Part shown: one piece after another, positions 1-64,000 of the stretch
How positions within the stretch are numbered: the first letter of the stretch is position 1
How the letters are laid out: each line of letters begins with the position of its first letter
DNA from: an uncultured Alphaproteobacteria bacterium
GTDB lineage: Bacteria > Pseudomonadota > Alphaproteobacteria > HIMB59 > GCA-002718135
Assembly (NCBI GenBank): GCA_902522865.1
Contig: CABYXC010000009.1
Location: 2,007-66,006, forward strand
DNA: 64,000 nt
Direction: 5' to 3'
Translations under genes and position numbers: made by a program
Notes under the pieces: model-generated
Told to the model about the DNA's origin: nothing
What the model saw: only the letters and a program-made list of their open reading frames with translations
The model's database searches: none

Positions 1-1
1 G

Positions 2-490
2 TTTAGTGAAGCACCCATTTACTTTTTTGTTATTCTTTTACTAATTCCAGCATTTAGAGATGCACATTTTTATTTAATTCATCGTTTCTTACACTTTAAA
101 TTTATGTACAAAATTGCTCATTCTGTTCATCATCGAAATGTTAATCCTGGGCCATGGTCAAGTTTGTCTATGCACCCTATTGAACACTTATTATATTTTT
201 CAGGTGTGATCATTCATTGGGTTATTCTCTCTCATCCATTACATGCGACTTATCATTTATTTCATGCTGGTCTTGGATCGGCAAATGGTCATATAGGTTT
301 TAAGCAAATGATGATCAATGATAAGAGAGCAATAGATCTCAGTAATTACAATCATTATCTTCATCATAAATATTTCGAAGTAAATTACGGAAATCTTATG
401 ATTCCTTTTGATCAATGGTTTGGCACCTATCATGATGGATCCAAAGAAATGCACGAAAAAATGCTTAAAAGAGTTAGTATTAAAAACTAA
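2..490 (+). CDS. fatty acid hydroxylase / sterol desaturase-family membrane di-iron oxygenase (5' end outside window)
   Basis: Reading frame is open from nt 2. Three His boxes occur in order: HFYLIHRFLH (nt 65-94), HSVHHR, HYLHHKYF. Hydrophobic segments lie between them. Confidence 0.7.
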   Translation, partial: FSEAPIYFFVILLLIPAFRDAHFYLIHRFLHFKFMYKIAHSVHHRNVNPGPWSSLSMHPIEHLLYFSGVIIHWVILSHPLHATYHLFHAGLGSANGHIGFKQMMINDKRAIDLSNYNHYLHHKYFEVNYGNLMIPFDQWFGTYHDGSKEMHEKMLKRVSIKN

Positions 491-623
491 TTTTTCTTAA
501 CAATTTCAATAATTTAAAGAGGTTTAATCTGTAGCATTTTATTGCTTGTTTAAAGTTTAACATTATGTTTATATAAAAATTATATGCTAGCTAGTAGCGT
601 ATTTTACTCAAGTAGGAGGAAAT

Positions 624-2231
624 ATGAAAAAACTATATGTGGTTATAGTTGCAGTGTTGGCTCATCTGATGTTCATTTCATCAGCTTCAGCTCAACCTAC
701 AAATAGTAACCAACTATCCGATCCTCGTGTTAGACAAGCTTTGTGTATGGCTATTGACATGAAAACAATCGGTGAAACATTATTTGAAGATCAAATCATA
801 ATGGCGGATAGTTTATTACCAAACGGTCCAATGAAGTCTCCAAATCTTCCTGATTACAGTTACAATCCTGAAAAGGCTCGTCAACTGTTAGCAGAAGCAA
901 ATTGGGACTCTAATAGAGAACTTGATATGGTATTCTATTATGGAGATCAGCTGACTGCTGACTTCATGGCAGCAATTCAAGCATACTTTGCTGATGTTGG
1001 TGTTAAAATGACTTACCGTCTATTACAAGGTGATGTTGGTGCACAACTTAATTCAGTTCCTGATGATGGTGTGAACGGACCAGCTGCTGTTGACTATGAC
1101 TTAGGTTATGGTGCTCGTGCAGCAATTGCAATGCAAGAGTATTACAATACTTTTAAAACAGGTCTAAACCCACAAACTCCTGGTGATCCAAAAATGGATG
1201 CGCTTATTGAAAAAATCAATTCAAGTGCTGATCCAGAAGTTCTAAAACCTGCTTTCTTTGAAATACAAGAATATCAAATGGAGCAAGTTAACATTTGTCC
1301 ATTGTACTATCAAAAATTATTCATCTATGAGAGTAATAAAGTTGATAGAAATGGTGGAGCATATGGTAACGCTCAGTATAACTATAACTGGGGAATTACT
1401 GATTGGAACGTAAGTGGTGGTACATTACAAACTAACACTGGTCCTGTTGAATTCTTTGAACAACCTTGGTACAACCTTGGTTTATGGATACACAACAAAG
1501 TTGTATTCGATAGACTATTAGTTGCTGATGGTGCGTTACAACCAGTTGGATGTTCAGCTTGTGAAAGTTATGAGTTAGCTGCTGATGGTTTAAGTCTAAC
1601 ATTTAAACTAAAAGATGGTCTAACTTTCCATGATGGAAACGATGTAACTGTTGAGGATGTAGCATGGAGTATTCGTACTGCTATGAAAGCACCTCAAATG
1701 CACGCTCTAATTGGAAACACAGTTGGATCAATCAAAGGTGCTGATGCATTTAAAGACGGCTCAACTGATGATGTTTCTGGTATTAAATACAATATTGCAG
1801 ACAGAGTTATTACGTTAGAATTAACAAAAATTGATCCTAACATCTTAACTACGTTCACTCAATTTGCTATTTTACCTAAGCACTTATTAGGTGATGTTGA
1901 TCCATTGAAATTCCAACAAAGTGATTTCTGGCAAATGCCAATAGGATCTGGAGCATTCAAAATTACTGAAGTTAAAATGAACGACTTTGCGAAGTTCGAA
2001 CCTTTTGACGGCTATCATGGCGGTAAAGCTGGTTTTGATATCATTGCTTACCCAAGTTATGATGGTGATGGTAACTTAATTAAGAATGCTGCTGCAGGAA
2101 AAATGGACTACGGATTTACTAAAAACGTAGCCGATGTTGCTGCACTAGATGCTATGGACAACATGGGAACTAAAGCTGTTGATATCCCTTATACTCGTAT
2201 GATGTGGATTATGCAGTATCCAAAACCATAG
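624..2231 (+). CDS. ABC transporter substrate-binding protein, family 5 (peptide/opine/nickel type), apparently circularly permuted
   Basis: GGAGG Shine-Dalgarno upstream and a signal peptide (MKKLYVVIVAVLAHLMFISSASA). Family-5 motifs are present but in swapped order: SDPRVRQALCMAID...YNPEKARQLLAEA at the N-terminus and FKLKDGLTFHDGNDVTVEDVAWSI plus PIGSGAFKITE...FEPFDGYHGG in the C-terminal half. Confidence 0.85.
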   Translation: MKKLYVVIVAVLAHLMFISSASAQPTNSNQLSDPRVRQALCMAIDMKTIGETLFEDQIIMADSLLPNGPMKSPNLPDYSYNPEKARQLLAEANWDSNRELDMVFYYGDQLTADFMAAIQAYFADVGVKMTYRLLQGDVGAQLNSVPDDGVNGPAAVDYDLGYGARAAIAMQEYYNTFKTGLNPQTPGDPKMDALIEKINSSADPEVLKPAFFEIQEYQMEQVNICPLYYQKLFIYESNKVDRNGGAYGNAQYNYNWGITDWNVSGGTLQTNTGPVEFFEQPWYNLGLWIHNKVVFDRLLVADGALQPVGCSACESYELAADGLSLTFKLKDGLTFHDGNDVTVEDVAWSIRTAMKAPQMHALIGNTVGSIKGADAFKDGSTDDVSGIKYNIADRVITLELTKIDPNILTTFTQFAILPKHLLGDVDPLKFQQSDFWQMPIGSGAFKITEVKMNDFAKFEPFDGYHGGKAGFDIIAYPSYDGDGNLIKNAAAGKMDYGFTKNVADVAALDAMDNMGTKAVDIPYTRMMWIMQYPKP

Positions 2232-2247
2232 TTAATTTAATCATTAA

Positions 2248-2279
2248 AGCTGAGGCATACGCCTCAGCTTTCTTTTTTT
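2248..2279 (+). terminator. Rho-independent terminator/attenuator after the binding-protein gene
   Basis: Perfect 9-bp stem AGCTGAGGC / GCCTCAGCT with loop ATAC, followed by TTCTTTTTTT. It sits between the SBP and permease genes, a placement often associated with excess SBP expression. Confidence 0.75.
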
Positions 2280-2299
2280 AGTAATAACGGAAAGTAAAA

Positions 2300-3265
2300 G
2301 TGACCACTTATATTATTCAACGTTTATTTATTTTCTTTCCGATGTTGCTTGTCATAAGTTTTCTTGTTTATTCAGGATTAGAATTATCACCTGGCGATGC
2401 TGTATCACATATGATCAGTCCTGAACTCGCATCAACAATTACTGCAGAACAACTTGATGCAATGCGTGAAGCGTATGGGCTAAATCAAAGTTTCCTTACA
2501 CGATACTGGATTTGGTTAACTAGCATGGTTCAAGGAGACATGGGTTATTCCATGGCAGGTGGTGTTGCTATTTCTGAAATAATGGTAAAAACAGTTCCTG
2601 CAACTTTAGAGCTATCTATGGTAGCTTTATTTTTCTCAACAATTTTAGGTTGTTCTTTAGGTGTCATCAGTGCCTTAAAAAGAGGTTCTGGTACTGATAA
2701 TTCTCTTACGGTTGCTGGAATGGCTGGAGTTTCTATACCTGAATTTTTTTTTGGACTTGTAGCTATTCTTTTATTTGCAATCGAATTAAAATGGCTTCCC
2801 GTTGGAGGTAGATTACTGCCTCATTATGAAACACTCTGGGATCGTATACCAAATATTGTTCTCCCCTCTTTAGTATTGGCATTAATGATGACTGCAGGTG
2901 CTATGCGTTATGCACGTTCATCAATGTTAGATGTTTTAGCACGAGAATTTATTACTACTGCTCGATCAAAAGGAATGCCTGAGTGGAGAGTAAATATATT
3001 ACACGGATTTAGAGTAGCCTTAACACCAGTTGTTGTGCTAATTGGTTTTCGTCTACCTTTACTTATAGGGGGATCAACTATTATCGAACAAGTTTACCAA
3101 TGGCCAGGGATTGGTAGTATGTTTATTCGCTCTGTGCGTGCTTCTGATTATCCTTTGGTCATGACAATTTCACTAATGTATGTTTTTGTTGTTCTTACGG
3201 CAAGTTTAATAATAGATGTTTTAACAGCATTAATTGACCCAAGAGTTAGGTTAGGAAAAGAATAA
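2300..3265 (+). CDS. ABC transporter permease, DppB/OppB-like
   Basis: GTG start. N-terminus MTTYIIQRLFIFFPMLLVISFLVY is typical of this family, with multiple TM segments and an EAA-like loop (ARSKGMPEWRV). Confidence 0.85.
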   Translation: MTTYIIQRLFIFFPMLLVISFLVYSGLELSPGDAVSHMISPELASTITAEQLDAMREAYGLNQSFLTRYWIWLTSMVQGDMGYSMAGGVAISEIMVKTVPATLELSMVALFFSTILGCSLGVISALKRGSGTDNSLTVAGMAGVSIPEFFFGLVAILLFAIELKWLPVGGRLLPHYETLWDRIPNIVLPSLVLALMMTAGAMRYARSSMLDVLAREFITTARSKGMPEWRVNILHGFRVALTPVVVLIGFRLPLLIGGSTIIEQVYQWPGIGSMFIRSVRASDYPLVMTISLMYVFVVLTASLIIDVLTALIDPRVRLGKE

Positions 3266-4179
3266 TGGCAAAGTCTTCACTAGATAAGAAATTTGATCAA
3301 ATAAGAAAACGTGAAGAGGAAAAAACTTTTTCTACAAAAAAAAGAAGTAGAATAGTTAATAAATTTTTAAATAACCGTTTAGCAGTTTTAGGTTTAATCA
3401 TTTTTACAATAATTATTTTAGCTTCTATTTTTGCTCCTCTTCTCTCACCATATGATCCGATGCGAGTAGACTTACGTTCCATGAGACAACCACCATCGTT
3501 TGATCATTGGTTTGGAACAGATAGTACAGGGCGAGATGTGTTTACAAGAGTCTTATTTGGAGGAAGAGTTTCAATATTTATTGGTTTAGGAAGTGCTATT
3601 CTATCAGCTGTTGTGGGAATAGCGGTTGGTTGTTACGCTGGATATAAAGGTGGTTGGATTGATGTTATTGCTCTTAGAATTTCTGAAATATTTATGTCTT
3701 TCCCTCAAATTATTTTAGTTTTATTGCTTGTATCCATCACTGGTCAAAGTTTATTTAATTTAATGGCCATATTTATCCTTACAGGTTGGGGAGGTATGTA
3801 CAGACTTGCTCGAGCTAGAATGTTATCCTTAAGAGAGGAAGAATATGTTCAAGCACTAAGAAGTTTTGGCTTATCTACATTTACTATATGCTACAAACAT
3901 ATGTTGCCAAATGCATTAAGCCCCATAATGGTAAACATTACTCTATCAACAGCAATGTTTATTTTAACAGAAGCAGGACTAAGTTTTCTCGGTTTAGGAG
4001 TTCCATTAAATATTCCTACATGGGGAAATATTTTAAATGTTGCACAAGATATTTTAATTTTACAAAACTATTGGTGGATGTGGGGACCTGTGGGAATTGT
4101 TATTTCAGTTTTTGTTCTTTGTGTTAATTTTATAGGAGATGGTCTACGAGATTCAACAGATCCATCACAGCAAGGTTAG
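3265..4179 (+). CDS. ABC transporter permease, DppC/OppC-like
   Basis: TAATG overlap with the upstream permease gene. Motifs HWFGTDSTGRDVFTRV and an EAA-like loop (ALRSFGLS), with 6 predicted TM stretches. Confidence 0.85.
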   Translation: MAKSSLDKKFDQIRKREEEKTFSTKKRSRIVNKFLNNRLAVLGLIIFTIIILASIFAPLLSPYDPMRVDLRSMRQPPSFDHWFGTDSTGRDVFTRVLFGGRVSIFIGLGSAILSAVVGIAVGCYAGYKGGWIDVIALRISEIFMSFPQIILVLLLVSITGQSLFNLMAIFILTGWGGMYRLARARMLSLREEEYVQALRSFGLSTFTICYKHMLPNALSPIMVNITLSTAMFILTEAGLSFLGLGVPLNIPTWGNILNVAQDILILQNYWWMWGPVGIVISVFVLCVNFIGDGLRDSTDPSQQG

Positions 4180-4181
4180 TA

Positions 4182-5195
4182 ATGGAAAATAAAAATAATA
4201 TAGCGCTTTCAGTTAGAGATCTTAAAACTTTTTTTTATACGAATAATCGATGCAACAAAGCAGTTAATGGAGTTTCCTTTGATGTTGAAAAAGGTAAAAC
4301 ACTTTGTATCGTTGGTGAAAGTGGTTGTGGTAAAAGTGTTACCGCAGCTACAATTATGCAATTACTTCCAACACTATCAAGAATTGAAGAGGGTGAAATT
4401 AAATTTCAAAAAGATGATAAAATTATCAATATTGAAAAATTAGAAAAAAATGGAAAAGAAATGAGGGAGATTAGAGGGTCAGATATTGCAATGATATTCC
4501 AAGATCCCATGACAGCACTTAATCCTGTGTACACAGTCGGATTCCAAATAAGTGAAAATCTTAAGTATCATACTAATCTCAATAAAAAAGAAATAAGGGA
4601 AAAGTGTATTTCTCTTCTCAATGACATGGGCATACCACTTCCAGAAAAAAGAGTTGATGAATATCCTCACAGTTATTCTGGTGGGATGAGACAAAGAGCA
4701 ATGATAGCAATGGCCATGGCTTGTAATCCAAAAATATTAATTGCGGATGAGCCAACAACTGCTCTAGATGTTACAATTCAGGCACAAATATTTGAGTTAA
4801 TGGATAAGTTAAAAAAAGAAAATGATACAGCTATTATTCTTATAACACATGATATGGGAGTTGTAGCAGAGTTAGCTGATAATGTTGCAGTCATGTATAT
4901 GGGAAACATTGTTGAGGCTGGAACAGCAGACGATGTTTTAAGACGACCAACACACCCCTATACTAAAGCTCTATTGGAGTCAGTACCTGTACTTGGAAGA
5001 GGGAAGAATCAAGATATTAATCCTATTAAAGGATCAACACCTGATCCCTATAACAGACCTATTGGTTGTCAATTTGCTCCAAGGTGCAATTGGCAAACAG
5101 AAAGTTGTGACGTGATGCCAGAAATCACACAAATAAATGAAACTCACCAAGTAAGATGTCACAAGTACGAACAATTTTTTGAGAAATATAAATGA
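4182..5195 (+). CDS. ABC transporter ATP-binding protein, DppD/OppD-like
   Basis: Walker A GESGCGKS, signature YSGGMRQR, Walker B ILIADEPTTALD, and a C-terminal oligopeptide-type Cys-containing extension. Confidence 0.9.
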   Translation: MENKNNIALSVRDLKTFFYTNNRCNKAVNGVSFDVEKGKTLCIVGESGCGKSVTAATIMQLLPTLSRIEEGEIKFQKDDKIINIEKLEKNGKEMREIRGSDIAMIFQDPMTALNPVYTVGFQISENLKYHTNLNKKEIREKCISLLNDMGIPLPEKRVDEYPHSYSGGMRQRAMIAMAMACNPKILIADEPTTALDVTIQAQIFELMDKLKKENDTAIILITHDMGVVAELADNVAVMYMGNIVEAGTADDVLRRPTHPYTKALLESVPVLGRGKNQDINPIKGSTPDPYNRPIGCQFAPRCNWQTESCDVMPEITQINETHQVRCHKYEQFFEKYK

Positions 5196-6199
5196 AAAAA
5201 GAGATACTTAAATTACGCGGTGTAAAAGTACATTTTCCAGTACAAGCAGGTGTGTTTAATCGTGTTGTAGGACATGTTTTGGCTGTTGATGGTGTGGATT
5301 TAGATATTTTTAGAGGTGAAGTTTTAGGTCTAGCTGGAGAAAGTGGTTGTGGAAAGACAACTCTTGGTAAAGCCATCCTAAGATTGGTAGAACCTACAGA
5401 TGGAGAAGTAAAATATATTTCACAAGATGATGATGAGACAGAATTAACATCTTTAGAAAAAAAAGATATGGATCCATTTCGAAAGAAGTTACAAATAGTC
5501 TTTCAAGATCCGCACTCCTCTCTTAATCCTTCATTTACAATTTTTGGCTCGCTTCAAGATCCATTAAAAAAATTTGGTATAAAATCAAAAGAGGAAAGAA
5601 GAAAAATTATTGGTGATCTCCTAGAAGCAGTAAATATGCGCAGAGAATATATGGATAGATATCCTCACGAATTTTCAGGAGGGCAAAGACAAAGAATTGG
5701 TATTGTCAGAGCTTTATGTCTTGAGCCGGAACTTATAGTTTGTGATGAAGCGGTTAGTGCTCTTGATGTATCAATTCAGGCACAAGTACTAAAATTATTA
5801 ATGCAACTTAAGAAAGAAAAAAATCTAACCTACCTTTTCATTACTCATGATTTGAGTGTAACAGAATATCTATGTGATCGAATTGCTGTTATGTATCTTG
5901 GGAGAATTGTTGAACTTTGTGTTTCTGAAGATCTATATAATAATACTCTTCACCCCTACTCTGAAGCTTTGATTTCAGCTATCCCAGTTGCAGATCTTGA
6001 CAAACAAACGAAAAGAATTGTTTTGGAAGGAGATGTACCAAGTCCAGTTAATCCACCTAAAGGCTGTCCTTTTCATCCTCGGTGTCCTAAAGCAACTGAC
6101 ATTTGTAAAACTGAGGTACCAACATTAAAAAAATATTCAACAAATGGTAATGAACACTATGCATCTTGCCACTTAATTGATTTACCCGAAATTACCTAA
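5192..6199 (+). CDS. ABC transporter ATP-binding protein, DppF/OppF-like
   Basis: ATGA overlap with the upstream gene. Walker A GESGCGKTT, signature FSGGQRQR, Walker B LIVCDEAVSALD. Confidence 0.9.
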   Translation: MKKEILKLRGVKVHFPVQAGVFNRVVGHVLAVDGVDLDIFRGEVLGLAGESGCGKTTLGKAILRLVEPTDGEVKYISQDDDETELTSLEKKDMDPFRKKLQIVFQDPHSSLNPSFTIFGSLQDPLKKFGIKSKEERRKIIGDLLEAVNMRREYMDRYPHEFSGGQRQRIGIVRALCLEPELIVCDEAVSALDVSIQAQVLKLLMQLKKEKNLTYLFITHDLSVTEYLCDRIAVMYLGRIVELCVSEDLYNNTLHPYSEALISAIPVADLDKQTKRIVLEGDVPSPVNPPKGCPFHPRCPKATDICKTEVPTLKKYSTNGNEHYASCHLIDLPEIT

Positions 6200-7129
6200 A
6201 TGTCTAAATATGATCCAAAAGATCTAAATGGTGTTATGCCTGCTATGATCACATCGATTAATAAAGATGAAACTATAAACAAGGAAGGTTTAAGAAAAAT
6301 AATCAATCATTTAATAGCCGAAAATGTTAATGGCTTGTACGTAACTGGTAGTACAGGTGAAACTTTTTTAATGTCACCAGAAGAAAAAAAAGAAGTGCTT
6401 GATATTATTGTTGAAGAAGTAAATGGCAGAGTTCCTGTTATTGCGCATGTTGGATCTATTGGAACTAAAATTACAACTGATCTAGCGAAATATGCCGCTC
6501 ATGCTGGAGTCGACGCATTATCAGCATTGCCACCTTTTTATTACAATTTTTCTAATGAAGAGATTTATAATTATTATAGTGACATAGCTCAATCCTCACA
6601 TTTGCCAATTATTATATATAATATTAGTCACGCAAATTTGATGGACATTGATATGTTAAAAAGATTGGCCGCTATAGATAATATTAAAGGAGTTAAATAT
6701 ACAGCAGCAACTCATTTTAATTTTGAGAAAATAAAAAAGGAGATTGGAGCATATTTTAAAATTTATTCTGGTATGGATGAAATGGCTATCTCTGGTCTGA
6801 TATCAGGTGCTGATGGCATGATTGGATCGTTTTATAATTTAATGCCAGAAATGTTTGTAGGAATTTTTCAAAATATGAAAAATGGTAATGTTGTTGAGGC
6901 AAAAAAATTACAAGACAAAGTCAATATGATCATTTTGTATGCTTTAAAAAAATCAGGTTATCCATTTATTAAAATGGGATTAAGTTGGATGGGAATTGAT
7001 TCAGGGTATGTAAGGAAACCTTTTTCAAGTATTGTCAATACAGAGATAGAAAAGGGAATAAAAGATGATTTAAAAAAATTAATGTCGGAAAATGATCTTT
7101 CAGAAATAAAATTTTTAAAAGCATTATAA
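6200..7129 (+). CDS. nanA: N-acetylneuraminate lyase (DHDPS/NAL family)
   Basis: Collinear with E. coli NanA motifs: GLYVTGSTGETF, PPFYYNFSNEE, IIYNI, Schiff-base Lys context GVKYTA, YSGMDEM, GADGMIGSFYN, RKPF. The start codon follows the ATPase stop codon directly. Confidence 0.85.
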   Translation: MSKYDPKDLNGVMPAMITSINKDETINKEGLRKIINHLIAENVNGLYVTGSTGETFLMSPEEKKEVLDIIVEEVNGRVPVIAHVGSIGTKITTDLAKYAAHAGVDALSALPPFYYNFSNEEIYNYYSDIAQSSHLPIIIYNISHANLMDIDMLKRLAAIDNIKGVKYTAATHFNFEKIKKEIGAYFKIYSGMDEMAISGLISGADGMIGSFYNLMPEMFVGIFQNMKNGNVVEAKKLQDKVNMIILYALKKSGYPFIKMGLSWMGIDSGYVRKPFSSIVNTEIEKGIKDDLKKLMSENDLSEIKFLKAL

Positions 7130-7137
7130 TTAACTGT

Positions 7138-7812
7138 GTGAAAAAAAATATTTTAAAAAAATTAAAAAATAAAATCATTGTATCATGTCAGCCTAATGAG
7201 GGTGGGCCTCAAGACAAGACGTCTATTGTTGTTTCAATGGCAGAAGCTGCAATTATAGGAGGTTGTGGTGGTGTGCGAATTGAAGGAGAAAAAAATATAC
7301 GAGCAGTCAAAAAAAATATTTCTTTACCAATAATTGGCATAATAAAAAATGACTTAGATAACTTTAAAGTTAGAATTACGCCTCTCTTAAAGGATGTCGA
7401 TAAAATTATTAATAGTGGTGCAGATATAATAGCATATGATGCCACAAATAGGAAAAGGCCTTTTCCAACAAAAGAAATTATTTTAAAAATTAAAAAAGCA
7501 AATCGTTTAGCTATGGCAGATTGCTCAAATCTAGATGATGCTAAAAATGCTATTTTAGAGGGTGCGGATATTATTGGAACTACACTTGCTGGCTATGTTG
7601 GTAAACAAGCGAAAGATACAGATAAACCAAATATAAAATTAATTAAAGAATTTAAAAAACTTAATTGCTTTGTAATGGCTGAAGGTCGTTACAACACTCC
7701 AGAGCTTGCAAAGCAAGCTATACAAGCAGGAGCAGATGCAGTTACAATTGGAAGTGCTATTACGCGAATTGATAATATTACGAGTTGGTTTGTAAAAAAA
7801 ATTAAAAATTAA
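7138..7812 (+). CDS. nanE: N-acetylmannosamine-6-phosphate 2-epimerase
   Basis: IVSCQP..., VRIEG, LPIIGIIK, RITP, GADIIAYDAT, AMADCS, GADIIGTTLAGY, AEGRYNTPE and TIGSAITR match NanE along its length. GTG start. Confidence 0.85.
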   Translation: MKKNILKKLKNKIIVSCQPNEGGPQDKTSIVVSMAEAAIIGGCGGVRIEGEKNIRAVKKNISLPIIGIIKNDLDNFKVRITPLLKDVDKIINSGADIIAYDATNRKRPFPTKEIILKIKKANRLAMADCSNLDDAKNAILEGADIIGTTLAGYVGKQAKDTDKPNIKLIKEFKKLNCFVMAEGRYNTPELAKQAIQAGADAVTIGSAITRIDNITSWFVKKIKN

Positions 7813-7813
7813 A

Positions 7814-8695
7814 ATGAATAAAAAAATATTTAACAAATCAGGTATCGCAATTGATTTTGGAGCAACTAAGATATCAGTATCTCAAATAATTAAAGGAAAG
7901 TTTAAAAAAACTATTACTGAGCCAACTTCAATACATAAAATAACAAATAATTACATTCAACAAATTGAAAAAAATATTAAAAACTTAAATATATCTAAAT
8001 CTAAAAAAATAGGTATTGCTATTACAGGAAGGGTTGACCAATACGGAAATTGGTACCCAGTAAATAAAGAAAATTTAGGAAATTTCAAAATACCCCTTAA
8101 AAAACTTATAAAAAAAAAATTTAATATAGCTTCTACAATAATAAATGATGCAACAGCTGCAGCTTTGGGAGAAGCAAATTATGGAAAAGGTTTTAAATAC
8201 AAACGTGTGGGATATATTACAATTTCAAGTGGTATAGGAGTTGGTGTAATTTTAAACAATAAACCTCTTCTCTCAGAAAATGGATTAGCAGGACATTTAG
8301 GATTTACAACTTCAACGTTAGCAAAAACAAAATGTGGGAGTGGTAGAATTGGAACTTTTGAAAGTATCGCTTCTGGTAAAGCAATGAGTAAAATTGCTAA
8401 ACAAAAAGGTCATAAAAATATTAGTGCTAAAGAAATTTTTAAGCTTAGTTTTCAAAATAAAAAATGGGCAAAAGAAATAATCGATCTGTCTGCCAAATCT
8501 GTCTCAGAACTGTGTGCAAATTTGAAAGCTATATTTGATATAGACATAATTATTCTTGGCGGAAGTATTGGAATGGCACAAGGTTATGTAGAGCTCGTAA
8601 AAAAAAATTTGAAAAAAGAACCTAAATTGTTTCACGTAAAAGTAGTAAAGTCATCTCTTGGAGTAAAAGCATCAAAAATGGGTGTTTTGCTATAA
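7814..8695 (+). CDS. nanK: ROK-family sugar kinase, N-acetylmannosamine kinase-like
   Basis: IAIDFGATK phosphate-1 motif, INDATAAALGE, ITISSGIGVG, GLAGHLG. Length and position after nanE match NanK. The ROK zinc motif is degenerate (KCGSGRIGTFE). Confidence 0.75.
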   Translation: MNKKIFNKSGIAIDFGATKISVSQIIKGKFKKTITEPTSIHKITNNYIQQIEKNIKNLNISKSKKIGIAITGRVDQYGNWYPVNKENLGNFKIPLKKLIKKKFNIASTIINDATAAALGEANYGKGFKYKRVGYITISSGIGVGVILNNKPLLSENGLAGHLGFTTSTLAKTKCGSGRIGTFESIASGKAMSKIAKQKGHKNISAKEIFKLSFQNKKWAKEIIDLSAKSVSELCANLKAIFDIDIIILGGSIGMAQGYVELVKKNLKKEPKLFHVKVVKSSLGVKASKMGVLL

Positions 8696-8745
8696 ACACA
8701 AGAAACTGATTGTGCTTTTAATGAAAATTGCATAGGTTAATTAAA

Positions 8746-10047
8746 ATGGGAAAAGGACAAAAATTATATTCTAAAGCAAAGCAAATTGTTGCTGGTGGAA
8801 ATATGCTTTTATCAAAAAGACCTGAAATGTTTTTACCTGAACATTGGCCTGCTTATTTTACTAAAACAAGAGGTTGTGAAGTATGGGATCTCGATGGAAA
8901 TAAATACATAGATACCTTGATGATGCCCGGAACTAATTCACTTGGCTATAGTCATCCAGAAGTCGATGAAGCTGTCAAAGAAACAGTCGGGAATGGAAAT
9001 ATGTCTTCACTTAATGCTCCGGAAGAAGTTGAACTCACGGAAAGATTAGTTGAGCTACATCCATGGGCTGATATGGCTAGATTTGCAAGATCAGGAGGTG
9101 AAGCTAATTCAGTCGCTATTCGTCTTTCAAGAGCTGCGTCCGGAAGAGATAATGTAGCATTTTGTGGATATCATGGCTGGCACGACTGGTACTTAGCTTC
9201 AAATTTATCTGACTCAAAAGGGTTAGATGGTCACCTACTACCCGGTTTAGATCCTCATGGTGTACCACAAAATCTCAAAGGAAGTGTATATCCATTCGAA
9301 TATAATAATTTTGATAAACTAGAAAACTTAGTCAAAACTAAAAATATAGGCGTTATCAAAATGGAAGTTTACCGAAACAAAGAACCAGAAAATAATTTTT
9401 TACAAAGAGTTAGAAAATTAGCAAATGATAATAATATTGTTTTAGTTTTTGATGAATGTACATCAGGATTTAGAAAAAATTATGGTGGTTTACATATGCT
9501 TTATGATGTTGAGCCTGACGTCGCAATGTTTGGAAAAGCTCTTGGAAATGGATATGCTGTAACTGCAGTCCTTGGTAAAAGAGAGGTAATGCAAGCAGCA
9601 GAAAAATCTTTTATAAGTAGCACCTTTTGGACTGAACGAATTGGATCTAGTGCTGGTCTTGCGACACTAAAAGTTATGGATAAAGAAAAATCATGGGAAA
9701 AAATTACAAAAATTGGTGAATACGTAAATAGTGAGTGGATGAAGTTGTCTAAAGAATTTGATCTTCCAATTACTATTAGTGGATTAGCGGCACTGACAAC
9801 ATTTTCATTTAAAAGTGAAAATGCATTGGCCTATAAAACATTTATTACTCAAGAAATGCTTAAAAAAGGTTATCTTGCTGCAACTGCAGTCTATGTTTGT
9901 ACTGCACACACAAAAGACATCATTGATGGTTACATTGAAAATATACGCCCTATTTTTCAAACGATAAAAGAGTGTGAGGATGGAAGAAATATTATGGATT
10001 TATTAGAAGGCCCTATTGCACATAATGGTTTTAAACGATTAAACTAA
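8746..10047 (+). CDS. class-III (GSA-aminomutase-like) PLP aminotransferase
   Basis: GGNMLLSKRP...VWDLDGNKYID, GGEANSVAIRLSR, VFDECTSGFR, PLP-Lys context FGKALGNGY. ATG at 8746 is preferred over the TTG at 8728 given in the ORF track. Confidence 0.75.
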   Translation: MGKGQKLYSKAKQIVAGGNMLLSKRPEMFLPEHWPAYFTKTRGCEVWDLDGNKYIDTLMMPGTNSLGYSHPEVDEAVKETVGNGNMSSLNAPEEVELTERLVELHPWADMARFARSGGEANSVAIRLSRAASGRDNVAFCGYHGWHDWYLASNLSDSKGLDGHLLPGLDPHGVPQNLKGSVYPFEYNNFDKLENLVKTKNIGVIKMEVYRNKEPENNFLQRVRKLANDNNIVLVFDECTSGFRKNYGGLHMLYDVEPDVAMFGKALGNGYAVTAVLGKREVMQAAEKSFISSTFWTERIGSSAGLATLKVMDKEKSWEKITKIGEYVNSEWMKLSKEFDLPITISGLAALTTFSFKSENALAYKTFITQEMLKKGYLAATAVYVCTAHTKDIIDGYIENIRPIFQTIKECEDGRNIMDLLEGPIAHNGFKRLN

Positions 10048-11531
10048 TCTAAAGATATAATTTTATTTCCAATTTTTTTAAAAGGCAATCTTTTTAAATT
10101 ACTTGTGCAAAGACCTTGGCTATCAATATAAAAACTCTGAGATGCAATTGGATCATAAGCATCTTTATGAGACACAGCTGCTTTAATTATTATTAATTTT
10201 GAATCTCTAGGATTAATACCTTGTGAAGTTAGTTGACCTAAATCCATTGGAGGTGTTTTAATTGATGTTAACAATAAGGTTAATTGATCATTTTTTAATA
10301 CAGCTGAAGGGCCCATATTAATTTTTGTTCCCATCATTGAAGCTAAGTGAGATTGTTTATTTTCAAGTTCAAATCTTCCGTCAGATATTCTTTCTAAATT
10401 TGCTTTAATAAAAATAGGTTTGCCATGAAATGCATCAAATTTTGCACCTATATGTAGCTGAACTTCATTATTAATATGAGCTTTATGACAAGCATTTGCA
10501 GCTTCAGGATCATTAATGATAGCAACGATCCCGGTATGATTAGTTTGTAATAATCGATCTAATAAATCAGTAGCATCTCCTGGTGTTCCTCCACCAATAT
10601 TATCAGCTGGTTCAATTAGTAAAATAGGTTTTTTAATTTCTTTAATATTATCAATCACATTTAGCGCTTCATCCAGAGAATTTTCTTTTGGATAACCATC
10701 TTTTATTTTTACTTCTAGTATATTGACCAATTTATCTAGATAGTTTTTTGCATCACTAATTTTTCCTCTAGTACAACAATTTATACTAAAACCACAATCT
10801 GGAATATCCGCGTATGAATATCCTGCCATAACATTAATGCATAAGATCTCTGGATCTTTCTTCTCTATTTTTAGTGCTTCCTCTAAAATTGTTTTCATTG
10901 GATCATTTGCTGTACCAACACCTGTTGGAGGTAAAATATATTTTGTATCCAGATGTAGTTGTTTTACATTAGGATCTAAAAGAAGGTCATTTAATATTGA
11001 TGCAGCTTTTACTGCTGTTTCTCTAGAATCACTGTGAGGGTTTTTTCTATATGCATAAACACATGTACTATACTTAATCATATTTTCTGAAACATTGGCG
11101 TGTAAATCTAAAACTGCAACAATAGGAATAGATATATTTTCTTTTGATAAAAAACTTTGAATATCTCTGAGAAAATCTCCTTCAAAATCATCATGGTTAG
11201 TGCTTACCATAGCTCCATGTAAAACTAAGAAAATAGCATCTATGTTGTGACAAGAATCTTTTAATTTTTCAAAGAAATTTTTTTTAAAATAGTTTTCTGA
11301 TTCTTCATCAACAGTACCTGAAGGTCTGGCTGACATTTGAATTCCTGGAATTATATTCCAATTTTGACCAGAAGCATATTCTATAAAACCATCTGTTGGA
11401 GATCCATTACCAGTGTTTTCATTAATTATTTCTTCATCATGAAAAATAATAAAATCTTTTAAAGTAGTTGGTTCACCTAGAAATGTATGCGTTTCATGAT
11501 ATATACCTGAGAGAAAAATATTTTTAGACAT
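10044..11531 (-). CDS. MlrC-like (M81 family) metallopeptidase
   Basis: N-terminus IFLSGIYHETHTF, then VLHGAM and LDLHAN, resembling the MlrC N- and C-domain pattern. About 495 aa, as in MlrC homologues. Confidence 0.6.
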   Translation of the reverse strand: MSKNIFLSGIYHETHTFLGEPTTLKDFIIFHDEEIINENTGNGSPTDGFIEYASGQNWNIIPGIQMSARPSGTVDEESENYFKKNFFEKLKDSCHNIDAIFLVLHGAMVSTNHDDFEGDFLRDIQSFLSKENISIPIVAVLDLHANVSENMIKYSTCVYAYRKNPHSDSRETAVKAASILNDLLLDPNVKQLHLDTKYILPPTGVGTANDPMKTILEEALKIEKKDPEILCINVMAGYSYADIPDCGFSINCCTRGKISDAKNYLDKLVNILEVKIKDGYPKENSLDEALNVIDNIKEIKKPILLIEPADNIGGGTPGDATDLLDRLLQTNHTGIVAIINDPEAANACHKAHINNEVQLHIGAKFDAFHGKPIFIKANLERISDGRFELENKQSHLASMMGTKINMGPSAVLKNDQLTLLLTSIKTPPMDLGQLTSQGINPRDSKLIIIKAAVSHKDAYDPIASQSFYIDSQGLCTSNLKRLPFKKIGNKIISLD

Positions 11532-12441
11532 TTAGTATTTCTTCTAATTCATTATTTGCATGTATTTTTATTTTTTTTACATCTTCTGCGGTTGCTCCAT
11601 CATAAGGCCAGAGAACTTTTTCGGAAACTGGTCCCCATCCACCAACAGAAGCAAGTAATTTATCTAAACCAGTATTTGATAGTTTATTAGCAAAAGGTAA
11701 AATATATTGTTTCATAAAGTTTAGGACTTTTGCTTCTAGTTCTTGTGCTTTTTTATAATCTTTCTCTATCAAATCCCAAATTTTAACAGCGCCATTTGGG
11801 CTTAAACATGCAACATTGGAATAAGATCCATTTGCTCCTAAAGGTTTTCCATATACAACTGTATGTCCAGGCACAAATACCGAGAAATCATCTAATAATT
11901 CTCTTCTTTGAGAATACCATTGCTCATCACCCCCTGCACATTTAATTCCTACAAGATTTTTAACTGATTGTTTTAATAAACTAATCTCTTCAAGAGAAAG
12001 CAAGACTTTTGCATGAGGAGGATTGTATAAAATCATATAAATGTCCTCAACCACCTCTTGCATTCCTAAAATAAAATTTTTTGACTCATTAAAAGTTGGA
12101 GGCCACCAATCTGGTAAGGTAATTTGAAATCCATTTGGTTTTAAACTTACCATTCGCTTTGCTCTTTCTTGGCACACTCTTGGATTAGTATGACTTAAAC
12201 CAAGTTGAAATTTTTTCTTCTTTTTTAATGCAATTGTTGAGACTATTTCCGATAATTTATCAAATTCTTGTTCTGTTTGATTATGACATTCTGCAGCGGT
12301 ACCATTAGTATAGATACCAGAAACTTTTGAGTCACATAAGATATGAATCTGCTCTTCAAATGCAACCCAGTCAATTTGATTATTATTAATTGGTAAAAGA
12401 ATAGTACCCCAAATTCCATTTGGTTTCTCTCGTTGTTTCAT
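11524..12441 (-). CDS. dihydrodipicolinate synthase/N-acetylneuraminate lyase-family aldolase
   Basis: GIYTNGTAAECHNQT corresponds to the GxxGE motif. LYNPP, a candidate Schiff-base Lys in VGIKCAG, about 300 aa. Confidence 0.6.
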   Translation of the reverse strand: MKQREKPNGIWGTILLPINNNQIDWVAFEEQIHILCDSKVSGIYTNGTAAECHNQTEQEFDKLSEIVSTIALKKKKKFQLGLSHTNPRVCQERAKRMVSLKPNGFQITLPDWWPPTFNESKNFILGMQEVVEDIYMILYNPPHAKVLLSLEEISLLKQSVKNLVGIKCAGGDEQWYSQRRELLDDFSVFVPGHTVVYGKPLGANGSYSNVACLSPNGAVKIWDLIEKDYKKAQELEAKVLNFMKQYILPFANKLSNTGLDKLLASVGGWGPVSEKVLWPYDGATAEDVKKIKIHANNELEEILNV

Positions 12442-12442
12442 T

Positions 12443-13363
12443 TTAATGTTTATGTAATTGATCTTGTGCTTGCTGAATAATATCTACACCCACTCTATCG
12501 CTCCATCCTTGAATCAATTTCTTAGTTACTGGACCAACATTTCCATCAGCAATTGGCATTCCATTAAACTTTGTTACAGGCATTATTGAGTATGGCGTAC
12601 TAGTAATAAACATTTCGTCAGAAGTTGCTAAGTCATAAGATTGAATAACAGCTTCAATCACTTCAATGTCTAAAGATCGGGCTATTTCCATTGTTGAATT
12701 TCTTGTAAGCCCCTCCAAACAATTAGCAGTGGTTGGTGTAATTAACTTTCCATCTTTGATCATAAATATATTACCACCTTTATTTTCTGCAACATTTCCA
12801 TGAATATCAAGAATGACACTTTGTGCATCAGGATCAACTAATTTAGCTTCAATTTCAGCTAACGTGTAAAAAAGACGACTTCTATTTTTAATTCTTGCAT
12901 CTAAGGATTGTGAGGGTACCATTCTAGTAGGAGGAGTTACTGCATGACAACCTTTAGTATAAAAAGGAGCCCACAAAACAAGATTCATAGGTTGCGTGTA
13001 AATCATAACAGTTGGCTTAGAGACTTGCAAAGCTGGATTACCTCCAGTGATTGAATGTCCTCGAGAAATATTGTGCACAAGCCAACAATCCTCATTAGCC
13101 TTGTAATTATCTTTATTAATTTCTAATAATTCAAGACTAACCTTTTTCATTTCCTCTATTGTCATTTGAGGGTCGATACGTGTTAATTTAAATGATTTAT
13201 ATAATCTTTCTAAATGTTCATCTAATTTGAATGGTTTGAAATTAAATGTTCTAGTAGATTCAGTAACTGTATCACCTAAAAGTACAGCACTATCAAATAT
13301 TGAAATTTTAGCATCTACTTCTGGTACAATCTCACCAGAAATATAAACTTTTCTATTGCTCAT
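12443..13363 (-). CDS. class-IV (branched-chain / D-amino-acid) aminotransferase
   Basis: HLERLYKS, ENKGGNIFMIKDGKLITP, CLEGLTRN and the trailing fold-type-IV layout. Confidence 0.75.
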   Translation of the reverse strand: MSNRKVYISGEIVPEVDAKISIFDSAVLLGDTVTESTRTFNFKPFKLDEHLERLYKSFKLTRIDPQMTIEEMKKVSLELLEINKDNYKANEDCWLVHNISRGHSITGGNPALQVSKPTVMIYTQPMNLVLWAPFYTKGCHAVTPPTRMVPSQSLDARIKNRSRLFYTLAEIEAKLVDPDAQSVILDIHGNVAENKGGNIFMIKDGKLITPTTANCLEGLTRNSTMEIARSLDIEVIEAVIQSYDLATSDEMFITSTPYSIMPVTKFNGMPIADGNVGPVTKKLIQGWSDRVGVDIIQQAQDQLHKH

Positions 13364-13364
13364 T

Positions 13365-14144
13365 TTATAATTTGTTTTTTGATTTTAATTCTGCTTTTAA
13401 TTGTTCTTGTTCCATTTTCTCTTTCTGCTTGTCGTGTTTTGCAGAAACACCATGATAAACAAAACCAAAAGCTCTTCGTGATCGAGTTTTAGATTTATTG
13501 GGATCAGCAAAATGAATAATTTTAGCATGGTGCATTAAAAACATTCCAGCTTTACCTTCAAACTTTACAGTATTTTTTTTATCCTCTTCAGTTCCAAAAT
13601 CAGTTACCCCTTTTGAAAAACCTAAAATTTCTGATTTGCCATGTGGTCTGTATCCTTCATATTTATGTGAACCTTTAACATAATGGATACATCCATTTTC
13701 ATCATCAACATCTTCAAGAGCAAGCCAACCAGTAACAGCTTTATCATTATCTAAATTAAAATAATAACCATCTTGATGAGGTGGAGTAGGATTGCTTTTA
13801 CCAGGAGGTTTATTAAAGTATTCCATTGCTCTAGGTATAACATCCTCACCTAAAGCGTTCGCAGCTAATTCTTTTATTTTACTATTGTGAAATAGATCAT
13901 GAAAGAAAGCATCGTATTCTTCTAACTTTTGCATTTGCATTAAAGTATCTTTGTTTTCTTTATCAACGTAATACACTTCCCCTTCTTTCATTTTAGGAAC
14001 ACAGTCTTTAATATATCTATCAAACTCATTATTTATAAGCTCCATATCAGACTTCGAAAAAAGTTCAGGAATATGATTATAACCATTTTCGTCATAAATT
14101 TTTTTTAGATCACTTAATTCAGGGGTGTTGGTATTAAAATTCAT
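13365..14144 (-). CDS. PhyH-family Fe(II)/2-oxoglutarate dioxygenase
   Basis: PPHQDGYYF (HxD), distal His in HHAKIIHFA, Arg in RSRRAFGF. Close paralogue of the next gene. Confidence 0.75.
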   Translation of the reverse strand: MNFNTNTPELSDLKKIYDENGYNHIPELFSKSDMELINNEFDRYIKDCVPKMKEGEVYYVDKENKDTLMQMQKLEEYDAFFHDLFHNSKIKELAANALGEDVIPRAMEYFNKPPGKSNPTPPHQDGYYFNLDNDKAVTGWLALEDVDDENGCIHYVKGSHKYEGYRPHGKSEILGFSKGVTDFGTEEDKKNTVKFEGKAGMFLMHHAKIIHFADPNKSKTRSRRAFGFVYHGVSAKHDKQKEKMEQEQLKAELKSKNKL

Positions 14145-14905
14145 ATTAGATTTTTCTCCTTCATTTCTTTTCGAAGTTTTTCTTGATAAGCATCATGTGC
14201 TTCTTGATTTATTTCTGCACTTTCTCCATAATAAATAAATCCCAGTGCTTTTCTAGTTCTTGTTTGAGATTTATTTCCTTCAGCCCAATGTATTGTTTTA
14301 GCATTGTGAATTAAAAAAGTTCCTGGCTCTCCAGGAAAAGAGACTGTGTTCTTTTTATCTTCCTCATTTCCAAAATCAGTAATACCTTGAGAAAAACCTA
14401 ATACATTGGATCTACCGTGTGGCCTGTATTCAGATTTATGAGAACCTTTTACATAATGAATACATCCATTCTCTTCATCTACTTTTTCTAGAGCTAACCA
14501 ACAAGTAACGGCATTATGTTTTTTTAACATAAAGTAATAACCATCCTGATGTGGTGGTGTTGGCTTTCCAATTCCTGGCGGTTTATTAAAAAATTGTAAA
14601 TTTTTGGGCTCAGCTTTTTCTCGTAAAACTATTTCTGCAACTTCTCTAATAGGAGATTTTTCAATTAATTCTTTAAAGTAATCATCATAAGTAAACATTT
14701 GCTGAAGTTGCTTTATAGAAGTTTTATCATCTTTATTTTCATAAAATATATGATGCTCAGGTACATTAGGAGTAACTTCTTTAATGTATCTAGATAATTC
14801 AATCTTAATCTCTTCTATTTTTTCAATAGAAAATAATGGGTTTATTGCAATAAAGCCGTTGTCATCAAATTTAGATTGAAGATCTTGATTATTAAAAGTT
14901 GTCAT
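14141..14905 (-). CDS. PhyH-family Fe(II)/2-oxoglutarate dioxygenase (tandem paralogue)
   Basis: PPHQDGYYF, ENGCIHYVKGSHK, IHNAKTIHWA. 4-nt overlap with the downstream paralogue. Confidence 0.75.
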   Translation of the reverse strand: MTTFNNQDLQSKFDDNGFIAINPLFSIEKIEEIKIELSRYIKEVTPNVPEHHIFYENKDDKTSIKQLQQMFTYDDYFKELIEKSPIREVAEIVLREKAEPKNLQFFNKPPGIGKPTPPHQDGYYFMLKKHNAVTCWLALEKVDEENGCIHYVKGSHKSEYRPHGRSNVLGFSQGITDFGNEEDKKNTVSFPGEPGTFLIHNAKTIHWAEGNKSQTRTRKALGFIYYGESAEINQEAHDAYQEKLRKEMKEKNLI

Positions 14906-15001
14906 AATTTAATAAAATTATGGTAACTGAAATTAAAAAGATAGCTAGTAAAAATTAATTATTTACCATATTTTCTTAATTAAATTATAAATCATAAGAG
15001 A

Positions 15002-15844
15002 ATGCAAAAAAAATATAAAAGAGTTTTTTCTATAAACAATGATCTAGGATATAGAAATTATACTGTCAGAGATTTAATAAATTTAAAAGGTAAGAAAAAA
15101 CTAACACAAGTGAGAGTTACCACAGTTGAAGAAGCTGCGGCTGCTGAAGAAGCAGGAATTGATTTATTATTAACTGGACCAGGAAAAGATTTTCCAAATA
15201 TTAGAAAAGCTGCTTCAAAAACTTTTATGACTGTTGGTGTACCTTTTATTGAGAACCCATCAAAAAGAGAAGCAACAAAAAAAGCATTCGAAATAATTGA
15301 GGCTGGTGCTGATTCACTAATGTGTCAAAATTGGAATCTTGAATGGATGGCACATTTAAGTAAATTTAGAATTCCCTTTCAAAGTCATGTTGGTTTTATT
15401 CCAAGAAGAACGACATGGATAGGTGGCATTAGATCTTTTGGAAAGACAGCAAATGAAGCTGCAGAATTATTTAGAGATATAAAGAATATTGAGAAAACTG
15501 GTGCATGGGGCATAGAAGCAGAACTCGTTCCAGAAAATATTTTAGAAGTTATTACAAAGCACACATCACTTGTTACTATTTCAATTGGTTCGGGAATAGC
15601 TGCGGATGCTCAATTTTTATTTGCTGAAGATATATTAGGACAGAGTAAAATAAATTTACCAAGACATGCAAAAAAATATAAAAATTTTGATAAAATATTA
15701 AGTGATATTCAAAAAGAAAGAATTGATGCTTTTAAAAAGTATAAAACAGAAGTTCAAAAAAATAAATTTCCAACAAAAAAACATACTATTGCAATTAAAA
15801 AAATAGAATTAAATAAATTTAGAAAGTTTCTGCAACAACATTAA
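15002..15844 (+). CDS. PanB-like (ketopantoate hydroxymethyltransferase fold) protein, divergent
   Basis: Aligns to PanB from IPFQSHVGFIPRR (cf. VPVCGHLGLTPQS) through IEAELVP (LECVP), ISIGSG (IGIGAG) and PRHAKKY (PKFAKNF). It lacks the GDSLGM, ADLPF and KIEGG equivalents. Confidence 0.65.
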   Translation: MQKKYKRVFSINNDLGYRNYTVRDLINLKGKKKLTQVRVTTVEEAAAAEEAGIDLLLTGPGKDFPNIRKAASKTFMTVGVPFIENPSKREATKKAFEIIEAGADSLMCQNWNLEWMAHLSKFRIPFQSHVGFIPRRTTWIGGIRSFGKTANEAAELFRDIKNIEKTGAWGIEAELVPENILEVITKHTSLVTISIGSGIAADAQFLFAEDILGQSKINLPRHAKKYKNFDKILSDIQKERIDAFKKYKTEVQKNKFPTKKHTIAIKKIELNKFRKFLQQH

Positions 15845-15846
15845 TT

Positions 15847-16692
15847 ATGAAAAATAAATTTAAAAAAGTTTACTCTCTTGCACATCAAACTGGTTATAGA
15901 AACTATACGGTTAAAGATTTAGTAAATTTAAAAGGTAAGAAAAAATTAACACAAATAAATGTTGTATCTGCTGAAGATGCTGCCGCTGCAGAAGCTGCTG
16001 GTATAGATATGATTATTTGTGGAGTAGATCAGTTAAAAGAAATACGCGAAGCTGCGCCCAATACATTTTTAACGTGTGGAATAAAATATACTGAGCATGC
16101 TTCCAAAGAAAGTATGATGAAGAAAGTATTTGAATTACTTGAAGTCGGTGTAGACTCCATACACACCAATTCGTGGAATATAAATTTTATTAAATATTTA
16201 AGTGATTTTAATATCCCTTTTCAAGGGCACGTAGGTTTTGTTCCAATGAAATCAACGTGGACAGGGGGTGTGAAACCAGTTGGGAAAAGTTCAGCTGAGG
16301 CTATTAAAGTTTATCATGATATAAAAGAATTAGAAAAAATTGGTGCTTGGGCTGTAGAAGTTGAATGTGTACCGGAGGATGTTTTAAAAGAAATAACAAA
16401 AGACACCAAAGCTTTGACTATTTCAATAGGATCAGGCAGATATGCAGATATTCAATTTTTGTTTGGTGAAGATATTTTGGGATATCACTTCAATTCAACT
16501 AAAACACCAAGACATGCAAAAAAATATAAAGATTTTAATAAGACATACGAAAAGTTACAAAAAGATAGGATAGATGCTTTTAAGGAATATCAGAAGGATG
16601 TAGTAAATAAGAAATTTCCATCAAAAAATAATGTTGTTTTTGCTGAAAAAAAAGAACTAGAAAAATTTAAAAAATTAATAAAAAAAATCTAA
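15847..16692 (+). CDS. PanB-like protein, divergent (tandem paralogue)
   Basis: Same motif set (IPFQGHVGFVPMK, VEVECVP, ISIGSG, PRHAKKY). Collinear with the upstream copy. Confidence 0.65.
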   Translation: MKNKFKKVYSLAHQTGYRNYTVKDLVNLKGKKKLTQINVVSAEDAAAAEAAGIDMIICGVDQLKEIREAAPNTFLTCGIKYTEHASKESMMKKVFELLEVGVDSIHTNSWNINFIKYLSDFNIPFQGHVGFVPMKSTWTGGVKPVGKSSAEAIKVYHDIKELEKIGAWAVEVECVPEDVLKEITKDTKALTISIGSGRYADIQFLFGEDILGYHFNSTKTPRHAKKYKDFNKTYEKLQKDRIDAFKEYQKDVVNKKFPSKNNVVFAEKKELEKFKKLIKKI

Positions 16693-17505
16693 ATGGAAAT
16701 TAGTAAATTAGTTAGAAGATTAAATGATAATGAAATAGCGCAGTATGAAGATAAGGGTTATATAAAAGGTCTGCCTGTATTTTCTAAAGGTGGTGTTAAA
16801 GATCTTCAAAAACTTTTTTTAGATTTAAGTAATAGACTGCCCGCAGGCGTTAACATAAATAAAACTAATATGTGGCATAAAGCGAGTAAAAAGTTTTATG
16901 ATTTAGCACATACGCCGGCTATTCTTGATTATGTGGAGGATCTTTTAGGGCCAAATTTCTTCCTTTGGGGTGGGCAATTTTTTTACAAAGCAGCTAAAAG
17001 TAAAGGTGTTGTTCCTTGGCATCAAGATTCTCAATATTGGCCTTTAAATCCATCAAACTCTGTTACAGTTTGGTTAGCTGTATATGATACAGATAAATCT
17101 AATTCAGCAATGAAAATAGTATCAGAAAGCCACAAAACAAAAAAATTTTTACATAAAATTAATGACGATAAAAATTATGATTTAAATCAAGAAGTATCTA
17201 ATGATCAAATTGATAAAGAAAAAATAGTATATATGAATTTAAAAGCTGGTGAGATTTCTCTTCATTCGGATGCTCTTTTACATGGTTCTGATGCAAACCA
17301 TTCAAATAATCCTAGATGTGGAATTACTCTTAGATATTCTCCTTCAAATGTTAAAGCAGATTTATCAGAGTGGCCATTTTTTTCTGTTCAAATAGCTAGA
17401 GGTGAAACAAATCACTCTTTAAATCCTATTGCTCCTATACCTAGAGGCGAAGCAACTCCTGTTAAGGGCTTTCAATTTCATCATGAATTTGAAAGTGATT
17501 GGTGA
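16693..17505 (+). CDS. PhyH-family Fe(II)/2-oxoglutarate dioxygenase
   Basis: VPWHQDSQYW (HxD), LHSDALLHGSDAN (distal His), RCGITLRY. The start codon directly abuts the upstream stop codon. Confidence 0.7.
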   Translation: MEISKLVRRLNDNEIAQYEDKGYIKGLPVFSKGGVKDLQKLFLDLSNRLPAGVNINKTNMWHKASKKFYDLAHTPAILDYVEDLLGPNFFLWGGQFFYKAAKSKGVVPWHQDSQYWPLNPSNSVTVWLAVYDTDKSNSAMKIVSESHKTKKFLHKINDDKNYDLNQEVSNDQIDKEKIVYMNLKAGEISLHSDALLHGSDANHSNNPRCGITLRYSPSNVKADLSEWPFFSVQIARGETNHSLNPIAPIPRGEATPVKGFQFHHEFESDW

Positions 17506-17530
17506 AGAAATTAAATTTTAAATAAAATAA

Positions 17531-18610
17531 ATGAAAATAATTGATGAAATAATTCTATACGAAAACCCTGATCCTTTACTCGTTAGTAAACAAGGTATTT
17601 TCCCAGGTATAGTAAAATTACAAGATAAGTCCTTACTTGCATTATTTACTATTGGGCAAGCTTTTGATTCTGCTGATCAAAGAACATTTGTTTCAAAAAG
17701 TTTTGATGATGGAAGAAGTTGGTCTAAACCAAAACCTTTACATAATCATATATATAAAAATAAAGAAGAATCAGAATCTCTTAAACCACTATTATTACAA
17801 AATAATAAATTGCTGGCAATAGGTTATGCTTTTGTAAGACCAGATAGTTTAACACCAATTGTTAATCCTAATACATTTGAAATACTGCCGCTCAATAATA
17901 AAATAAGTATTTCTAATGATAATGGTGAAAGTTGGTCTATGCCAAAAAATTTTAATGTCGATGAAACACCACTTGAAATATCAGGACCGTGTATTCAATT
18001 AAAATCAGGTAGAATATTAGGAGCAGCGCCACCTTTCCATTTAAAAGAGTCAGATCATTCAGGATGGATAATTTATAGTGATGATGAAGGAGAAAATTGG
18101 GGTAAACTATCTGAATTTTACAAATCCAAGGAAGGACATGTTTCAACTTGGGAATGTCGATTATGTGAAACGAACAGCAAAATTATTGTTATTTTTTGGG
18201 CTTATGACAATAAAAATAAAAAAAATCTTAGCAACCATGTTGTAATTTCCGATGATGCTGGAAAAACATTTAATACTGTAATTGATACTAAAATCAGAGG
18301 ACAAGCGTCTAATGTAATGTTTTATAAAGATGATATAATTTTTACCATTCATTGTCACAGAGAAAACCCAACAGGATTAATTCTAAGAAAAGTTGATGTC
18401 AGAGATAATAAGTTTTCAATTTTAGACGAAATCAATTTGTTTTCTAAAGATGGTTTATCAAGTGATGATACTAACATAAGTAAACAGTTTGGCTCGCTTA
18501 AGTTTGGTCAACCATCAATTCTTCTTTTAAATAACAATGAATTACTAATTTGTTTTTGGTGCATTCATGATAACCAACATATTATTAAAACGTATATCGT
18601 AAATATATAG
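17531..18610 (+). CDS. BNR/Asp-box repeat beta-propeller protein (sialidase superfamily), no signal peptide
   Basis: Asp-boxes SFDDGRSWSKP, SNDNGESWSMP, SDDEGENWGK, SDDAGKTF. The N-terminus is not signal-like. Confidence 0.75.
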   Translation: MKIIDEIILYENPDPLLVSKQGIFPGIVKLQDKSLLALFTIGQAFDSADQRTFVSKSFDDGRSWSKPKPLHNHIYKNKEESESLKPLLLQNNKLLAIGYAFVRPDSLTPIVNPNTFEILPLNNKISISNDNGESWSMPKNFNVDETPLEISGPCIQLKSGRILGAAPPFHLKESDHSGWIIYSDDEGENWGKLSEFYKSKEGHVSTWECRLCETNSKIIVIFWAYDNKNKKNLSNHVVISDDAGKTFNTVIDTKIRGQASNVMFYKDDIIFTIHCHRENPTGLILRKVDVRDNKFSILDEINLFSKDGLSSDDTNISKQFGSLKFGQPSILLLNNNELLICFWCIHDNQHIIKTYIVNI

Positions 18611-18618
18611 TCATCAGT

Positions 18619-19944
18619 ATGTTCAATCTAATATCAAATGAAAAAGAAAAAATGAAAGTAATTAATTATTATCATTTTTCAACTGCACTACAAATGTGTG
18701 CTGTTATAGGAACAGTTGCAGCACCTTTAACATTATATTCTGTAGAATTAGGATTAGATCCAGATAGAATTGGTATTTTAGGTAGTCTTATGGCTTTTTG
18801 CCAAGTTTTAGCTTTAATTAGTATCCCTTTAACTCTTTATTTTGGTAGTAAGATTTTATCTATTTGGACATTATTTAGCAGGTACATTTTTCTTTTAATT
18901 TTTTTAATTGTTCCGTTTTATCAAGATAATTTAACACTTGTTTTCTACTTGTTATTTTTTGCAATGCTCATGTTTTCTATTTTACGTTCATTATCTGAAG
19001 CTGCATTTGTGCCTTGGATGCAAGAATTTATTCCAAGAGACGTTAGGGGTAGAGTTATTGGCATTAATGGAATTATCTGTACACCCTTTGCTTTAGTTGC
19101 ATCATATGGAATAAAAATCTGGTTGGACAGTAGAGAGGGTTTAGAAAGATTTTACCCAGTTTTTTTTATAGCAATAATTCTTGGACTAATATCAGCTCTT
19201 TTACTTTTAAAATTAAGAGGGGGAAAAAAAATTAAAGGACGAGATGATGATCAAGGTTATTTAAGAAATTTACTTAAAGCAACAAAAGATAAAAATTTTA
19301 ACTTATTTTTAGTTTCATCAGGAACACAATATTTAGTCATTACCATACTAGCTATTTTCTTAACTCTCTATTTTAAAATTAGAATGAATATTCCAAGTGG
19401 GGAATTAATTTTTTCTTCAACTTTAATTCTAATTGGTGGGACGTGTAGTGGTTTAGTAGTTGGAAGAGTAACAGATAGTTATGGTTGTAGGGGTATAAGA
19501 GTAATATTCCAAAGCCTACAAATAATACTATTACTTACTTTACCATTTATAAATTCTGATACTCCTTACTTAAGCTACGTAATTGGAATAATTTTCTTTC
19601 TCTTTGGTTTCTTAATGTGGGGAAGTGCATCAATAGGTTATATTTTTATGCTAAACTATGTACCAAGTAATAACAAAGAATCTTTTATGTCGCTTGCTTA
19701 TAGCTTAGATGGAATAACAGCAGGAGTGACAACAGTATTAGCTGGTTATTTAGTTGTTTGGTTAGATAATAATGAGATAATTTTGTTTGATAAATTACTA
19801 GGTAGCTATGAAGTTTTATTTGTTATTTGTGCATTTATTATAGCAATTTCTATGAATGCTTTTATTCTTATAAGAGAAGAAGGAGCTATGGGAGTTAGGA
19901 CTTTTTTGAGACAATTAATTTTTTACAGAAAGCAATTACCATAA
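18619..19944 (+). CDS. MFS-type transporter
   Basis: About 12 hydrophobic segments with a central charged loop (LRGGKKIKGRDDDQG), and a DxxGRR-like motif RVTDSYGCRG. Confidence 0.65.
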   Translation: MFNLISNEKEKMKVINYYHFSTALQMCAVIGTVAAPLTLYSVELGLDPDRIGILGSLMAFCQVLALISIPLTLYFGSKILSIWTLFSRYIFLLIFLIVPFYQDNLTLVFYLLFFAMLMFSILRSLSEAAFVPWMQEFIPRDVRGRVIGINGIICTPFALVASYGIKIWLDSREGLERFYPVFFIAIILGLISALLLLKLRGGKKIKGRDDDQGYLRNLLKATKDKNFNLFLVSSGTQYLVITILAIFLTLYFKIRMNIPSGELIFSSTLILIGGTCSGLVVGRVTDSYGCRGIRVIFQSLQIILLLTLPFINSDTPYLSYVIGIIFFLFGFLMWGSASIGYIFMLNYVPSNNKESFMSLAYSLDGITAGVTTVLAGYLVVWLDNNEIILFDKLLGSYEVLFVICAFIIAISMNAFILIREEGAMGVRTFLRQLIFYRKQLP

Positions 19945-19948
19945 AATA

Positions 19949-21067
19949 TTATTCAAATTTTAAACGTATCCAATGTAGATCCATTTTTTTATCATTACCC
20001 GCATAATAAAAAACTAAAACTTTCCCACTCTGTAAAACATCAGCATAGGGCAATCCAAAACTCCATATATTCATGTCAGCTAATAACCCTCCTAGCTCTT
20101 TACTATTTTGTTTAATTTTTATTTGATTAAAAATTGTTACCTCAGAAATTTCATCAAAATGAGCATTGAGATTATCTGATACTCTTACTTTTATGCTTTG
20201 ATTTTTAAATCTATCAACCCATGCTAACACTACCTTACCATCCTTTAATAATGCAGGATGAGAAGGTTGATCAGAAATATTTAAATCTTTTGGCTGAGAC
20301 CATGTTTTACCTTCATCATTACTTATTCTTTGATGAATATTAAGGAAAGTTTTTTTTGCCGAATCATATGTCCATGCAAAAGAAGTAATAGTTCCATTTT
20401 TATTTACACCACATCTTAAATCCCAATTAAAAATTCTTCCAGTTTCATCACCTGCTGCTAAATAAGGTTTAGACCATGTTTTTCCATTATCAGAAGAACA
20501 TATGAAAATATTTTTTTGATACCATTTTGATTCATCATAATAATCTTTATTATTTTCAATACTCATAATTAATTTTCCATTTGGTAATTTCATAATAGGA
20601 TTGGTAAGACTTGGTGGACCAATGTCTTTAGGTAGCTGAACTTTTCTAAGTTTTGACCACGTATTCCCATTATCATAAGAATCTGCAATTAGAATTTTCA
20701 TTGGAAGACAGCCTTCAGTATTAGCATTAAATAATTCTTTTCCTGGAATAGAAGTTCGATCGATCCACAATAATGATGCAATAATATGAGAATCAGAAAT
20801 TTCAGTTAAATAGCAAAGTTTTAGACTGCCTTTAAGATTATCTATTTTAACATTTTTAAAAGGCTCCCAAGGTTCTGACCATTTCTCACCTTCATCATCT
20901 GATCGAAAAAACTCTATTCCCTCTAATTCAGAATCTTTATTATTTCCACCTCTTGCAGTGGCAAGAATAGATCCATTACTAAGAGAAACAAATGATGAAA
21001 AAGTATAGCATGCTTTATTTGAATCAATTTTTGCAGAACATAAGATACCTGAAGAATCTATTTTCAT
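19949..21067 (-). CDS. BNR/Asp-box repeat beta-propeller protein (sialidase superfamily), no signal peptide
   Basis: Asp-boxes SDDEGEKWSEP, SYDNGNTWSK, SSDNGKTWSKP, SNDEGKTWSQP. Confidence 0.75.
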   Translation of the reverse strand: MKIDSSGILCSAKIDSNKACYTFSSFVSLSNGSILATARGGNNKDSELEGIEFFRSDDEGEKWSEPWEPFKNVKIDNLKGSLKLCYLTEISDSHIIASLLWIDRTSIPGKELFNANTEGCLPMKILIADSYDNGNTWSKLRKVQLPKDIGPPSLTNPIMKLPNGKLIMSIENNKDYYDESKWYQKNIFICSSDNGKTWSKPYLAAGDETGRIFNWDLRCGVNKNGTITSFAWTYDSAKKTFLNIHQRISNDEGKTWSQPKDLNISDQPSHPALLKDGKVVLAWVDRFKNQSIKVRVSDNLNAHFDEISEVTIFNQIKIKQNSKELGGLLADMNIWSFGLPYADVLQSGKVLVFYYAGNDKKMDLHWIRLKFE

Positions 21068-21078
21068 TTAATAAAATT

Positions 21079-21564
21079 TTATTTTTTTTTCTTAGGCCAT
21101 TCCATTAAAAGTTTGGCATTTTTTTCTTCTTCAATAGCCTTTTCTTTATCTTTAAAAATTTTCACTACGCATTGAGGTTTATTACGATCAATTACATCAT
21201 AAACTAGATGGTGATCTACTTTATCAATAAGTGGGCCTATCCAACCAGCACAATGATCGCAGTATCTTTTCATAGGCTCTGCATCATTATCCAAAACTTT
21301 ACTAAGACTTGGACAAACATTCATTCTTAATTCTAATTTTTCGTCATCTAATTTTAAATCCATATCACAGTTTTCTTCAATTCTAATATGATCCCAGTAT
21401 TCATACATCCCCTTCAAACCTTTTTCTTTGAATAACTTTAAAGTATGTTTTTCTTGATTTTTACTGATTTCCAACCAGTAAGCCTCTAGATGTTCTTCTC
21501 CTTGATCTTCGAGAAACTTAAAAACTTCGTTATAGAAACGGGTAAAATGATCACTAGGTATCAT
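21079..21564 (-). CDS. hypothetical protein, Cys-containing, paralogous in pattern to upstream neighbour
   Basis: Coding-like ORF. The internal ATG at 21564 forms an ATGA overlap with the upstream stop codon and is preferred over 21591. Spaced Cys pattern VCPSL...YCDHCAGW...QCVVKI. Confidence 0.5.
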   Translation of the reverse strand: MIPSDHFTRFYNEVFKFLEDQGEEHLEAYWLEISKNQEKHTLKLFKEKGLKGMYEYWDHIRIEENCDMDLKLDDEKLELRMNVCPSLSKVLDNDAEPMKRYCDHCAGWIGPLIDKVDHHLVYDVIDRNKPQCVVKIFKDKEKAIEEEKNAKLLMEWPKKKK

Positions 21565-22061
21565 GCTCTTTTCCTTATAGTTTGTCTGCATGCTGCTTCT
21601 CCTAAAATTTCAGTTTTAATTTCGTATGGAGTATCTTCAGCCAGTGCTTCATTTGTTTTAATAGTTTGATCACAAAAGTTAGGTGAAACATTTCCAACCA
21701 ACTTTCTTACATGTTCATATGCTGTACAACGATTAACTGTTAAAATAATTTCTTCATCATTAATAGAAATATTATAATCAGCATTTTCCCGATCAAAAAA
21801 ATGCTGCCAATGTTTAGCTAACATTTTGATATTCCCTTTTTTAATATGATCTTTGATATCTTTATAAACATCATTACCAACTTTTTTGAAGATATCGTTC
21901 ATGGTATCGATACCATATTTATTAATTATAAACTCAATAGTTGTATTTGTAGCACCGTGAAAATCCATGTGGACATTGCCACCATCGTTGTAACGAAGTT
22001 TTTGATCTAAATTATTTTTATTCACTTTTATATACAGATTTTCCAGCAATATAGGTTTCAC
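21561..22061 (-). CDS. hypothetical protein, Cys-containing
   Basis: Coding-like ORF with similar length and C...C...C spacing (NRCTAY...FCDQT...ACRQTI) to the downstream gene. The start is uncertain because it overlaps the nagA-like 3' end by 44 nt. Confidence 0.45.
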   Translation of the reverse strand: MKPILLENLYIKVNKNNLDQKLRYNDGGNVHMDFHGATNTTIEFIINKYGIDTMNDIFKKVGNDVYKDIKDHIKKGNIKMLAKHWQHFFDRENADYNISINDEEIILTVNRCTAYEHVRKLVGNVSPNFCDQTIKTNEALAEDTPYEIKTEILGEAACRQTIRKRA

Positions 22062-23196
22062 TAATCTCCAAATTATCTTTTTGTAAAAGAATAAAATCAG
22101 CTAATTTATTTTTTTCAATACTTCCCATAATATTTTCTAAACCTATTACTCTTGCTGGTACTAAACTTGCAGCAATAGCAACTTGGGATAAAGTTTTTTT
22201 TGAAAACTTATAATAATTTTGTAATGCTTCAATAGAAGTTAATGATGACCCAGCTAATAAACCATTATAAGTAGAAGCTTTCCCTTTTTCTACTGTACAC
22301 CATCTTCCAGGAAAAAATTCAAACTTAACAGGAACTGGAGAGCCGGCTCCCTTAACAGAGTCCGTTTCTAAGAATACTCTATCAGTTGGTAAGTGAGATA
22401 GTAGTTCAACTAATTGAGGGTGAACATGAATACCGTCACATATAACTCCAAGAGCAATTCGTGTTTCAGCAATTAAAGCATCAGTTAGAGATAATACATG
22501 AACACCTGTGTCATCTGGTGGATAAGTTGGAAGTGCATCATACATATGTGTTACAGCATCAACCCCCCAATCTGCAAATTTAGGAACATCAATTGGATTG
22601 GCTCCACTGTGACCCAAATGAATTGAAATATTTTCTTTTTTAAGTCTCTTTATAAATTCTTCTGAACCATTCATTTCTGGCGCTAATGTCAGAGCTTTTA
22701 ATTTACCCTGGCATGCATCTAATAATTCTTCGGCTAAAGATACAGAAGGATTTCGAAGATTTTTAGGATCATGAGCCCCAGGTAATGCAAAACAAGGTCC
22801 TTCTGAATGAATTCCTAAAACACGCGCCCCCTCTTTAGCTTTATCAATGTCATTTGATAGTGCACTTAATAAAGTTTTAGTTTTTTCAGGTGGTAGGCAT
22901 GGTGTTGATGGTAAAAAACCTGTCACTCCTACTGATGGTAGTATTTTAGAATTATCAACAGTACAATTTTCTTCTGCATGACCATACAAATAATTTAAAA
23001 AACCATGTTGCAGAACATCGATCATTCCTGGAAAGATAAAGTTATTCTGACCATCAATTATTTTCCAGTCATCAGAAATATTTTCATTTGGATTTAAAAT
23101 ATCAACAATTTTATCGCTATCAATTAGAAGATCTTTATCTTCTTCTCCATATGGAGTTACTAAAGTAACATTTGTAAATCTTTGTTTGTGTTGCAT
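22018..23196 (-). CDS. nagA: N-acetylglucosamine-6-phosphate deacetylase-like amidohydrolase
   Basis: FIFPGMIDVLQHG, GIHSEGPCF, LTLAPE, HLGHSGA, VTHMYDA and CDGIHVHP parallel the E. coli NagA motifs (HLEGP, TLAPE, AGHSNA, THLYNAM, DGLH). Confidence 0.75.
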   Translation of the reverse strand: MQHKQRFTNVTLVTPYGEEDKDLLIDSDKIVDILNPNENISDDWKIIDGQNNFIFPGMIDVLQHGFLNYLYGHAEENCTVDNSKILPSVGVTGFLPSTPCLPPEKTKTLLSALSNDIDKAKEGARVLGIHSEGPCFALPGAHDPKNLRNPSVSLAEELLDACQGKLKALTLAPEMNGSEEFIKRLKKENISIHLGHSGANPIDVPKFADWGVDAVTHMYDALPTYPPDDTGVHVLSLTDALIAETRIALGVICDGIHVHPQLVELLSHLPTDRVFLETDSVKGAGSPVPVKFEFFPGRWCTVEKGKASTYNGLLAGSSLTSIEALQNYYKFSKKTLSQVAIAASLVPARVIGLENIMGSIEKNKLADFILLQKDNLEISETYIAGKSVYKSE

Positions 23197-23266
23197 ATAT
23201 TTAATTTAATATTAAGGTAAAACCTAAAACAACTATAGTGAAAAAACAAGAACTAGGGGAAATAAG

Positions 23267-24031
23267 ATGAAAGACCAATGTGTATGTATAACTGGATCTA
23301 CACATGGTATAGGATTTGGAATTGCAGAAGCATTTGCTAAAAAAGGAGCGAAAATTGTCATTAATTCTCATGAAAAAGATAATGGCGCTTTAGATAAGCT
23401 CAAAAATTTGACAGAGTGTTATTTTGTACAATCAGATCTATCAACAATTGATGGAAATAAAAAACTAATTCAAGAAGCAAAAGTTAAACTTGGAAAAATA
23501 GATACTCTTATAAATAATGCTGGTACTTTTCAAGATACTGATTTTGAAAATATTAATAAAGAAAAATTTGATAAAACATTTAATCTGAACGTTAGAGGTT
23601 ATATGTTTACATCTCAAGAATTTGTAAAACAAATTTCAAACGATCAAAATAATAGTAGTATTATTTGTATTGGTTCCTCTAACTCCTTAGCAGCTGAAAA
23701 AAACAGCGTCATGTATGATACTTCCAAAGGAGCTGTACTAATGATGATTAAATCAATGGCTGTAAGTTTAGCATCAAAGAACATACGTGTTAATGGTATT
23801 GGTCCAGGTATACTCGAAACACCACTGACTAGTGCAGGCCTAAATAAAGGAAATAATAAAAAAGTAATCAGTTCACAAATTCCACTTGGCAGGATTGGGG
23901 AGCCATCAGATATCGGTGGAGCAGCTGTATTTTTAGCATCTGAAGAAGCAAAATATATTACAGGACAAATGTTATACGTCGATGGTGGAATTTTAGCTAA
24001 TCAATTAAATTGGGATGAGTCACTTTTATAA
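23267..24031 (+). CDS. short-chain dehydrogenase/reductase
   Basis: ITGSTHGIGFGIA (TGxxxGxG), NNAG, catalytic YDTSK, and the PG motif IGPGILETP. Confidence 0.85.
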   Translation: MKDQCVCITGSTHGIGFGIAEAFAKKGAKIVINSHEKDNGALDKLKNLTECYFVQSDLSTIDGNKKLIQEAKVKLGKIDTLINNAGTFQDTDFENINKEKFDKTFNLNVRGYMFTSQEFVKQISNDQNNSSIICIGSSNSLAAEKNSVMYDTSKGAVLMMIKSMAVSLASKNIRVNGIGPGILETPLTSAGLNKGNNKKVISSQIPLGRIGEPSDIGGAAVFLASEEAKYITGQMLYVDGGILANQLNWDESLL

Positions 24032-24054
24032 AAAAATTTAAAAAAGGAGAGAAT

Positions 24055-24444
24055 ATGATTAAAATAATAACCACTGGTGCAAAATCAGTTTTACCTTTTA
24101 GCCCCGCAATTAAAGCAGGTGATTTTGTATATGTTTCAGGTCAAGCATCCGTTGATCGAGAAAATGGGTCAGTCATCGAAGGGACATTTGAAGAAGAAAT
24201 GAGACGTTCAATTGAAAATTTAGAAGTGATTTTAAAAGAAGCAGGTCTGACCTTGGATCATGTTATTAATGTTAAGGGCTACGTAGCTGATCAAAAAGAT
24301 TTAAAAGAATATAATAAAATTTATCCTGAATATTTTAAAGATCCACTACCAACAAGAAGTACAATTGTAAAAGTATTGCCTACTTTCTTAAAATTTGAGC
24401 TTGATTGTGTGGCTTATGCGCCAAATACTAGACAAGAAGAATAA
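24055..24444 (+). CDS. ridA: RidA/YjgF/TdcF-family enamine/imine deaminase
   Basis: 129 aa. PFSPAIKAGDFVYVSGQ, the LDHVINVKGYV pattern, PTRSTI. Confidence 0.85.
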   Translation: MIKIITTGAKSVLPFSPAIKAGDFVYVSGQASVDRENGSVIEGTFEEEMRRSIENLEVILKEAGLTLDHVINVKGYVADQKDLKEYNKIYPEYFKDPLPTRSTIVKVLPTFLKFELDCVAYAPNTRQEE

Positions 24445-25725
24445 CTAAAAATAAGTTAATATTCCATCAAGAACATTATAATCATCATCAACAACTGGAA
24501 TAAATTTCCATTTATCAAATGCTGTACATGGATGTGAAATACCAGAACAAATCATATCTCCTACCTGCCATTGATGATTATCAGCAAGTTTAACAAAGGC
24601 ATGTTGATCATTTGTGCTAAATATTTCTGCTTCACCAATATCTAAGAAACCTTCCCCAGGTCTAAATCTTTTTATAGGTTTTGGTAAACCTGAATCATAT
24701 GGAGCATCTCGTTTTCCCATAGTTAGAAAAGCAAGATTATTTTCAGGAATGGATTGTACATAGGACCAAATTTCAAGAGCTGGTTGTAGAGATTGATCCC
24801 ATTGTCTATTGGAATCACTTTTAGCTGTTTCAAGTGCATCTAAGTAAGGTCCATGATCATGTGTAATATAACATCCACTTCGTAATAGTACTTTAATAGG
24901 AACACTGAGTTTAATTTTTGAAAATCTTTCCCCCACAATATCAAAATGAGTTGATCCACCGGCCGTAATTAATAATTCATTTAGATGAGAGTAATAATTT
25001 GAAGAAATATCATTAATAATATCCTCAATCTTTGAACAAAAATCATGCACAGCATTTGAACCTTTCATAGCAACAGCCGCTATGCCCTCATAAGAAGATA
25101 TACCTGCAAAAGTAAAATTCTTTGATGAATCCTCTCCAATTATATTAACGAGTTTTAAAAAATCTTCTTTTTTACGTATACCGGTCCGTCCATTTTCTGC
25201 ACCTATTTCAGGCAATAAATTTATTGGATGGGTTAAATTTTGATCACCAAGATTTTTTTTAATATTTAAAAACTGTTCAATAGAATCAACAAAACAATAA
25301 AAGGAAAAATTTTTATTTTGATTAATATATGATGCTATTGTTTCTAAATGCGATTTACCTAAAAGTTGATTTGCAAGTAAAACTTTTTTGATACCAAAAT
25401 CAAACATAACTTGAATTTGATTAATAGCACCAGCTGTAATGCCCCATGCACCATGTTTTATTTGCTCAGAAAAAATCTGAGGGGCCATAGTAGTTTTACC
25501 GTGAGGAGCAATATCTAGATTGTGTTTTTCTAAATAATTTGAAAAAGTTTTTAAATTATGGAAATAATTTTTTTGTTTTAATACCATCAATGGCATTGGC
25601 ATATCTTCTTTCAAAATATTCCATTTTTTATTTTTAAGCTCTTTTAATGGAAATGGTTCACTTGAACCTGGAATACCTTTAGTTCGCCTGTCTAAAATAG
25701 TATTTTGAATTTTACTTAAATCCAT
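24445..25725 (-). CDS. D-serine dehydratase / D-threonine aldolase-like PLP enzyme (alanine-racemase N-domain fold)
   Basis: PLP-Lys context APHGKTTMAPQI, followed by GAWGITAG...LLANQLLGK. About 420 aa with a C-terminal beta domain. Confidence 0.6.
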   Translation of the reverse strand: MDLSKIQNTILDRRTKGIPGSSEPFPLKELKNKKWNILKEDMPMPLMVLKQKNYFHNLKTFSNYLEKHNLDIAPHGKTTMAPQIFSEQIKHGAWGITAGAINQIQVMFDFGIKKVLLANQLLGKSHLETIASYINQNKNFSFYCFVDSIEQFLNIKKNLGDQNLTHPINLLPEIGAENGRTGIRKKEDFLKLVNIIGEDSSKNFTFAGISSYEGIAAVAMKGSNAVHDFCSKIEDIINDISSNYYSHLNELLITAGGSTHFDIVGERFSKIKLSVPIKVLLRSGCYITHDHGPYLDALETAKSDSNRQWDQSLQPALEIWSYVQSIPENNLAFLTMGKRDAPYDSGLPKPIKRFRPGEGFLDIGEAEIFSTNDQHAFVKLADNHQWQVGDMICSGISHPCTAFDKWKFIPVVDDDYNVLDGILTYF

Positions 25726-26549
25726 TAAGAATTAATTTCTTCAAACTGACTAACTAAATTCTCTGCATAATCGGATAATGCAATTACATCAGCACCAATA
25801 TTTAGAAGATTGTATCCCATATCAATATAATTTTTTGCAACTCCGGGTCCACCTGGAGTAGCTGCAATTTTATTATTTTTTCTTGCTACTTCTGCAACTT
25901 TTTTTCTTGCACTTACAACATCAGGATGATCCATTTGACCTGGAACGCCAAGTGAAAGAGAATAATCTCCAGGCCCAAAAAAAAGTGCATCTACCCCTTC
26001 CATTTCAGCAATAGCTTCAACATCATTAATTACTTCAGGTGTTTCAATCTGATAGATTACTATTCTTTCTTGATTAGCTTGCTTAATATACTCAGCCATA
26101 TCAAGCTTCGTGTATTTTCCATCGTTGTTACCACCATCAACTCCTCTTTTGCCTATAGGAGGAAATTTTGTAAACTCCTCAATCTCTTTTGCATCTGCTA
26201 AACTTTTTATCTGAGGTATAATTAATCCCGTACAATCAACTTCTAAACCTCTAATATAATTACTGTAGCTACCTCTATTAACACGAAGAAGAGAGTCAAC
26301 ATCATATATCTTTGCAGCGTTACTCTGATTTTCGGCCTGATTGTAATCGAGGGATCCATGTTCCATACAAAGCCAAATGGCATCTGGTTGTGCTAAGGCA
26401 AAAATTTCTGCCACTTTAATATCAACTGTGTTGCATTTTAATATTGTTGCAACTTTCCCTGCACTAGTCGTTCTTTTTACTCTACTTTTGCGAAAAGTAT
26501 TAAATGGTTTTGTTCCATTATTTGTTATTGTTTCATCATATTTAGTCAT
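25725..26549 (-). CDS. HpcH/HpaI-family 2-keto-3-deoxy-acid aldolase
   Basis: QIETPEVINDVEAIAEMEGVDALFFGPGDYSLSLG is the family's hallmark region. LRVN and an upstream Arg are present. Confidence 0.75.
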   Translation of the reverse strand: MTKYDETITNNGTKPFNTFRKSRVKRTTSAGKVATILKCNTVDIKVAEIFALAQPDAIWLCMEHGSLDYNQAENQSNAAKIYDVDSLLRVNRGSYSNYIRGLEVDCTGLIIPQIKSLADAKEIEEFTKFPPIGKRGVDGGNNDGKYTKLDMAEYIKQANQERIVIYQIETPEVINDVEAIAEMEGVDALFFGPGDYSLSLGVPGQMDHPDVVSARKKVAEVARKNNKIAATPGGPGVAKNYIDMGYNLLNIGADVIALSDYAENLVSQFEEINS

Positions 26550-26564
26550 ATTATTTATCCTTTG

Positions 26565-27356
26565 TTATTTTGCAGTATATCCACCATCAACAGCAATAAT
26601 TGTTCCTGTCAAATAAGCTGATGAGTCTGATGCTAAAAAAATTATTGGGCCTTTTAAATCAGTACTATTAGCCATTCGTCCTAGCTGGGTTCTTTTACTA
26701 TAATTTTCAACAAATCTGTCTGGATGAGAGGGAACTTTAAATCCTCCAGGAGCTAAACAATTTACTCGAATATTAAAAGGACCTAACATACTTGCTGCCC
26801 ATCTTGTAAAATTGTGCATGCCTCCCTTTTCATAAAAATATAATGGAGAAGTAGCAGGTGTGAAGTCTGTACCTTCATAATTGCCATTTTCCACACCAAC
26901 TGTACCCATCATTGATCCAATATTTATAATGGATCCAGATTTATTTTTTTTCATTCCTTCAGCAAACATATTTGTAATTTTAAATAATGCTGATGCATTT
27001 ATTCTTAAACTTTTATCAAAATCATCTAGACTGTTATCCCAACCAAGACTGCCATGCTCTCTGGAAACTGCATTATTTATCAAAACATCACATTTTCCAC
27101 TTTTCTCAATAATGTCATTGTATAATTTTTCGATTGAGTCATCCTGAGATAAATCTAATTGTAATGCAGTAACTTTATAGCCTCGTTTTGTTTCTTCTTC
27201 TGCTACTTGTTGTAAACTTTCAATATTTCGTGAAGCTATATATGTATCTGCTCCAGCTTCAGCTAATGCTTCCACTATTTGTCTTCCATAAAGTCCAGCA
27301 CCTCCAGTAACAAGTGCAACTTTACCTTTTAAAGAAAAACTTTCTAAAACATTCAT
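26565..27356 (-). CDS. short-chain dehydrogenase/reductase
   Basis: VTGGAGLYGRQIV, NNAV, C-terminal DGGYTA. Confidence 0.8.
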   Translation of the reverse strand: MNVLESFSLKGKVALVTGGAGLYGRQIVEALAEAGADTYIASRNIESLQQVAEEETKRGYKVTALQLDLSQDDSIEKLYNDIIEKSGKCDVLINNAVSREHGSLGWDNSLDDFDKSLRINASALFKITNMFAEGMKKNKSGSIINIGSMMGTVGVENGNYEGTDFTPATSPLYFYEKGGMHNFTRWAASMLGPFNIRVNCLAPGGFKVPSHPDRFVENYSKRTQLGRMANSTDLKGPIIFLASDSSAYLTGTIIAVDGGYTAK

Positions 27357-28316
27357 CTAACTAACCTCACTTAAATTAATTTTAATTCCACCCTCTTCTC
27401 TACTCTTTATACCAGCAGCAACAAGTTGCATTAATTCTTTGGTTTCCTCCCATGGAACTGGTGATATACCTGCTCGTAAATAATGAACGTATGACTCTAA
27501 TTGTTTTTTAAATGCATAAAAAGTATCATTTGATTTTAATTGTATTCCACTTTTAGTTCCAACTAAAGAAACAAGACCAAAACCACCAATCATATCAAAG
27601 ACATTAGCAATATTAATATCAATACCTTTTGAATGATGTAAATGAACAATATTTCTATCTTTATCTCCTAGATTTTGTATTGAGGTAAAGCCTGGACCAA
27701 CAATTGGATATAATGTTTCTAAAGCGTGTATCCCATATTTTTCCCAACTTTTTGCCATAGTGACATTAATGTATCTTAAATCACCTAGTTCGTAAGTTGA
27801 TAGATGGTATGGCTCGTACTCTTTACAATATCGCATTGCAGAAGAACTAATTATCGGCTTTCCTTCATCAATCCACTGTTGAAAAATTTTTAGATCAGTA
27901 AAATTATCACATAATGGTTTATCAACAAAGATTGGTACATTTGCCTCAACGAATGGTTTACATCTCTCAACATGCTCTGAACCAATATCAGTTGCAACTA
28001 AAACTGCATCGACTTGTCCAATCACATCTTTTGGATCTTCAACAATATTTTCAATTTCTGCAACATTGGCGACAAGTTTTGCATCTTCAGGATTATCTGT
28101 CCATACATGTGAAACTTCTACATCTTTTATACCTAGGGTATTTTTTGGTTGCTTTGAAATGTAATCAATAATTGCTGCATAAGGACATTGTGCTAAAGCT
28201 TCTGCATTATATCGACCGTTTATAATTATGCTCCATGAATAAGGATGTCCATTTCCTTCTGTCATTCCTAGCATTGCTAATTTGATTTTTTTATTTTCTA
28301 TGGGAAACTGAATCAT
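27357..28316 (-). CDS. Gfo/Idh/MocA-like oxidoreductase
   Basis: N-terminal Rossmann-like LAMLGMTEGNGHPYSW and an EKPL-equivalent FVDKPL. About 320 aa. Confidence 0.55.
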   Translation of the reverse strand: MIQFPIENKKIKLAMLGMTEGNGHPYSWSIIINGRYNAEALAQCPYAAIIDYISKQPKNTLGIKDVEVSHVWTDNPEDAKLVANVAEIENIVEDPKDVIGQVDAVLVATDIGSEHVERCKPFVEANVPIFVDKPLCDNFTDLKIFQQWIDEGKPIISSSAMRYCKEYEPYHLSTYELGDLRYINVTMAKSWEKYGIHALETLYPIVGPGFTSIQNLGDKDRNIVHLHHSKGIDINIANVFDMIGGFGLVSLVGTKSGIQLKSNDTFYAFKKQLESYVHYLRAGISPVPWEETKELMQLVAAGIKSREEGGIKINLSEVS

Positions 28317-28329
28317 TAATTAATATCAC

Positions 28330-29109
28330 TTACCACGCTGTCCAACCACCATCAACTATAAGTGAATGACCAGTCATATAACTTGATGCATCAGATAAAA
28401 GAAAAATTGTTGGTTTTGCGGTTTCGATAGGTTTACCGAAACGTTTTAACATTGTAGAATTTTTTAAATTACTCAAAAATTTTTTATTATTGTTTGCAGC
28501 CTTAGTTATGTTTGGAAAAGGTCCAGGCACAATTGCATTAATACGAATATTGTTTTTACCATAATACGAGGAAAAATATTTTACCATTTGGTTTAGACCA
28601 GCTTTTCCAGCACCATATTCAATGGGATTAGGATTAATATTTTTTGGATACATTTCCATTTTTGGTGATACTAATCCATACATTGAAGCAAACATTACGA
28701 TACTTCCACCTTTTTTCATTTTATTTGCCACACCTCTCATAAGTAAAAAAGAACCTGTTAAGTTAATTTGATTAGCTTTATTAAATTTTTCTGCAGTTAA
28801 TTGAGATAATTTATCAGAAGTTGATCCGAATGTTGCGTTAACTAATCCATCTATATATTTAAATTTTTGATATGCTAATTTAATATTTTTAGAAATCGAT
28901 TCAGGCTCAATCATATTTAAGTAAGAAAATATAATTTTAGTTTTAGGATATTTTTTTTGTAATTTTTTTATTACTAATTCAGATCTTTTGATGTCTTGAT
29001 CGGCTAAAAATATATTTCCTCCCAGTTTCAATATTTCTTCGCATAAAACTGAACCAAGATATCCACAACCTCCAGCAATAAAAATATTTTTATTTTTCAA
29101 ACTAATCAT
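28330..29109 (-). CDS. short-chain dehydrogenase/reductase
   Basis: IAGGCGYLGSVL, catalytic YGAGKAG, VPGP, C-terminal VDGGWTAW. Confidence 0.8.
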   Translation of the reverse strand: MISLKNKNIFIAGGCGYLGSVLCEEILKLGGNIFLADQDIKRSELVIKKLQKKYPKTKIIFSYLNMIEPESISKNIKLAYQKFKYIDGLVNATFGSTSDKLSQLTAEKFNKANQINLTGSFLLMRGVANKMKKGGSIVMFASMYGLVSPKMEMYPKNINPNPIEYGAGKAGLNQMVKYFSSYYGKNNIRINAIVPGPFPNITKAANNNKKFLSNLKNSTMLKRFGKPIETAKPTIFLLSDASSYMTGHSLIVDGGWTAW

Positions 29110-29110
29110 A

Positions 29111-30115
29111 TTAACTGACTTTAATTATTTTTTTATTTTTCCAAGACGATTTAGCAGCCAATACAACTTTTAAATTTAAATAAGCTTCTTCTAAAGTTGC
29201 TAAATCACAATCCTTGCTTTCATAACCATCTAAAAATCTGTTTGCCTGTAATAGAAAATTATTTTGATGTACTTCCATTGGATCTTGACCCTTCATATAA
29301 TCTTTCTGATCTTTCCAAACACCACTATCATCATCAGCAAACATTAAAGTAGAATGATCAAGTTTAATATTACCTTTAGTGCCAACAAACTCATATGTAT
29401 TAATATTTGGTTTCTGAAATTGATTAACAGTTATATTGGCTAAACATCCATTAGAAAATTTTATATTAATAAGACAAGTATCCTCAGTTTCTGTACCCTC
29501 TAATACTAATCTGTCGTACATACAGCCTACCTCTTCGGGAATGCCCAAGATCCAAATTAATTGATCAATCATATGAGTAGAAGCATCAAGTATGGCTCCA
29601 CCTCCGGTTTCTTCTTTTGCATAATAAATAGTTTGATAATCTGGCCTATATTTAGGAAACTCTTGAGAAGAATTAATATAAGCTAATTTAACTTCTCCGA
29701 TTTTATTATTCATAATTTGATCTTTTAAGGCTCTGGAGACTAAGCTATTTCTTCTTGTATACCCTACACGAACAAATAATTTTTTTTCTCTTACCTCTTC
29801 TATAATTTTTTCCAAACCATCAATTTTTGTAGAAAGAGGTTTTTCTACCATAAATGATAGATTATTTTTTATACAAAACTGCATATGTTCCAGATGCCAA
29901 TTAGCTGGTGAACATATTATTGCCAGATCAAATTTTTGATTAACGTCATAAAGAGAATTAAATGTATGTTGAATTTCAAATTCACTATTTAAGTTTTTTT
30001 GTTTATTAACATCTGGTTCAACAATTGAAATTTTGGCTCTTCTTGTTTCCAAATAACCTTTAATATGTCTTTTACCAATTCCACCTGCTCCAATTATTAA
30101 AATATTATAAATCAT
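29111..30115 (-). CDS. Gfo/Idh/MocA-family oxidoreductase
   Basis: ILIIGAGGIGKRH Rossmann motif, MVEKPL, GGGAILDASTH. Confidence 0.8.
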   Translation of the reverse strand: MIYNILIIGAGGIGKRHIKGYLETRRAKISIVEPDVNKQKNLNSEFEIQHTFNSLYDVNQKFDLAIICSPANWHLEHMQFCIKNNLSFMVEKPLSTKIDGLEKIIEEVREKKLFVRVGYTRRNSLVSRALKDQIMNNKIGEVKLAYINSSQEFPKYRPDYQTIYYAKEETGGGAILDASTHMIDQLIWILGIPEEVGCMYDRLVLEGTETEDTCLINIKFSNGCLANITVNQFQKPNINTYEFVGTKGNIKLDHSTLMFADDDSGVWKDQKDYMKGQDPMEVHQNNFLLQANRFLDGYESKDCDLATLEEAYLNLKVVLAAKSSWKNKKIIKVS

Positions 30116-30202
30116 TTTTTATATAAAACTAACTTGACCACTTTATAATAGTATGATGTTATATGAATAAGTAAATTGATAATATAAATAAATTCAAAAA
30201 AA

Positions 30203-30859
30203 ATGACTCTTAATTTTGAAGAATATAAAACCAAACTTTATTCAGCTGTACTAGCTGATACGTTAGATAGTTTGGGTTATCATAAACAAACATTAACACC
30301 AGGTATAAAATCAATAAAACCAGATGTAATTATATGTGGGCTTGCGAGAGTTGGTTTGTATATGCCTATTTATCATGATGATAAAAATACAAATGTTTAC
30401 GAACATGAAATAGCATTGATTGATAGTTTAAAAGAAAATGAAATTGCTGTTTTATGTTGTCATGGAAATGAAAAGATAGCTCCATGGGGAGAATTATTAT
30501 CAACTCGAGCAACTTATTTAAAATCAGCAGGTTGTTTAACAGATGGCTGTGTGCGCGATACAAAAATGATTAATGAAATTGGTTTTCCAGTTTTTGCCAA
30601 AGGAACCAATCCTGTTGATACAAAATTTAGAGGTAAAATGATGATGGCAGATGTGCCAGGTGAAATAGCAAATGTCTATGTTGAAAGTGGAGATTTAGTA
30701 TTTGGCGATAATGATGGTGTTGTTATTGTGCCATCTAAAGTTATTGATGAAGTTATAAAAAAAGCTCTAGAAAAAGTAAGCAGTGAAAATACTGTTAGAG
30801 ATGAACTTAAAAAAGGTGATAGTTTAACTGCTGTATTTGAGAAACATAAAATATTATAA
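30203..30859 (+). CDS. RraA-family protein / 4-hydroxy-4-methyl-2-oxoglutarate-type aldolase
   Basis: GELLSTRATYLKSAGCLTDGCVRD and DNDGVVIVP match the RraA/HMG-aldolase core. Confidence 0.7.
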   Translation: MTLNFEEYKTKLYSAVLADTLDSLGYHKQTLTPGIKSIKPDVIICGLARVGLYMPIYHDDKNTNVYEHEIALIDSLKENEIAVLCCHGNEKIAPWGELLSTRATYLKSAGCLTDGCVRDTKMINEIGFPVFAKGTNPVDTKFRGKMMMADVPGEIANVYVESGDLVFGDNDGVVIVPSKVIDEVIKKALEKVSSENTVRDELKKGDSLTAVFEKHKIL

Positions 30860-31687
30860 TTTTATATTATTATTTTCAGCAACTGCTGCCCATAAATTTG
30901 GATAAGTTTTAAGAAAAGAATTTTTTGCATTTTCAGCTGAAAGTTTATTTTCAAAAACTGAAAAAATACATGATCCACTTCCTGTTAGTCTTGTAAAAAT
31001 AGTATCATCTAAATTATCCATCTTATTATAAATAGCATTAAAATCTGGTTCGAGTTTTTTAATTACTTTTTCAAAATCATTCCCGTTATCGTTATCATTA
31101 ATTTCCTCAAAATCTTCCTCAATATTATAATCAAAATCAGAAGGAATAAATGTGTCATACATTTTTTTTGTAGAACAATTAAAATTTGGTTTTGTTATTA
31201 AAAAAAAATATTTTGGAAAGACAATATTTGAGATTAAGTCTCCTCTTCCTCTTACCAAACTATCGTGTTGATTAAGAAAGAAAGGAATATCAGAACCTAA
31301 ATCTGTATAGTCAAAAATATTTTTTTTATTAATAATTTCTAGATTTTCTAGAATCTTTATTACCGTTGCTGCATTTGAAGATGCCGAGCCCAATCCAGCT
31401 TGATAGGGAAAGTTTTTTGTAATTAAAAACGAAATGTTGGGAGGTGAAATATTCAAAAAACTAAATATTTTTTTTATAATACAATCATCAAATATATTAT
31501 TTTCTGGAGCAAATGCACCCCTGTATTCAATATTGAATTGATTGCTTGGCTTTACCTCTATTTCATCACATAAATTAATACTGGTTATTCCTGTTCTAAT
31601 ATTATGATAATTATCATCTCTTCGATTTAAAATTTTAAGAAATAAATTTATTTTTGCAGGTGACTTCTCAGTAATACTATTATCCAT
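30854..31687 (-). CDS. ispE: 4-diphosphocytidyl-2-C-methyl-D-erythritol kinase
   Basis: SPAKINLFLKILNRRDDNYHNI and the GHMP motif AGLGSASSNAA. Confidence 0.85.
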   Translation of the reverse strand: MDNSITEKSPAKINLFLKILNRRDDNYHNIRTGITSINLCDEIEVKPSNQFNIEYRGAFAPENNIFDDCIIKKIFSFLNISPPNISFLITKNFPYQAGLGSASSNAATVIKILENLEIINKKNIFDYTDLGSDIPFFLNQHDSLVRGRGDLISNIVFPKYFFLITKPNFNCSTKKMYDTFIPSDFDYNIEEDFEEINDNDNGNDFEKVIKKLEPDFNAIYNKMDNLDDTIFTRLTGSGSCIFSVFENKLSAENAKNSFLKTYPNLWAAVAENNNIKL

Positions 31688-32987
31688 TAAATTTTTCTAA
31701 TTTAATTTTAACATCTTCTTCAATTTCATCTTCAGGTTCAGCTAACTCTAGTGCTTGTTGCCAGAAATGAATAGCTTCTCTTTTTCTATTCATAGCATAA
31801 TAAATATCTCCTAGGTGGTCTAGAGATATTGCTTCACCTGGCGCAATATCTATTACCATTTCCATTAAACGAGCAGCTTCTGAAAGATTATTTTTTTTAA
31901 AATGTGCCCAGGCAAGACTGTCAATAATATAGAAACTTTCAGGATTAGCTTCATACGCTTTTTCTAACATTTGCAAAGAACGATCTAATTTCATTTCTCT
32001 TTCAACCCAGCCATAAGCAAGATAATTTAAAACGTTTGGACTATCAGGTTTTATTTCAAGTGATTTTAAAAAATCTTTTTCTGCCAAATCCCAATCACCT
32101 AATTGTTCAAAACATATACCTCTCATATAATATATATTCCAAACATCACCTCGGTTTTCTTCAATCATCTGGTTATAAATTGATAAAGCTAAATCATATT
32201 TTTTATTGTACCGATAAAAATCACCAAGAATTTTTTTTAGAGAATAATTGTTATTGTTATTTTGTAGAATAGATAAAATTTTATTTTCAGCATCTTCATA
32301 CAAACTATTATATAAATAATTAATTGCTAAACTACTTTGTGCATCTAAATAATATGGACTTTCCTTCCCTATCTTCTCAAAAGTATCTCTAGCCACTTCG
32401 AATTGACCAACTTGATCAAATAGTTCAGCCTTAATAATTATTGCTCTATCATTTTTTGGATCAATTAATTTGGCAAGTGAAGTATAAAATAATAAAAAAT
32501 TATAGTTTAAACGTCTTTGCTCATTATTTGAAAAAGATGATGCCACAATTTCAACAAGTGAACGACTAATGGTAGTACCATCTTTAAGTCTATTATTTGT
32601 GAAGAAAATAAAATCTAGTAATTCATTTGGTTGATCTAAATTATCTCGTAATTCTTTTATCTGATTAAATTTTTTATCTAAAAATAATGATGAAATTTTA
32701 ATTATAAATGCTTCTTGATTATTTTTATTTTTTTCCAAAATTTTATTAGCAATATCTTTGGCTAAATTAATATCTTCGGTAATAATCGCCGCTATTGCTT
32801 TATCAAGTAGTTGATCTTGAGATAGTTTTATTTTATTGGCATTAAAATTCAATAATGTTGCAGGATAATCATAATTTTTAAAGGCTAGTTGTGATATTAA
32901 AAAGTTAGAACTACTTGTTGCAAAAACACTAGTATTGAAGGAGATAAGAAGACAAATAAAAAACCATTTTTTGATCAAATTAATCAT
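31680..32987 (-). CDS. TPR-repeat protein with signal peptide
   Basis: N-terminal hydrophobic signal and repeated TPR-like A/Y/L patterns (DWDLAEKDFLKSLEIKPDSPNVLNYLAY...). It overlaps the ispE start, as in other alphaproteobacteria. Confidence 0.7.
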   Translation of the reverse strand: MINLIKKWFFICLLISFNTSVFATSSSNFLISQLAFKNYDYPATLLNFNANKIKLSQDQLLDKAIAAIITEDINLAKDIANKILEKNKNNQEAFIIKISSLFLDKKFNQIKELRDNLDQPNELLDFIFFTNNRLKDGTTISRSLVEIVASSFSNNEQRRLNYNFLLFYTSLAKLIDPKNDRAIIIKAELFDQVGQFEVARDTFEKIGKESPYYLDAQSSLAINYLYNSLYEDAENKILSILQNNNNNYSLKKILGDFYRYNKKYDLALSIYNQMIEENRGDVWNIYYMRGICFEQLGDWDLAEKDFLKSLEIKPDSPNVLNYLAYGWVEREMKLDRSLQMLEKAYEANPESFYIIDSLAWAHFKKNNLSEAARLMEMVIDIAPGEAISLDHLGDIYYAMNRKREAIHFWQQALELAEPEDEIEEDVKIKLEKFNG

Positions 32988-33034
32988 TTTAAATATACTA
33001 GAGTTGCACTATGAATAGATAATTGTAAATTTGC

Positions 33035-33745
33035 ATGAATCAATCAAATAAAAAAAATTTAGAATTCATAGTTAATTCTGGAGTAAACTATTTTCTTCAA
33101 GATTCTCCAAGAAACTGGTTTGAAAATGAGAAAAAATCTGAATTACCTGATCCCAATATCAATGCTGGGGATAAAAAAAAGAAAATTGATGATGTGATTA
33201 AAGACCTTAAAGATTACAAATCTAATCTTCAAAAAACTGCAAAAAATTTAGTTGTCTATGATGGAAATTTAAATGCAAAAGTTATGTTAATTGGTGAGGC
33301 TCCAGGAAGAGATGAGGATCAGCAAGGTATTCCATTTGTTGGGAGAGCTGGGCAACTATTAAATAAAATGCTTTTAGCAATTAATTTACAAAGAGAAGAC
33401 GTCTATATTACTAATGTTGTTAATTGGCGTCCACCTGATAATAGAACGCCTAATGATGAAGAAATTTTAGAATTTTTGCCATTTTTACAAAGACAAATTG
33501 ATATTGTTAAGCCGAAATTTATCTTCCTATTAGGAGGTGTTGCAGCAAAAGCAATTTTATCAACACCTCTAGCCCTTGGAAAACTGAGAGGTAAATGGCA
33601 TGAATACAAATCACTGAATTTAGACGGATCAATTCCTACAATAGCTTCCTATCATCCTGCGTTTTTACTTCGATCTCCTCAGTATAAAAAGCACTCTTGG
33701 GAAGATTTACAAATGCTACAAGAAAAATTGAAAAATGTATCATAA
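33035..33745 (+). CDS. udg: uracil-DNA glycosylase, family 4
   Basis: GEAPGRDEDQQGIPFVGRAGQLL (motif A) and HPAFLLR (motif B). Confidence 0.85.
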   Translation: MNQSNKKNLEFIVNSGVNYFLQDSPRNWFENEKKSELPDPNINAGDKKKKIDDVIKDLKDYKSNLQKTAKNLVVYDGNLNAKVMLIGEAPGRDEDQQGIPFVGRAGQLLNKMLLAINLQREDVYITNVVNWRPPDNRTPNDEEILEFLPFLQRQIDIVKPKFIFLLGGVAAKAILSTPLALGKLRGKWHEYKSLNLDGSIPTIASYHPAFLLRSPQYKKHSWEDLQMLQEKLKNVS

Positions 33746-35480
33746 AAAATTTTTAATTTTTTGTTTTTTTATATTCTTTGTAATTTTTCCAAAACAAATC
33801 TATGCTTACCAGCAAGATATAGTCACCAAATACGATAATATATTCTCATCAAAGGTGCTTAGTGAAGAAGATGTTTATAACTATCAACAAGCATATAAGT
33901 TTCAAGAAATATGCAAATGGAAAAGTGCAAACAATTTTATTTTAAAAATTAAAAATAAATCTTTACTAGGACACATTTATGCGCAAAAGTTTTTGCATCC
34001 AAATTGTTATCGATCAAAGTATTTAGAACTATATTATTGGCTAAAAAAATATAATGACCACCCTCAAGCAAAACAAATTTATAAATTGGCTATTCGAAGA
34101 ATGCCAGAGGGTTATAAAAGCCCGACTAAACCAAGCATTCCAATTGGAATAGAGTCAGAACAGGTAACCAGTAAAAAGACTAGTAAATATAAAAGTTCTA
34201 AAAAACTCTCTAACAATCAAAGAGCTGAAAAAAGAAAATTAATTAACGGAATTAAATCAAGAGTTAACAAAGGATGGCCAACAGGTGCAGTACAATTATT
34301 AAATCAAAGAGATGTAGATCTATTATTAGATCAAGTTGAGATAGATCAACAAAAAGAATTAATCGCCAAAGGATATTTCTTAGCAAATAAAAATGACTTA
34401 GCAATCCAATATGCTTCTGAAGCTCTTGTAAATTCTGTAAAGTATGTTCCTTATGCAGCTTGGACTGCTGGTTTATCTTCTTGGAGGCTAAAAAAATATG
34501 AAGATGCTGCAAAATATTTTTCTCTCTTTTCGATTAGTTTAAAAGATGATGCGTGGCATCAAACGTCAGGAAGTTTTTGGACAGCCAGATCATATGCAAA
34601 ACTTGGTCGTTATGATGATATTAATTTTTGGTTAAAAAGAGCATCAAATAATCCAAATAGTTTTTATGGAATGCTTGCATTAGAAATTTTAGGTGTAGAT
34701 GAAAAAATAGAATGGGTAGAACATACTGATCTAAATAAAAATAATAGTACAATTTTAAATATACCAGTAGGAAAAAGAATACAGACACTAATACAAGTAG
34801 GGTTTGCAGATGAATTAGAAAAGGAAATTGTTCATATCAATTCAATTTTAAATAGAGAAATAGCAAAAGAGTCTATTCAAATTGCTGAAAATTTTGATCT
34901 TGCCTATACGCAATTAAAAATTGTCAATAAGCTCGAAAATTTCGGAATGGATGTTCCAACCTATCTTTACTACCCAACAAGTATCTGGAAACCAAGAGAT
35001 GGTTTCAAATTAGAAAAAGAATTACTCCACGCCTTTATGCATCAAGAATCTATGTTTAATATAAAGGCAAAAAGTAAAGACGGTGCCATAGGTTTAATGC
35101 AGGTATTACCTTCAACAGCAAAGTTTATTACCAAAAGTAAAGATGTAAAAAGAAGCAATAGCAATATTCTTAAAAATCCAGAAATAAATCTAGAGGTGGG
35201 GCAAGAATACTTGGCGTATCTTCTTGATCTAGAGCAAGTTTCAAGAAATCTTATATTTCTCGCAGCAGCTTATAACGGAGGTCCAGGAAATTTACAAAAA
35301 TGGAAAAATGAAACAAACTATATGGAAGATTCACTCTTTTTTATGGAAAGTATTCCCTCAAGAGAAACACGTTGGTTCATTGAAAAAATCTTAACAAAAT
35401 ATTGGATTTACCAAAATAAAAACAATAAAGAAATGCGTTCCCTAAAAATGCTAGCAAATGGAAATGATCCACTTTATTAA
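33735..35480 (+). CDS. slt: soluble lytic murein transglycosylase (Slt family)
   Basis: Signal peptide, a superhelical N-domain, catalytic ESMFN...GAIGLMQVLPSTA and AAYNGGPGN. Confidence 0.85.
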   Translation: MYHKKFLIFCFFIFFVIFPKQIYAYQQDIVTKYDNIFSSKVLSEEDVYNYQQAYKFQEICKWKSANNFILKIKNKSLLGHIYAQKFLHPNCYRSKYLELYYWLKKYNDHPQAKQIYKLAIRRMPEGYKSPTKPSIPIGIESEQVTSKKTSKYKSSKKLSNNQRAEKRKLINGIKSRVNKGWPTGAVQLLNQRDVDLLLDQVEIDQQKELIAKGYFLANKNDLAIQYASEALVNSVKYVPYAAWTAGLSSWRLKKYEDAAKYFSLFSISLKDDAWHQTSGSFWTARSYAKLGRYDDINFWLKRASNNPNSFYGMLALEILGVDEKIEWVEHTDLNKNNSTILNIPVGKRIQTLIQVGFADELEKEIVHINSILNREIAKESIQIAENFDLAYTQLKIVNKLENFGMDVPTYLYYPTSIWKPRDGFKLEKELLHAFMHQESMFNIKAKSKDGAIGLMQVLPSTAKFITKSKDVKRSNSNILKNPEINLEVGQEYLAYLLDLEQVSRNLIFLAAAYNGGPGNLQKWKNETNYMEDSLFFMESIPSRETRWFIEKILTKYWIYQNKNNKEMRSLKMLANGNDPLY

Positions 35481-35486
35481 TAGGTT

Positions 35487-36014
35487 ATGCCAATTGATAC
35501 TTCTCTAGATTTTGTTCCGATAAATATTGCTGTTATTACAATTTCAGATTCAAGAACTAAAGAAAACGATACATCTGGAGATACATTAGAAAAGCGCATT
35601 ACTGATGCTGGTCATACAATGATTAAACGGACAATTATACCAGATGATGTTACTCAAATAAAAAATACCTTAAACACAATGTCTAAAGAAAAAGAGATTG
35701 ATTGCATTATTACAACTGGTGGAACTGGTCTAACAGGAAGAGATACAACACCAGAAGCTGTAAATGCTATTGCAAGTAAACACATCGATGGATTTGGAGA
35801 ATTATTTCGCCAAGTCAGTTTTGAAAAAATTGGCACATCGGCAATTCAATCACGAGCAGTTGCAGCTTTAATAAATAGTACGTATGTTTTTTGTTTGCCC
35901 GGATCGACAGGTGCATGCAAAGATGGTTGGGATGAAATTTTACAATATCAATTAGACATTAGACATAAGCCCTGTAATTTTGTTGAAATCATGCCAAGAT
36001 TAAATGAAAAGTAG
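35487..36014 (+). CDS. moaB: molybdenum cofactor biosynthesis protein B (MoaB/MogA family)
   Basis: ITISDSR..., ITTGGTGLTGRD, LPGS. Confidence 0.8.
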   Translation: MPIDTSLDFVPINIAVITISDSRTKENDTSGDTLEKRITDAGHTMIKRTIIPDDVTQIKNTLNTMSKEKEIDCIITTGGTGLTGRDTTPEAVNAIASKHIDGFGELFRQVSFEKIGTSAIQSRAVAALINSTYVFCLPGSTGACKDGWDEILQYQLDIRHKPCNFVEIMPRLNEK

Positions 36015-36628
36015 TGACTGATTTTTCTATAGAGAAATCAATTGGTGAACCTGTAATTGGTTTAGATGAAGTTGGCAGAGGTCCATTAGCAGGCCCAGTG
36101 GTGAGTTGTGGATGTTATTTTTCTAATTATGATGATTTAGAATCAGAAATACCCATAACTGATTCAAAAAAACATACGGCAAAACAGCGAGAAAAATTAT
36201 TCTTATTTTTTAAAAAATTGCAAAAAGAAAAGAAACTTAAATATCACTTAGGCTATGCAAGTGTAGAAGAAATAGATAGGATCAATATTTTGGAGGCAAC
36301 AAAATTATCGATGAAAAGAGTAATAAATAAATTTAATTTTGAGAATCCCTATCTTGTTATTGATGGAAATTTTTCATTAAGTTATCCAAATGAAAAATCT
36401 ATTATAGGTGGTGATAAAAAATCTTTATCGATTGCAAGTGCATCTATTATTGCAAAAGTTCACCGTGACCGGCTAATGAGTATACTTGATGCTAAATTTA
36501 AACTTTATGATTGGAAAAAAAATGCGGGATACGGAACCCAAAAACATATTGATGCAATACATAAACATGGGATAACTAATTTTCACCGAAAATCTTTTGA
36601 ACCAATTAAATCCCTATTAAAAAAATAA
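36014..36628 (+). CDS. rnhB: ribonuclease HII
   Basis: GLDEVGRGPLAGPVV, DSKK, IASASIIAKV. GTG start overlapping the moaB stop codon. Confidence 0.9.
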   Translation: MTDFSIEKSIGEPVIGLDEVGRGPLAGPVVSCGCYFSNYDDLESEIPITDSKKHTAKQREKLFLFFKKLQKEKKLKYHLGYASVEEIDRINILEATKLSMKRVINKFNFENPYLVIDGNFSLSYPNEKSIIGGDKKSLSIASASIIAKVHRDRLMSILDAKFKLYDWKKNAGYGTQKHIDAIHKHGITNFHRKSFEPIKSLLKK

Positions 36629-36752
36629 ATTACTGAAATTTATCCATGCAAATATTGCATAATAAATATTATTTTATTATGCTTCAAAAAGATGCGACAA
36701 ATACTAAATATAAATTATATTTCATCATTCCTCCCATTTGATGAACTATTTT

Positions 36753-36777
36753 AGGGGTCTACGGACCCCTTTTTTTA
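36753..36777 (+). terminator. Rho-independent terminator
   Basis: 7-bp GC-rich stem AGGGGTC / GACCCCT with loop TACG, followed by a T run. It lies about 125 nt after the rnhB stop codon. Confidence 0.75.
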
Positions 36778-36814
36778 TGTATTAGACCAAATTTTATGGT
36801 TATCCCTATCTAAA

Positions 36815-36868
36815 GATTCCCCCTGTTGATAACTCAATTGACCTGATTCCATATCTGCTTAAAGATTC
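36815..36868 (+). promoter_or_regulatory. cluster of three GANTC (CcrM target) sites in the ccrM upstream region
   Basis: GATTC at 36815-36819, 36845-36849 and 36864-36868, with a fourth at 36908-36912 just inside the gene. The ATG is at 36881. Confidence 0.6.
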
Positions 36869-36880
36869 TTTTTATCAATT

Positions 36881-37951
36881 ATGAAGAAAAATCAGATCAT
36901 TTTAGGCGATTCAATTAAGGAAATGAAAAAACTAAAAGATCATTCTGCTGATCTTATTTTTGCTGACCCACCTTACAATCTTCAATTAAAAGATACCTTA
37001 TACAGACCTGATCAAACAACAGTCGAAGCAGTTACACAAGATTGGGATAAATTTAGTACGTATAAAGAATATGATCAATTTACTAATGCGTGGCTTAGTG
37101 AATGTAAACGTGTTTTAAAAAAAGGTGGGGCACTTTGGGTGATAGGAAGTTATCATAATATTTTACGTGTTGGTTCTACAATACAAGATGCAGGCTTATG
37201 GATTTTAAATGATATTATTTGGCATAAAACAAATCCCATGCCAAACTTTCGTGGTACACGTTTTACAAATGCGCATGAAACACTGTTATGGTGCACAACA
37301 TCAAGAGAAGCAAAATACACATTTAACTATCAAAATCTCAAAGAACTAAATGAAGGAAAACAAATGCGGAGTGACTGGTATATTCCTATTTGTTCAGGGA
37401 AAGAAAGATTGCGTAAAGATAACAATCAACGATCACACCCAACGCAAAAACCAGAAGCTCTCCTCTACCGAATTCTATTAGCATCGACAAACAAAGGTGA
37501 TCTTGTTCTTGATCTTTTTTCTGGAAGTGGGACAACAGCTGTTGTAGCTAAGAAATTACAACGTAACTTTATTGGCATAGAAAAAGATAAAGACTACGTT
37601 AAACTTTCAAAAGAACGATTAAAGAATACAAAAGTATTGAAAGAAGAAGTTGTTACTATTGCAAAGAGCAGAAAAGAATTACCAAAAGTTCCTTTTGGTG
37701 AATTAGTCGAGCAAGGAATTATTCCACCAGGTGCCGTATTAACAGATAAAAAAGAACGCTTTAAAGCAACGGTCAGTATTGATGGAACACTTAAAATAAA
37801 AGATTTAACAGGTTCTATTCATCAAATGGGAGCTAAAATACAAGGACTACCAAGTTGTAATGGATGGGATTTTTGGCATGTAAAAGATAAGTCAAAATCA
37901 ATCCTACTTGACGAAATACGATCTAATTACCGTAAAGATAAACTAAATTAA
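36881..37951 (+). CDS. ccrM: cell-cycle-type N6-adenine DNA methyltransferase (GANTC-specific CcrM orthologue)
   Basis: Collinear with Caulobacter CcrM: FADPPYNL, WVIGSYHNI, NDIIWHKTNPMPNF, RGTRFTNAHETLLW, MRSDW, HPTQKPEALLYR, FSGSGTT, and the C-terminal SIHQMGAKIQ...CNGWDFWH. Confidence 0.95.
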   Translation: MKKNQIILGDSIKEMKKLKDHSADLIFADPPYNLQLKDTLYRPDQTTVEAVTQDWDKFSTYKEYDQFTNAWLSECKRVLKKGGALWVIGSYHNILRVGSTIQDAGLWILNDIIWHKTNPMPNFRGTRFTNAHETLLWCTTSREAKYTFNYQNLKELNEGKQMRSDWYIPICSGKERLRKDNNQRSHPTQKPEALLYRILLASTNKGDLVLDLFSGSGTTAVVAKKLQRNFIGIEKDKDYVKLSKERLKNTKVLKEEVVTIAKSRKELPKVPFGELVEQGIIPPGAVLTDKKERFKATVSIDGTLKIKDLTGSIHQMGAKIQGLPSCNGWDFWHVKDKSKSILLDEIRSNYRKDKLN

Positions 37952-38496
37952 TAATCTTTTATTCTTCCAACGACATTAAGATTTTGATCAGCTATTAATA
38001 TTTCACCGGAAGTTACTGCCTGACCAAAGATAGCAGCGATTACTACGTAGTGTGTAACAAATACTATATTACCTTCATTTTCTAAATTGTTTATAAAATT
38101 AATTAATTTTTCTAGTTGTGGCTCTTTATTTTTATAAAATTTTGGATCATAAAAAGAATTAAGAGCATTAAACGTTTCAAATTTTTTGAATGCTAGATTT
38201 GCTGTTTCTTTACAACGACACCATTCACTAGATAAAACTAAATCTATAGAAATATTATTTGTGTCAAAAAAATTCCCTAATTCAATAGATTGTTCTCTAC
38301 CAACACTATTAAGATTCCGCTGAGTAGAACAATCAATAATATCAAAATTATCAGGATCTCCATTACCAGGAGCTAATGCATGTCGAATAAATATTAATTT
38401 ATTGTTTTGTTTTAATAGCTCTACATAATCTGAATTAGCATTACCTGATAAAGAATAAAAAAAAGTAAGTAGAATAATAATTAATTTCTTAATCAA
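37948..38496 (-). CDS. secreted histidine phosphatase-superfamily protein (PGAM-like branch)
   Basis: Signal peptide MIKKLIIILLTFFYSLSGNA, the RHG-type motif FIRHALAPG, RCKETA, and late VTHY. It overlaps the upstream PBP gene by 8 nt. Confidence 0.65.
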   Translation of the reverse strand: MIKKLIIILLTFFYSLSGNANSDYVELLKQNNKLIFIRHALAPGNGDPDNFDIIDCSTQRNLNSVGREQSIELGNFFDTNNISIDLVLSSEWCRCKETANLAFKKFETFNALNSFYDPKFYKNKEPQLEKLINFINNLENEGNIVFVTHYVVIAAIFGQAVTSGEILIADQNLNVVGRIKDY

Positions 38497-39808
38497 TTAT
38501 AATTCTTGGCTCAAAAGGGTGAAGTTTTTCTAAACGCTCAACTGACCAAAGATTATCATCTGTGACTTGGTTTAAAGAATACATACCTTCCACATCGCCG
38601 TTAATATCAAAATCTAGTGATCCAGAAACACCCTCATAATTAATTTCAACACCACGAAGAAGTAAAGCTCTAGCGGCTTCCCAACTTCCAGGTCCCATTT
38701 TTATTCCAGGTGGGTTAGCAACACTAACTAAACTTTTTGATAAATCTTCCTTTGCAATATTATTTTGTGCCTGATGCTGTAGTGCCAAAGCTGCTAACAT
38801 CATTGTATCAAAACTTATAGCAGAATAAGGAGAATTAGGATCAACACCTGCGTTCAACATTATATTTGCGTAAGTTTGGAATTCTTCTGAACTTTGTGAA
38901 GTTGCTTGGGCAACAATAGTTGTATTTTTATTTAACTGGATTGGAATATAGGAATAGATTAAATCTTTAACTTCATTCGTTAACATACTATCAGAACCAT
39001 AATGATGTTTAAAAATACCTGAAGTTTCTAGTTCTTGTAATCTGGTCAAAACAGTATTTACAAATTGTTCTAGTAAATTAACTGTTCGTTCATTTCCGTG
39101 AAGGAACATGACTAAACCGGGTTGATTATTATCTATAGCAATATCAACAAATGTATTAATGAAGTTTTGATTGATCAGTGTCTTATCAGTTAGTAAAGTA
39201 TTGAATAACACTATACCTTCTTGTTCGGTATAAACTTTTAAAAAATTTTGAGCGAGTGTAGAATTATAATTATCATCACCGTAGAGAAGAATTATTTCTC
39301 TTATGTTTTTAGATAGTAGATAATTGGCAATGGATGTTGATTGTTGAATATCAGAAGGAATAGTTCTAAAAAATAAATCATTATCTTCAATTGTTGAAAG
39401 TAACGGGTAACTAGCAGAAGAAGAAATCGTTAAAATATTGTCTGGAATAGTTGCTCGTTCAATAACTTTAACAGCACTTGTTGAACACGTCGGTCCTAAA
39501 AGGATTTCTGGATCATTATTTTTTAAATAGGCATTTAAACTTTCTTCTGTTTTTGTAGGATCGCATCCTGTATCAATAGTATCAATTGATATAAGACCTC
39601 TTCCTACTACACCAATACCGTCCGCATTAATTGTTTCTACAGCAACTCTTTTTGCTTCCGCAATTGCTTCAGCAATTTCACTAACAGGACCACTTTCTGC
39701 GTAAAGGGCTGCAATTTTTACTTCTGCGTATACAAAAGTTGAGTAAAAAAATATGATCTTGAGGATAATTATCGTAAATATTTTCATTATTTGAGATCTT
39801 TTTATCAT
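38489..39808 (-). CDS. type-1 periplasmic binding protein (LivJ / ANF-receptor-like), orphan
   Basis: Signal peptide. KIAALYAESGPVS...AVETINADGG-like start, FRTIPSD..Q, YEGVSGSLDFDINGD. No cognate permease or ATPase genes lie nearby. Confidence 0.7.
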   Translation of the reverse strand: MIKRSQIMKIFTIIILKIIFFYSTFVYAEVKIAALYAESGPVSEIAEAIAEAKRVAVETINADGIGVVGRGLISIDTIDTGCDPTKTEESLNAYLKNNDPEILLGPTCSTSAVKVIERATIPDNILTISSSASYPLLSTIEDNDLFFRTIPSDIQQSTSIANYLLSKNIREIILLYGDDNYNSTLAQNFLKVYTEQEGIVLFNTLLTDKTLINQNFINTFVDIAIDNNQPGLVMFLHGNERTVNLLEQFVNTVLTRLQELETSGIFKHHYGSDSMLTNEVKDLIYSYIPIQLNKNTTIVAQATSQSSEEFQTYANIMLNAGVDPNSPYSAISFDTMMLAALALQHQAQNNIAKEDLSKSLVSVANPPGIKMGPGSWEAARALLLRGVEINYEGVSGSLDFDINGDVEGMYSLNQVTDDNLWSVERLEKLHPFEPRIIID

Positions 39809-39814
39809 AAATTT

Positions 39815-41497
39815 TTAGAATGAAAATGTGGCATTGAGTAAATACACTGGTCTAGAAGTAGTTCCCTCAACACTTTTATCCGCTTCTGCTACTTCAAAAC
39901 TAATATCTAGACTATTAGAATTAAGAGGAATTTTTAATTTAACACCGTACCCGCCACTTGCCACTTCTGTTCGACTAAACTCACCTGAAGCTGGTCGTTT
40001 ATAGTAGGTAGCACCAACACCAAGATGGATATATGGTTCAATACGTATAGACTCTTCCTTTTTATCTTCTTCTCCTTCTAAAAAAGGATAAAAAGGTCTG
40101 CTCAATTCTGTTCGCAGAAAAAAACCTTGATCACCAGACATATTACCTGATTCATAACCAGACATTTGTCCTGGTCCTGTTATATTCATTTGTTCTGAGA
40201 TAATTAAACCTCTATCGCTAACAAGTTTTTGAAAAACAAAACGTGTGTTCAATAAATAATCTCTAAATATTTGCCTATTCAAATTAATATCACTATTCCA
40301 TTTTATAAAATTTAAAGTGGAACCAACACGGGATAATGTTTTTGTATCTGATGTTTTATTTGTATACATAGGAGTACCAAACTTTAAAGCTGAGCTAGCT
40401 TTAAGCGAGAAAGAATCTAAAAAAGATAAGTTAGTAGTTGTATATTTTAACTCTAGAGCATTGTACTCATCGTAAAAGTTATCTTCTGTGATGTTAGGTA
40501 GTATTGAATAATCTCTTCCTTTAATCCATTGCCAATCTAATGAAAGATTATTTTTTATAAGCCTTGTATTTTTTATTTGATATTCAAGACCAAAGTTGAT
40601 TTGTTTGGATTCCCCCTTTTTTTCTAGTCCGTTGGGTTCCGAATAAGATTCATTAACAGCGCCAAATACAGAAAAGTCTGATGCAAGAATTGGTACTTTA
40701 CCACCAACAAGATAGGCTTCTCGAAAATCAGTCCGTTTAATTATTTCTGTATCATCTATTGGCACATTAACACTATTTTCAGGATCTAAGACGTAAGCTG
40801 CATAAATATTTTCACCGTAACCAAAAGGACTGTTAAAACTTAAATAAGAAGTAAACTGATCTTTTCCTGCTGTTTCAGATAATCCATTTGAATAGGTAAA
40901 ATAACCATTAACTAATTTATGTTCAGCGTTTAATTGCAATGAAGAAGTTCCAGGCTCCTCTCCTGCCTTAATCGTAGTTTCTAATTCAACACCTGGTAAT
41001 TCTCGTGATTTAATAATCGATTTTTCAATGACGGGATATTCTAATCCCTTAATACCAACAAGTTTTTTAAAATATTTTTTAATTGGCTTAGAAATACGTT
41101 TATCTAGTTGTGAGTAATCAATTGATTCAATTTTACCAGGAAAAACAATGGCTTTTACCTTAGTATTTTGTTCAATCGTTTGAGGTGGAACAATAAAACG
41201 GGTTAAAAAATATCCATTTAAAACATACAGTTGTTCTAAAGCAATCAATAAATTATAAAAATCTTTTAATGTTATTATTTTAAAAATTTTTGATTTAAAT
41301 AAATTTTTACGAAGCTCTATCATTTCTTCAATTTCATTTTCAATCTCAATACCAACAAAATTAAATGAAATATTTTCTGCACCAGGTGGAATAACTAAAC
41401 CTGTTTCATAAACAATATAATTACCAGTATTAGTAAAAACAGGATATGTCATAAATGAAGTAGAGATAAAAAAGATAAAAGATAAAAAATATCTCAT
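39815..41497 (-). CDS. two-partner-secretion outer-membrane transporter (ShlB/FhaC/HecB family TpsB)
   Basis: Signal peptide and a POTRA-like region (KAIVFPGKIESIDY...LVGIKGLEYPVIEKSIIKSRELPGVE...IKAGEEPGTSSL). Alternating-hydrophobic barrel strands and a terminal ...LLNATFSF. The start codon abuts the tpsA1 stop codon. Confidence 0.85.
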   Translation of the reverse strand: MRYFLSFIFFISTSFMTYPVFTNTGNYIVYETGLVIPPGAENISFNFVGIEIENEIEEMIELRKNLFKSKIFKIITLKDFYNLLIALEQLYVLNGYFLTRFIVPPQTIEQNTKVKAIVFPGKIESIDYSQLDKRISKPIKKYFKKLVGIKGLEYPVIEKSIIKSRELPGVELETTIKAGEEPGTSSLQLNAEHKLVNGYFTYSNGLSETAGKDQFTSYLSFNSPFGYGENIYAAYVLDPENSVNVPIDDTEIIKRTDFREAYLVGGKVPILASDFSVFGAVNESYSEPNGLEKKGESKQINFGLEYQIKNTRLIKNNLSLDWQWIKGRDYSILPNITEDNFYDEYNALELKYTTTNLSFLDSFSLKASSALKFGTPMYTNKTSDTKTLSRVGSTLNFIKWNSDINLNRQIFRDYLLNTRFVFQKLVSDRGLIISEQMNITGPGQMSGYESGNMSGDQGFFLRTELSRPFYPFLEGEEDKKEESIRIEPYIHLGVGATYYKRPASGEFSRTEVASGGYGVKLKIPLNSNSLDISFEVAEADKSVEGTTSRPVYLLNATFSF

Positions 41498-42320
41498 TTA
41501 TAACCTTTGGATACTAATTGCGTCTACCTGAGGAAAAGACGTAATGAATTCATTTTTAATTAAAGCAGCGTTAGACGCACCATCAACAGAAATAAAAGAA
41601 ATTATTCGAGATACGTCATCGAAAACATCTTTATTAATTTTTTCCTGTACAACAATTTTTTCTTTTTCTTCATCTGGTGCTACACCTGGAAGAGGTGGTG
41701 TTGAAGCCCCAGCTAAAATATTTGCTGTTGGTATTGCTTCTAACGCACCAGAATTTTCATTTATTGGAATTGGATTTGATGTAAAACCAGATAATTCATA
41801 ATTTATTGTAACATCTTTATCATTGCCAACATCTGCATCTGCAAAACTGCCAGAAGAACTAATAGAAAGATCTGAACCTGTTAAGTTTAAACCCGATATA
41901 GTGCCACCACTTGTAGTGGCCGTTGTAGTTCCATCATATGTTTTATCATTTGCCGAAGCACCTGATACTGTAAAGTTAGCTGACATTAAAGATCCAGTTG
42001 TAGCCGTAACAGTTGAAAGATTAATATCTCCCATACTTGCATTTGTTAATGTGCCTCCATCTAAAAGTTGTATATTGAGATCTTCAGCCGTCAAACTTGC
42101 TAAACTAGCTACTACATCACCTGCTCCCGCATCTCTATCGCTATCAGAAACACTATTATCATTTGAATCACTTGCAATAATTTCTAAATTTGATGCGGTG
42201 TTAATATTGCTATTAATGTTTACATCTCTTCCTGCATGAAGGTTGAGACTACCCGTACCAGTGACAGTAATGGCAGAACTAATAGTGATGTCAGTATTAG
42301 CTTGAAGAGTAACATCAACA
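41498..42320 (-). repeat. tpsA 3' conserved module, copy 1 (more divergent); approximate inner edge
   Basis: Starts VDVTLQANTDITISSAITVTGTGSLNLHAGRDVNIN and contains DKTYDGTTTAT. Confidence 0.7.
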
Positions 42321-45300
42321 CCGTTATTCAGAAATTCTTCTAATTCTGTTTTATTAATTACGATATCATCACTTGCATAATCTGTATAAGACGTATTACC
42401 TCGGATAATTGTATCTGACCATAAAGATATATCGCCAGTATTATCACCCGCATCGCTTGCACCATCACCTTTAGCACTTCCTGCAACCATTAAGGTACCA
42501 GTATCATCTAGAGCAATATAATTTGGAAATTGGTCAGCATCTGCTAATGTTGCCGTAGAAGTATCAAGTTCATTCGTACCTGTTTTACCAAAACCAATAG
42601 TATATTGTAAACTTGCACCAGTTAGAGAGGTATCTTCAAAACCAAATAAATATATATCATCTTCAGCAAAATCCCCTATTGCTATTCTATTACCATCACC
42701 ATCAACAGCAACTGTAGCCGCCCCCCAACCAGTTATTGGTGTTTCACCAGATGCTGAAGTATCATAATTTTTACCTCCAGTGTAATTATTCCCTATGGAA
42801 GCTGCATATGTGGCACCAGTAAAATCTGAGTCACTAAAAGTAAACAAGTGTACCGCTCCATAATTATCATCAGCATCATTTGTTGTATTTTTTCCATCAT
42901 CTTTAGGTGAACTTACTGCTAAGATTTTTCCATCTGCTGTTAAACCAAGCCCTATTCCAAATTGATCATTATTGCTTAATATATTAAGTCCGTTATCACC
43001 CAAGTCCAAACTCTTTGTTAAAGTATTTGTAGGGGCATAATCTATTCCTATTGTTCCAACATGAGTTGGGTTATTAAAATCAGTTGATGGGTTTCCATCA
43101 CTATTTGTTGTTTGATCAAATGTGATTAAGTAAACTGCTCCAGCATTACTATGACCTCCATTTGCTCCATCATCTTTCATTGCTCCAACTGCAAGACGTG
43201 ATCCATCATCAGTCAAAGATAATGAAGTAAAACTATCACCAGAACCAAGAGTACCAATTGATAAATCATAACTAGATGAATTATAAGTATGTCCAATTGT
43301 TCCTACGTGTGTTGGATTAGTAAAATTTGTATCATCAAATTTTATTGTATACACTGAACCACTATCAACCCCGCCTGATGTACCACTAAGTTGAGACAAA
43401 ACTAATCTATCCCCGTCACCATCTAAGGCGGTTCTCCAAATATAATCACCAGCTGTTAAATCATCTAAGTCTAAACTATAAGTTCCAGTGTAACCTTTTC
43501 CAATTGTCCCTACGTGTGTTGGATTTTTAAATGCTGAGCCATCATCGAAGGTAAATAAAAAAACAGCACCAGTATCTGTTGCGCTATCATCCGCTCCATC
43601 AACTCTAGCAGCAACTATGGCCATTCTATTACCATCACTGTCTAAGGCAGTTCCTTGACCAAATCTATCATCATCATCAAGATCAATATCTAGAGAACTA
43701 CTTCCCGCACTTCCATAACCATATCCAATTTTTCCGTACAAACTTCCACCTGTAAATTCATCATCATTAAATCTAATGAGCATAACTTCACCACTTCTAC
43801 CTAATGACCCTCCATTCCCATCTGCATACATTGATGACATTACAAGGCGACTACCTGTTTCATTCAAGGCTACACCTTCACCAAATTGATCATTATTAGA
43901 TAATGAACTTTCCACATCTATATCTTTTTCTCCTGTATAACGGTTTCCGATTGTTCCAACGTAGGTTGCAGAAGCAAGGTTGTCGGTTAGCGTATATAAA
44001 TTTACAGCTCCTGATTTAGGGTTGTTACCACCAGGGTTAGATTGATCCCAGTAGCCAACAGCTAATCGATCAGCATCTTTATCAAAGGCAACAGAGTTTC
44101 CAAATCGATCTCCATTAGCCAAAGTTACTGCATGAACATTTTCGTCACTTGCATCAAGATAATCATAATCTTTTCCTATAGATCCAATATAGGTTGGTAT
44201 ACCTGTTGCAGCAGAAACAAGGCTTCCACTATTCATAAACTTAAATAATCGTACAGCACCTGAGTTACCTTGATTATTATTTTTACCATTATCTCGCCAA
44301 GATCCAATAGCAAGCAGAGAACCATCGTGATTAAAAGAAACTGCTGAACCTAATTCATCGTTTTTTTTGGGGGTTAAATCAGTATCGCTATTCGTATCAA
44401 AATCATTTGCGATTACAGCACACATGTTAGTTTTCGCACAATCACTGTTAGTGCTTAAATTTTGATAACCATTGCCAATTCGTGAAACAACTTTACCTCC
44501 AGAAAAATCTGTATCATCAAAAGCAATTATAAATACTCCGCCAACTCTATCTTTTTGATAATTATTAACATGTTCTTCAAAACCATCATCACCTTTTAAT
44601 CCAACAGCCAGAACATCTGCATCACCGTCTAATGCTACACTTGAACCAAATAAATCCCAATCACTTAAAGTATTACCTTTTTTAACAATTCCCTGTCGAA
44701 ATAAATTCACATCCTTAGATCCTGTATAACCACCTCCTATTATTCCAGTAATTTCACCACCTGAGTAAGAAGTATCATCAAAGCTTATTAGATAAACCGC
44801 ACCAGCTTCTGTTGTGCCATCTTTTTTTGCATCATCACCTGTTGCTCCAACTGCCAATCTAGTCCCTGTACTATTAAAAGATACAGAGCGACCAAACTTG
44901 TCATCCTTTTGAAGAAATGAATTATCTACATTTTTTCCTCCAGTGTATCCTTTTCCAATACGACCTATCAGTGTTGCATTAGTATAATTTCCATCATCAA
45001 ATTGGTACAAATATACCACTCCAGTTCTTTTATTATTATTTGATTTACCATTTCTAGCACCTACAGCCATTAAAGTAGCATCATCACTGATTGCTATAGC
45101 ACTTCCAAAATTTTCAACCTTAGTTAGATTAGACTCCCCTACATCGTTTGTTGATGTAGGGGCATAGTCCTTTCCAATTAAGCCCAAATGAATCCAGTTT
45201 TGAGACGTTACACCCGTTCCAACAGTAATATTTTTTGGATCAAGTAATAATTGGCCACCCTCTGATATATTGACATTTGATAATCCAACATGTCGTAATG

Positions 45301-46828
45301 TGTCTTTGGAGGAAATTTCAACAGCACCTCCTGTTATGCCTGTTGCATCAATATTACCAAGCATAGTCGTTTCTTGATCACTCCAAATGATTGCTGTACC
45401 TGCATCGCCATTAGAAGAGGAAATATCAATATTCGATCCATCTGATATTAAAATAGTTTTTGCGTTAACAAGTGATCGTCTTTCACCCCACCTATCAATA
45501 AAAACATCTTGTTGCTGGGTAGTTCTTGTTAAATTATTATTACCCTGAAATTCTCCCCCAATACGAACTAACCCTCCATGGGTATTACCTGCTACATTAA
45601 TATCAGTAGATAATAAACGAATGTAACCTTCAGACTCTATATCAATGAAACCGCCTTGTTGACTGCCTTTTGAAGACATAGAGCCTGAAGACATAATGTT
45701 TGGTGCTGATACTAGAATATTACCACCCTTAGTATTTCCTGATGTATTAATTTCACTGCCATGACTTTGAATAATTTTATAATCAGATTGAATATCAATT
45801 TTACCACCAGCATTAGTAGAGGAAGAAGCATTTAGAGTTCCACCTAAAGATATTTCACCTGTACTATTAAAACTTATTGTTCCTGCATTTGCACCTGACA
45901 CATCAACTTTACCGCCAAAAGATAAAAAGTTACCTTCTGCGTTAATTTTACCATTTTCTTTGGCTGTTAAATTTCCTGCAACGACAATATCACCTGCACC
46001 CCCAAGGGTAATGACGCCATTTTTTTGTGAGGCCGTAGTTGCAACAAGATTTCCTGGAATGTTAACAGCACGCTGAACAACATTTTTGGCAGCACCAACA
46101 TCAATGTCTATTCTATTTGCCGTTGATGTTCCTACATGATTGATAATGGTATTTAATTCTTCTGCATTTTGATCGAGTAACGTTATCGCTTCACTAAATG
46201 GAATGCTTACTTGTAAAAATTTATCACCGCTCAAGTCTAACGTAATTTCTTTTCCAGCCCCTATTCCAATTTTACCAAGGTTCGCATTAATCGTACCTTC
46301 ATTATTAATAGCGCCACCTAAGAGAGCAGTAAAACCTCCATCCAAAGTAGTAATGGAACCTTTATGAATAATAGAAGAAAAAATATTATTTACATTATCT
46401 GCTTTAAATAAAAATTTATTATTGAGAAAATCATCATTGGATAAAGCCAGCGTGGAGGCAGCAAAGGAATGCGCATTGATTGTCGACGTGGGTGTAAAGT
46501 AAACACCGTTTTCATTCACCACAAAAACTTTACCATTGGCATTTAATACACCAGCAAGCGTTGTTGGATTTCCTGAGACAACTCTATTTAAAGCACTTGC
46601 ATTAACAGAAGGTTGATTAAAGGTTACACTATTTTGTGCGCCAATATCAAAACTCGTCCATTCAATAATTGATTGTTCGGAAGACTGGGTAATCGTCATG
46701 GAATTTTGTGATGAACTGACAGAAATATCCCCGGAGATAATATTTTCCCCGCTTGGAAGAGAGGAAGCGTAGACGAATTGTGTTTCTAGAAAGAGAAAAG
46801 TGAGAAGAAAAATAAAAGCATTTTTCAT
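41498..46828 (-). CDS. TpsA-type giant exoprotein 1 (TPS domain + beta-helix + about 12 FG-GAP-like repeats + conserved C-module), 1776 aa
   Basis: Signal peptide. The TPS (haemagglutination-activity) domain reads IIEWTSFDIG...ALNRVVSGNPTTLAGVLNANGKVFVVNENGVYF...AHSFAASTLALSNDDF. Gly/Asn/Ser/Thr-rich beta-helix repeats follow, then repeated xDxFGxSVAxDxDGxRLAVG...GAVYLFxFDD units and a C-terminal KTYDGTTTAT motif. Confidence 0.9.
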   Translation of the reverse strand: MKNAFIFLLTFLFLETQFVYASSLPSGENIISGDISVSSSQNSMTITQSSEQSIIEWTSFDIGAQNSVTFNQPSVNASALNRVVSGNPTTLAGVLNANGKVFVVNENGVYFTPTSTINAHSFAASTLALSNDDFLNNKFLFKADNVNNIFSSIIHKGSITTLDGGFTALLGGAINNEGTINANLGKIGIGAGKEITLDLSGDKFLQVSIPFSEAITLLDQNAEELNTIINHVGTSTANRIDIDVGAAKNVVQRAVNIPGNLVATTASQKNGVITLGGAGDIVVAGNLTAKENGKINAEGNFLSFGGKVDVSGANAGTISFNSTGEISLGGTLNASSSTNAGGKIDIQSDYKIIQSHGSEINTSGNTKGGNILVSAPNIMSSGSMSSKGSQQGGFIDIESEGYIRLLSTDINVAGNTHGGLVRIGGEFQGNNNLTRTTQQQDVFIDRWGERRSLVNAKTILISDGSNIDISSSNGDAGTAIIWSDQETTMLGNIDATGITGGAVEISSKDTLRHVGLSNVNISEGGQLLLDPKNITVGTGVTSQNWIHLGLIGKDYAPTSTNDVGESNLTKVENFGSAIAISDDATLMAVGARNGKSNNNKRTGVVYLYQFDDGNYTNATLIGRIGKGYTGGKNVDNSFLQKDDKFGRSVSFNSTGTRLAVGATGDDAKKDGTTEAGAVYLISFDDTSYSGGEITGIIGGGYTGSKDVNLFRQGIVKKGNTLSDWDLFGSSVALDGDADVLAVGLKGDDGFEEHVNNYQKDRVGGVFIIAFDDTDFSGGKVVSRIGNGYQNLSTNSDCAKTNMCAVIANDFDTNSDTDLTPKKNDELGSAVSFNHDGSLLAIGSWRDNGKNNNQGNSGAVRLFKFMNSGSLVSAATGIPTYIGSIGKDYDYLDASDENVHAVTLANGDRFGNSVAFDKDADRLAVGYWDQSNPGGNNPKSGAVNLYTLTDNLASATYVGTIGNRYTGEKDIDVESSLSNNDQFGEGVALNETGSRLVMSSMYADGNGGSLGRSGEVMLIRFNDDEFTGGSLYGKIGYGYGSAGSSSLDIDLDDDDRFGQGTALDSDGNRMAIVAARVDGADDSATDTGAVFLFTFDDGSAFKNPTHVGTIGKGYTGTYSLDLDDLTAGDYIWRTALDGDGDRLVLSQLSGTSGGVDSGSVYTIKFDDTNFTNPTHVGTIGHTYNSSSYDLSIGTLGSGDSFTSLSLTDDGSRLAVGAMKDDGANGGHSNAGAVYLITFDQTTNSDGNPSTDFNNPTHVGTIGIDYAPTNTLTKSLDLGDNGLNILSNNDQFGIGLGLTADGKILAVSSPKDDGKNTTNDADDNYGAVHLFTFSDSDFTGATYAASIGNNYTGGKNYDTSASGETPITGWGAATVAVDGDGNRIAIGDFAEDDIYLFGFEDTSLTGASLQYTIGFGKTGTNELDTSTATLADADQFPNYIALDDTGTLMVAGSAKGDGASDAGDNTGDISLWSDTIIRGNTSYTDYASDDIVINKTELEEFLNNGVDVTLQANTDITISSAITVTGTGSLNLHAGRDVNINSNINTASNLEIIASDSNDNSVSDSDRDAGAGDVVASLASLTAEDLNIQLLDGGTLTNASMGDINLSTVTATTGSLMSANFTVSGASANDKTYDGTTTATTSGGTISGLNLTGSDLSISSSGSFADADVGNDKDVTINYELSGFTSNPIPINENSGALEAIPTANILAGASTPPLPGVAPDEEKEKIVVQEKINKDVFDDVSRIISFISVDGASNAALIKNEFITSFPQVDAISIQRL
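45200..46828 (-). repeat. tpsA 5' conserved module, copy 1 (signal peptide to LLLDPKNI boundary); approximate inner edge
   Basis: About 540 codons alignable between all three tpsA genes, ending ...SKDTLRHVGL...GGQLLLDPKNIT. Confidence 0.75.
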
Positions 46829-46834
46829 AAATGC

Positions 46835-47700
46835 TTATAGACTTTGAAAACCTAAACCTTCAGTATTTGGAGTAGATTGTATGTTGGCTTCTCTTGCTAA
46901 TTGAAGGGACATATTTGATCCAACTATAGCGTCTACAGATACGAAAGGAACAATTTTGTTAATGTCTCCAATCATGTTTTCCACAATTTCTGTTTGATCA
47001 TTACTGGTCACTTCTACATTATTATTTTCGATTGAAGAACTGCTCGAACTTGTCCCAGTTATAGCTGCTGTGACACTCTCGGTAATAGCAGTACTACTCG
47101 TATCTGTCACATCCATCGTGCTACTTAAATAGCCACTGAGATCATAGTCCACTGTTGCATCTTTTGCTGCACCAATAGTTGCTGATGTGAATGTGGCTGT
47201 ATTTACAAGTGCTAAGTCACTACCAACTAATGTTAATCCTGAAACAGATCCCGTTGTAGCAACTGTTGCTGACGTTGTGCCATCGTGCGCTTTATCACTG
47301 ACAGCTGCTCCCGAACCACTAAAGTTTGCTGATTGCAGTGTTCCTGTTGTAGCCGTAATAGTAGCAAGTTCAATGTTCCCCATACTGGCATTACTCACAC
47401 CACTGCCGTTATTAAGTGTTATATCTAAATCACTTGCCGATAAACTTATAGATGTTGTTCCATCACTTTCATAGGCCGCTAAAATATCACCGGTTCCGCT
47501 ATCACGCTGCGCACTCACGACATTATTAGCACTAGTATCACTGGCAATAATTGCTAAATTGCCAGAAGTACTAATTGACTTATTAATATCAACATCACGT
47601 CCAGCATGCAGACTTAATGTTCCTGTGCCAGTTGTTGTAATGGGCGCGTTAATTATAATATCGGTGTTCGCTTGAAGTGTCACATTCACATTGGTATCAA
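46835..47700 (-). repeat. tpsA 3' conserved module, copy 2; approximate inner edge
   Basis: Starts VNVTLQANTDIIINAPITTTGTGTLSLHAGRDVDINKSISTSGNLAIIASD. By manual alignment there are about 26 mismatches in the first 210 aa against copy 3, and the DNA is visibly near-identical (e.g. 47500-47640 vs 51240-51380). Confidence 0.8.
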
Positions 47701-50557
47701 GAAGAGCTTCAAGCGCATCCACACTAATTGTAATATCACTACTAGAATCTTCAGTATAGGCTGTACCATCAAGATAATTAGATGACGTCAATAATTCTAC
47801 ACCTCCACTTGTATATCCTAAAGCAAGGTTGGAACCATCAGAACTTAAAGCCATTTTTTGTACATCTGCACCATTCAAAGCATAAAATGAGGAAATTAAT
47901 GTTGGGTTTGAAAAACTTGTATCACTAAAACCGTACCCTTTAATTATATAATCACCTGATGTGTTAGATGATATTAAAAGAGTGCGTCCGTCTCCACTTA
48001 ACGCATGAGCACGAACGCCACGATTTCCGCCAGCAGGGGCATCGAAGCTAATATTATTATTACCAGTACACGATGAGCAATCATGTGCAAATTGAAGAGC
48101 AAGTGAAGGATTAGAAAAATTATTATCTGAGAAAGTAACTATATTATGTTCAGAACCTGTAAACGAAAGAGCTGTGGCATCATCGGTTAAATTCAAATTA
48201 TATGGTATATTATTACCTAATGTATGGTAATTAATACTCGTTATGGGGAAAGTAGAATTATATGAATATGGTGTACTTCGACTCTCAGCCCAGAGTACCC
48301 TTGTTATTGTGGGAGATGTAAAATTTGTATCACTAAATGAAATTAAATGAATACCTTCAAGCACTGCTACTGCCATTCTTGATCCATCAGAATTAAGAGC
48401 GATCCCACCTCCAAATCCCTGGTTAAATAAATCTAATAGTTGTAAATTTTGACTGTAGGCTGCATTAGGAGTTTCGGAGATATGCCCAACAATGGTTGGA
48501 TTAGTAAAATTAGTATCGTCAAATTTAATAGTATAGACAGAACCCGCTTTACCGGGGGCGTTATGTATTGGTGCTCCTAATACCAGACGATCACCATCAT
48601 AATCTAAATCAAACTGAACCGGATAAGGATCATTTGATGGAAATTCAAAATCTAAACTGCCAGGATGAGTACCTGATAAAGCATCATAACCTTTACCTAT
48701 AATACCTCTAAGAGTTGGATTGGAAAAGTTTGTGTCACTAAACTGAAATAAATAAAGAGCTGGATAATTATTGCTACTATCATTATAGCCATCGTCAAGC
48801 CGTGAAAGTACACCAAGTTTTGTTCCATCTCCGCTTAATCTTACACCGGACATTCCAAATTGATCATCATTTGCCATATTAAAACTAGTCAAGTCGACTG
48901 CACTATTAGCAGAACTATCTATTATTGATTGATATGTCCAATTTTTTGAGGTGCCAACATCCCCGATAGTAATATTTTTAGGATCTAAAAGTAAATGACC
49001 ACCAGCACTAATTGAAATATCATTTAGTCCAATATGACGAAGTGTATCCTTTGATGATATTTCAACTGACCCGCCTATTGTTCCTGTTGCAAGAATTTTT
49101 CCCAGCATCGTTGTTTCTTGATCACTCCAAATGATTGCTGTGCCTGCATCACCATTACTAGAAGCAACGTCAATGATAGCGCCTTTGTTTATAAAAACAA
49201 ATTGTGCATTTTTCATACTTGGAAGAATTCCCCAACGATTAATAAATGTTTCTTCTTGTGCTGTTGTCCGTGTTAGATCATTACTTCCTTGAAACGCACC
49301 ACCAATTCTTACTAAACCACCTCTACTAGTACCACTCGCATCAAGGTTTGATGTATAAAGGGTTGCTTTACTGCTTGCTTCAATAGCAAGTCGTCCTCCC
49401 ACACCATTCAAACCTGCAGCTATAATATTTCCTGATGTTTCAAAATTTTTTGCACTAATATTTATGTCTCCTCCTTCTGTTCCAGAGGCATCTAAAGTGC
49501 TATTCGATGTTTGTATAATTTTATTTGATGACGAAAGAGTAATATTACCTCCTTGTGCCACTGTTGATGATGCATCAATGGATCCATCAAGATAGATATT
49601 ACCTATCGATGCAAAGTTAGCATTACCTGAATCTTCACCTGATACATCTACTTTTCCAGTAAAAGAGATTAAACCCGCATCAATATTAACGAGACCTTCC
49701 TTTGCAGTCATGTTTCCTAAAACATTAATAGGCGCTGTACTTCCTCCAAGAGTAATAACACCATTTTCTTGTGAAGCTGTTGTGGCAACAAGATTACCAG
49801 GAATGAACACGGCGTTGTTTAATGCTGTTTTAGCTGATCCAATATCAATATCTATAGTGTGAGCATTAGAAGATCCAGCATGTTGAATGAGAGCTTTAAC
49901 ATCTTTATTTTCGTCATCAAGAATAGTCGTGGCCAATTCTATTGGCACCGCTACTTGTAAAAACTTGTCTCCGCTTAAATCTAAGGTAATTTCTTTTCCC
50001 GCACCAAGACCAAGTTTTCCAAGGTTGGCATTAATAGTCCCTTCATTATTGATCGCACCACCTAGTAGAGCAGTAAAGCCTCCATCTAATGTCGTGATCG
50101 ATCCCTTATTAATAATTGATTGAAGGGATGATTGATTTGAAGAACTAAAAGAAAAAATCTTATTAAGAAAATTATCATTGGATAAAGCCAGCGTTGATGC
50201 AGCAAACGAATGAGCATTGATTGTTGCAGTTGGTGTGAAATAGACACCGTTTTCATTCACCACAAAAACTTTACCATTCGCATTTAATGCGCCTGCCAGT
50301 GTTGTTGGATTGCCAGAAATAACTCTATTAAGGGTACTAGAACTACTTGAAGGTTGTTGAAAGGTAACAGTATTATTTTCTCCGATATTAAAACTATTCC
50401 ATTCAATAATAGCCTGGTTTGATTGTTGGTCGATGGTCATCGTTTGAGTATCAGAGCTAATTGAAATATCACCTGTAATCGTTGTGTTACCACTTGGCAG
50501 TTCAGCCCATAAATAACAGGAAGAAAAAGTAATAATTAAAGTAATTAAGACCCTCAT
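46835..50557 (-). CDS. TpsA-type giant exoprotein 2, 1240 aa
   Basis: Same TPS domain (LNRVISGNPTTLAGALNANGKVFVVNENGVYF), a degenerate FG-GAP-like core, and a C-module nearly identical to that of exoprotein 3. Confidence 0.9.
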   Translation of the reverse strand: MRVLITLIITFSSCYLWAELPSGNTTITGDISISSDTQTMTIDQQSNQAIIEWNSFNIGENNTVTFQQPSSSSSTLNRVISGNPTTLAGALNANGKVFVVNENGVYFTPTATINAHSFAASTLALSNDNFLNKIFSFSSSNQSSLQSIINKGSITTLDGGFTALLGGAINNEGTINANLGKLGLGAGKEITLDLSGDKFLQVAVPIELATTILDDENKDVKALIQHAGSSNAHTIDIDIGSAKTALNNAVFIPGNLVATTASQENGVITLGGSTAPINVLGNMTAKEGLVNIDAGLISFTGKVDVSGEDSGNANFASIGNIYLDGSIDASSTVAQGGNITLSSSNKIIQTSNSTLDASGTEGGDINISAKNFETSGNIIAAGLNGVGGRLAIEASSKATLYTSNLDASGTSRGGLVRIGGAFQGSNDLTRTTAQEETFINRWGILPSMKNAQFVFINKGAIIDVASSNGDAGTAIIWSDQETTMLGKILATGTIGGSVEISSKDTLRHIGLNDISISAGGHLLLDPKNITIGDVGTSKNWTYQSIIDSSANSAVDLTSFNMANDDQFGMSGVRLSGDGTKLGVLSRLDDGYNDSSNNYPALYLFQFSDTNFSNPTLRGIIGKGYDALSGTHPGSLDFEFPSNDPYPVQFDLDYDGDRLVLGAPIHNAPGKAGSVYTIKFDDTNFTNPTIVGHISETPNAAYSQNLQLLDLFNQGFGGGIALNSDGSRMAVAVLEGIHLISFSDTNFTSPTITRVLWAESRSTPYSYNSTFPITSINYHTLGNNIPYNLNLTDDATALSFTGSEHNIVTFSDNNFSNPSLALQFAHDCSSCTGNNNISFDAPAGGNRGVRAHALSGDGRTLLISSNTSGDYIIKGYGFSDTSFSNPTLISSFYALNGADVQKMALSSDGSNLALGYTSGGVELLTSSNYLDGTAYTEDSSSDITISVDALEALLDTNVNVTLQANTDIIINAPITTTGTGTLSLHAGRDVDINKSISTSGNLAIIASDTSANNVVSAQRDSGTGDILAAYESDGTTSISLSASDLDITLNNGSGVSNASMGNIELATITATTGTLQSANFSGSGAAVSDKAHDGTTSATVATTGSVSGLTLVGSDLALVNTATFTSATIGAAKDATVDYDLSGYLSSTMDVTDTSSTAITESVTAAITGTSSSSSSIENNNVEVTSNDQTEIVENMIGDINKIVPFVSVDAIVGSNMSLQLAREANIQSTPNTEGLGFQSL
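48940..50557 (-). repeat. tpsA 5' conserved module, copy 2; approximate inner edge
   Basis: Ends ...SKDTLRHIGL...GGHLLLDPKNIT. Long nucleotide-level matches to copies 1 and 3, for example CATTCACCACAAAAACTTTACCATT in copies 1 and 2. Confidence 0.75.
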
Positions 50558-50563
50558 TAGTGT

Positions 50564-51455
50564 TTATAGACTTTGAATACCTAACCCTTCAGTATTTGGA
50601 GCAGATTGTATGTTACTTTCTCTTGCTAATTGAAGAGATATGGTTGAACCAACGATAGCGTCCACAGATACAAAAGGAACAATTTTATTAATATCTCCAA
50701 TCATATTTTCCACAATATCTCTTTGATCCCTACTAGTCACTGCGGCAATACTATTTTCTTCTGAAGAATTATTTGAATTGCTACTTGATGAACTGCTAGA
50801 ACTAGCTTCAGTGATTGCAGCTGTGACACTCTCGGTAATAGCAGTGCTGCTTGTATCTGTTACATCCATAGCACTACTTAAATAGCCACTAAGATCATAA
50901 TCCACTGTTGCATCTTTTGCAGATCCAGCAGTTGACGATGTAAAACTTGCTGTATTCACCACTGATAGATCACTACCAACTAACGTTAATCCTGAAACAG
51001 AACCAGTATTGGAAACAGTCGCCGAGGTATTACCATCATAGGTTTTATCACTAACGCCAGCTCCTGACGCACTAAAGTTGGCTGATTGTATTGTTCCTGT
51101 TGTTGCCGTAATGGTAGCAAGTTCAATATCCCCCATACTAGCATTTGTAATACCGCTTCCATTATTAAGTGTAATATCCAAATCACTCGCCGTTAAACTA
51201 ATCGCTGTCGTCCCATCACTTTCGTAGGCTGCTAAAATATCACCGGTTCCGCTATCACGCTGGGCACTCACTACATTATTACTTGATGTGTCACTCGCAA
51301 TAATAGCTAAATTACCAGAAGTACTAATCGACTTATTAATATCAACATCACGTCCAGCATGCAGACTTAATGTTCCTGTACCAGTTGTTGTAATGGCTGA
51401 GTTAACAGTAATATCACTATTTGCTTGCAACGTCACATTCACATTTGCATCAAGA
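50564..51455 (-). repeat. tpsA 3' conserved module, copy 3; approximate inner edge
   Basis: Starts VNVTLQANSDITVNSAITTTGTGTLSLHAGRDVDINKSISTSGNLAIIASD. It carries a longer Ser-rich linker than copy 2. Confidence 0.8.
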
Positions 51456-54400
51456 AGATTTTTTAATTCTGTTGTATTAATAATCACATCATCGCTTGAC
51501 GAGTCCGTATACGAATACCCCCCTGATAAAATATTTTCTTTCAGTAAAAGTGCACCACCAAGACCATAACCAGTGTTGCTATTATTGTAACCCAAATCCA
51601 TTGGTGTACCTATAACTAACATTTTACCTGTATCGTCCATGGACATTGCCCCTCCTGCGTATTGGGTTTGATAATAATCAGTATTACCACTAATTTTTGA
51701 TTTAAAAGTACCGTTTGGAGTTATTGTTTGCTTTATTTCTGGGTTCCCAAAACTAGAATCTGAAAAACCAATTAGATGCAGTCTACTATCATCAGATCCA
51801 CGACCACTTACAGCTAAACGGGTACCGTCCCCACTTAATGCTATGGTGACATGATGCACTTTTTCTGTCCAATAATTAGTATATGAAGATGCAGTGTTAT
51901 ATCCACCAGATACTACATGACCCCAATCAAAAGTTTCTGGGAGTATTTTACTATTATTATATAGATATCCTGAATTGCCCGAATAACAACTTTGTGTTGC
52001 CTGACAAGTAATACTGCTATCATTTTCTGATGTAATTGCCCCTACATAAGTTGGTGTAAGAAAATTACTATCAGCAAAGGTGAAAAGATGAATGGCATTC
52101 TGCGACTTGCTTGCGGTATTTACCACAGATCCCGATGTCGTAACTACAGAATTACATACACTTCCAGCGTTAGCATAAGAATTTGAACAATTAGCATAAT
52201 TATGGAGAACGACCAACTTTGTTGCATCATTTGATAATTCTATATCCCAACCAAAATAAGATCCACCAGCTCGCCACATTATTCGATTATTTTCAATTGG
52301 TGCATCATAGCCAATATCTAAACTATGGGAGCCAGTGAGATCTATACCTTGCATATAACCAGTATTACCCTTACCAATTCTTCCCGTAAATGATGGCGAA
52401 GAGAAGTTTGTATCACTGAACGAAATTAAGTTTATTCCTTCACGTTGTTGAAGATTTGTTTCCATAGTAAAATCTTGGTAAGTTAGCGCCAAGCGTGAAC
52501 CATCTGCATTAAGTGCAACGTCTACGTGATGACCCCATGAACTAGTAAATTCAGATTCTCCAGCGTACATATCAAGATCATTCGAAGTAAGTGGGATATC
52601 AAAACTAGAAAATCTAGTTCCTATTATGCCAACATGTTGGGGGTTAGAAAAATTGGTATCATCAAATTTTACTGTTCTTACACCGGGTATAGAGAGAGCG
52701 GTGCCTACCGTGTAGTCATTAATAACTGAATTTCTTCTTATCGCGTCAAAAGAATAAACTAAACGGTCGCCGTCTTGATCAAGTGCAACGTTACGCATAT
52801 ACATACCAGACGTATCAAGATCATTACTACCGCTTGCCCCATTATATAACTGTCCTCTTAATGTTGCATTACTAAAATCCGTATCATCAAAGGTAAAAAG
52901 TAAAATTCTACCTGTTTGACGTGGACAACCCCAACCACAATGAGTGGGTATCTGTACTGATGCTATAGCTAAATTTTTTCCATTACCACTTAATGCAACA
53001 CTAGATCCAATTCTTGTGTTTGTATCAGAATAAACAACAGTACCACCTAAACTACCCTCACTACTATTTAAATCATAGTCCTTACTGCCGGTATAATCAA
53101 AACCAATCACGCCTTGTAAAGACCAACTTTGTGATCCCGCAGTATCACTGATGATAATATTTTTTGGATCAAGAAGAAGATGACCACCCTCTACCATCTT
53201 GATATTTTGTAAACCTAAATAACGAAGAGTATCTTTTGATGAAATTTCTACTGAACCTCCTTGAAGTCCCATTGCATTAATATGCCCTAACATGGTTGTC
53301 TCTTGATCACTCCACAAAATTAGTGTGCCAGGTGTTTGATCTGATTCAATATTGAGGGTTGATCCATCATTAATAAAAAGTGTGTTAACATTTTCCATTG
53401 TTGGTACATTTCCCCACCTTGTTACAAATGTTTCTTCTTGCTCATTTGTTCTAGTGAGATCATATCCTCCTTGAAAGGCACCTCCTATGCGTACAAGCCC
53501 TCCTTGTTGTGAGCCTGAGGCAGTAATATCCGATGATAGAAGTCGAATAGAATTTGTTCCTTCTATATCAATGCGACCACCCTTAGCCGTACTCCCATTT
53601 GATGACAGTGTACCTGAGGAAATAATCGTATTACCTGATAATGCTATTGATCCTCCATTTGTGCCATTAGCGGAAATAAGACTTTTATCCATTTGCATGA
53701 TAGACGGTGATGTAAGTTCTATTGCACCACCAGTATTGTTTTGAGAGTCAGCTAGAATAGATCCAGAAACACTAAGTTCTCCTTTACTGGTAATTGTAAT
53801 GCTCCCCGGTAAATCATCTGATACATCTATTGTTCCACCAAGAGAAAGAGTATCACTGGTAATATTAATGTCCCCTGTTGACGTTGCTTTGAGAGATCCA
53901 TCAATTTTAATAGTTCCACTTCCTGATAAAATAATTTTCCCCTTTTGTTGTTCAGCTTTATTTGCAATCAAAGAGCCAGGAATATTAATTGCATTCGATA
54001 AAATATTTTTAGCTGTTCCAACATCTAACTCTATAGTGTTTCCCTTTGTTGAGCCACTATGACTGATTAAAGAGTCAAGTGTATTGCCTTCATTATCAAC
54101 AACTGTTGATGCTGTATCAAGGGGAACTGCTACTTGTAAAAATTTGTCTCCACTTAAGTCTAGTGCGATTTCTTTTCCAGCGCCAAGACCAACTTTTCCA
54201 AGGTTTGCATTAATGGTACCTTCGTTATTGATCGCACCACCTAGTAGTGCAGTGAAACCTCCATCCAAAGTTGTTATCGATCCTTTATTGATAACAGATT
54301 TCAATGACGATTGATTTGAAGAACTAAAAGAAAAAATATTATTGAGAAAATTATCATTGGAGAGAGCAAGCGTGGAGGCAGCAAAAGAATGCGCATTAAT

Positions 54401-54739
54401 TGTAGATGTTGGTGTAAAATAGACACCGTTTTCATTGACAACATATACCTTACCATTCGCATTCAAAGATCCTGCCAGTGTGGTAGGATTGCCGGAGATA
54501 ACTCTATTAAGTGCACTAGAACTTGATGATGATTGATTAAAGGTAACGGTATTATTTTCTCCGATATTAAAACTATTCCATTCAATAATGGCTTGATCCG
54601 ATTGTTGCTGTATCGTCATCGACTGATCATTGGAGGTAATAGTAATATCACCTGCAATAGTTGCATTACCACTTGGCAGCTCAGCCAATACAAAGCAGGA
54701 ATAAAAAATGGTTATAATTAAAGTAATAAAGACTCTCAT
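50564..54739 (-). CDS. TpsA-type giant exoprotein 3, about 1391 aa
   Basis: Same TPS domain. The ATG at 54739 (MRVFITLIIT...) aligns with the start of exoprotein 2 (MRVLITLIIT...) and is preferred over the TTG at 54781 in the ORF track. Confidence 0.9.
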   Translation of the reverse strand: MRVFITLIITIFYSCFVLAELPSGNATIAGDITITSNDQSMTIQQQSDQAIIEWNSFNIGENNTVTFNQSSSSSSALNRVISGNPTTLAGSLNANGKVYVVNENGVYFTPTSTINAHSFAASTLALSNDNFLNNIFSFSSSNQSSLKSVINKGSITTLDGGFTALLGGAINNEGTINANLGKVGLGAGKEIALDLSGDKFLQVAVPLDTASTVVDNEGNTLDSLISHSGSTKGNTIELDVGTAKNILSNAINIPGSLIANKAEQQKGKIILSGSGTIKIDGSLKATSTGDINITSDTLSLGGTIDVSDDLPGSITITSKGELSVSGSILADSQNNTGGAIELTSPSIMQMDKSLISANGTNGGSIALSGNTIISSGTLSSNGSTAKGGRIDIEGTNSIRLLSSDITASGSQQGGLVRIGGAFQGGYDLTRTNEQEETFVTRWGNVPTMENVNTLFINDGSTLNIESDQTPGTLILWSDQETTMLGHINAMGLQGGSVEISSKDTLRYLGLQNIKMVEGGHLLLDPKNIIISDTAGSQSWSLQGVIGFDYTGSKDYDLNSSEGSLGGTVVYSDTNTRIGSSVALSGNGKNLAIASVQIPTHCGWGCPRQTGRILLFTFDDTDFSNATLRGQLYNGASGSNDLDTSGMYMRNVALDQDGDRLVYSFDAIRRNSVINDYTVGTALSIPGVRTVKFDDTNFSNPQHVGIIGTRFSSFDIPLTSNDLDMYAGESEFTSSWGHHVDVALNADGSRLALTYQDFTMETNLQQREGINLISFSDTNFSSPSFTGRIGKGNTGYMQGIDLTGSHSLDIGYDAPIENNRIMWRAGGSYFGWDIELSNDATKLVVLHNYANCSNSYANAGSVCNSVVTTSGSVVNTASKSQNAIHLFTFADSNFLTPTYVGAITSENDSSITCQATQSCYSGNSGYLYNNSKILPETFDWGHVVSGGYNTASSYTNYWTEKVHHVTIALSGDGTRLAVSGRGSDDSRLHLIGFSDSSFGNPEIKQTITPNGTFKSKISGNTDYYQTQYAGGAMSMDDTGKMLVIGTPMDLGYNNSNTGYGLGGALLLKENILSGGYSYTDSSSDDVIINTTELKNLLDANVNVTLQANSDITVNSAITTTGTGTLSLHAGRDVDINKSISTSGNLAIIASDTSSNNVVSAQRDSGTGDILAAYESDGTTAISLTASDLDITLNNGSGITNASMGDIELATITATTGTIQSANFSASGAGVSDKTYDGNTSATVSNTGSVSGLTLVGSDLSVVNTASFTSSTAGSAKDATVDYDLSGYLSSAMDVTDTSSTAITESVTAAITEASSSSSSSSNSNNSSEENSIAAVTSRDQRDIVENMIGDINKIVPFVSVDAIVGSTISLQLARESNIQSAPNTEGLGIQSL
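53123..54739 (-). repeat. tpsA 5' conserved module, copy 3; approximate inner edge
   Basis: Ends ...SKDTLRYLGL...GGHLLLDPKNII. Confidence 0.75.
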
Positions 54740-54885
54740 AATATTTTTACGAGGCCTTTTTTTTATAAGGGTTTTGACCAACCTTAATTAAGATTTATTA
54801 TAGATCAAATTTAGTAAATATTTACAATTAAATTATAACGGTATTTAAAGAAAAATAAAAATTATTGCATTATGTAGCTCTAGTC

Positions 54886-56199
54886 TTAGCTTATTCGTTG
54901 ATAAATCCTACCCATATAAGAGAAAAGGGTCAAGGCTCTGGTAATAAAGAAAAGGCAGAGAGATAGCCATAATCCTGTATTCCCAAAACTTGCTATTAAA
55001 AAGAAAGAGACAACAATATAGATGGCGACAGAGACGATCATCGCATTACGCAGTTCAGTTGTTTGCGAGGCTCCAACAAAGATACCATCAAATTGAAAAC
55101 AAAAAGAAGCCGCAAAAGGAATAATAATAATCCAGTAAGAATAAGAAAAGCTGATCTCTCGTATATTTGGTAAGTCTGTCATTGTAATAATGTAATAATT
55201 TTTGCTTAAGAAAAAGATGGCACAAATTATTAATCCTGTTGCCGTGCTTAAGATAAAGGAATTTTTTATCACATCATTTAATAACTGTCGGTTTTTTGAT
55301 CCAATAGAGTATCCAACGATACCTTCGGTAGAAAAGGCATAGGCATCAAGAACATAAGCGGATAACATAATAAAATTAAGCAAAATGGTATTTGCCGCTA
55401 CTGTTTCTTCGCTGATAGAATTACTAAGATAGGTAAAATATAAAAAGGCAAAAGCAAGAAGAAGAGATCGGATAAATATATTAAGATTAATATTAAAAAT
55501 ATTTTTTACTTTACTAAGATTAAAAATTTTTTTTGAATTAAATTCTAATTGGGTCATCTTGCTTAAAGCATAGAATGTATAAAATAAAAAGATTATTGTT
55601 GTCAGTGTTGAAGCTACAAGTGTGCCTAAGGCAACACCTAAAACATTTAAATTAAAAAATAAAACAAAAACTAAACTTAAAATTATATTTGCAAGAGAAT
55701 AAAATCCTACAATGAGACTGGATGTTTTAGTTTTTTGTAAACCAATAAACAATCCTGTAATTACAAAAATTGTAAGCTCGCCAAAAGAAGAATAAATACG
55801 AAAAGTAAAATAATCGTTAAAATAAAGTTTTGTTTCCTGTGATAACTCAAAAATAGATAAGGAAATATTATATATGTATGTTTGAAGAATAATTAATAAG
55901 AGGGAAATAATTATAACAAAAGCAATATTACGTAAAAAAATATTTATAATTTCTTCATAATCATTGGATCCATCTGCCTGTGATATCATACCTACCGTTC
56001 CTGAACGTAAAAAACCAAAACTGCCAAAAAGAATGGAGAAGATACTTGCTGCAATACTGGTAGCAACCAAGTAACTTGCATTATCAAGATTGCCCATTAA
56101 ACCTGTATCAACTATAGCTACAAAAGGAACGACTAAATTTGCGAAGAAAATCGGGATAGATAATTTAAAAATATTTTGAATGGATGATTTTGACGACAT
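54886..56199 (-). CDS. MATE-family efflux transporter
   Basis: 437 aa with 12 hydrophobic segments. The N-terminus LSIPIFFANLVVPFVAIVDTGLMGNL is typical of the first MATE repeat. Confidence 0.75.
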   Translation of the reverse strand: MSSKSSIQNIFKLSIPIFFANLVVPFVAIVDTGLMGNLDNASYLVATSIAASIFSILFGSFGFLRSGTVGMISQADGSNDYEEIINIFLRNIAFVIIISLLLIILQTYIYNISLSIFELSQETKLYFNDYFTFRIYSSFGELTIFVITGLFIGLQKTKTSSLIVGFYSLANIILSLVFVLFFNLNVLGVALGTLVASTLTTIIFLFYTFYALSKMTQLEFNSKKIFNLSKVKNIFNINLNIFIRSLLLAFAFLYFTYLSNSISEETVAANTILLNFIMLSAYVLDAYAFSTEGIVGYSIGSKNRQLLNDVIKNSFILSTATGLIICAIFFLSKNYYIITMTDLPNIREISFSYSYWIIIIPFAASFCFQFDGIFVGASQTTELRNAMIVSVAIYIVVSFFLIASFGNTGLWLSLCLFFITRALTLFSYMGRIYQRIS

Positions 56200-56267
56200 T
56201 TTAAGAATAGAATTTTTATTAGTTAGTCGTTTTGAGGTTTTTTATAATTTGTTCAAGTAGTAAGAAT

Positions 56268-56295
56268 AAAAAAAACCCCCATATGTGGGGGTTTT
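56268..56295 (-). terminator. intrinsic terminator hairpin inside the MATE gene 5' leader (candidate attenuator)
   Basis: CCCCC(56276-80)/GGGGG(56287-91) stem with a 6-nt loop. On the minus strand it is followed by eight U (plus-strand A run 56268-56275). It lies about 70 nt upstream of the MATE start, between divergently oriented genes. Confidence 0.6.
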
Positions 56296-56382
56296 ATAAA
56301 TTCGGCTCATCACCTAATGCGAGGCCTTTTAAAAAAAGGTCTGCTTAAATTGCTTGTTTGGCTTTGGTTGTGGACACCACCC

Positions 56383-56417
56383 TTATTGTGTTGGCGGACT
56401 CATTTTTTTAACTCCTT
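56383..56417 (-). promoter_or_regulatory. candidate leader uORF (MSPPTQ*) with canonical Shine-Dalgarno
   Basis: AAGGAG at 56417-56412, an 8-nt spacer, ATG at 56403-56401, then AGT CCG CCA ACA CAA TAA ending at 56383. It sits at the 5' edge of an unusually GC-rich intergenic patch (about 56300-56400). Confidence 0.35.
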
Positions 56418-56577
56418 TATTTGGGAGCACGATCAATTATAATTTTATAAAATTCTAATTATTTTTTCAAATAATATATTGGTGAAATTTGATACTAAAG
56501 TATTTGGCAAATAAATTAAAAAGAATATAATTCACTATCTTTATTTCCTAAATCTTATAAAACTCCAATTAATTTAA

Positions 56578-57057
56578 ATGAAAATTGGCAGATACAAATA
56601 CGAGTTTGATTTCTTTAGCTGGATCAAAAAAACTGAGCTAGTTGAACTAGATGGTGTTAATCCGTCTGATGATCCAGTACGCCCTGAACTGGATAATGAC
56701 TTTCGTACCTCAAAAGGAAGAAAAATATTTGGCCTCAAATATAAAGATGATATTGAAGGTATTGCCTGCTTTGCCTTTACAAATGAAATACCTGCAACCA
56801 TTAAAGAAATGGATTTAATGAGTGTTGAAGAAGATCAAGCAACCATTCCAATTGCCTATACGTTATGGTCTTTTAAAAAAGGGGCAGGGAAAAAAATTAT
56901 GAAAGAATTACAAAAATATATTAAATCAAAAGAGCAATTTGAAAGCATCATTACTATTTCGCCTTTAACTCCCGTTGCTACACACTATCATATTCGTAAT
57001 GGTGCCAGATTAATTAAGATTAACCCTACAACGCAGAACTTCGAATATAAAATTTAA
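56578..57057 (+). CDS. hypothetical protein, possibly GNAT-fold acetyltransferase
   Basis: Coding-like 159-aa ORF. WSFKKGAGKKIMKEL resembles the GNAT motif A (Q/R-x-x-G-x-G/A). No other recognisable motif. Confidence 0.4.
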   Translation: MKIGRYKYEFDFFSWIKKTELVELDGVNPSDDPVRPELDNDFRTSKGRKIFGLKYKDDIEGIACFAFTNEIPATIKEMDLMSVEEDQATIPIAYTLWSFKKGAGKKIMKELQKYIKSKEQFESIITISPLTPVATHYHIRNGARLIKINPTTQNFEYKI

Positions 57058-57129
57058 GACGTAGGGGTTCAAAAAGTATTATTTGAACTATTTATTTTAC
57101 AAATCGAAACAAAATAAATATTGTTGGAA

Positions 57130-58236
57130 ATGGCCTACCAGATAAATACCAATTATTCCGTTACTTTTGATGATGTTCTGCTCTCACCAGCGTATTCAGA
57201 GATCAAACCAAAAGATGTAGATACATCGATTACCATTGGAAAAGTCAAATTGCATATTCCCATACTCTCCGCTGCTATGGATACCGTGACAGAGAATAAA
57301 ATGGCAATCAATCTCGCACTACATGGTGGTCTAGGTGTTATTCACCGTAATATGCCAATTGATAAACAAGCAAGCGAAGTAAAAAAAGTTCATAGCTTTA
57401 AAGTGAACGCTAAAAAATTTCAAAATGCTGTAATTAATTCTAATGGACAGATTGCGGTGGGGGCTGCAATTGGTGTTGAAAATAATGCGTACTTACGACT
57501 ATTAGAATTATTAAAATTTGGTGTTGATATAGTCTTTATTGATGTTGCTCATGCACATACGAAAACGACTTTACAATTTATTGAAAAAGCAAAAAAAGTT
57601 TTAAAGAAAACACCTCTCATAGTTGGAAACATTGCTACAAAAAAAGCTGCATCAGATTTAATTAGTGCTGGTGTAGATGCTATTAAAGTAGGTATTGGGC
57701 CAGGATCTATTTGTACAACTAGGGTTATAACTGGTGTTGGTATTCCTCAACTCTCCGCTGTAATGGAAACATTTCAAGTTGCCAAAAAATTTAAAATTCC
57801 TGTAATTGCAGATGGAGGAATAAAAACTTCCGGCGATATTGCAAAAGCTATAGCAGGCGGTGCAAGTGCTTGCATGATAGGGTCTTTATTTGCTGGCACT
57901 GAAGAATCACCAGGAAAATTATTAACGATTAAAGGCAAAAAATTTAAATCCTATAGAGGTATGGGTTCAGTAGGAGCAATGCAAAAAGGGTCTTTTGATC
58001 GATACTCCCAAGAAGAAACAAAGAATGCCAAAAAATTAGTGGCAGAAGGTGTGGAAGGGATGGTTCCATATAAAGGTAAAATAGAAGATGTAGCGTATCA
58101 ACTTGTTGGTGGCTTAAGATCTTCTATGGGGTACACTGGTCATAAAACGATTAAGAAAATGCAAGGCAATTGTAAATTTGTGTTTATTTCTAAAGCAGGA
58201 GCCCGCGAAAGTAATGTCCACGATGTCATTATGTAA
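57130..58236 (+). CDS. guaB: IMP dehydrogenase lacking the CBS/Bateman subdomain
   Basis: [28 protein letters not shown], catalytic loop [54 protein letters not shown]. About 20 residues stand where the roughly 120-aa CBS pair normally sits. ATG at 57130 is preferred over the TTG at 57121. Confidence 0.85.
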
Positions 58237-58278
58237 TAATGTATCGAATCATCATTGAATTGATACAATAAAACAAAA

Positions 58279-58770
58279 ATGGCCTCAGCATCAACAAAAC
58301 ATAAGGTAGCAATTGTGATGGGAAGTAAGTCTGATTATGCTACCATGAAAAATTGTGAAAAAATTTTAAGATTACTGAAAGTAAAGTTTGAAACGAAAAT
58401 TGTTTCTGCACACCGTACACCAGAGAGAATGTTTAAATTTGCCAAAGCAGCGGAAGATAATAATTTTTCTGTCATTATTGCCGGCGCAGGAGGCTCTGCA
58501 CATTTACCAGGGATGATTGCATCATTAACAACTATACCTGTGATCGGTGTACCAGTGGAAAGTCGTAAATTAAAGGGATTGGATAGTTTGTTATCTATAG
58601 TACAAATGCCAAAAGGTATTCCTGTTGGTAGTGTTGCAATTGGCGAAGATGGAGCAATGAATGCTGGTTTATATGCAGCTTCCATTATTGCTCTTACGGA
58701 TAAAGAAACTAAGAAAAATTTAAAAAATTATCGAAGTAAACAATCAAAAGCTGTTAAACAAAAACCATAA
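58279..58770 (+). CDS. purE: N5-carboxyaminoimidazole ribonucleotide mutase
   Basis: VAIVMGSKSDYATM, SAHRTP, AGGSAHLPGM. Confidence 0.9.
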   Translation: MASASTKHKVAIVMGSKSDYATMKNCEKILRLLKVKFETKIVSAHRTPERMFKFAKAAEDNNFSVIIAGAGGSAHLPGMIASLTTIPVIGVPVESRKLKGLDSLLSIVQMPKGIPVGSVAIGEDGAMNAGLYAASIIALTDKETKKNLKNYRSKQSKAVKQKP

Positions 58771-58773
58771 GTC

Positions 58774-59817
58774 ATGAATACACCCACACTTGGCATTATC
58801 GGTGGTGGACAATTAGGAAGTCTTTTAGCAGATGCAGCAAAAAAAATAGATATACAAACCGTCATATTAAGTGATGATCCTGATGCGCCCGGGAAACACT
58901 TTGCGACTAAATTTATTTTTGGTCAGTATGATGATGATACAGCAATAAATAATTTTATTAATGCAGTTGATCTTGTTACATATGAATTTGAAAATATTCC
59001 CTTTGCAATACTAAAAAAGATTAATGAAAAGAAACAAGTTTTACCTAAACCAGAAATTAATCGACTCATTCAACACCGGGAAACAGAAAAAAAATTTCTC
59101 AATGATAATAATATAACAACAACAAAATATGTAACTGTTAAAAATGAAAAGGATTTGAGTGAAAATGTAGACTTGCTTCCTGGTTTGTTAAAAACAACAA
59201 CATTAGGATACGATGGCAAAGGTCAATATAAATTACATACTGTAGATGATATTACGGACGAAATTGATTTTACAAAAGAATACATATTAGAAAAACTCAT
59301 TCATCTTAAAAAAGAAATTTCAGTCGTCATTACTCGTTATGATCAAAATAGTTATGAGATCTATGACCCTATTGAAAATGTTCATGAAGAACAAATTTTA
59401 AAATATTCAACAATACCAAGTGATATTTCTGATAACATACGAAAAAAATCGATTGAGTGGGCTAAACACGTTGTAGAAAAACTAGATTATATTGGAACGT
59501 TATGTGTAGAATTTTTTATTGATACTGATGATACTTTATATGCTAACGAAATTGCTCCTCGTGTTCATAATTCTGGGCATTTGACAATGAACTCACATAA
59601 TATTAGTCAATTTGAAAATCATGTACGAGCAGTATGTGGCTTAGAAAAGATAGAAACAAAAAAATTATATAATGCCAAAATGATTAATTTAATTGGTGAT
59701 GAGATATCACCGTACCGAAATAAAACATTTAAGGATAACGAATTTTTTTATGATTATTTAAAAACAGAAATTAAACAAAAAAGAAAAATGGGTCATTTAA
59801 CGATTATAGAAAAATAA
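58774..59817 (+). CDS. purK: N5-carboxyaminoimidazole ribonucleotide synthase (ATP-grasp)
   Basis: LGIIGGGQLG, YEFENIP, GYDGKGQ, NEIAPRVHNSGH, MGHLT. Confidence 0.85.
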   Translation: MNTPTLGIIGGGQLGSLLADAAKKIDIQTVILSDDPDAPGKHFATKFIFGQYDDDTAINNFINAVDLVTYEFENIPFAILKKINEKKQVLPKPEINRLIQHRETEKKFLNDNNITTTKYVTVKNEKDLSENVDLLPGLLKTTTLGYDGKGQYKLHTVDDITDEIDFTKEYILEKLIHLKKEISVVITRYDQNSYEIYDPIENVHEEQILKYSTIPSDISDNIRKKSIEWAKHVVEKLDYIGTLCVEFFIDTDDTLYANEIAPRVHNSGHLTMNSHNISQFENHVRAVCGLEKIETKKLYNAKMINLIGDEISPYRNKTFKDNEFFYDYLKTEIKQKRKMGHLTIIEK

Positions 59818-59827
59818 ATTATTAACT

Positions 59828-60724
59828 TTAATTAAATTGATCAGTTAACTTTGTTACCAGTTGATATTTATTGGCGACATTTACTAAATCTTCTCCTTCA
59901 CGAAAAGATTGTTTATCTAATTGTTTAGTTGGATCTCCTCCAGGCCATATTCGCCAACTATCATTATCAACGACATCAGATAAAACTAACGAATTATCCG
60001 ATACTTTAAAACCAAGCTCAAACTTAATATCAACTAAATGTATAGGACCATCAATTGTCTTAATAGTTTTCCATTTGTCTTCAATAAGCTCAAAACTTGG
60101 AAGAATAATTTTATTAATAGCTATTTCTAATTCTTGATCAGACAATAATTTTTTGGTTTTCATCAAGCTTTTGCTTGTTATAGGTTGTTTGGCAGAAAAT
60201 AACTCCCATTCTTCTCCAGTTTTAACAAAAGGATCCGTAAATACACCCTCTTCCCATTTTCCTTCTTTTAAAAATTGTCTTCTCGCTTCACTCTCATCCA
60301 TTTGAACAGGTTCTGCAACATGTGGAGGGATAACAACCGCTTGTTTATGAAATATTTCCCAAACTAAGCTTTCAAATTGATGAGGATTGCTTTTATCTTT
60401 TTCAAATTGAGTGTTTCTACTTAAATAACTTCCCCATGCATAGCGTCTAACTACAAATTCTAAAGGAAGCATATTACAGTTGTAACTTAAAAGACTGTTT
60501 GGCGAATCTTGTTCAATAAATGATGTTGCAATACCTGCATTCGTTAGCATATTAAACACATTACTTGTTTGTTTTGTCTTTTGTATTCCAATATCTTTAA
60601 TTTCCTCTTTCTTCGCTGCATCCCCACCTGTTAAAAAATCTTTTGTTACAATTCGAATGATATTTTGATCATTTGTTTTCTCAATAATTTTTGTTTTTCC
60701 TTCAACTAAAAAAGAATTACTCAT
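59828..60724 (-). CDS. purC: SAICAR synthetase (long, PAICS-like form)
   Basis: EGKTKII, PLEFVVRRYAWGSYLSR, VDIKFELG. ATG at 60724 (MSNSFLVEGKTK) is preferred over 60766, which would overlap purD by 50 nt. Confidence 0.8.
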   Translation of the reverse strand: MSNSFLVEGKTKIIEKTNDQNIIRIVTKDFLTGGDAAKKEEIKDIGIQKTKQTSNVFNMLTNAGIATSFIEQDSPNSLLSYNCNMLPLEFVVRRYAWGSYLSRNTQFEKDKSNPHQFESLVWEIFHKQAVVIPPHVAEPVQMDESEARRQFLKEGKWEEGVFTDPFVKTGEEWELFSAKQPITSKSLMKTKKLLSDQELEIAINKIILPSFELIEDKWKTIKTIDGPIHLVDIKFELGFKVSDNSLVLSDVVDNDSWRIWPGGDPTKQLDKQSFREGEDLVNVANKYQLVTKLTDQFN

Positions 60725-61994
60725 CAATATATCTCCAACCAATATCTTTTCGATAATATCCCTCATCCCAATTAATTTGATTAATTATATTGTGAATATT
60801 TTCTCTAATAGTTTTTAAATCCTTACCCGTATTAGAGATATTTAAAACACGCCCACCATTAGAGAGCCATTTGTTTTCTTTAAGCATTGTTCCTGCATGA
60901 AATAGATAGTCATCTGTTGTTAAAGTAAGATTTTCCAAATTATTAATGGGTATTAATTTTTTATAATCCTCAGGATAACCATGAGCAGCCATTACTACTG
61001 TCATAGCGTAATCATTTTTCCACTTAATTTTTTTTATTTCATTTAAGGTGCCTATCGCTGATGCATGAAGGAGTTCTAATAAATCTGTTTCTAATAGTGG
61101 AATAATTGCTTGTGTTTCAGGATCACCGAAACGAACATTAATTTCGAGTAAATTTGGACCCTTATCTGTTAGAATTAATCCTGCATAAAACATTCCTTGA
61201 TACTTGATGCCTTGTTCAGCAAGATGTTGAACAATAGGTTCAACAAATGTTTTGGATAATTCATTCATTTTATTTGAAGAAATAGAAGGAACAGGTGTGT
61301 AAGCTCCCATACCACCAGTATTTAATCCTTTTTCTCCTTCTAAGATTTTTTTATGATCTTGTGCTGTTGTAAGTGGCAACACAAATCCGTTTTTATCAAC
61401 AAGTGAAAATAGGCTTACCTCTTCACCAACTAAAAATTCTTCAATAACAACAACTGAACCAGCATCACCAAAAGAATTATCTTTAAAACATTTAATCAGT
61501 GCATCTTTTGCATCTTCCATTGTTTGACAAATAATAACTCCTTTTCCTGCTGCTAAACCATCAGCTTTAATTACAAGAGGATAGGATTGGTTTTGACAAA
61601 AAATGAAGGCTTCATCATAGTTGTCAAATACGTCATAGGCAGCTGTTGCAATATTTAAATTTTTACAAATATCTTTTGTAAACTTTTTTGATTTTTCTAG
61701 CTCAGCTCCCATTTGATCAGGACCAAAAACTAATATAGAATTGTTCATTAAAAGGTTGGATAATCCTTTAGTTAAAGGTAGTTCTGGACCTATCACCACA
61801 AGATCAATTTTACTTTCAAGACAAAATTGAAGAATAGCATCATGATCATTAACATCTGTGATAATCGAAGAAGCAATTTCACTGATACTATCACTTCCAG
61901 GAATACAATATAAATTAGAACAATTAGGAGATTGTTTTATGCCATAACATAATGCGTGTTCTCTTCCACCATTACCAATGACAAGAACGTTCAT
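60717..61994 (-). CDS. purD: phosphoribosylamine-glycine ligase
   Basis: MNVLVIGNGGREHAL, ADGLAAGKGV, EEFLVGEEVS, NVRFGDPE, GGRVL. Confidence 0.9.
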   Translation of the reverse strand: MNVLVIGNGGREHALCYGIKQSPNCSNLYCIPGSDSISEIASSIITDVNDHDAILQFCLESKIDLVVIGPELPLTKGLSNLLMNNSILVFGPDQMGAELEKSKKFTKDICKNLNIATAAYDVFDNYDEAFIFCQNQSYPLVIKADGLAAGKGVIICQTMEDAKDALIKCFKDNSFGDAGSVVVIEEFLVGEEVSLFSLVDKNGFVLPLTTAQDHKKILEGEKGLNTGGMGAYTPVPSISSNKMNELSKTFVEPIVQHLAEQGIKYQGMFYAGLILTDKGPNLLEINVRFGDPETQAIIPLLETDLLELLHASAIGTLNEIKKIKWKNDYAMTVVMAAHGYPEDYKKLIPINNLENLTLTTDDYLFHAGTMLKENKWLSNGGRVLNISNTGKDLKTIRENIHNIINQINWDEGYYRKDIGWRYIDE

Positions 61995-62014
61995 GAAAAA
62001 AAATAATTCATTAA

Positions 62015-63502
62015 TTAATTATTTGAAGCAAGACTTAAAAATGAAAGTTTTTTTAAGCTTTCGTCATTCAAGTAATCTAAAGGTCTGATTGGATATTCTC
62101 CTGTAAAATAATGATCAGTAAATTGAGGATTATCATTATCTCTCTGATCGTAACCAAGAGCTTGATACAGACCATCTAATGATAAAAATTTTAATGATTT
62201 AGCTCCAATATATTTACACATTTCCTCTAAATTTTTGTTTGCAGCCAATAACTCTTCTTGAGTGGGGGTATCAACTCCGTAAAAGTCAGGATATTTAATT
62301 GCAGGTGAAGCAATACGCATATGGACTTCTTTTGCGCCAAAATCATAAAGCATTTTTATTATCTTAGTGGATGTTGTTCCTCGAACCAATGAGTCGTCAA
62401 TTAAAACAACTTTCTTTTTCTTAATAGAACTTTGGTTAGGATTTAGTTTTAACTTTACACCTAAACTTCTAATTTGCTGAGTTGGCTCAATAAATGTCCT
62501 CCCCACATAATGATTTCGTATTAATCCTAACTCAAAAGGAATACCAGACTCTTGACTAAAACCAAGCGCAGCAGGAACACCAGAGTCTGGAACTGGTACG
62601 ACTACATCAGGTTTTATTTCGGTTTCTTTTGCTAAGTACGTGCCTAAATTTTTTCTATATTCATAGGCGGTTTTATTTTTTAAAATACTATCTGGCCGTG
62701 AAAAATAAATATATTCAAATACACATGGTTTGATTTGTTTTTTTGGAAAAGGTCGTCTACTTTCAACTTTATTATCTTTTATAACTACAACTTCTCCATT
62801 TTCAATTTCACGGATAAATTTTGCACCTATAATGTCTAGCGCGCAAGTTTCAGAGGCAAGAATAAATGCATTTTTAAATTTACCTAAAACAAGTGGTCGA
62901 ATACCTAATGGATCTCTTGCTCCAATCAACGTACCATTAGCAATAATTGATAAAGCATAACCACCTTGAATTTGCATTAAAGCATCAATAATTTTATTTA
63001 AAATATCTTTCTTTTTTGAACGAGCTACAAGCTGAACAATTGTTTCAGTATCTGATGTTGTTTGAAATATTGCACCTTCACGTACCATTTGCTCTCTTAA
63101 AAGAAGTGCATTAGTTAAATTACCATTATGAGCAATACTAATAGCTCCACCGTGCAGGTCAGCATAAAAAGGTTGTATATTCCTTATTGTTTCACCGCCC
63201 GTTGTTGAATAACGATTGTGTCCTATCGCAATTTTTCCCTTTAACTTGTCTAATGAGTGTTTCTTCGTAAAATTATCGCCAACCAATCCAAATTTTCTTT
63301 CTGAGTGATAGGAGTTTCCATCAAAACTTACAATTCCACAACCTTCTTGACCACGATGTTGCAACGCATGCAAACCAAGAGCTGTTAAGGCAGCAGCATC
63401 CTTGGTTCCACTTATTCCAAAAACTCCACACTCCTCATTAAATCTTGGAACATGAGATTGCCTTATCTCAAATTTTTTTAGAAAATTTTGCCGATTTTTC
63501 AT
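62015..63502 (-). CDS. purF: amidophosphoribosyltransferase
   Basis: Ntn Cys in ECGVFGI, RGQEG, HNRYST, HNGNL, the PRT motif VVLIDDSLVRGTT. Confidence 0.9.
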   Translation of the reverse strand: MKNRQNFLKKFEIRQSHVPRFNEECGVFGISGTKDAAALTALGLHALQHRGQEGCGIVSFDGNSYHSERKFGLVGDNFTKKHSLDKLKGKIAIGHNRYSTTGGETIRNIQPFYADLHGGAISIAHNGNLTNALLLREQMVREGAIFQTTSDTETIVQLVARSKKKDILNKIIDALMQIQGGYALSIIANGTLIGARDPLGIRPLVLGKFKNAFILASETCALDIIGAKFIREIENGEVVVIKDNKVESRRPFPKKQIKPCVFEYIYFSRPDSILKNKTAYEYRKNLGTYLAKETEIKPDVVVPVPDSGVPAALGFSQESGIPFELGLIRNHYVGRTFIEPTQQIRSLGVKLKLNPNQSSIKKKKVVLIDDSLVRGTTSTKIIKMLYDFGAKEVHMRIASPAIKYPDFYGVDTPTQEELLAANKNLEEMCKYIGAKSLKFLSLDGLYQALGYDQRDNDNPQFTDHYFTGEYPIRPLDYLNDESLKKLSFLSLASNN

Positions 63503-63503
63503 C

Positions 63504-64000
63504 TTACTGTTGTCTTGTTAAAAGTGTTTTTGCAACCATCTGTAATGCTCTTGGATAAACCTTATGCTCTTCTATCAATATTTTCTTTGAGAGTGATTCG
63601 GTATTATCTTTCTTCAAAATCTTTACTTTTTTTTGCAAAATAATCTTTCCAGAGTCAATTTTAGCGCTTACGTAATGAACACTACAACCAGAATAGCTCG
63701 CTTTAGCCTTTATGGCCTGATCCTGAGCATTTAAGCCTTTGAAAGCTGGAAGATAAGATGGATGAATATTGATTAATCGCGATCGCCACTGCCTGACAAA
63801 TTTTGAGTCTAAAACTTGCATAAAACCAGCTAAACAAATGATATCTATATTTTTTAGATACTTCATGACTTTGCTTTCAAAATTTTTTCTTGGAATAAAA
63901 TGTATGAATGGAATTTTATTTTTTTTGGCAATAGTTAAACCTTTTGCTTTGGAATTATTAGAGACGACTAATTGAACCTCTACTAAACTTTGCTTTTTAA
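63504..64000 (-). CDS. purN: phosphoribosylglycinamide formyltransferase (5' end outside window)
   Basis: LAGFMQVL, INIHPSYLPAFKG, GCSVHYV. The frame stays open upstream of the ORF-track ATG to the window edge (…VQLVVSNNSKAKGLTIAKKNKIPF…), matching the PurN N-domain. Confidence 0.85.
   Translation of the reverse strand, partial: KKQSLVEVQLVVSNNSKAKGLTIAKKNKIPFIHFIPRKNFESKVMKYLKNIDIICLAGFMQVLDSKFVRQWRSRLINIHPSYLPAFKGLNAQDQAIKAKASYSGCSVHYVSAKIDSGKIILQKKVKILKKDNTESLSKKILIEEHKVYPRALQMVAKTLLTRQQ

What the first reader, a model, noticed from the sequence alone, without database searches (positions are those of the whole stretch)
37948..54885. One operon with three tandem giant TPS exoproteins, a single TpsB, an orphan binding protein and a secreted phosphatase
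Six co-directional minus-strand genes are packed with gaps of 6, 6, 0 and 6 nt and an 8-nt overlap: tpsA3, tpsA2, tpsA1, tpsB, a type-1 periplasmic binding protein and a histidine phosphatase. Each TpsA has its own signal peptide and a full TPS secretion domain (…LNRV(I/V)SGNPTTLAG.LNANGKV.VVNENGVYF…). So one ShlB/FhaC-type pore would have to export three different cargoes of 1240-1776 aa. About 13 kb, a fifth of this window, goes to secreted adhesin-like proteins in a genome that otherwise looks ruthlessly streamlined. The cargo-cargo-cargo-transporter order with two extra periplasmic or secreted proteins is not the classic tpsB-tpsA or fhaB-fhaC pair. The cluster sits between core genes (ccrM, MATE, guaB) with no integrase, tRNA or flanking direct repeat, and its composition looks less AT-rich than the flanks. 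That may reflect foreign origin or simply the Gly/Thr/Ser/Ala/Asp-rich protein composition.
Basis: partly seen in the sequence, partly recalled or inferred. Interest (0 to 1): 0.85.

Follow-up and report, generated by a model that had tools for sequence, protein, structure and literature searches.

The report
Multi-cargo two-partner secretion locus with binding-protein partner
A streamlined marine bacterium of the abundant HIMB59/AEGEAN-169 group carries a protein-export system with one outer-membrane pore, three large integrin-like surface proteins and a periplasmic binding protein that always travels with the pore gene; that partnership has not been described before.

Summary
Six co-directional minus-strand genes lie at 37948-54739 with gaps of 6, 6, 0 and 6 nt and one 8-nt overlap. 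They encode three TpsA exoproteins (each with a signal peptide and a TPS domain), one ShlB/POTRA TpsB, a type-1 periplasmic binding protein (PBP) and a histidine phosphatase.

The interpretation needs correcting.
- The locus is not foreign. It sits between the MATE gene and ccrM in at least 27 species-level genomes of the order HIMB59 (AEGEAN-169, formerly SAR11 subclade V). GC3 equals the flanks; the GC excess lies at codon position 2.
- tpsA copy number varies: one copy in 14 loci, two in 10, three or more in 3 plus the window.
- All copies share a conserved TPS/β-helix N-terminus and a conserved ~330-aa C-terminus. The centre is a hypervariable FG-GAP, integrin-like β-propeller region.
- The PBP is not incidental. 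Every relative of at least 50% identity, on more than 20 contigs and in three genomic neighbourhoods, lies directly downstream of a tpsB. The next PBP relatives are at most 30% identical and are not linked to TPS genes.
- The phosphatase is a dispensable accessory gene.

Multi-cargo TpsBs, A-B-C gene order and third partners all have precedents. A PBP partner does not, as far as I could find. Verdict: a new variant of a known kind, of moderate interest.

The parts
50564..54739 (-). tpsA-a, 1391 aa. Sec signal peptide, TPS domain (aa 22-279), beta-helical extension to about aa 535, degenerate FG-GAP repeat centre, and a conserved ~335-aa C-terminal region with a YDG-like motif.
   Evidence: The centre matches the FG-GAP profile by hhalign (prob 99.7, E 1e-25). 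A 98-99% identical ortholog is the distal copy in L027.
46835..50557 (-). tpsA-b, 1240 aa, same three-part build. The centre is about 370 aa of degenerate FG-GAP repeats.
   Evidence: hhalign prob 99.6, E 8e-24. It is 96-99% identical in 11 other loci.
41498..46828 (-). tpsA-c, 1776 aa, the tpsB-proximal copy that is present in every locus. TPS domain aa 25-280; FG-GAP centre aa 536-1442 (window 42503-45223); YDG domain aa 1618-1681.
   Evidence: FG-GAP_2 gives 8 stretches at E 9.7e-32. The AF2 model has pLDDT 75, and its best PDB matches are integrin alpha propellers at E 6e-11. TPS-domain sequence hits in the PDB: EtpA 1e-38, HxuA 1.5e-25, HMW1 1e-24.
39815..41497 (-). tpsB, 560 aa, an Omp85/ShlB-type transporter. 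Its ATG directly abuts the tpsA-c stop codon.
   Evidence: ShlB 4.9e-19 and POTRA_2 6.4e-5. It aligns to CdiB 6wim across the loop-6 region. Loop 6 reads MSGY instead of VRGY/F.
38489..39808 (-). Type-1 (LivJ/LivK-like) periplasmic binding protein, 439 aa, with a Sec signal peptide. It is the conserved third gene of the module.
   Evidence: The PDB profile search matches LivK at 6.7e-15, N-lobe only. It lies downstream of tpsB in every relative of >=50% identity whose upstream DNA is available.
37948..38496 (-). Signal-peptide-bearing histidine phosphatase (branch 1, PRK06193-like), 182 aa. It overlaps the PBP stop by 8 nt and the convergent ccrM by 4 nt. It is a variable accessory gene.
   Evidence: Intact in 16 of 30 genome-collection loci, a remnant in L026, absent in 11 (two loci truncated). 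Other small genes occupy the same junction in L002 and L007.
54740..54885 (-). Leader/intergenic region between MATE and the first tpsA. It contains a conserved hairpin at 54766-54786 (TTAAGGTTGGTCAAAACCCTTAT).
   Evidence: The stem changes in a compensatory way in L013, L025 and L051 while the GGTC loop is kept. RNAalifold predicted no structure.

Best explanation
This is a type Vb (two-partner) secretion module native to the HIMB59/AEGEAN-169 lineage.

Shown from sequence:
- One Omp85-type TpsB gene follows one to three tandem tpsA genes.
- Each TpsA has its own Sec signal peptide and a closely related TPS domain.
- Each TpsA has three parts: a conserved TPS/beta-helix N-terminus (about 535 aa), a hypervariable centre of FG-GAP repeats that models as integrin-like beta-propellers, and a conserved ~330-aa C-terminal region (YDG domain, a Ser- or Pro-rich linker, and a conserved last ~55 aa).
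- A divergent LivJ-type periplasmic binding protein gene always follows tpsB.
- A periplasmic histidine phosphatase gene is sometimes added.

Inferred:
- The genes are transcribed as one unit from the leader upstream of the first tpsA and are translationally coupled (gaps of 0-6 nt).
- All TpsA paralogs cross the inner membrane by Sec and are recognised through their similar TPS domains by the POTRA domains of the single TpsB, which threads them to the cell surface.
- The propeller regions act as interchangeable ligand- or surface-binding heads.
- Copy number and alleles are shuffled among co-occurring lineages by recombination through the conserved ends and flanks. The driver would be diversifying pressure (phage or grazer recognition) or differing ligand specificity.
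- The PBP is a functional third partner in the periplasm. Either it takes up a small, probably amino-acid-like, ligand made available by the exoproteins (the logic of HxuA/HxuB/HxuC), or it holds the conserved periplasm-side part of TpsA during secretion.
For: - TPS, ShlB/POTRA, PBP and phosphatase domains.
- Gene spacing.
- A single tpsB in the window.
- Paralog TPS domains are 63-74% identical with long invariant blocks.
- Three-part architecture.
- FG-GAP centre: E 1e-31; hhalign 99.6-99.7%; pLDDT 75; integrin alpha propellers E 6e-11, TM 0.58 on the target.
- Locus conserved between MATE and ccrM, with 1, 2 or >=3 tpsA copies, in 27 species-level genomes of o__HIMB59, f__GCA-002718135, g__AG-337-I02.
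- The centre occurs as discrete alleles (99/84/62/55/53% identity), while the N-terminal part stays at 81-99%, the C-terminal part at 78-98%, TpsB at 84-99% and CcrM at 92-99%. L003's distal copy is 95/51/97% (N/centre/C).
- Native codon usage (GC3).
- PBP-tpsB linkage on more than 20 contigs, down to 51-58% PBP identity and 52-55% TpsB identity, including two other chromosomal contexts (L040, L041). There is no linkage at <=30% identity.
- The PBP keeps the N-lobe Cys-Ser and Ala-Ser positions that align with LivK C78-S79 and A101-T102.
- The C-terminal region, including the last 55 aa, is conserved across the family.
- Precedents for multi-cargo TpsBs and for third partners.
Against: - There is no expression, secretion or binding data. 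Operon status rests on spacing alone, and the promoter scan was uninformative (68 sites against 85 expected by chance).
- A second tpsB elsewhere in the genome cannot be excluded from a 64-kb window.
- The TPS motif reads NENG rather than NPNG and TpsB loop 6 reads MSGY rather than VRGY/F, so canonical mechanistic details may differ. The Ser variant is, however, shared by 122 of 134 nearest TpsB relatives.
- The PBP model was poor (pLDDT 53.5) and its C-lobe does not align to any solved PBP, so ligand binding is unproven.
- No HAAT-type permease is present in the window.
- PBP identity tracks TpsB and phylogeny, not the tpsA centre allele. This argues against contact with the variable head.
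- TPS+FG-GAP systems in other phyla lack the PBP.
Confidence: 0.65

Rival explanations
1. The TPS part is as described, but the binding protein is only a neighbour. It would be an ordinary solute-binding protein serving a distant ABC importer, kept next to tpsB by genome compaction and shared ancestry rather than by function.
For: - It has the N-lobe signature of LivJ/LivK-type amino-acid binders.
- Orphan binding-protein genes are common in oligotroph genomes (general knowledge).
- Its sequence does not co-vary with the tpsA centre allele.
- TPS+FG-GAP systems in other phyla do without it.
Against: - The subfamily was found only downstream of tpsB, on more than 20 contigs spanning 51-99% identity.
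- That includes two loci where the cassette sits in different chromosomal neighbourhoods (L040, L041), so linkage survived relocation.
- Both the TpsB and the PBP families show the same isolated distribution, with a jump from about 52% to <=30% identity.
- The gaps are 6 nt or overlaps.
Confidence: 0.22
2. Only one tpsA is expressed. The extra copies would be a silent cassette store for antigenic variation by recombination, as with orphan cdiA-CT or meningococcal tpsC cassettes.
For: - Tandem paralogs share conserved 5' and 3' blocks around a variable centre.
- Copy number and alleles differ between genomes.
Against: - Every copy is a complete ORF with its own start codon, signal peptide and TPS domain, and there are no truncated cassettes.
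- The 6-nt spacing fits co-translation.
- The paralogs are old (72-83% nt identity). The longest exact matches are 50 nt (a-b), 35 nt (b-c) and under 20 nt (a-c), which is poor substrate for intragenomic recombination.
Confidence: 0.08
3. It is a contact-dependent inhibition (CdiBAI/BcpAIOB-like) toxin-delivery locus.
For: It consists of large TpsA proteins with a TpsB, and the only solved TpsB that the sequence search finds is CdiB.
Against: - The C-termini are the conserved part and the centre is the variable part.
- There is no VENN motif.
- There is no room for immunity genes, because the gaps are 6 nt.
- No toxin domain was found in Pfam.
Confidence: 0.03
4. It is a recently acquired foreign genomic island.
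For: - GC is 6-7 points higher than in the flanks.
- The content is adhesin-like.
- In one distant relative (L031) a tRNA 3' end lies upstream of tpsA.
Against: - GC3 is the same as in the flanks, and the excess is at codon position 2.
- The insertion point is the same in at least 27 species-level genomes.
- There are no integrase, tRNA or flanking repeats in the window.
Confidence: 0.02

Closest known systems
HMW1A/HMW1B/HMW1C of Haemophilus influenzae and EtpBAC of ETEC (three-gene TPS systems)
   Same: - The TPS domain is of the same sequence subgroup: the best solved relatives are EtpA (1e-38) and HMW1 (1e-24).
- The gene order is cargo, then transporter, then third gene, as in hmw1A-hmw1B-hmw1C.
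- The passenger is a beta-helical adhesin-type protein.
   Different: - The third gene here is a periplasmic type-1 binding protein, not a cytoplasmic HMW1C/EtpC glycosyltransferase.
- The passenger carries FG-GAP propellers.
- There are up to three cargo genes per transporter gene.
HxuA/HxuB/HxuC haem-hemopexin acquisition system of H. influenzae
   Same: - The TPS domain is related to HxuA (1.5e-25).
- It is a TPS operon with a third gene from a nutrient-uptake pathway, in which the exoprotein makes a ligand available for import.
   Different: - The uptake component there is a TonB-dependent outer-membrane receptor. Here it is a periplasmic binding protein with no adjacent permease.
- No ligand is known here, so the analogy is a hypothesis.
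FhaC with FhaB and FhaS (Bordetella); meningococcal TpsB with several TpsA
   Same: [quoted passage not shown] A conserved C-terminal region with a Pro-rich linker and a conserved extreme C-terminus recalls the FhaB prodomain (my knowledge, not tested here).
   Different: - Here the cargo genes are tandem, in one apparent operon, with copy-number polymorphism between genomes.
- The TPS and loop-6 motifs are non-canonical (NENG, MSGY).
Uncharacterised TPS + FG-GAP_2 (+YDG/MBG_2) 'beta strand repeat-containing' or 'filamentous hemagglutinin N-terminal domain' proteins (Sinorhizobium medicae, Polaromonas, Syntrophus gentianae, Methylotenera, Blastomonas, Nitrospinae)
   Same: The domain architecture is the same, and the FG-GAP centre is 30-40% identical.
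   Different: The neighbourhoods examined lack the PBP: L081 has TpsA-IalB-TpsB, and L080 has TpsA followed by MBG_2 giants. None of these proteins has a known function.
LivJ/LivK (Leu/Ile/Val-binding proteins, HAAT ABC transporters)
   Same: - It is a type-1 PBP by Pfam.
- The N-lobe aligns to LivK at E 6.7e-15, and the Cys-Ser and Ala-(Thr/Ser) positions are kept.
- It has a Sec signal peptide.
   Different: - It is about 90 aa longer.
- Its C-lobe cannot be aligned to any solved PBP.
- There are no livHMGF-type genes in the 64-kb window.
- It is strictly linked to tpsB.

Membership tests
Two-partner secretion (type Vb) | TpsA with an N-terminal Sec signal peptide and a TPS secretion domain | tested here: met
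   PF05860 at E 1.6e-26, 1.7e-26 and 5e-23, and TIGR01901 at about 1e-19, in all three proteins. Hydrophobic N-termini ending VLA|E, LWA|E and VYA|S were read.
Two-partner secretion (type Vb) | Omp85-type TpsB with a ShlB barrel and POTRA domains, encoded next to tpsA | tested here: met
   ShlB at 69.4 bits (cut-off 22.7). POTRA_2 at 23.2 bits, just under its 24-bit cut-off, but it is recorded for many orthologs. The gap to tpsA-c is 0 nt.
Two-partner secretion (type Vb) | Canonical conserved motifs: NPNG in the TPS domain and VRGY/F at the tip of TpsB loop 6 | tested here: not met
   NENG(V/I)YF in all 50 TpsA examined. (M/I/L)SG(Y/F) throughout the TpsB family. The Ser is shared by 122 of 134 nearest relatives at 25-32% identity, so it is a subfamily trait. 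The motifs vary, but the domains are significant.
Two-partner secretion (type Vb) | TpsB-dependent export of the TpsA protein(s) | not testable with these tools
   Needs a secretion assay or exoproteomics.
Contact-dependent inhibition (CdiBAI / BcpAIOB) | A variable C-terminal toxin after a VENN-type motif, followed by an immunity gene | tested here: not met
   No VENN motif. The C-terminus is conserved and the centre is variable. The intergenic gaps are 6 nt.
HMW1/EtpA-type three-gene TPS systems | A third gene encoding an HMW1C-like glycosyltransferase | tested here: not met
   The third gene is ANF_receptor/Peripla_BP_6. No glycosyltransferase is present in the cluster.
HxuCBA-type nutrient-acquisition TPS | A TonB-dependent receptor gene in the operon, and an exoprotein that releases a nutrient from a carrier | tested here: not met
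   No TonB-dependent receptor in the cluster. The functional analogy with the PBP is untested.
LivJ-type (type-1, HAAT) periplasmic binding proteins | Type-1 PBP domains with a signal peptide | tested here: met
   ANF_receptor 4.9e-28 and Peripla_BP_6 8.7e-17. LivK 6.7e-15 with the family profile. The signal peptide ends VYA|EV.
LivJ-type (type-1, HAAT) periplasmic binding proteins | Encoded with, or serving, LivHMGF-type permease and ATPase genes | tested here: not met
   Only Pfam families at E <= 1e-3 to 1e-5 were listed for the ORFs of >=100 aa in the window, and none was BPD_transp_2. The only ABC system is Opp/Dpp-type, at 624-6199. The rest of the genome was not seen.
LivJ-type (type-1, HAAT) periplasmic binding proteins | Conserved ligand-contacting residues in both lobes | tested here: inconclusive
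   The N-lobe positions aligned with LivK C78-S79 and A101-T102 are C108-S109 and A132-S133, invariant or nearly so in the family. The C-lobe cannot be aligned, and the model has pLDDT 53.5.
FG-GAP / integrin-alpha-like beta-propeller | Repeated FG-GAP blades that fold as a propeller | tested here: met
   FG-GAP_2 with 8 stretches at E 9.7e-32 in TpsA-c. hhalign 99.6-99.7% for the a and b centres. The model (pLDDT 75) best matches integrin alpha propellers at E 6e-11.

The most novel reading that the evidence does not exclude
The tpsA-tpsB-PBP cassette is a three-component capture system of oligotrophic bacterioplankton. Secreted or surface-held integrin-like propeller proteins, with interchangeable heads, would bind or release a dissolved or particle-bound compound at the cell surface. 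The dedicated periplasmic binding protein would then hand it to an ABC importer. That would be a periplasmic-binding-protein counterpart of HxuA/HxuB/HxuC, and a new way in which type V secretion feeds nutrient uptake in one of the ocean's abundant lineages. An alternative reading, equally new, is that the PBP fold has been recruited as a periplasmic chaperone or anchor for the conserved TpsA C-terminus.
Probability: 0.2. Interest if true: 0.8.

Novelty: new variant of a known kind. Interest (0 to 1): 0.55.

Why it matters
HIMB59/AEGEAN-169 cells are abundant, streamlined ocean oligotrophs. According to the literature retrieved, surface fluorescence counts reach about 6% of cells in the South Pacific Gyre (abstract of PMC11366302), and genomes are 1.3-1.8 Mb. 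Spending 5-13 kb on secreted integrin-like proteins at a fixed chromosomal site means these proteins are important to a supposedly free-living minimalist.

The locus is also a polymorphic hotspot, in copy number and in discrete head alleles, of the kind usually ascribed to phage or grazer pressure or to niche partitioning.

The strict pairing of a TpsB with a periplasmic binding protein is a concrete, testable addition to the short list of third partners of two-partner secretion (glycosyltransferase, TonB receptor, BcpO). It could link protein secretion to solute uptake.

Tried and rejected
- An exact-sequence look-up of the window's TpsB found nothing.
- The promoter/terminator scan was uninformative: 68 promoter-like sites against 85 expected by chance.
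- Rfam found no family anywhere in the window.
- RNAalifold predicted no structure for the leader hairpin, although compensatory changes are visible by eye. I did not make a properly gapped alignment to count pairs.
- The AF2 model of the PBP from a 15-sequence alignment was poor (pLDDT 53.5), so I ran no fold search on it.
- The histidine phosphatase has no sequence relative in the PDB.
- I first took the loop-6 Arg-to-Ser change in TpsB as a peculiarity of this clade. The exhaustive search showed the Ser in 122 of 134 nearest relatives, so I downgraded it to a subfamily trait.
- CDI/toxin reading: rejected.
- Foreign-island reading: rejected.
- Assembly artefact: rejected. The paralogs are only 72-83% identical at the DNA level, and independent single-cell assemblies L001, L005 and L006 show the same a-b-c order.
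- The look-up of P0192 (Methylotenera) failed.
- Neither HIMB59/AEGEAN-169 genomics paper mentions secretion, adhesins or hemagglutinins.
- Literature searches for TPS with a binding-protein partner, or for TPS in SAR11-like plankton, found nothing specific.

Full report
**1. Observation.**
The six ORFs exist as described, all on the minus strand.

| Gene | Coordinates | Length |
|---|---|---|
| tpsA-a | 50564-54739 | 1391 aa |
| tpsA-b | 46835-50557 | 1240 aa |
| tpsA-c | 41498-46828 | 1776 aa |
| tpsB | 39815-41497 | 560 aa |
| PBP | 38489-39808 | 439 aa |
| histidine phosphatase | 37948-38496 | 182 aa |

- The gaps are 6, 6, 0 and 6 nt, with one 8-nt overlap.
- The ORF list gives tpsA-a a TTG start at 54781. 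That TTG lies inside a conserved hairpin and is followed by a stop codon in single-copy relatives. The ATG at 54739, which gives the MRVFITLII N-terminus shared with the other copies, is therefore the likely start.
- Pfam and NCBIfam confirm a TPS domain in all three TpsA (E 1e-23 to 1e-26), ShlB plus a borderline POTRA_2 in TpsB, ANF_receptor/Peripla_BP_6 in the PBP, and His_Phos_1 in the last gene.
- The window has one tpsB, one such PBP, three TPS domains and no tRNA gene.

**2. Organism and conservation.**
- TpsB relatives of 81-99% identity occur in 30 species-representative genomes. All are tropical-ocean single-cell or metagenome assemblies labelled 'uncultured Alphaproteobacteria'.
- Six of these SAGs are classified as o__HIMB59; f__GCA-002718135; g__AG-337-I02 in a supplement of PMC10734472. 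That order is the AEGEAN-169 clade, formerly SAR11 subclade V (PMC10308909).
- In every locus with enough flank the order is MATE - tpsA(n) - tpsB - PBP - [phosphatase] - ccrM - RNase HII ....
- tpsA copy number is 1 in 14 loci, 2 in 10 loci, and at least 3 in 3 loci plus the window. L001, L005 and L006 show the same a-b-c order as the window.
- The cluster is therefore a native, fixed-position locus of the lineage, not an insertion specific to this genome.

**3. Composition.**
GC is 0.36-0.38 across the tpsA genes against about 0.30 in the flanks. GC3 is 0.17-0.22, within the flank range of 0.178 +/- 0.038. The excess sits at codon position 2 (0.458 against 0.333), reflecting proteins with 11% Gly, 12% Ser and 10% Thr.

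**4. TpsA anatomy.**
- *Three blocks.* The three paralogs align in three blocks.

| Block | Identity between paralogs |
|---|---|
| Signal peptide + TPS domain | 63-74%, with long invariant stretches |
| Beta-helical extension | about 50% |
| Centre | 27-38% |
| C-terminal ~330 aa | 46-82% |

- *TPS domain.* It is closest to EtpA, HxuA and HMW1 among solved structures.
- *Centre of TpsA-c.* It has eight FG-GAP_2 stretches (E 1e-31).
- *Centres of a and b.* They are too degenerate for Pfam but match an FG-GAP profile at 99.6-99.7% hhalign probability.
- *Model.* An AF2 model of the TpsA-c centre (pLDDT 75, all-beta) best matches integrin alpha-subunit propellers (E 6e-11, TM 0.58 normalised to the target). 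At 907 aa it probably forms two propellers; that count is an inference.
- *C-terminal region.* It holds a YDG domain, then a Ser-rich (a, b) or Pro-rich (c) linker, then a final ~55 residues. These are conserved even in relatives whose TpsB is only 52-55% identical.
- *Toxin signs.* There is no VENN motif and no toxin domain.

**5. Polymorphism.**
- Across genomes, the centre of the tpsB-proximal copy falls into discrete alleles of 99, 84, 62, 55 and 53% identity to the window.
- Over the same genomes its N-terminal part stays at 81-99%, its C-terminal part at 78-98%, TpsB at 84-99%, the PBP at 85-98% and CcrM at 92-99%.
- L003's distal copy is 95% / 51% / 97% (N / centre / C) to tpsA-a, which indicates replacement of the head between conserved ends.
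- tpsA-b is 96-99% identical wherever it occurs, including genomes whose proximal copy is only 53% identical in the centre.
- Within the window the paralogs are old (72-83% DNA identity; longest exact matches 50, 35 and under 20 nt).
- I therefore infer that variation arises mainly by exchange between lineages, not by shuffling within one genome.

**6. TpsB.**
- The family is isolated. In an exhaustive search of 1.84 billion representatives, only one other full-length 50% cluster (54% identity) is close. The next relatives are 25-32% identical.
- Loop 6 aligns with the VRGF of CdiB but reads MSGY, and (M/I/L)SG(Y/F) across the family.
- The review PMC5422565 describes the Arg of VRGY/F as salt-bridged to the Asp of F/GxDxG, and the motif as essential.
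- The Ser is, however, present in 122 of 134 nearest relatives. It marks a larger TpsB subfamily, not this locus alone.
- All 50 TpsA examined have NENG(V/I)YF where the canonical motif is NPNG.

**7. The binding protein.**
- *Family.* The PBP is a divergent LivJ/LivK-type protein. Only the N-lobe aligns to solved structures (LivK 6.7e-15 with the family profile). The positions aligned with LivK C78-S79 and A101-T102 are conserved as C108-S109 and A132-S133. From my knowledge of LivJ/LivK structures, these residues hold the amino-acid main-chain groups. The C-lobe cannot be aligned, and the model was poor.
- *Permease.* No HAAT permease is encoded in the window.
- *Linkage.* The decisive result is linkage. 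Every relative of at least 50% identity with upstream DNA available lies immediately downstream of a tpsB, with a TPS+FG-GAP tpsA upstream of that. This holds on more than 20 independent contigs. In L040 (ThuA/GFO genes) and L041 (PdxA, TctCBA) the cassette sits in different chromosomal neighbourhoods and the pairing still holds.
- *Beyond the subfamily.* Below 50% the next PBP relatives are at most 30% identical and have no TPS neighbours.
- *Other phyla.* TPS+FG-GAP systems elsewhere lack the PBP: Blastomonas L080, and L081 with an IalB-like gene instead.
- The unit of inheritance is therefore tpsA(n)-tpsB-PBP.

**8. The phosphatase.**
- Among the 30 genome-collection loci (L001-L030) the gene is intact in 16, reduced to a remnant in L026, and absent in 11. 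Two loci are truncated there.
- In L002 a 138-aa secreted ORF on the other strand occupies the PBP/ccrM junction. In L007 the phosphatase is present and that ORF plus a rhodanese-like gene follow it.
- Where present, the gene overlaps the PBP stop and is probably co-transcribed, but it is not a defining part of the system.
- Its signal peptide and RHA motif suggest a periplasmic phosphatase. A link to the phosphorus-related flexibility reported for this order (PMC10734472) is speculation.

**9. Likely mechanism.**
- *Shown:* the domain content, spacing, conservation and polymorphism described above.
- *Inferred:*
  - There is one transcript from the leader upstream of the first tpsA.
  - All proteins are exported by Sec.
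  - The POTRA domains of the single TpsB recognise the similar TPS domains of all paralogs, and TpsB translocates each cargo.
  - The FG-GAP propellers are displayed as binding heads on a beta-helical stalk.
  - The PBP acts in the periplasm. It may be a solute receptor for something the exoproteins make available (HxuCBA logic), or a holder of the conserved TpsA C-terminus (FhaB-prodomain logic, from my knowledge).
- PBP sequence does not track the head allele, so any contact would be with conserved parts.

**10. Comparison and novelty.**
- Multi-cargo TpsBs, cargo-transporter-third-gene order, and third partners (HMW1C, HxuC, BcpO) are all documented.
- TPS+FG-GAP+YDG/MBG proteins are common but uncharacterised in databases.
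- Three things appear new:
  - the strict PBP partnership;
  - the tandem, copy-number-polymorphic cargo array with discrete head alleles;
  - their presence as a core locus in a streamlined, abundant marine lineage.
- None of these is mentioned in the two genomic papers on that lineage or in the searches made.
- I class it as a new variant of a known kind.

**11. Limits.**
- There are no expression or protein data, and only 64 kb of the genome was seen.
- Locus flanks were capped at 10 kb, so copy numbers of three or more are minima.
- The PBP's role is inferred from linkage alone.

Noticed in passing
window 54766-54786 (minus strand), about 27-47 nt upstream of the tpsA-a ATG: Conserved hairpin TTAAGGTTGGTCAAAACCCTTAT in the leader of the first tpsA. 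In relatives the stem changes in a compensatory way (L013 AAAAATTT/AAATTTTT, L025 CAAGG/CCTTG, L051 ATAGG/CCTAT) while the loop keeps GGTC. It is followed by an A-run, so it does not look like a terminator. It may be a regulatory RNA or DNA element.
   Followed up: partly
window 56272-56295 (minus strand), in the divergent intergenic region 56200-56577: Strong hairpin plus T-run (AAAACCCCCACATATGGGGGTTTT TTTTATT) upstream of the MATE gene, between two diverging genes. The same hairpin directly precedes tpsA in L022 and L023, where MATE is missing. Rfam finds no family here.
   Followed up: partly
window 54886-56199; L022, L023: The MATE efflux gene next to the cluster is itself variable. It is absent in L022 and L023 and only 68-99% identical elsewhere, while genes on the far side are 92-100% identical.
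   Followed up: partly
window 37948-37951; L002 13109-13525; L007 13590-14386: The PBP/ccrM junction is a small variable spot. It holds the phosphatase (overlapping convergent ccrM by 4 nt), or a 138-aa signal-peptide ORF on the opposite strand, or the phosphatase together with that ORF and a rhodanese-like 122-aa gene, or nothing.
   Followed up: partly
window 39815-41497 (TpsB residues 445-448): TpsB loop 6 reads MSGY where Omp85/TpsB proteins canonically have VRGY/F. The Asp of the partner motif (SGDQG) is kept. The Ser is shared by 122 of 134 nearest TpsB relatives at 25-32% identity, so a sizeable TpsB subfamily lacks the 'essential' Arg.
   Followed up: yes
all three tpsA genes (for example tpsA-c residues 101-107): The TPS domain motif is NENG(V/I)YF instead of NPNG in all 50 family members examined.
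   Followed up: yes
window 624-10047 and 12443-21067: A sialic-acid-like utilisation cluster: SBP_bac_5 plus an Opp/Dpp-type ABC transporter, a NanA-like DHDPS-family lyase, NanE and a ROK kinase. It is followed by three PhyH dioxygenases, two PanB-like genes, two BNR_2 (sialidase-like) proteins and an MFS transporter.
   Followed up: no
L062 (1165-nt metagenome contig): A MATE fragment is joined directly to the C-terminal half of the PBP. This is either a deletion variant lacking tpsA, tpsB and the PBP N-terminus, or a chimeric assembly.
   Followed up: no
L031 about 1443-1490: In a relative with 52% TpsB identity, the 3' end of a tRNA gene (…GGTTCGAATCC…CCA) lies about 110 nt upstream of tpsA, and the cassette is in a different neighbourhood.
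   Followed up: no
L043 and L081: Other TPS clusters carry different extra genes. L043 has TpsA(TPS, Glug, YDG)-CHAT/TPR-unknown-CHASE2 cyclase-TpsB. L081 has TpsA(TPS, FG-GAP)-IalB-TpsB, next to a TbpB-like lipoprotein and a SlipAM/TPR gene.
   Followed up: no
window 56578-57057, 21079-21591 and 21561-22061: ORFs of 159, 170 and 166 aa have no Pfam match. The first is 92-100% identical across the related loci, so it is a conserved unknown gene.
   Followed up: no

Follow-up and report, generated by a model that had tools for sequence, protein, structure and literature searches.

The locus examined here raises the question of how three neighbouring tpsA genes have come to share their ends while carrying dissimilar central parts. 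It lies in a window of 64,000 nucleotides (the whole stretch of DNA that was analysed), between a MatE gene and a periplasmic binding-protein (PBP) gene and beside purine-biosynthesis genes. We consider it probable that it represents a type Vb secretion operon of Pelagibacteraceae (SAR11) in which conserved gene ends act as homology arms, the cores between them are swapped and one to three copies are carried. An earlier description of this locus was not found in the literature.

Operon and module organization of the tpsA genes

On the minus strand of the window, three tpsA genes are followed by a single tpsB gene, and together they are a two-partner-secretion operon. The promoter-proximal gene A3 (50564..54739; 1391 amino acids from ATG) precedes A2 (46835..50557; 1240 amino acids) and A1 (41498..46828; 1776 amino acids). 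The A3 reading frame could be extended to a TTG at position 54781. All three TpsA proteins contain the TPS domain PF05860 with Pfam E-values between 5e-23 and 1.6e-26, the latter for A3, which also matches TIGR01901; the value for A2 is 1.7e-26. A1 furthermore matches FG-GAP_2 (PF14312, E=1.2e-26) and YDG (PF18657), and A2 and A3 gave no match to either of these Pfam families up to E≤5. The tpsB gene (39815..41497, minus strand; 560 amino acids) codes for an Omp85-type transporter with matches to ShlB (PF03865, E=4.9e-19) and to POTRA_2, the latter at 23.2 bits against a cut-off of 24 bits. The homologues carry Pelagibacteraceae names, and the loci used for comparison stem from SAR11-type single-cell genomes (SAGs), with tpsB 91-99% identical in the closer ones and 84-85% in three more divergent ones.

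The first-pass annotation had described two junctions consisting of a stop codon, six nucleotides and ATG, and a tpsA1 gene abutting tpsB with 0 nt. This is indeed the case, as the sequences read TAA-ACACTA-ATG between A3 and A2 (hexamer at 50558..50563, minus strand), TAA-GCATTT-ATG between A2 and A1 (46829..46834, minus strand) and TAA-ATG between A1 and tpsB. ACACTA is kept in the loci L003, L006 and L008 and reads GCACTA in L029; GCATTT is kept in all multi-copy loci and follows A3 in alleles made up of A3 and A1. However, the hexamers are not a special coupling device, since spacings of 0-8 nt are the norm in this compact genome: the median distance between same-strand genes in the window is 1.5 nt, 29 of 40 such pairs are separated by at most 8 nt, and tpsB is likewise followed by its next gene after 6 nt. 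The tpsA genes may be translationally coupled. RNA-derived contigs from the locus are present; metatranscriptome contigs with 99-100% identity cover parts of all three tpsA genes, and one of them (451 nt) crosses the A3/A2 junction without a mismatch. The intergenic stretch that separates MatE from the first tpsA (54740..54885, minus strand) is near-identical in L001, L003, L005 and L008. It presumably contains promoter and leader and travels with the promoter-proximal gene, which starts with MRVF in every case, irrespective of its core.

Conserved 5' and 3' modules with common boundary motifs, bracketing variable cores, had been read from the sequence, and all of these elements are present. 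The N modules (A3: amino acids 1-528, 53156..54739; A2: 1-529, 48971..50557; A1: 1-534, 45227..46828; all minus strand) are 528-534 amino acids long, comprise in A3 a signal peptide, the TPS domain and a beta-helix, and end with LLLDPKNI at amino acids 528, 529 and 534, respectively. The C modules start with VTLQAN at amino acids 1102 (A3), 959 (A2) and 1506 (A1) and occupy, including the stop codon, 50564..51436 (A3, amino acids 1102-1391, 290 in total), 46835..47683 (A2, 959-1240, 282 in total) and 41498..42313 (A1, 1506-1776, 271 in total, with a helix, a short beta-helix, the YDG domain and a tail) of the minus strand. Between these modules lie cores of 573 amino acids in A3 (529-1101; 51437..53155), 429 in A2 (530-958; 47684..48970) and 971 in A1 (535-1505; 42314..45226), again on the minus strand. 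When alleles are compared, the variable segment extends from about 20 codons past LLLDPKNI to about 30 codons before VTLQAN.

The ends of A3 and A2 are closer to each other than their cores. Nucleotide identity amounts to 83% in nt 1-617, 81% in the final 895 nt and 40-60% across the core, and uniform divergence along the genes is thus absent. The 26 mismatches in 210 amino acids counted by hand in the C modules are exact (184 of 210 identical; 86% at the amino acid and 81% at the nucleotide level), and the first 205 amino acids are similarly close, as had also been noted (179 of 204 identical). In contrast, calling the ends near-identical with long identical DNA runs was an overstatement, the longest exact A3/A2 runs being 50, 41, 32 and 29 nt. 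The 5' module of about 540 codons is alignable, but high similarity is confined to its first 0.6 kb or so, and codons ~206-528 show only 48% amino acid identity. A1 and A2 share an exact run of 35 nt (46503-46537 in the A1 N module, 50244-50278 in A2).

The cores had been judged hard to align. They are, however, not unrelated: using a repeat HMM, all three were found to be arrays of one FG-GAP_2-like repeat of about 72 amino acids, with 6 copies in A3, 6 in A2 and 13 in A1. The A2 core is predicted to form one seven-bladed beta-propeller. Its AF2 model contains about 27 strands at pLDDT 50-90 and was matched by Foldseek to seven-bladed propellers with TMt 0.5-0.6; the mean pLDDT of the A2 model is 57.6, and most of the C module falls below 50. 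From the equal number of repeats, a single seven-bladed propeller would be predicted for the A3 core as well. The A1 core is predicted to form about two propellers. In the C module of A1, the AF2 model is confident only at amino acids ~1487-1617.

Copy number and core alleles in SAR11 relatives

Population-level variation of the copy number had been suggested, with single-cell genomes as a means of checking it. Syntenic loci of the type MatE-tpsA(n)-tpsB-PBP were compared in 30 SAR11 SAGs. One tpsA gene is present in 15 SAGs, two are present in ten (A2 and A1 in eight, A3 and A1 in two), and three in three SAGs as well as in the window. Thus, the copy number does vary, and an identical three-copy array is not a general property of these genomes. 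The A1 type is the single copy in the 15 SAGs and in divergent metagenome loci. Homologues of A2 with 97-98% identity occur in SAGs and metagenomes. At the amino acid level, the A3 N module is 96-99% identical to its counterpart in five SAGs and 75% identical to the one in L029; the A3 C module is 96-99% identical to its orthologues.

Between the conserved modules, allelic A3 cores are 99, 93, 53-54 or 35% identical and allelic A1 cores 99, 85, 62, 56 or 51%, and modules with 96-100% identity surround cores with only 35-62%. Window A3 and the A3 genes of L003, L008 and L022 are mostly 97-100% identical up to codon ~550, except for a patch of 77-84% at codons ~126-225 in L003 and L022, then 44-90% over codons 551-1072 and mostly 95-100% beyond, with single windows down to 87%. 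At a threshold of 80% amino acid identity, SAR11 contains at least 14 core types.

Within short-core types, piN/piS amounts to 1.14 (A2), 1.68 (A3) and 0.90, whereas the modules show values of 0.07-0.17. In the A2 core, 21 codon columns carry synonymous changes only and 74 carry amino acid changes, and the three closest comparisons of this type give pairwise core dN/dS values of 2.1-2.8. A piN/piS near 1 could also reflect relaxed constraint instead of positive selection. Core pS is only 0.007-0.017; the purine-biosynthesis genes next to MatE have values of 0.07-0.15, and tpsB and the gene for the binding protein of 0.05-0.25. With synonymous divergence below that of neighbouring housekeeping genes, the cores have been shared recently.

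Recombination and alternative explanations

Could functional constraint alone account for these patterns, the ends being kept alike for TpsB recognition and anchoring and the cores having drifted after old duplications, without recombination? For the ends of A1 this fits. Between A1 and A2 or A3, pS is 0.5-0.8 along the entire gene including the ends, and the contrast between ends and core lies in dN; as synonymous sites are near-saturated throughout, the conservation of the A1 ends is due to purifying selection and not to recent exchange. The low piN/piS of the modules and the clustering of C modules by position (orthologue) and not by genome point in the same direction. Between A3 and A2, however, pS is 0.29-0.54 at the ends and 0.6-0.8 in most of the middle, and sharply bounded chimeras exist. 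In a close relative with a two-copy allele, the first gene (L001_g1) is an exact fusion of an A3 5' part to A2, with the switch at a 29-nt run common to both genes (54309..54337, minus strand; 50130-50158 in A2). Informative sites are A3-type in 68 of 71 cases before column 440 and A2-type in 431 of 439 cases thereafter (Fisher p=2e-71). The left edge of an A2-type patch of about 120 nt in the A3 genes of L003, L006 and L022 (p=9e-20) falls at the same run. Alleles consisting of A3 and A1 change from A3-type to A2-type inside the C module, over its final ~100-130 nt (p~1e-8), and mosaic A1 alleles are 98-99% identical up to a breakpoint near nt 750 and 77-86% beyond it. Such paralogue-switching breakpoints in two-copy alleles, core swaps between alleles with 97-100% identity as far as the breakpoints and a copy number ranging from 1 to 3 contradict constraint as the sole explanation, which we regard as unlikely.

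The gene conversion at the ends proposed by the first-pass annotation is supported by the chimeras and the ~120-nt patch, but it is patchy and did not happen very recently. With 91-93% identity to A2, the patch has diverged by 7-9% since the exchange, and as C modules group by orthologue position, there is no ongoing homogenisation. Similarly, deletion and shuffling of cores through end recombination are supported by the chimeric two-copy alleles and by cores swapped between alleles of 96-100% identity, and expansion is possible. With no more than 81-83% identity between the A3 and A2 repeats and exact runs not exceeding 50 nt, paralogues probably recombine only rarely in any one generation.

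The SAG and metagenome assemblies were built from short reads, and assemblers jumping between the repeated modules of one real array might have generated false 1-, 2- and 4-copy forms and chimeras. Some scaffolds do look like this. L085, evidently a repeat artefact, has a C-module tail that runs straight into MatE, and two of its copies are 100% identical; L084 and L086-L088 each contain an additional copy that matches its neighbour at 100% identity across 3.3 kb, and metagenome contigs break at module borders. The 4-copy form, seen in short-read metagenome scaffolds only, is not trustworthy. As a general explanation an artefact is nevertheless quite improbable. Paralogues share exact runs of no more than 50 nt, and of 29 nt at the A3::A2 switch, lengths that are short compared to the final k-mer sizes expected of assemblers. 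Two-copy alleles with differing mosaic patterns were recovered from 10 independent SAG assemblies as well as from contigs of JGI and ENA, and the 5' leaders of some reach only 77-80% identity to either gene of the window, a result that joining of window-type sequences cannot yield. The chimeric link in the third gene of L084 holds substitutions absent from both parents. Finally, three of four metagenome runs show the A3 core at roughly half the word depth of the cores of A2 and A1, which fits cells without an A3 core.

A tandem array with homologous ends and chimeras would also be expected if antigenic or phase variation were programmed to occur at high frequency within a single clone, as in pilE/pilS or msp2. 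Here, every copy is complete, with its own start codon and signal peptide, and there is no silent cassette. The compared genomes (one per GTDB species), with a housekeeping pS of about 0.1, retain the same arrangements, junction hexamers and position-specific modules, a direct-repeat scan revealed neither simple-sequence repeats nor an invertible element, and the paralogue identity of 81-83% and the 7-9% divergence of the exchanged patch also argue against such a program, to which we give little credence. A CdiBAI-like contact-dependent inhibition locus with a polymorphic toxin as its variable part, for which the TPS architecture and the variable region flanked by conserved sequence typical of CdiA would speak, is most improbable, as it is the C terminus that is conserved, a repeat array with a predicted propeller fold makes up the variable part, the 6-nt and 0-nt junctions leave no space for an immunity gene and no VENN or related pre-toxin motif was found in the TpsA proteins.

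Related systems and proposed function

The TpsA paralogues HMW1 and HMW2 resemble each other in their C termini and N-terminal secretion regions, and their ligand-binding specificity resides in the most dissimilar internal region. With conserved ends and a variable internal head, they are the nearest functional parallel to the locus described here. These Haemophilus influenzae proteins are among the systems covered by a review of TPS (PMC5422565). They are encoded at separate loci, each with hmwB and the glycosyltransferase gene hmwC, whereas here three tandem genes accompany one tpsB, an hmwC-like gene is absent from the operon, the TpsA proteins lack a C-terminal cysteine pair and the head is an FG-GAP-type repeat array. 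A sequence relationship beyond the TPS domain was not found. In CdiA, the central receptor-binding region also varies between classes. CdiA and the Neisseria tpsA/tpsC system resemble our locus in that TpsA is diversified through homologous recombination in conserved flanks; the 3' ends of meningococcal tpsA are replaced by recombination with tpsC cassettes (PMC3848433). What is exchanged in these systems is a C-terminal toxin accompanied by a linked immunity gene, and their cassettes are silent and truncated, whereas here the C terminus is conserved, without VENN and without an immunity reading frame, and each cassette is a full-length gene.

On the level of proteins, a likeness also exists to "filamentous hemagglutinin family" proteins of other Alphaproteobacteria (Sphingomonadales, Puniceispirillaceae and Emcibacter) with the same combination of PF05860, PF14312 and PF18657 (TPS-FG-GAP_2-YDG/MBG), which are 32-36% identical over most of their length (e.g. 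P0044, P0045, P0048). Their annotation is at the domain level only, and a functional study of them was not found in the literature. Within SAR11, a giant repeat-containing surface-protein gene is also known from coastal Pelagibacteraceae, where a very large autotransporter adhesin gene sometimes lies in a hypervariable region (bioRxiv 10.1101/2024.12.23.630198). That adhesin is of type Va with its own barrel and adjoins type IV pilus or type II secretion genes, whereas the type Vb system described here has a separate TpsB and is located between MatE and the periplasmic binding-protein gene.

In the mechanism that we propose, one TpsB outer-membrane transporter would serve three tandem TpsA exoproteins, each built from a signal peptide, the TPS domain, a beta-helical shaft, an FG-GAP-like blade head and a C module with helix, short beta-helix, YDG-type domain and tail. 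The N and C modules would be held constant because all copies need the same transporter and the same stalk and anchoring parts, and they would double as homology arms. Recombination between paralogues within the modules could delete, and possibly add, whole gene units and transfer short patches, and recombination with the alleles of other cells could replace a core as a cassette. As a result, each cell carries 1-3 copies as a combinatorial draw from at least 14 core types, and within a core type amino acid changes build up as fast as, or faster than, silent ones. The arrangement corresponds to a known style of surface variation in which conserved ends serve as recombination handles. The TpsA proteins would be secreted and displayed on the cell surface with the propeller exposed, and their diversification may have occurred under frequency-dependent pressure, be it recognition by phages or grazers, or ligand specificity.

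A predicted operon with three passengers and one transporter

Four genes follow one another on the minus strand of the window: the tpsA copies A3 (54739 to 50564; 1391 aa from the ATG aligned with the starts of its paralogues), A2 (50557 to 46835; 1240 aa) and A1 (46828 to 41498; 1776 aa), and tpsB (41497 to 39815; 560 aa), which directly abuts A1. In a Pfam search the TPS secretion domain PF05860 was detected in A3, A2 and A1 (E=1.6e-26, 1.7e-26 and 5e-23, all above the cut-off of 33.5 bits), and TIGR01901 scored 68-70 bits in the three proteins at a cut-off of 29.1 bits. The NPTT and NANG/NENG motifs are kept, and the hydrophobic N termini end, as judged by eye, in ..LWA/ELPSG and ..VYA/SSLPSG, making them candidate signal peptides. 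A1 additionally matches FG-GAP_2 (PF14312, E=1.2e-26) and YDG. TpsB matches the ShlB/FhaC-type family PF03865 (69.4 bits, cut-off 22.7) as well as POTRA_2, the latter at 23.2 bits and thus slightly below the 24-bit cut-off; an exact-sequence look-up of this TpsB returned no record. The TPS domain in three large proteins together with a fourth protein of the ShlB/FhaC type identifies the locus, by its sequence, as a predicted two-partner-secretion (type Vb) operon in which three passengers share one transporter.

The junctions between the four genes read TAA-ACACTA-ATG, TAA-GCATTT-ATG and TAA-ATG, and the spacings of 6, 6 and 0 nt given in the first-pass annotation are thus correct. They are not distinctive, as same-strand genes in the window lie a median of 1.5 nt apart; the window has about 31% GC and its genes are packed very tightly. 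With homologues named Pelagibacteraceae and related loci known from marine single-cell genomes, the organism is of the SAR11 type. A periplasmic binding protein of the Peripla_BP_6/ANF_receptor type is likewise encoded 6 nt after tpsB, and its gene overlaps that of a His_Phos_1 phosphatase-like protein by 8 nt (37948-39808 for the pair, minus strand). Both genes are syntenic in all related loci and may share a transcript with tpsA and tpsB. A scan for consensus promoters gave fewer promoter-like matches than shuffled sequences, and terminator-like matches were no more frequent than in shuffles. A TTG-start ORF of 138 aa antisense within A1 (41823-42239, plus strand) is probably spurious.

GC content rises to 0.36-0.38 over the tpsA genes (42001-54000) as compared to about 0.30-0.31 in most flanking windows, and the GC skew on the plus strand is strongly negative over A1. 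Horizontal acquisition was considered as the source of the raised GC and set aside: the best homologues are all Pelagibacteraceae, and Gly, Ser, Thr and Asp abound in the proteins, so that the shift is probably an effect of composition and not of foreign origin. Scans of the window for tRNAs and Rfam families gave no matches, and thus no sign of an integrated element.

Conserved ends and repeat-built cores

A three-way alignment bears out the two shared modules that had been proposed. The common N module ends with LLLDPKNI at residues 528, 529 and 534 of A3, A2 and A1, respectively, and the common C module begins with VTLQAN at residues 1102, 959 and 1506, leaving cores of 573, 429 and 971 aa and a conserved C-terminal part of 271-290 aa. 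Divergence along the genes is strongly non-uniform, as had been anticipated: A3 and A2 share 83% nucleotide identity over nt 1-617 and 81% over the last 895 nt, as compared to 40-60% in most core windows. The hand count of 26 mismatches per 210 aa between the A3 and A2 C modules proved exact. Calling these ends near-identical was too strong, since the longest exact runs between A3 and A2 are only 50, 41, 32 and 29 nt. The latter two-thirds of the N module show only 48% aa identity, and A1 shares only 72-77% nucleotide identity with the other copies, across 0.5-0.8 kb.

Synonymous divergence separates the copies further. In the comparison of A3 with A2, the first ~180 codons and the C module have a pS of 0.29-0.54 and most of the middle one of 0.6-0.8, consistent with the ends having a more recent common ancestor. 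Between A1 and either of the others, pS is 0.5-0.8 along the whole gene and the ends are set apart from the core by dN alone, a mark of purifying selection on the A1 ends.

The cores had been described as hard to align. Their identity is indeed low, but they are related, all being putative arrays of one FG-GAP_2-like unit of about 72 aa, of which an iterated repeat HMM found 6 in A3, 6 in A2 and 13 in A1. The HMM made from A1 detects the six units in each of the A2 and A3 cores, which Pfam misses: a Pfam rerun with the isolated A2 and A3 cores and C modules gave only noise at E<=5 (FAM194, DUF4886). A PDB sequence search with the A2 core and C module returned only chance matches to mTOR (E~0.9). 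An AlphaFold2 model of A2 residues 41-1240 (mean pLDDT 57.6) contains a confident beta-helix at model residues ~230-480 and, with moderate confidence, a core of about 27 strands (~490-890). Foldseek matched this core model, at its moderate pLDDT, to seven-bladed propellers in the PDB (TMt 0.5-0.6, ~400 columns). In the C module, only a helix and a short beta-helix are modelled with confidence, and pLDDT is below 50 past the first ~150 residues. A 50-nt stretch of the A1 core (43311-43360) is 88% identical to one in the A2 core (48495-48544), both encoding the same putative blade peptide, GSVYTIKFDDTNFTNPT; this likeness may reflect exchange between cores or merely the best-conserved blade.

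Copy number, core exchange and breakpoints in related loci

A protein search found relatives of the A1, A2 and A3 types. One genome per GTDB species was then scanned for the locus, which turned up 30 SAR11 single-cell genomes sharing the synteny MatE-tpsA(n)-tpsB-binding protein-phosphatase. The A1-type gene stands alone in 15 genomes, A2+A1 in 8, A3+A1 in 2 and A3+A2+A1 in 3 in addition to the window; in one further genome A3+A2 is followed by the contig end. Copy number thus varies between one, two and three among the single-cell genomes, which does away with an identical three-copy array in all relatives, one of the outcomes that would have spoken against shuffling. The junction hexamers are kept by position in all related loci. 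In every locus with MatE upstream the first tpsA begins MRVF.. regardless of its core, and in three single-copy loci with another upstream region it begins MKN... No relative lacks the single-copy, long-core A1 type, not even the divergent ones with just 55% identity in TpsB; from this we infer that it is the ancestral form, A2 and A3 having arisen through duplication and loss of repeats within a single subclade.

Across these single-cell genomes, the MatE-family gene just upstream of the array (54886-56199, minus strand) also varies to an unusual degree (79-99% aa identity, pS up to 0.6); the purine genes beside it have a pS of about 0.1. Changes in the leader of the first tpsA go along with the MatE allele.

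Exchange of cores between genomes is visible in A3. Compared to the A3 genes of three syntenic single-cell genomes (L003, L008 and L022), that of the window is mostly 97-100% identical in nucleotides up to codon ~550, apart from a patch at codons ~126-225 with 77-84% identity to L003 and L022; identity is 44-90% over codons 551-1072 and thereafter mostly 95-100%, with single windows down to 87%. The A1 alleles of four genomes are mosaic, being 98-99% identical to that of the window up to nt ~750 and 77-86% beyond. When all obtainable cores were clustered at 80% aa identity, at least 14 SAR11 core types were obtained, 5 short and 9 long. They combine freely across genomes and metagenome contigs: for instance, the A2 core is combined with any of three A1 cores, and A3 cores of three types are found both in the presence and in the absence of A2.

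Several alleles retain breakpoints of recombination. The single-cell genome AG-914-F14, a close relative with flanks 96-97% identical to the window, has a clean A3/A2 chimera as its first gene. At sites where A3 and A2 differ, 68 of 71 are A3-type before column 440 and 431 of 439 are A2-type after it (Fisher p=2e-71), and the switch falls at a 29-nt run common to both copies. This is the expected product of recombination between the N modules deleting one unit of 4182 nt. The A3+A1 alleles change from A3-type to A2-type in the final ~100-130 nt of the C module (p~1e-8) and retain the A2|A1 hexamer; they have lost the A2 unit through a crossover in the C modules. Furthermore, the A3 genes of three genomes carry an A2-type patch at columns ~441-560 (p=9e-20), and one further first gene is a 3/2/3/2 mosaic. 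The patch is 91-93% identical to A2, so its exchange is not very recent.

The first-pass observation itself is confirmed, and the overall reading that the ends recombine, that cores are shuffled and that this creates variation within populations is supported, with corrections. The suggested ongoing homogenisation of the ends is one point that falls: each C module is always nearest to its orthologue in the corresponding position of other genomes, which shows that the copies do not converge on one sequence.

In four metagenome assemblies (L084, 8104-11838; L086, L087 and L088) a gene composed of an A1 leader (nt 1 to ~365) and an A2 body sits between the A2 and A1 genes as an extra tandem copy. 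The sequence linking the two parts has, in three of the four scaffolds, substitutions found in neither parent, so that the chimera is real. These scaffolds could represent a true four-copy allele or a three-copy allele with a converted 5' end that was mis-assembled. Since these are short-read scaffolds in which the two A2 bodies show 100% identity over 3.3 kb, and since another scaffold, L085, is evidently a loop artefact, a four-copy allele is only a candidate; the four scaffolds were used as evidence for an A1-5'::A2 chimeric link and not for copy number. In L085 (575-7979), MatE is directly followed by the 58 terminal codons of an A3-type C module and then by two type-9 genes of 100% identity; this scaffold was rejected as an assembly loop, its most likely origin, a deletion remnant being less likely. 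In several LUL* metagenome contigs (among L060-L065 and L071-L074), frameshifts break up A3- or A1-type genes into two or three ORFs; these could be sequencing errors or true pseudogenes.

In three of four marine metagenomes the window-type A3 core has about half the word depth of the A2 and A1 cores (14 vs 27-37, 42 vs 65-78 and 42 vs 67-84), the gap being smaller in the fourth (21 vs 25-27); these are the assembler's values, and contig depth is a crude measure. Contigs derived from metatranscriptomes match parts of A3, A2, A1, tpsB and the binding-protein gene with 99-100% identity, with DNA carry-over possible, and one of 451 nt crosses the A3|A2 junction without a mismatch. Joints in Logan contigs, with sides of 20-37 nt, were not taken as evidence. 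The sole recurring one, seen in one DNA and one RNA run, connects 50528, at nt ~30 of A2, to 54746, shortly before the start of A3, and skips 4217 nt; it is a hint of a two-copy allele whose 5' end is of the A2 type, its shorter side being just 24-26 nt.

Probable selection on the cores and relation to known systems

Within core types, piN/piS sets the cores sharply apart from the modules. It is 1.14 for the A2 core, with 21 codon columns showing synonymous changes only vs 74 with amino acid changes, and 1.68 and 0.90 for two types of A3 core. It is 0.40 for the long A1 core and 0.07-0.17 for the N and C modules. In the three closest comparisons of this kind, the cores have pairwise dN/dS values as high as 2.1-2.8. 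Between genomes with a common core type, core pS is 0.007-0.017. The purine-biosynthesis genes beside MatE show values of 0.07-0.15, and tpsB and the binding-protein gene values of 0.05-0.25, so that synonymous divergence of the cores is about 4-20 times below that of the purine-biosynthesis genes. This difference indicates a recent spread of the same core through genomes whose silent sites otherwise differ by about 10%.

The most likely reading is that one TpsB exports three paralogous exoproteins, whose N and C modules are needed for secretion and as stalk or anchor and double as homology arms. The predicted propeller heads in the centre are swapped as cassettes and evolve fast; they would be exposed at the surface, where phages, grazers or ligands may exert the pressure behind their diversity.

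Silent-cassette antigenic variation of the pilE/pilS or msp2 kind relies on a single expression site with truncated donor cassettes that lack promoters. All three tpsA copies are complete ORFs with a start codon and a predicted signal peptide, and RNA-derived contigs match each of them, which counts against silent cassettes. Contact-dependent inhibition (CdiBAI) and HMW-type anchoring do not fit either: the TpsA proteins have no VENN pre-toxin motif and their C-terminal 271-290 aa are the conserved part, no immunity gene follows any tpsA at junctions of 6, 6 and 0 nt, and no C module contains a cysteine for a C-terminal disulphide anchor. Nor is there an accompanying HMWC glycosyltransferase, the genes after tpsB encoding the Peripla_BP_6 and His_Phos_1 proteins. 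In functional terms, HMW1/HMW2 and the recombining CdiA and Neisseria TpsA systems come closest (PMC5422565, PMC3848433); the present locus differs from them by its predicted central propeller cassette, its tandem full-length copies on one transporter and its streamlined, free-living host. In full-text searches of the SAR11 literature on hemagglutinins, two-partner secretion and adhesins, and in selected SAR11 pangenome papers, we found no description of a TPS locus; a recent preprint (bioRxiv 10.1101/2024.12.23.630198) deals with a different SAR11 system, an autotransporter adhesin.

The array might even be a dedicated "surface identity" locus, although we regard this as somewhat unlikely. 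The propeller-headed TpsA would then be a target or decoy for pelagiphages or grazers, or a device for cell-cell or ligand recognition, with individual core cassettes sweeping horizontally across species-level boundaries through recombination in the arms and evolving under positive selection. If true, this would offer a compact and testable case of frequency-dependent ("constant-diversity") selection on a single protein head in a streamlined genome.

SAR11 are the most abundant bacteria of the ocean, and their genomes rank with the smallest and most economical among free-living cells. Despite this streamlining, 13.2 kb of the present one are given to three giant predicted secreted proteins. 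The locus unites copy-number variation, cassette exchange with mapped breakpoints, a piN/piS of about 1 or more confined to the predicted propeller head, and low synonymous divergence of the cores. Taken together, these features make it likely that biotic selection in the open ocean is focused here. The locus should be helpful as a handle on what pelagiphages or grazers recognise and on how gene-specific sweeps pass through highly recombining populations, in a setting where TPS exoproteins appear to diversify via a central head and not via a C-terminal toxin.
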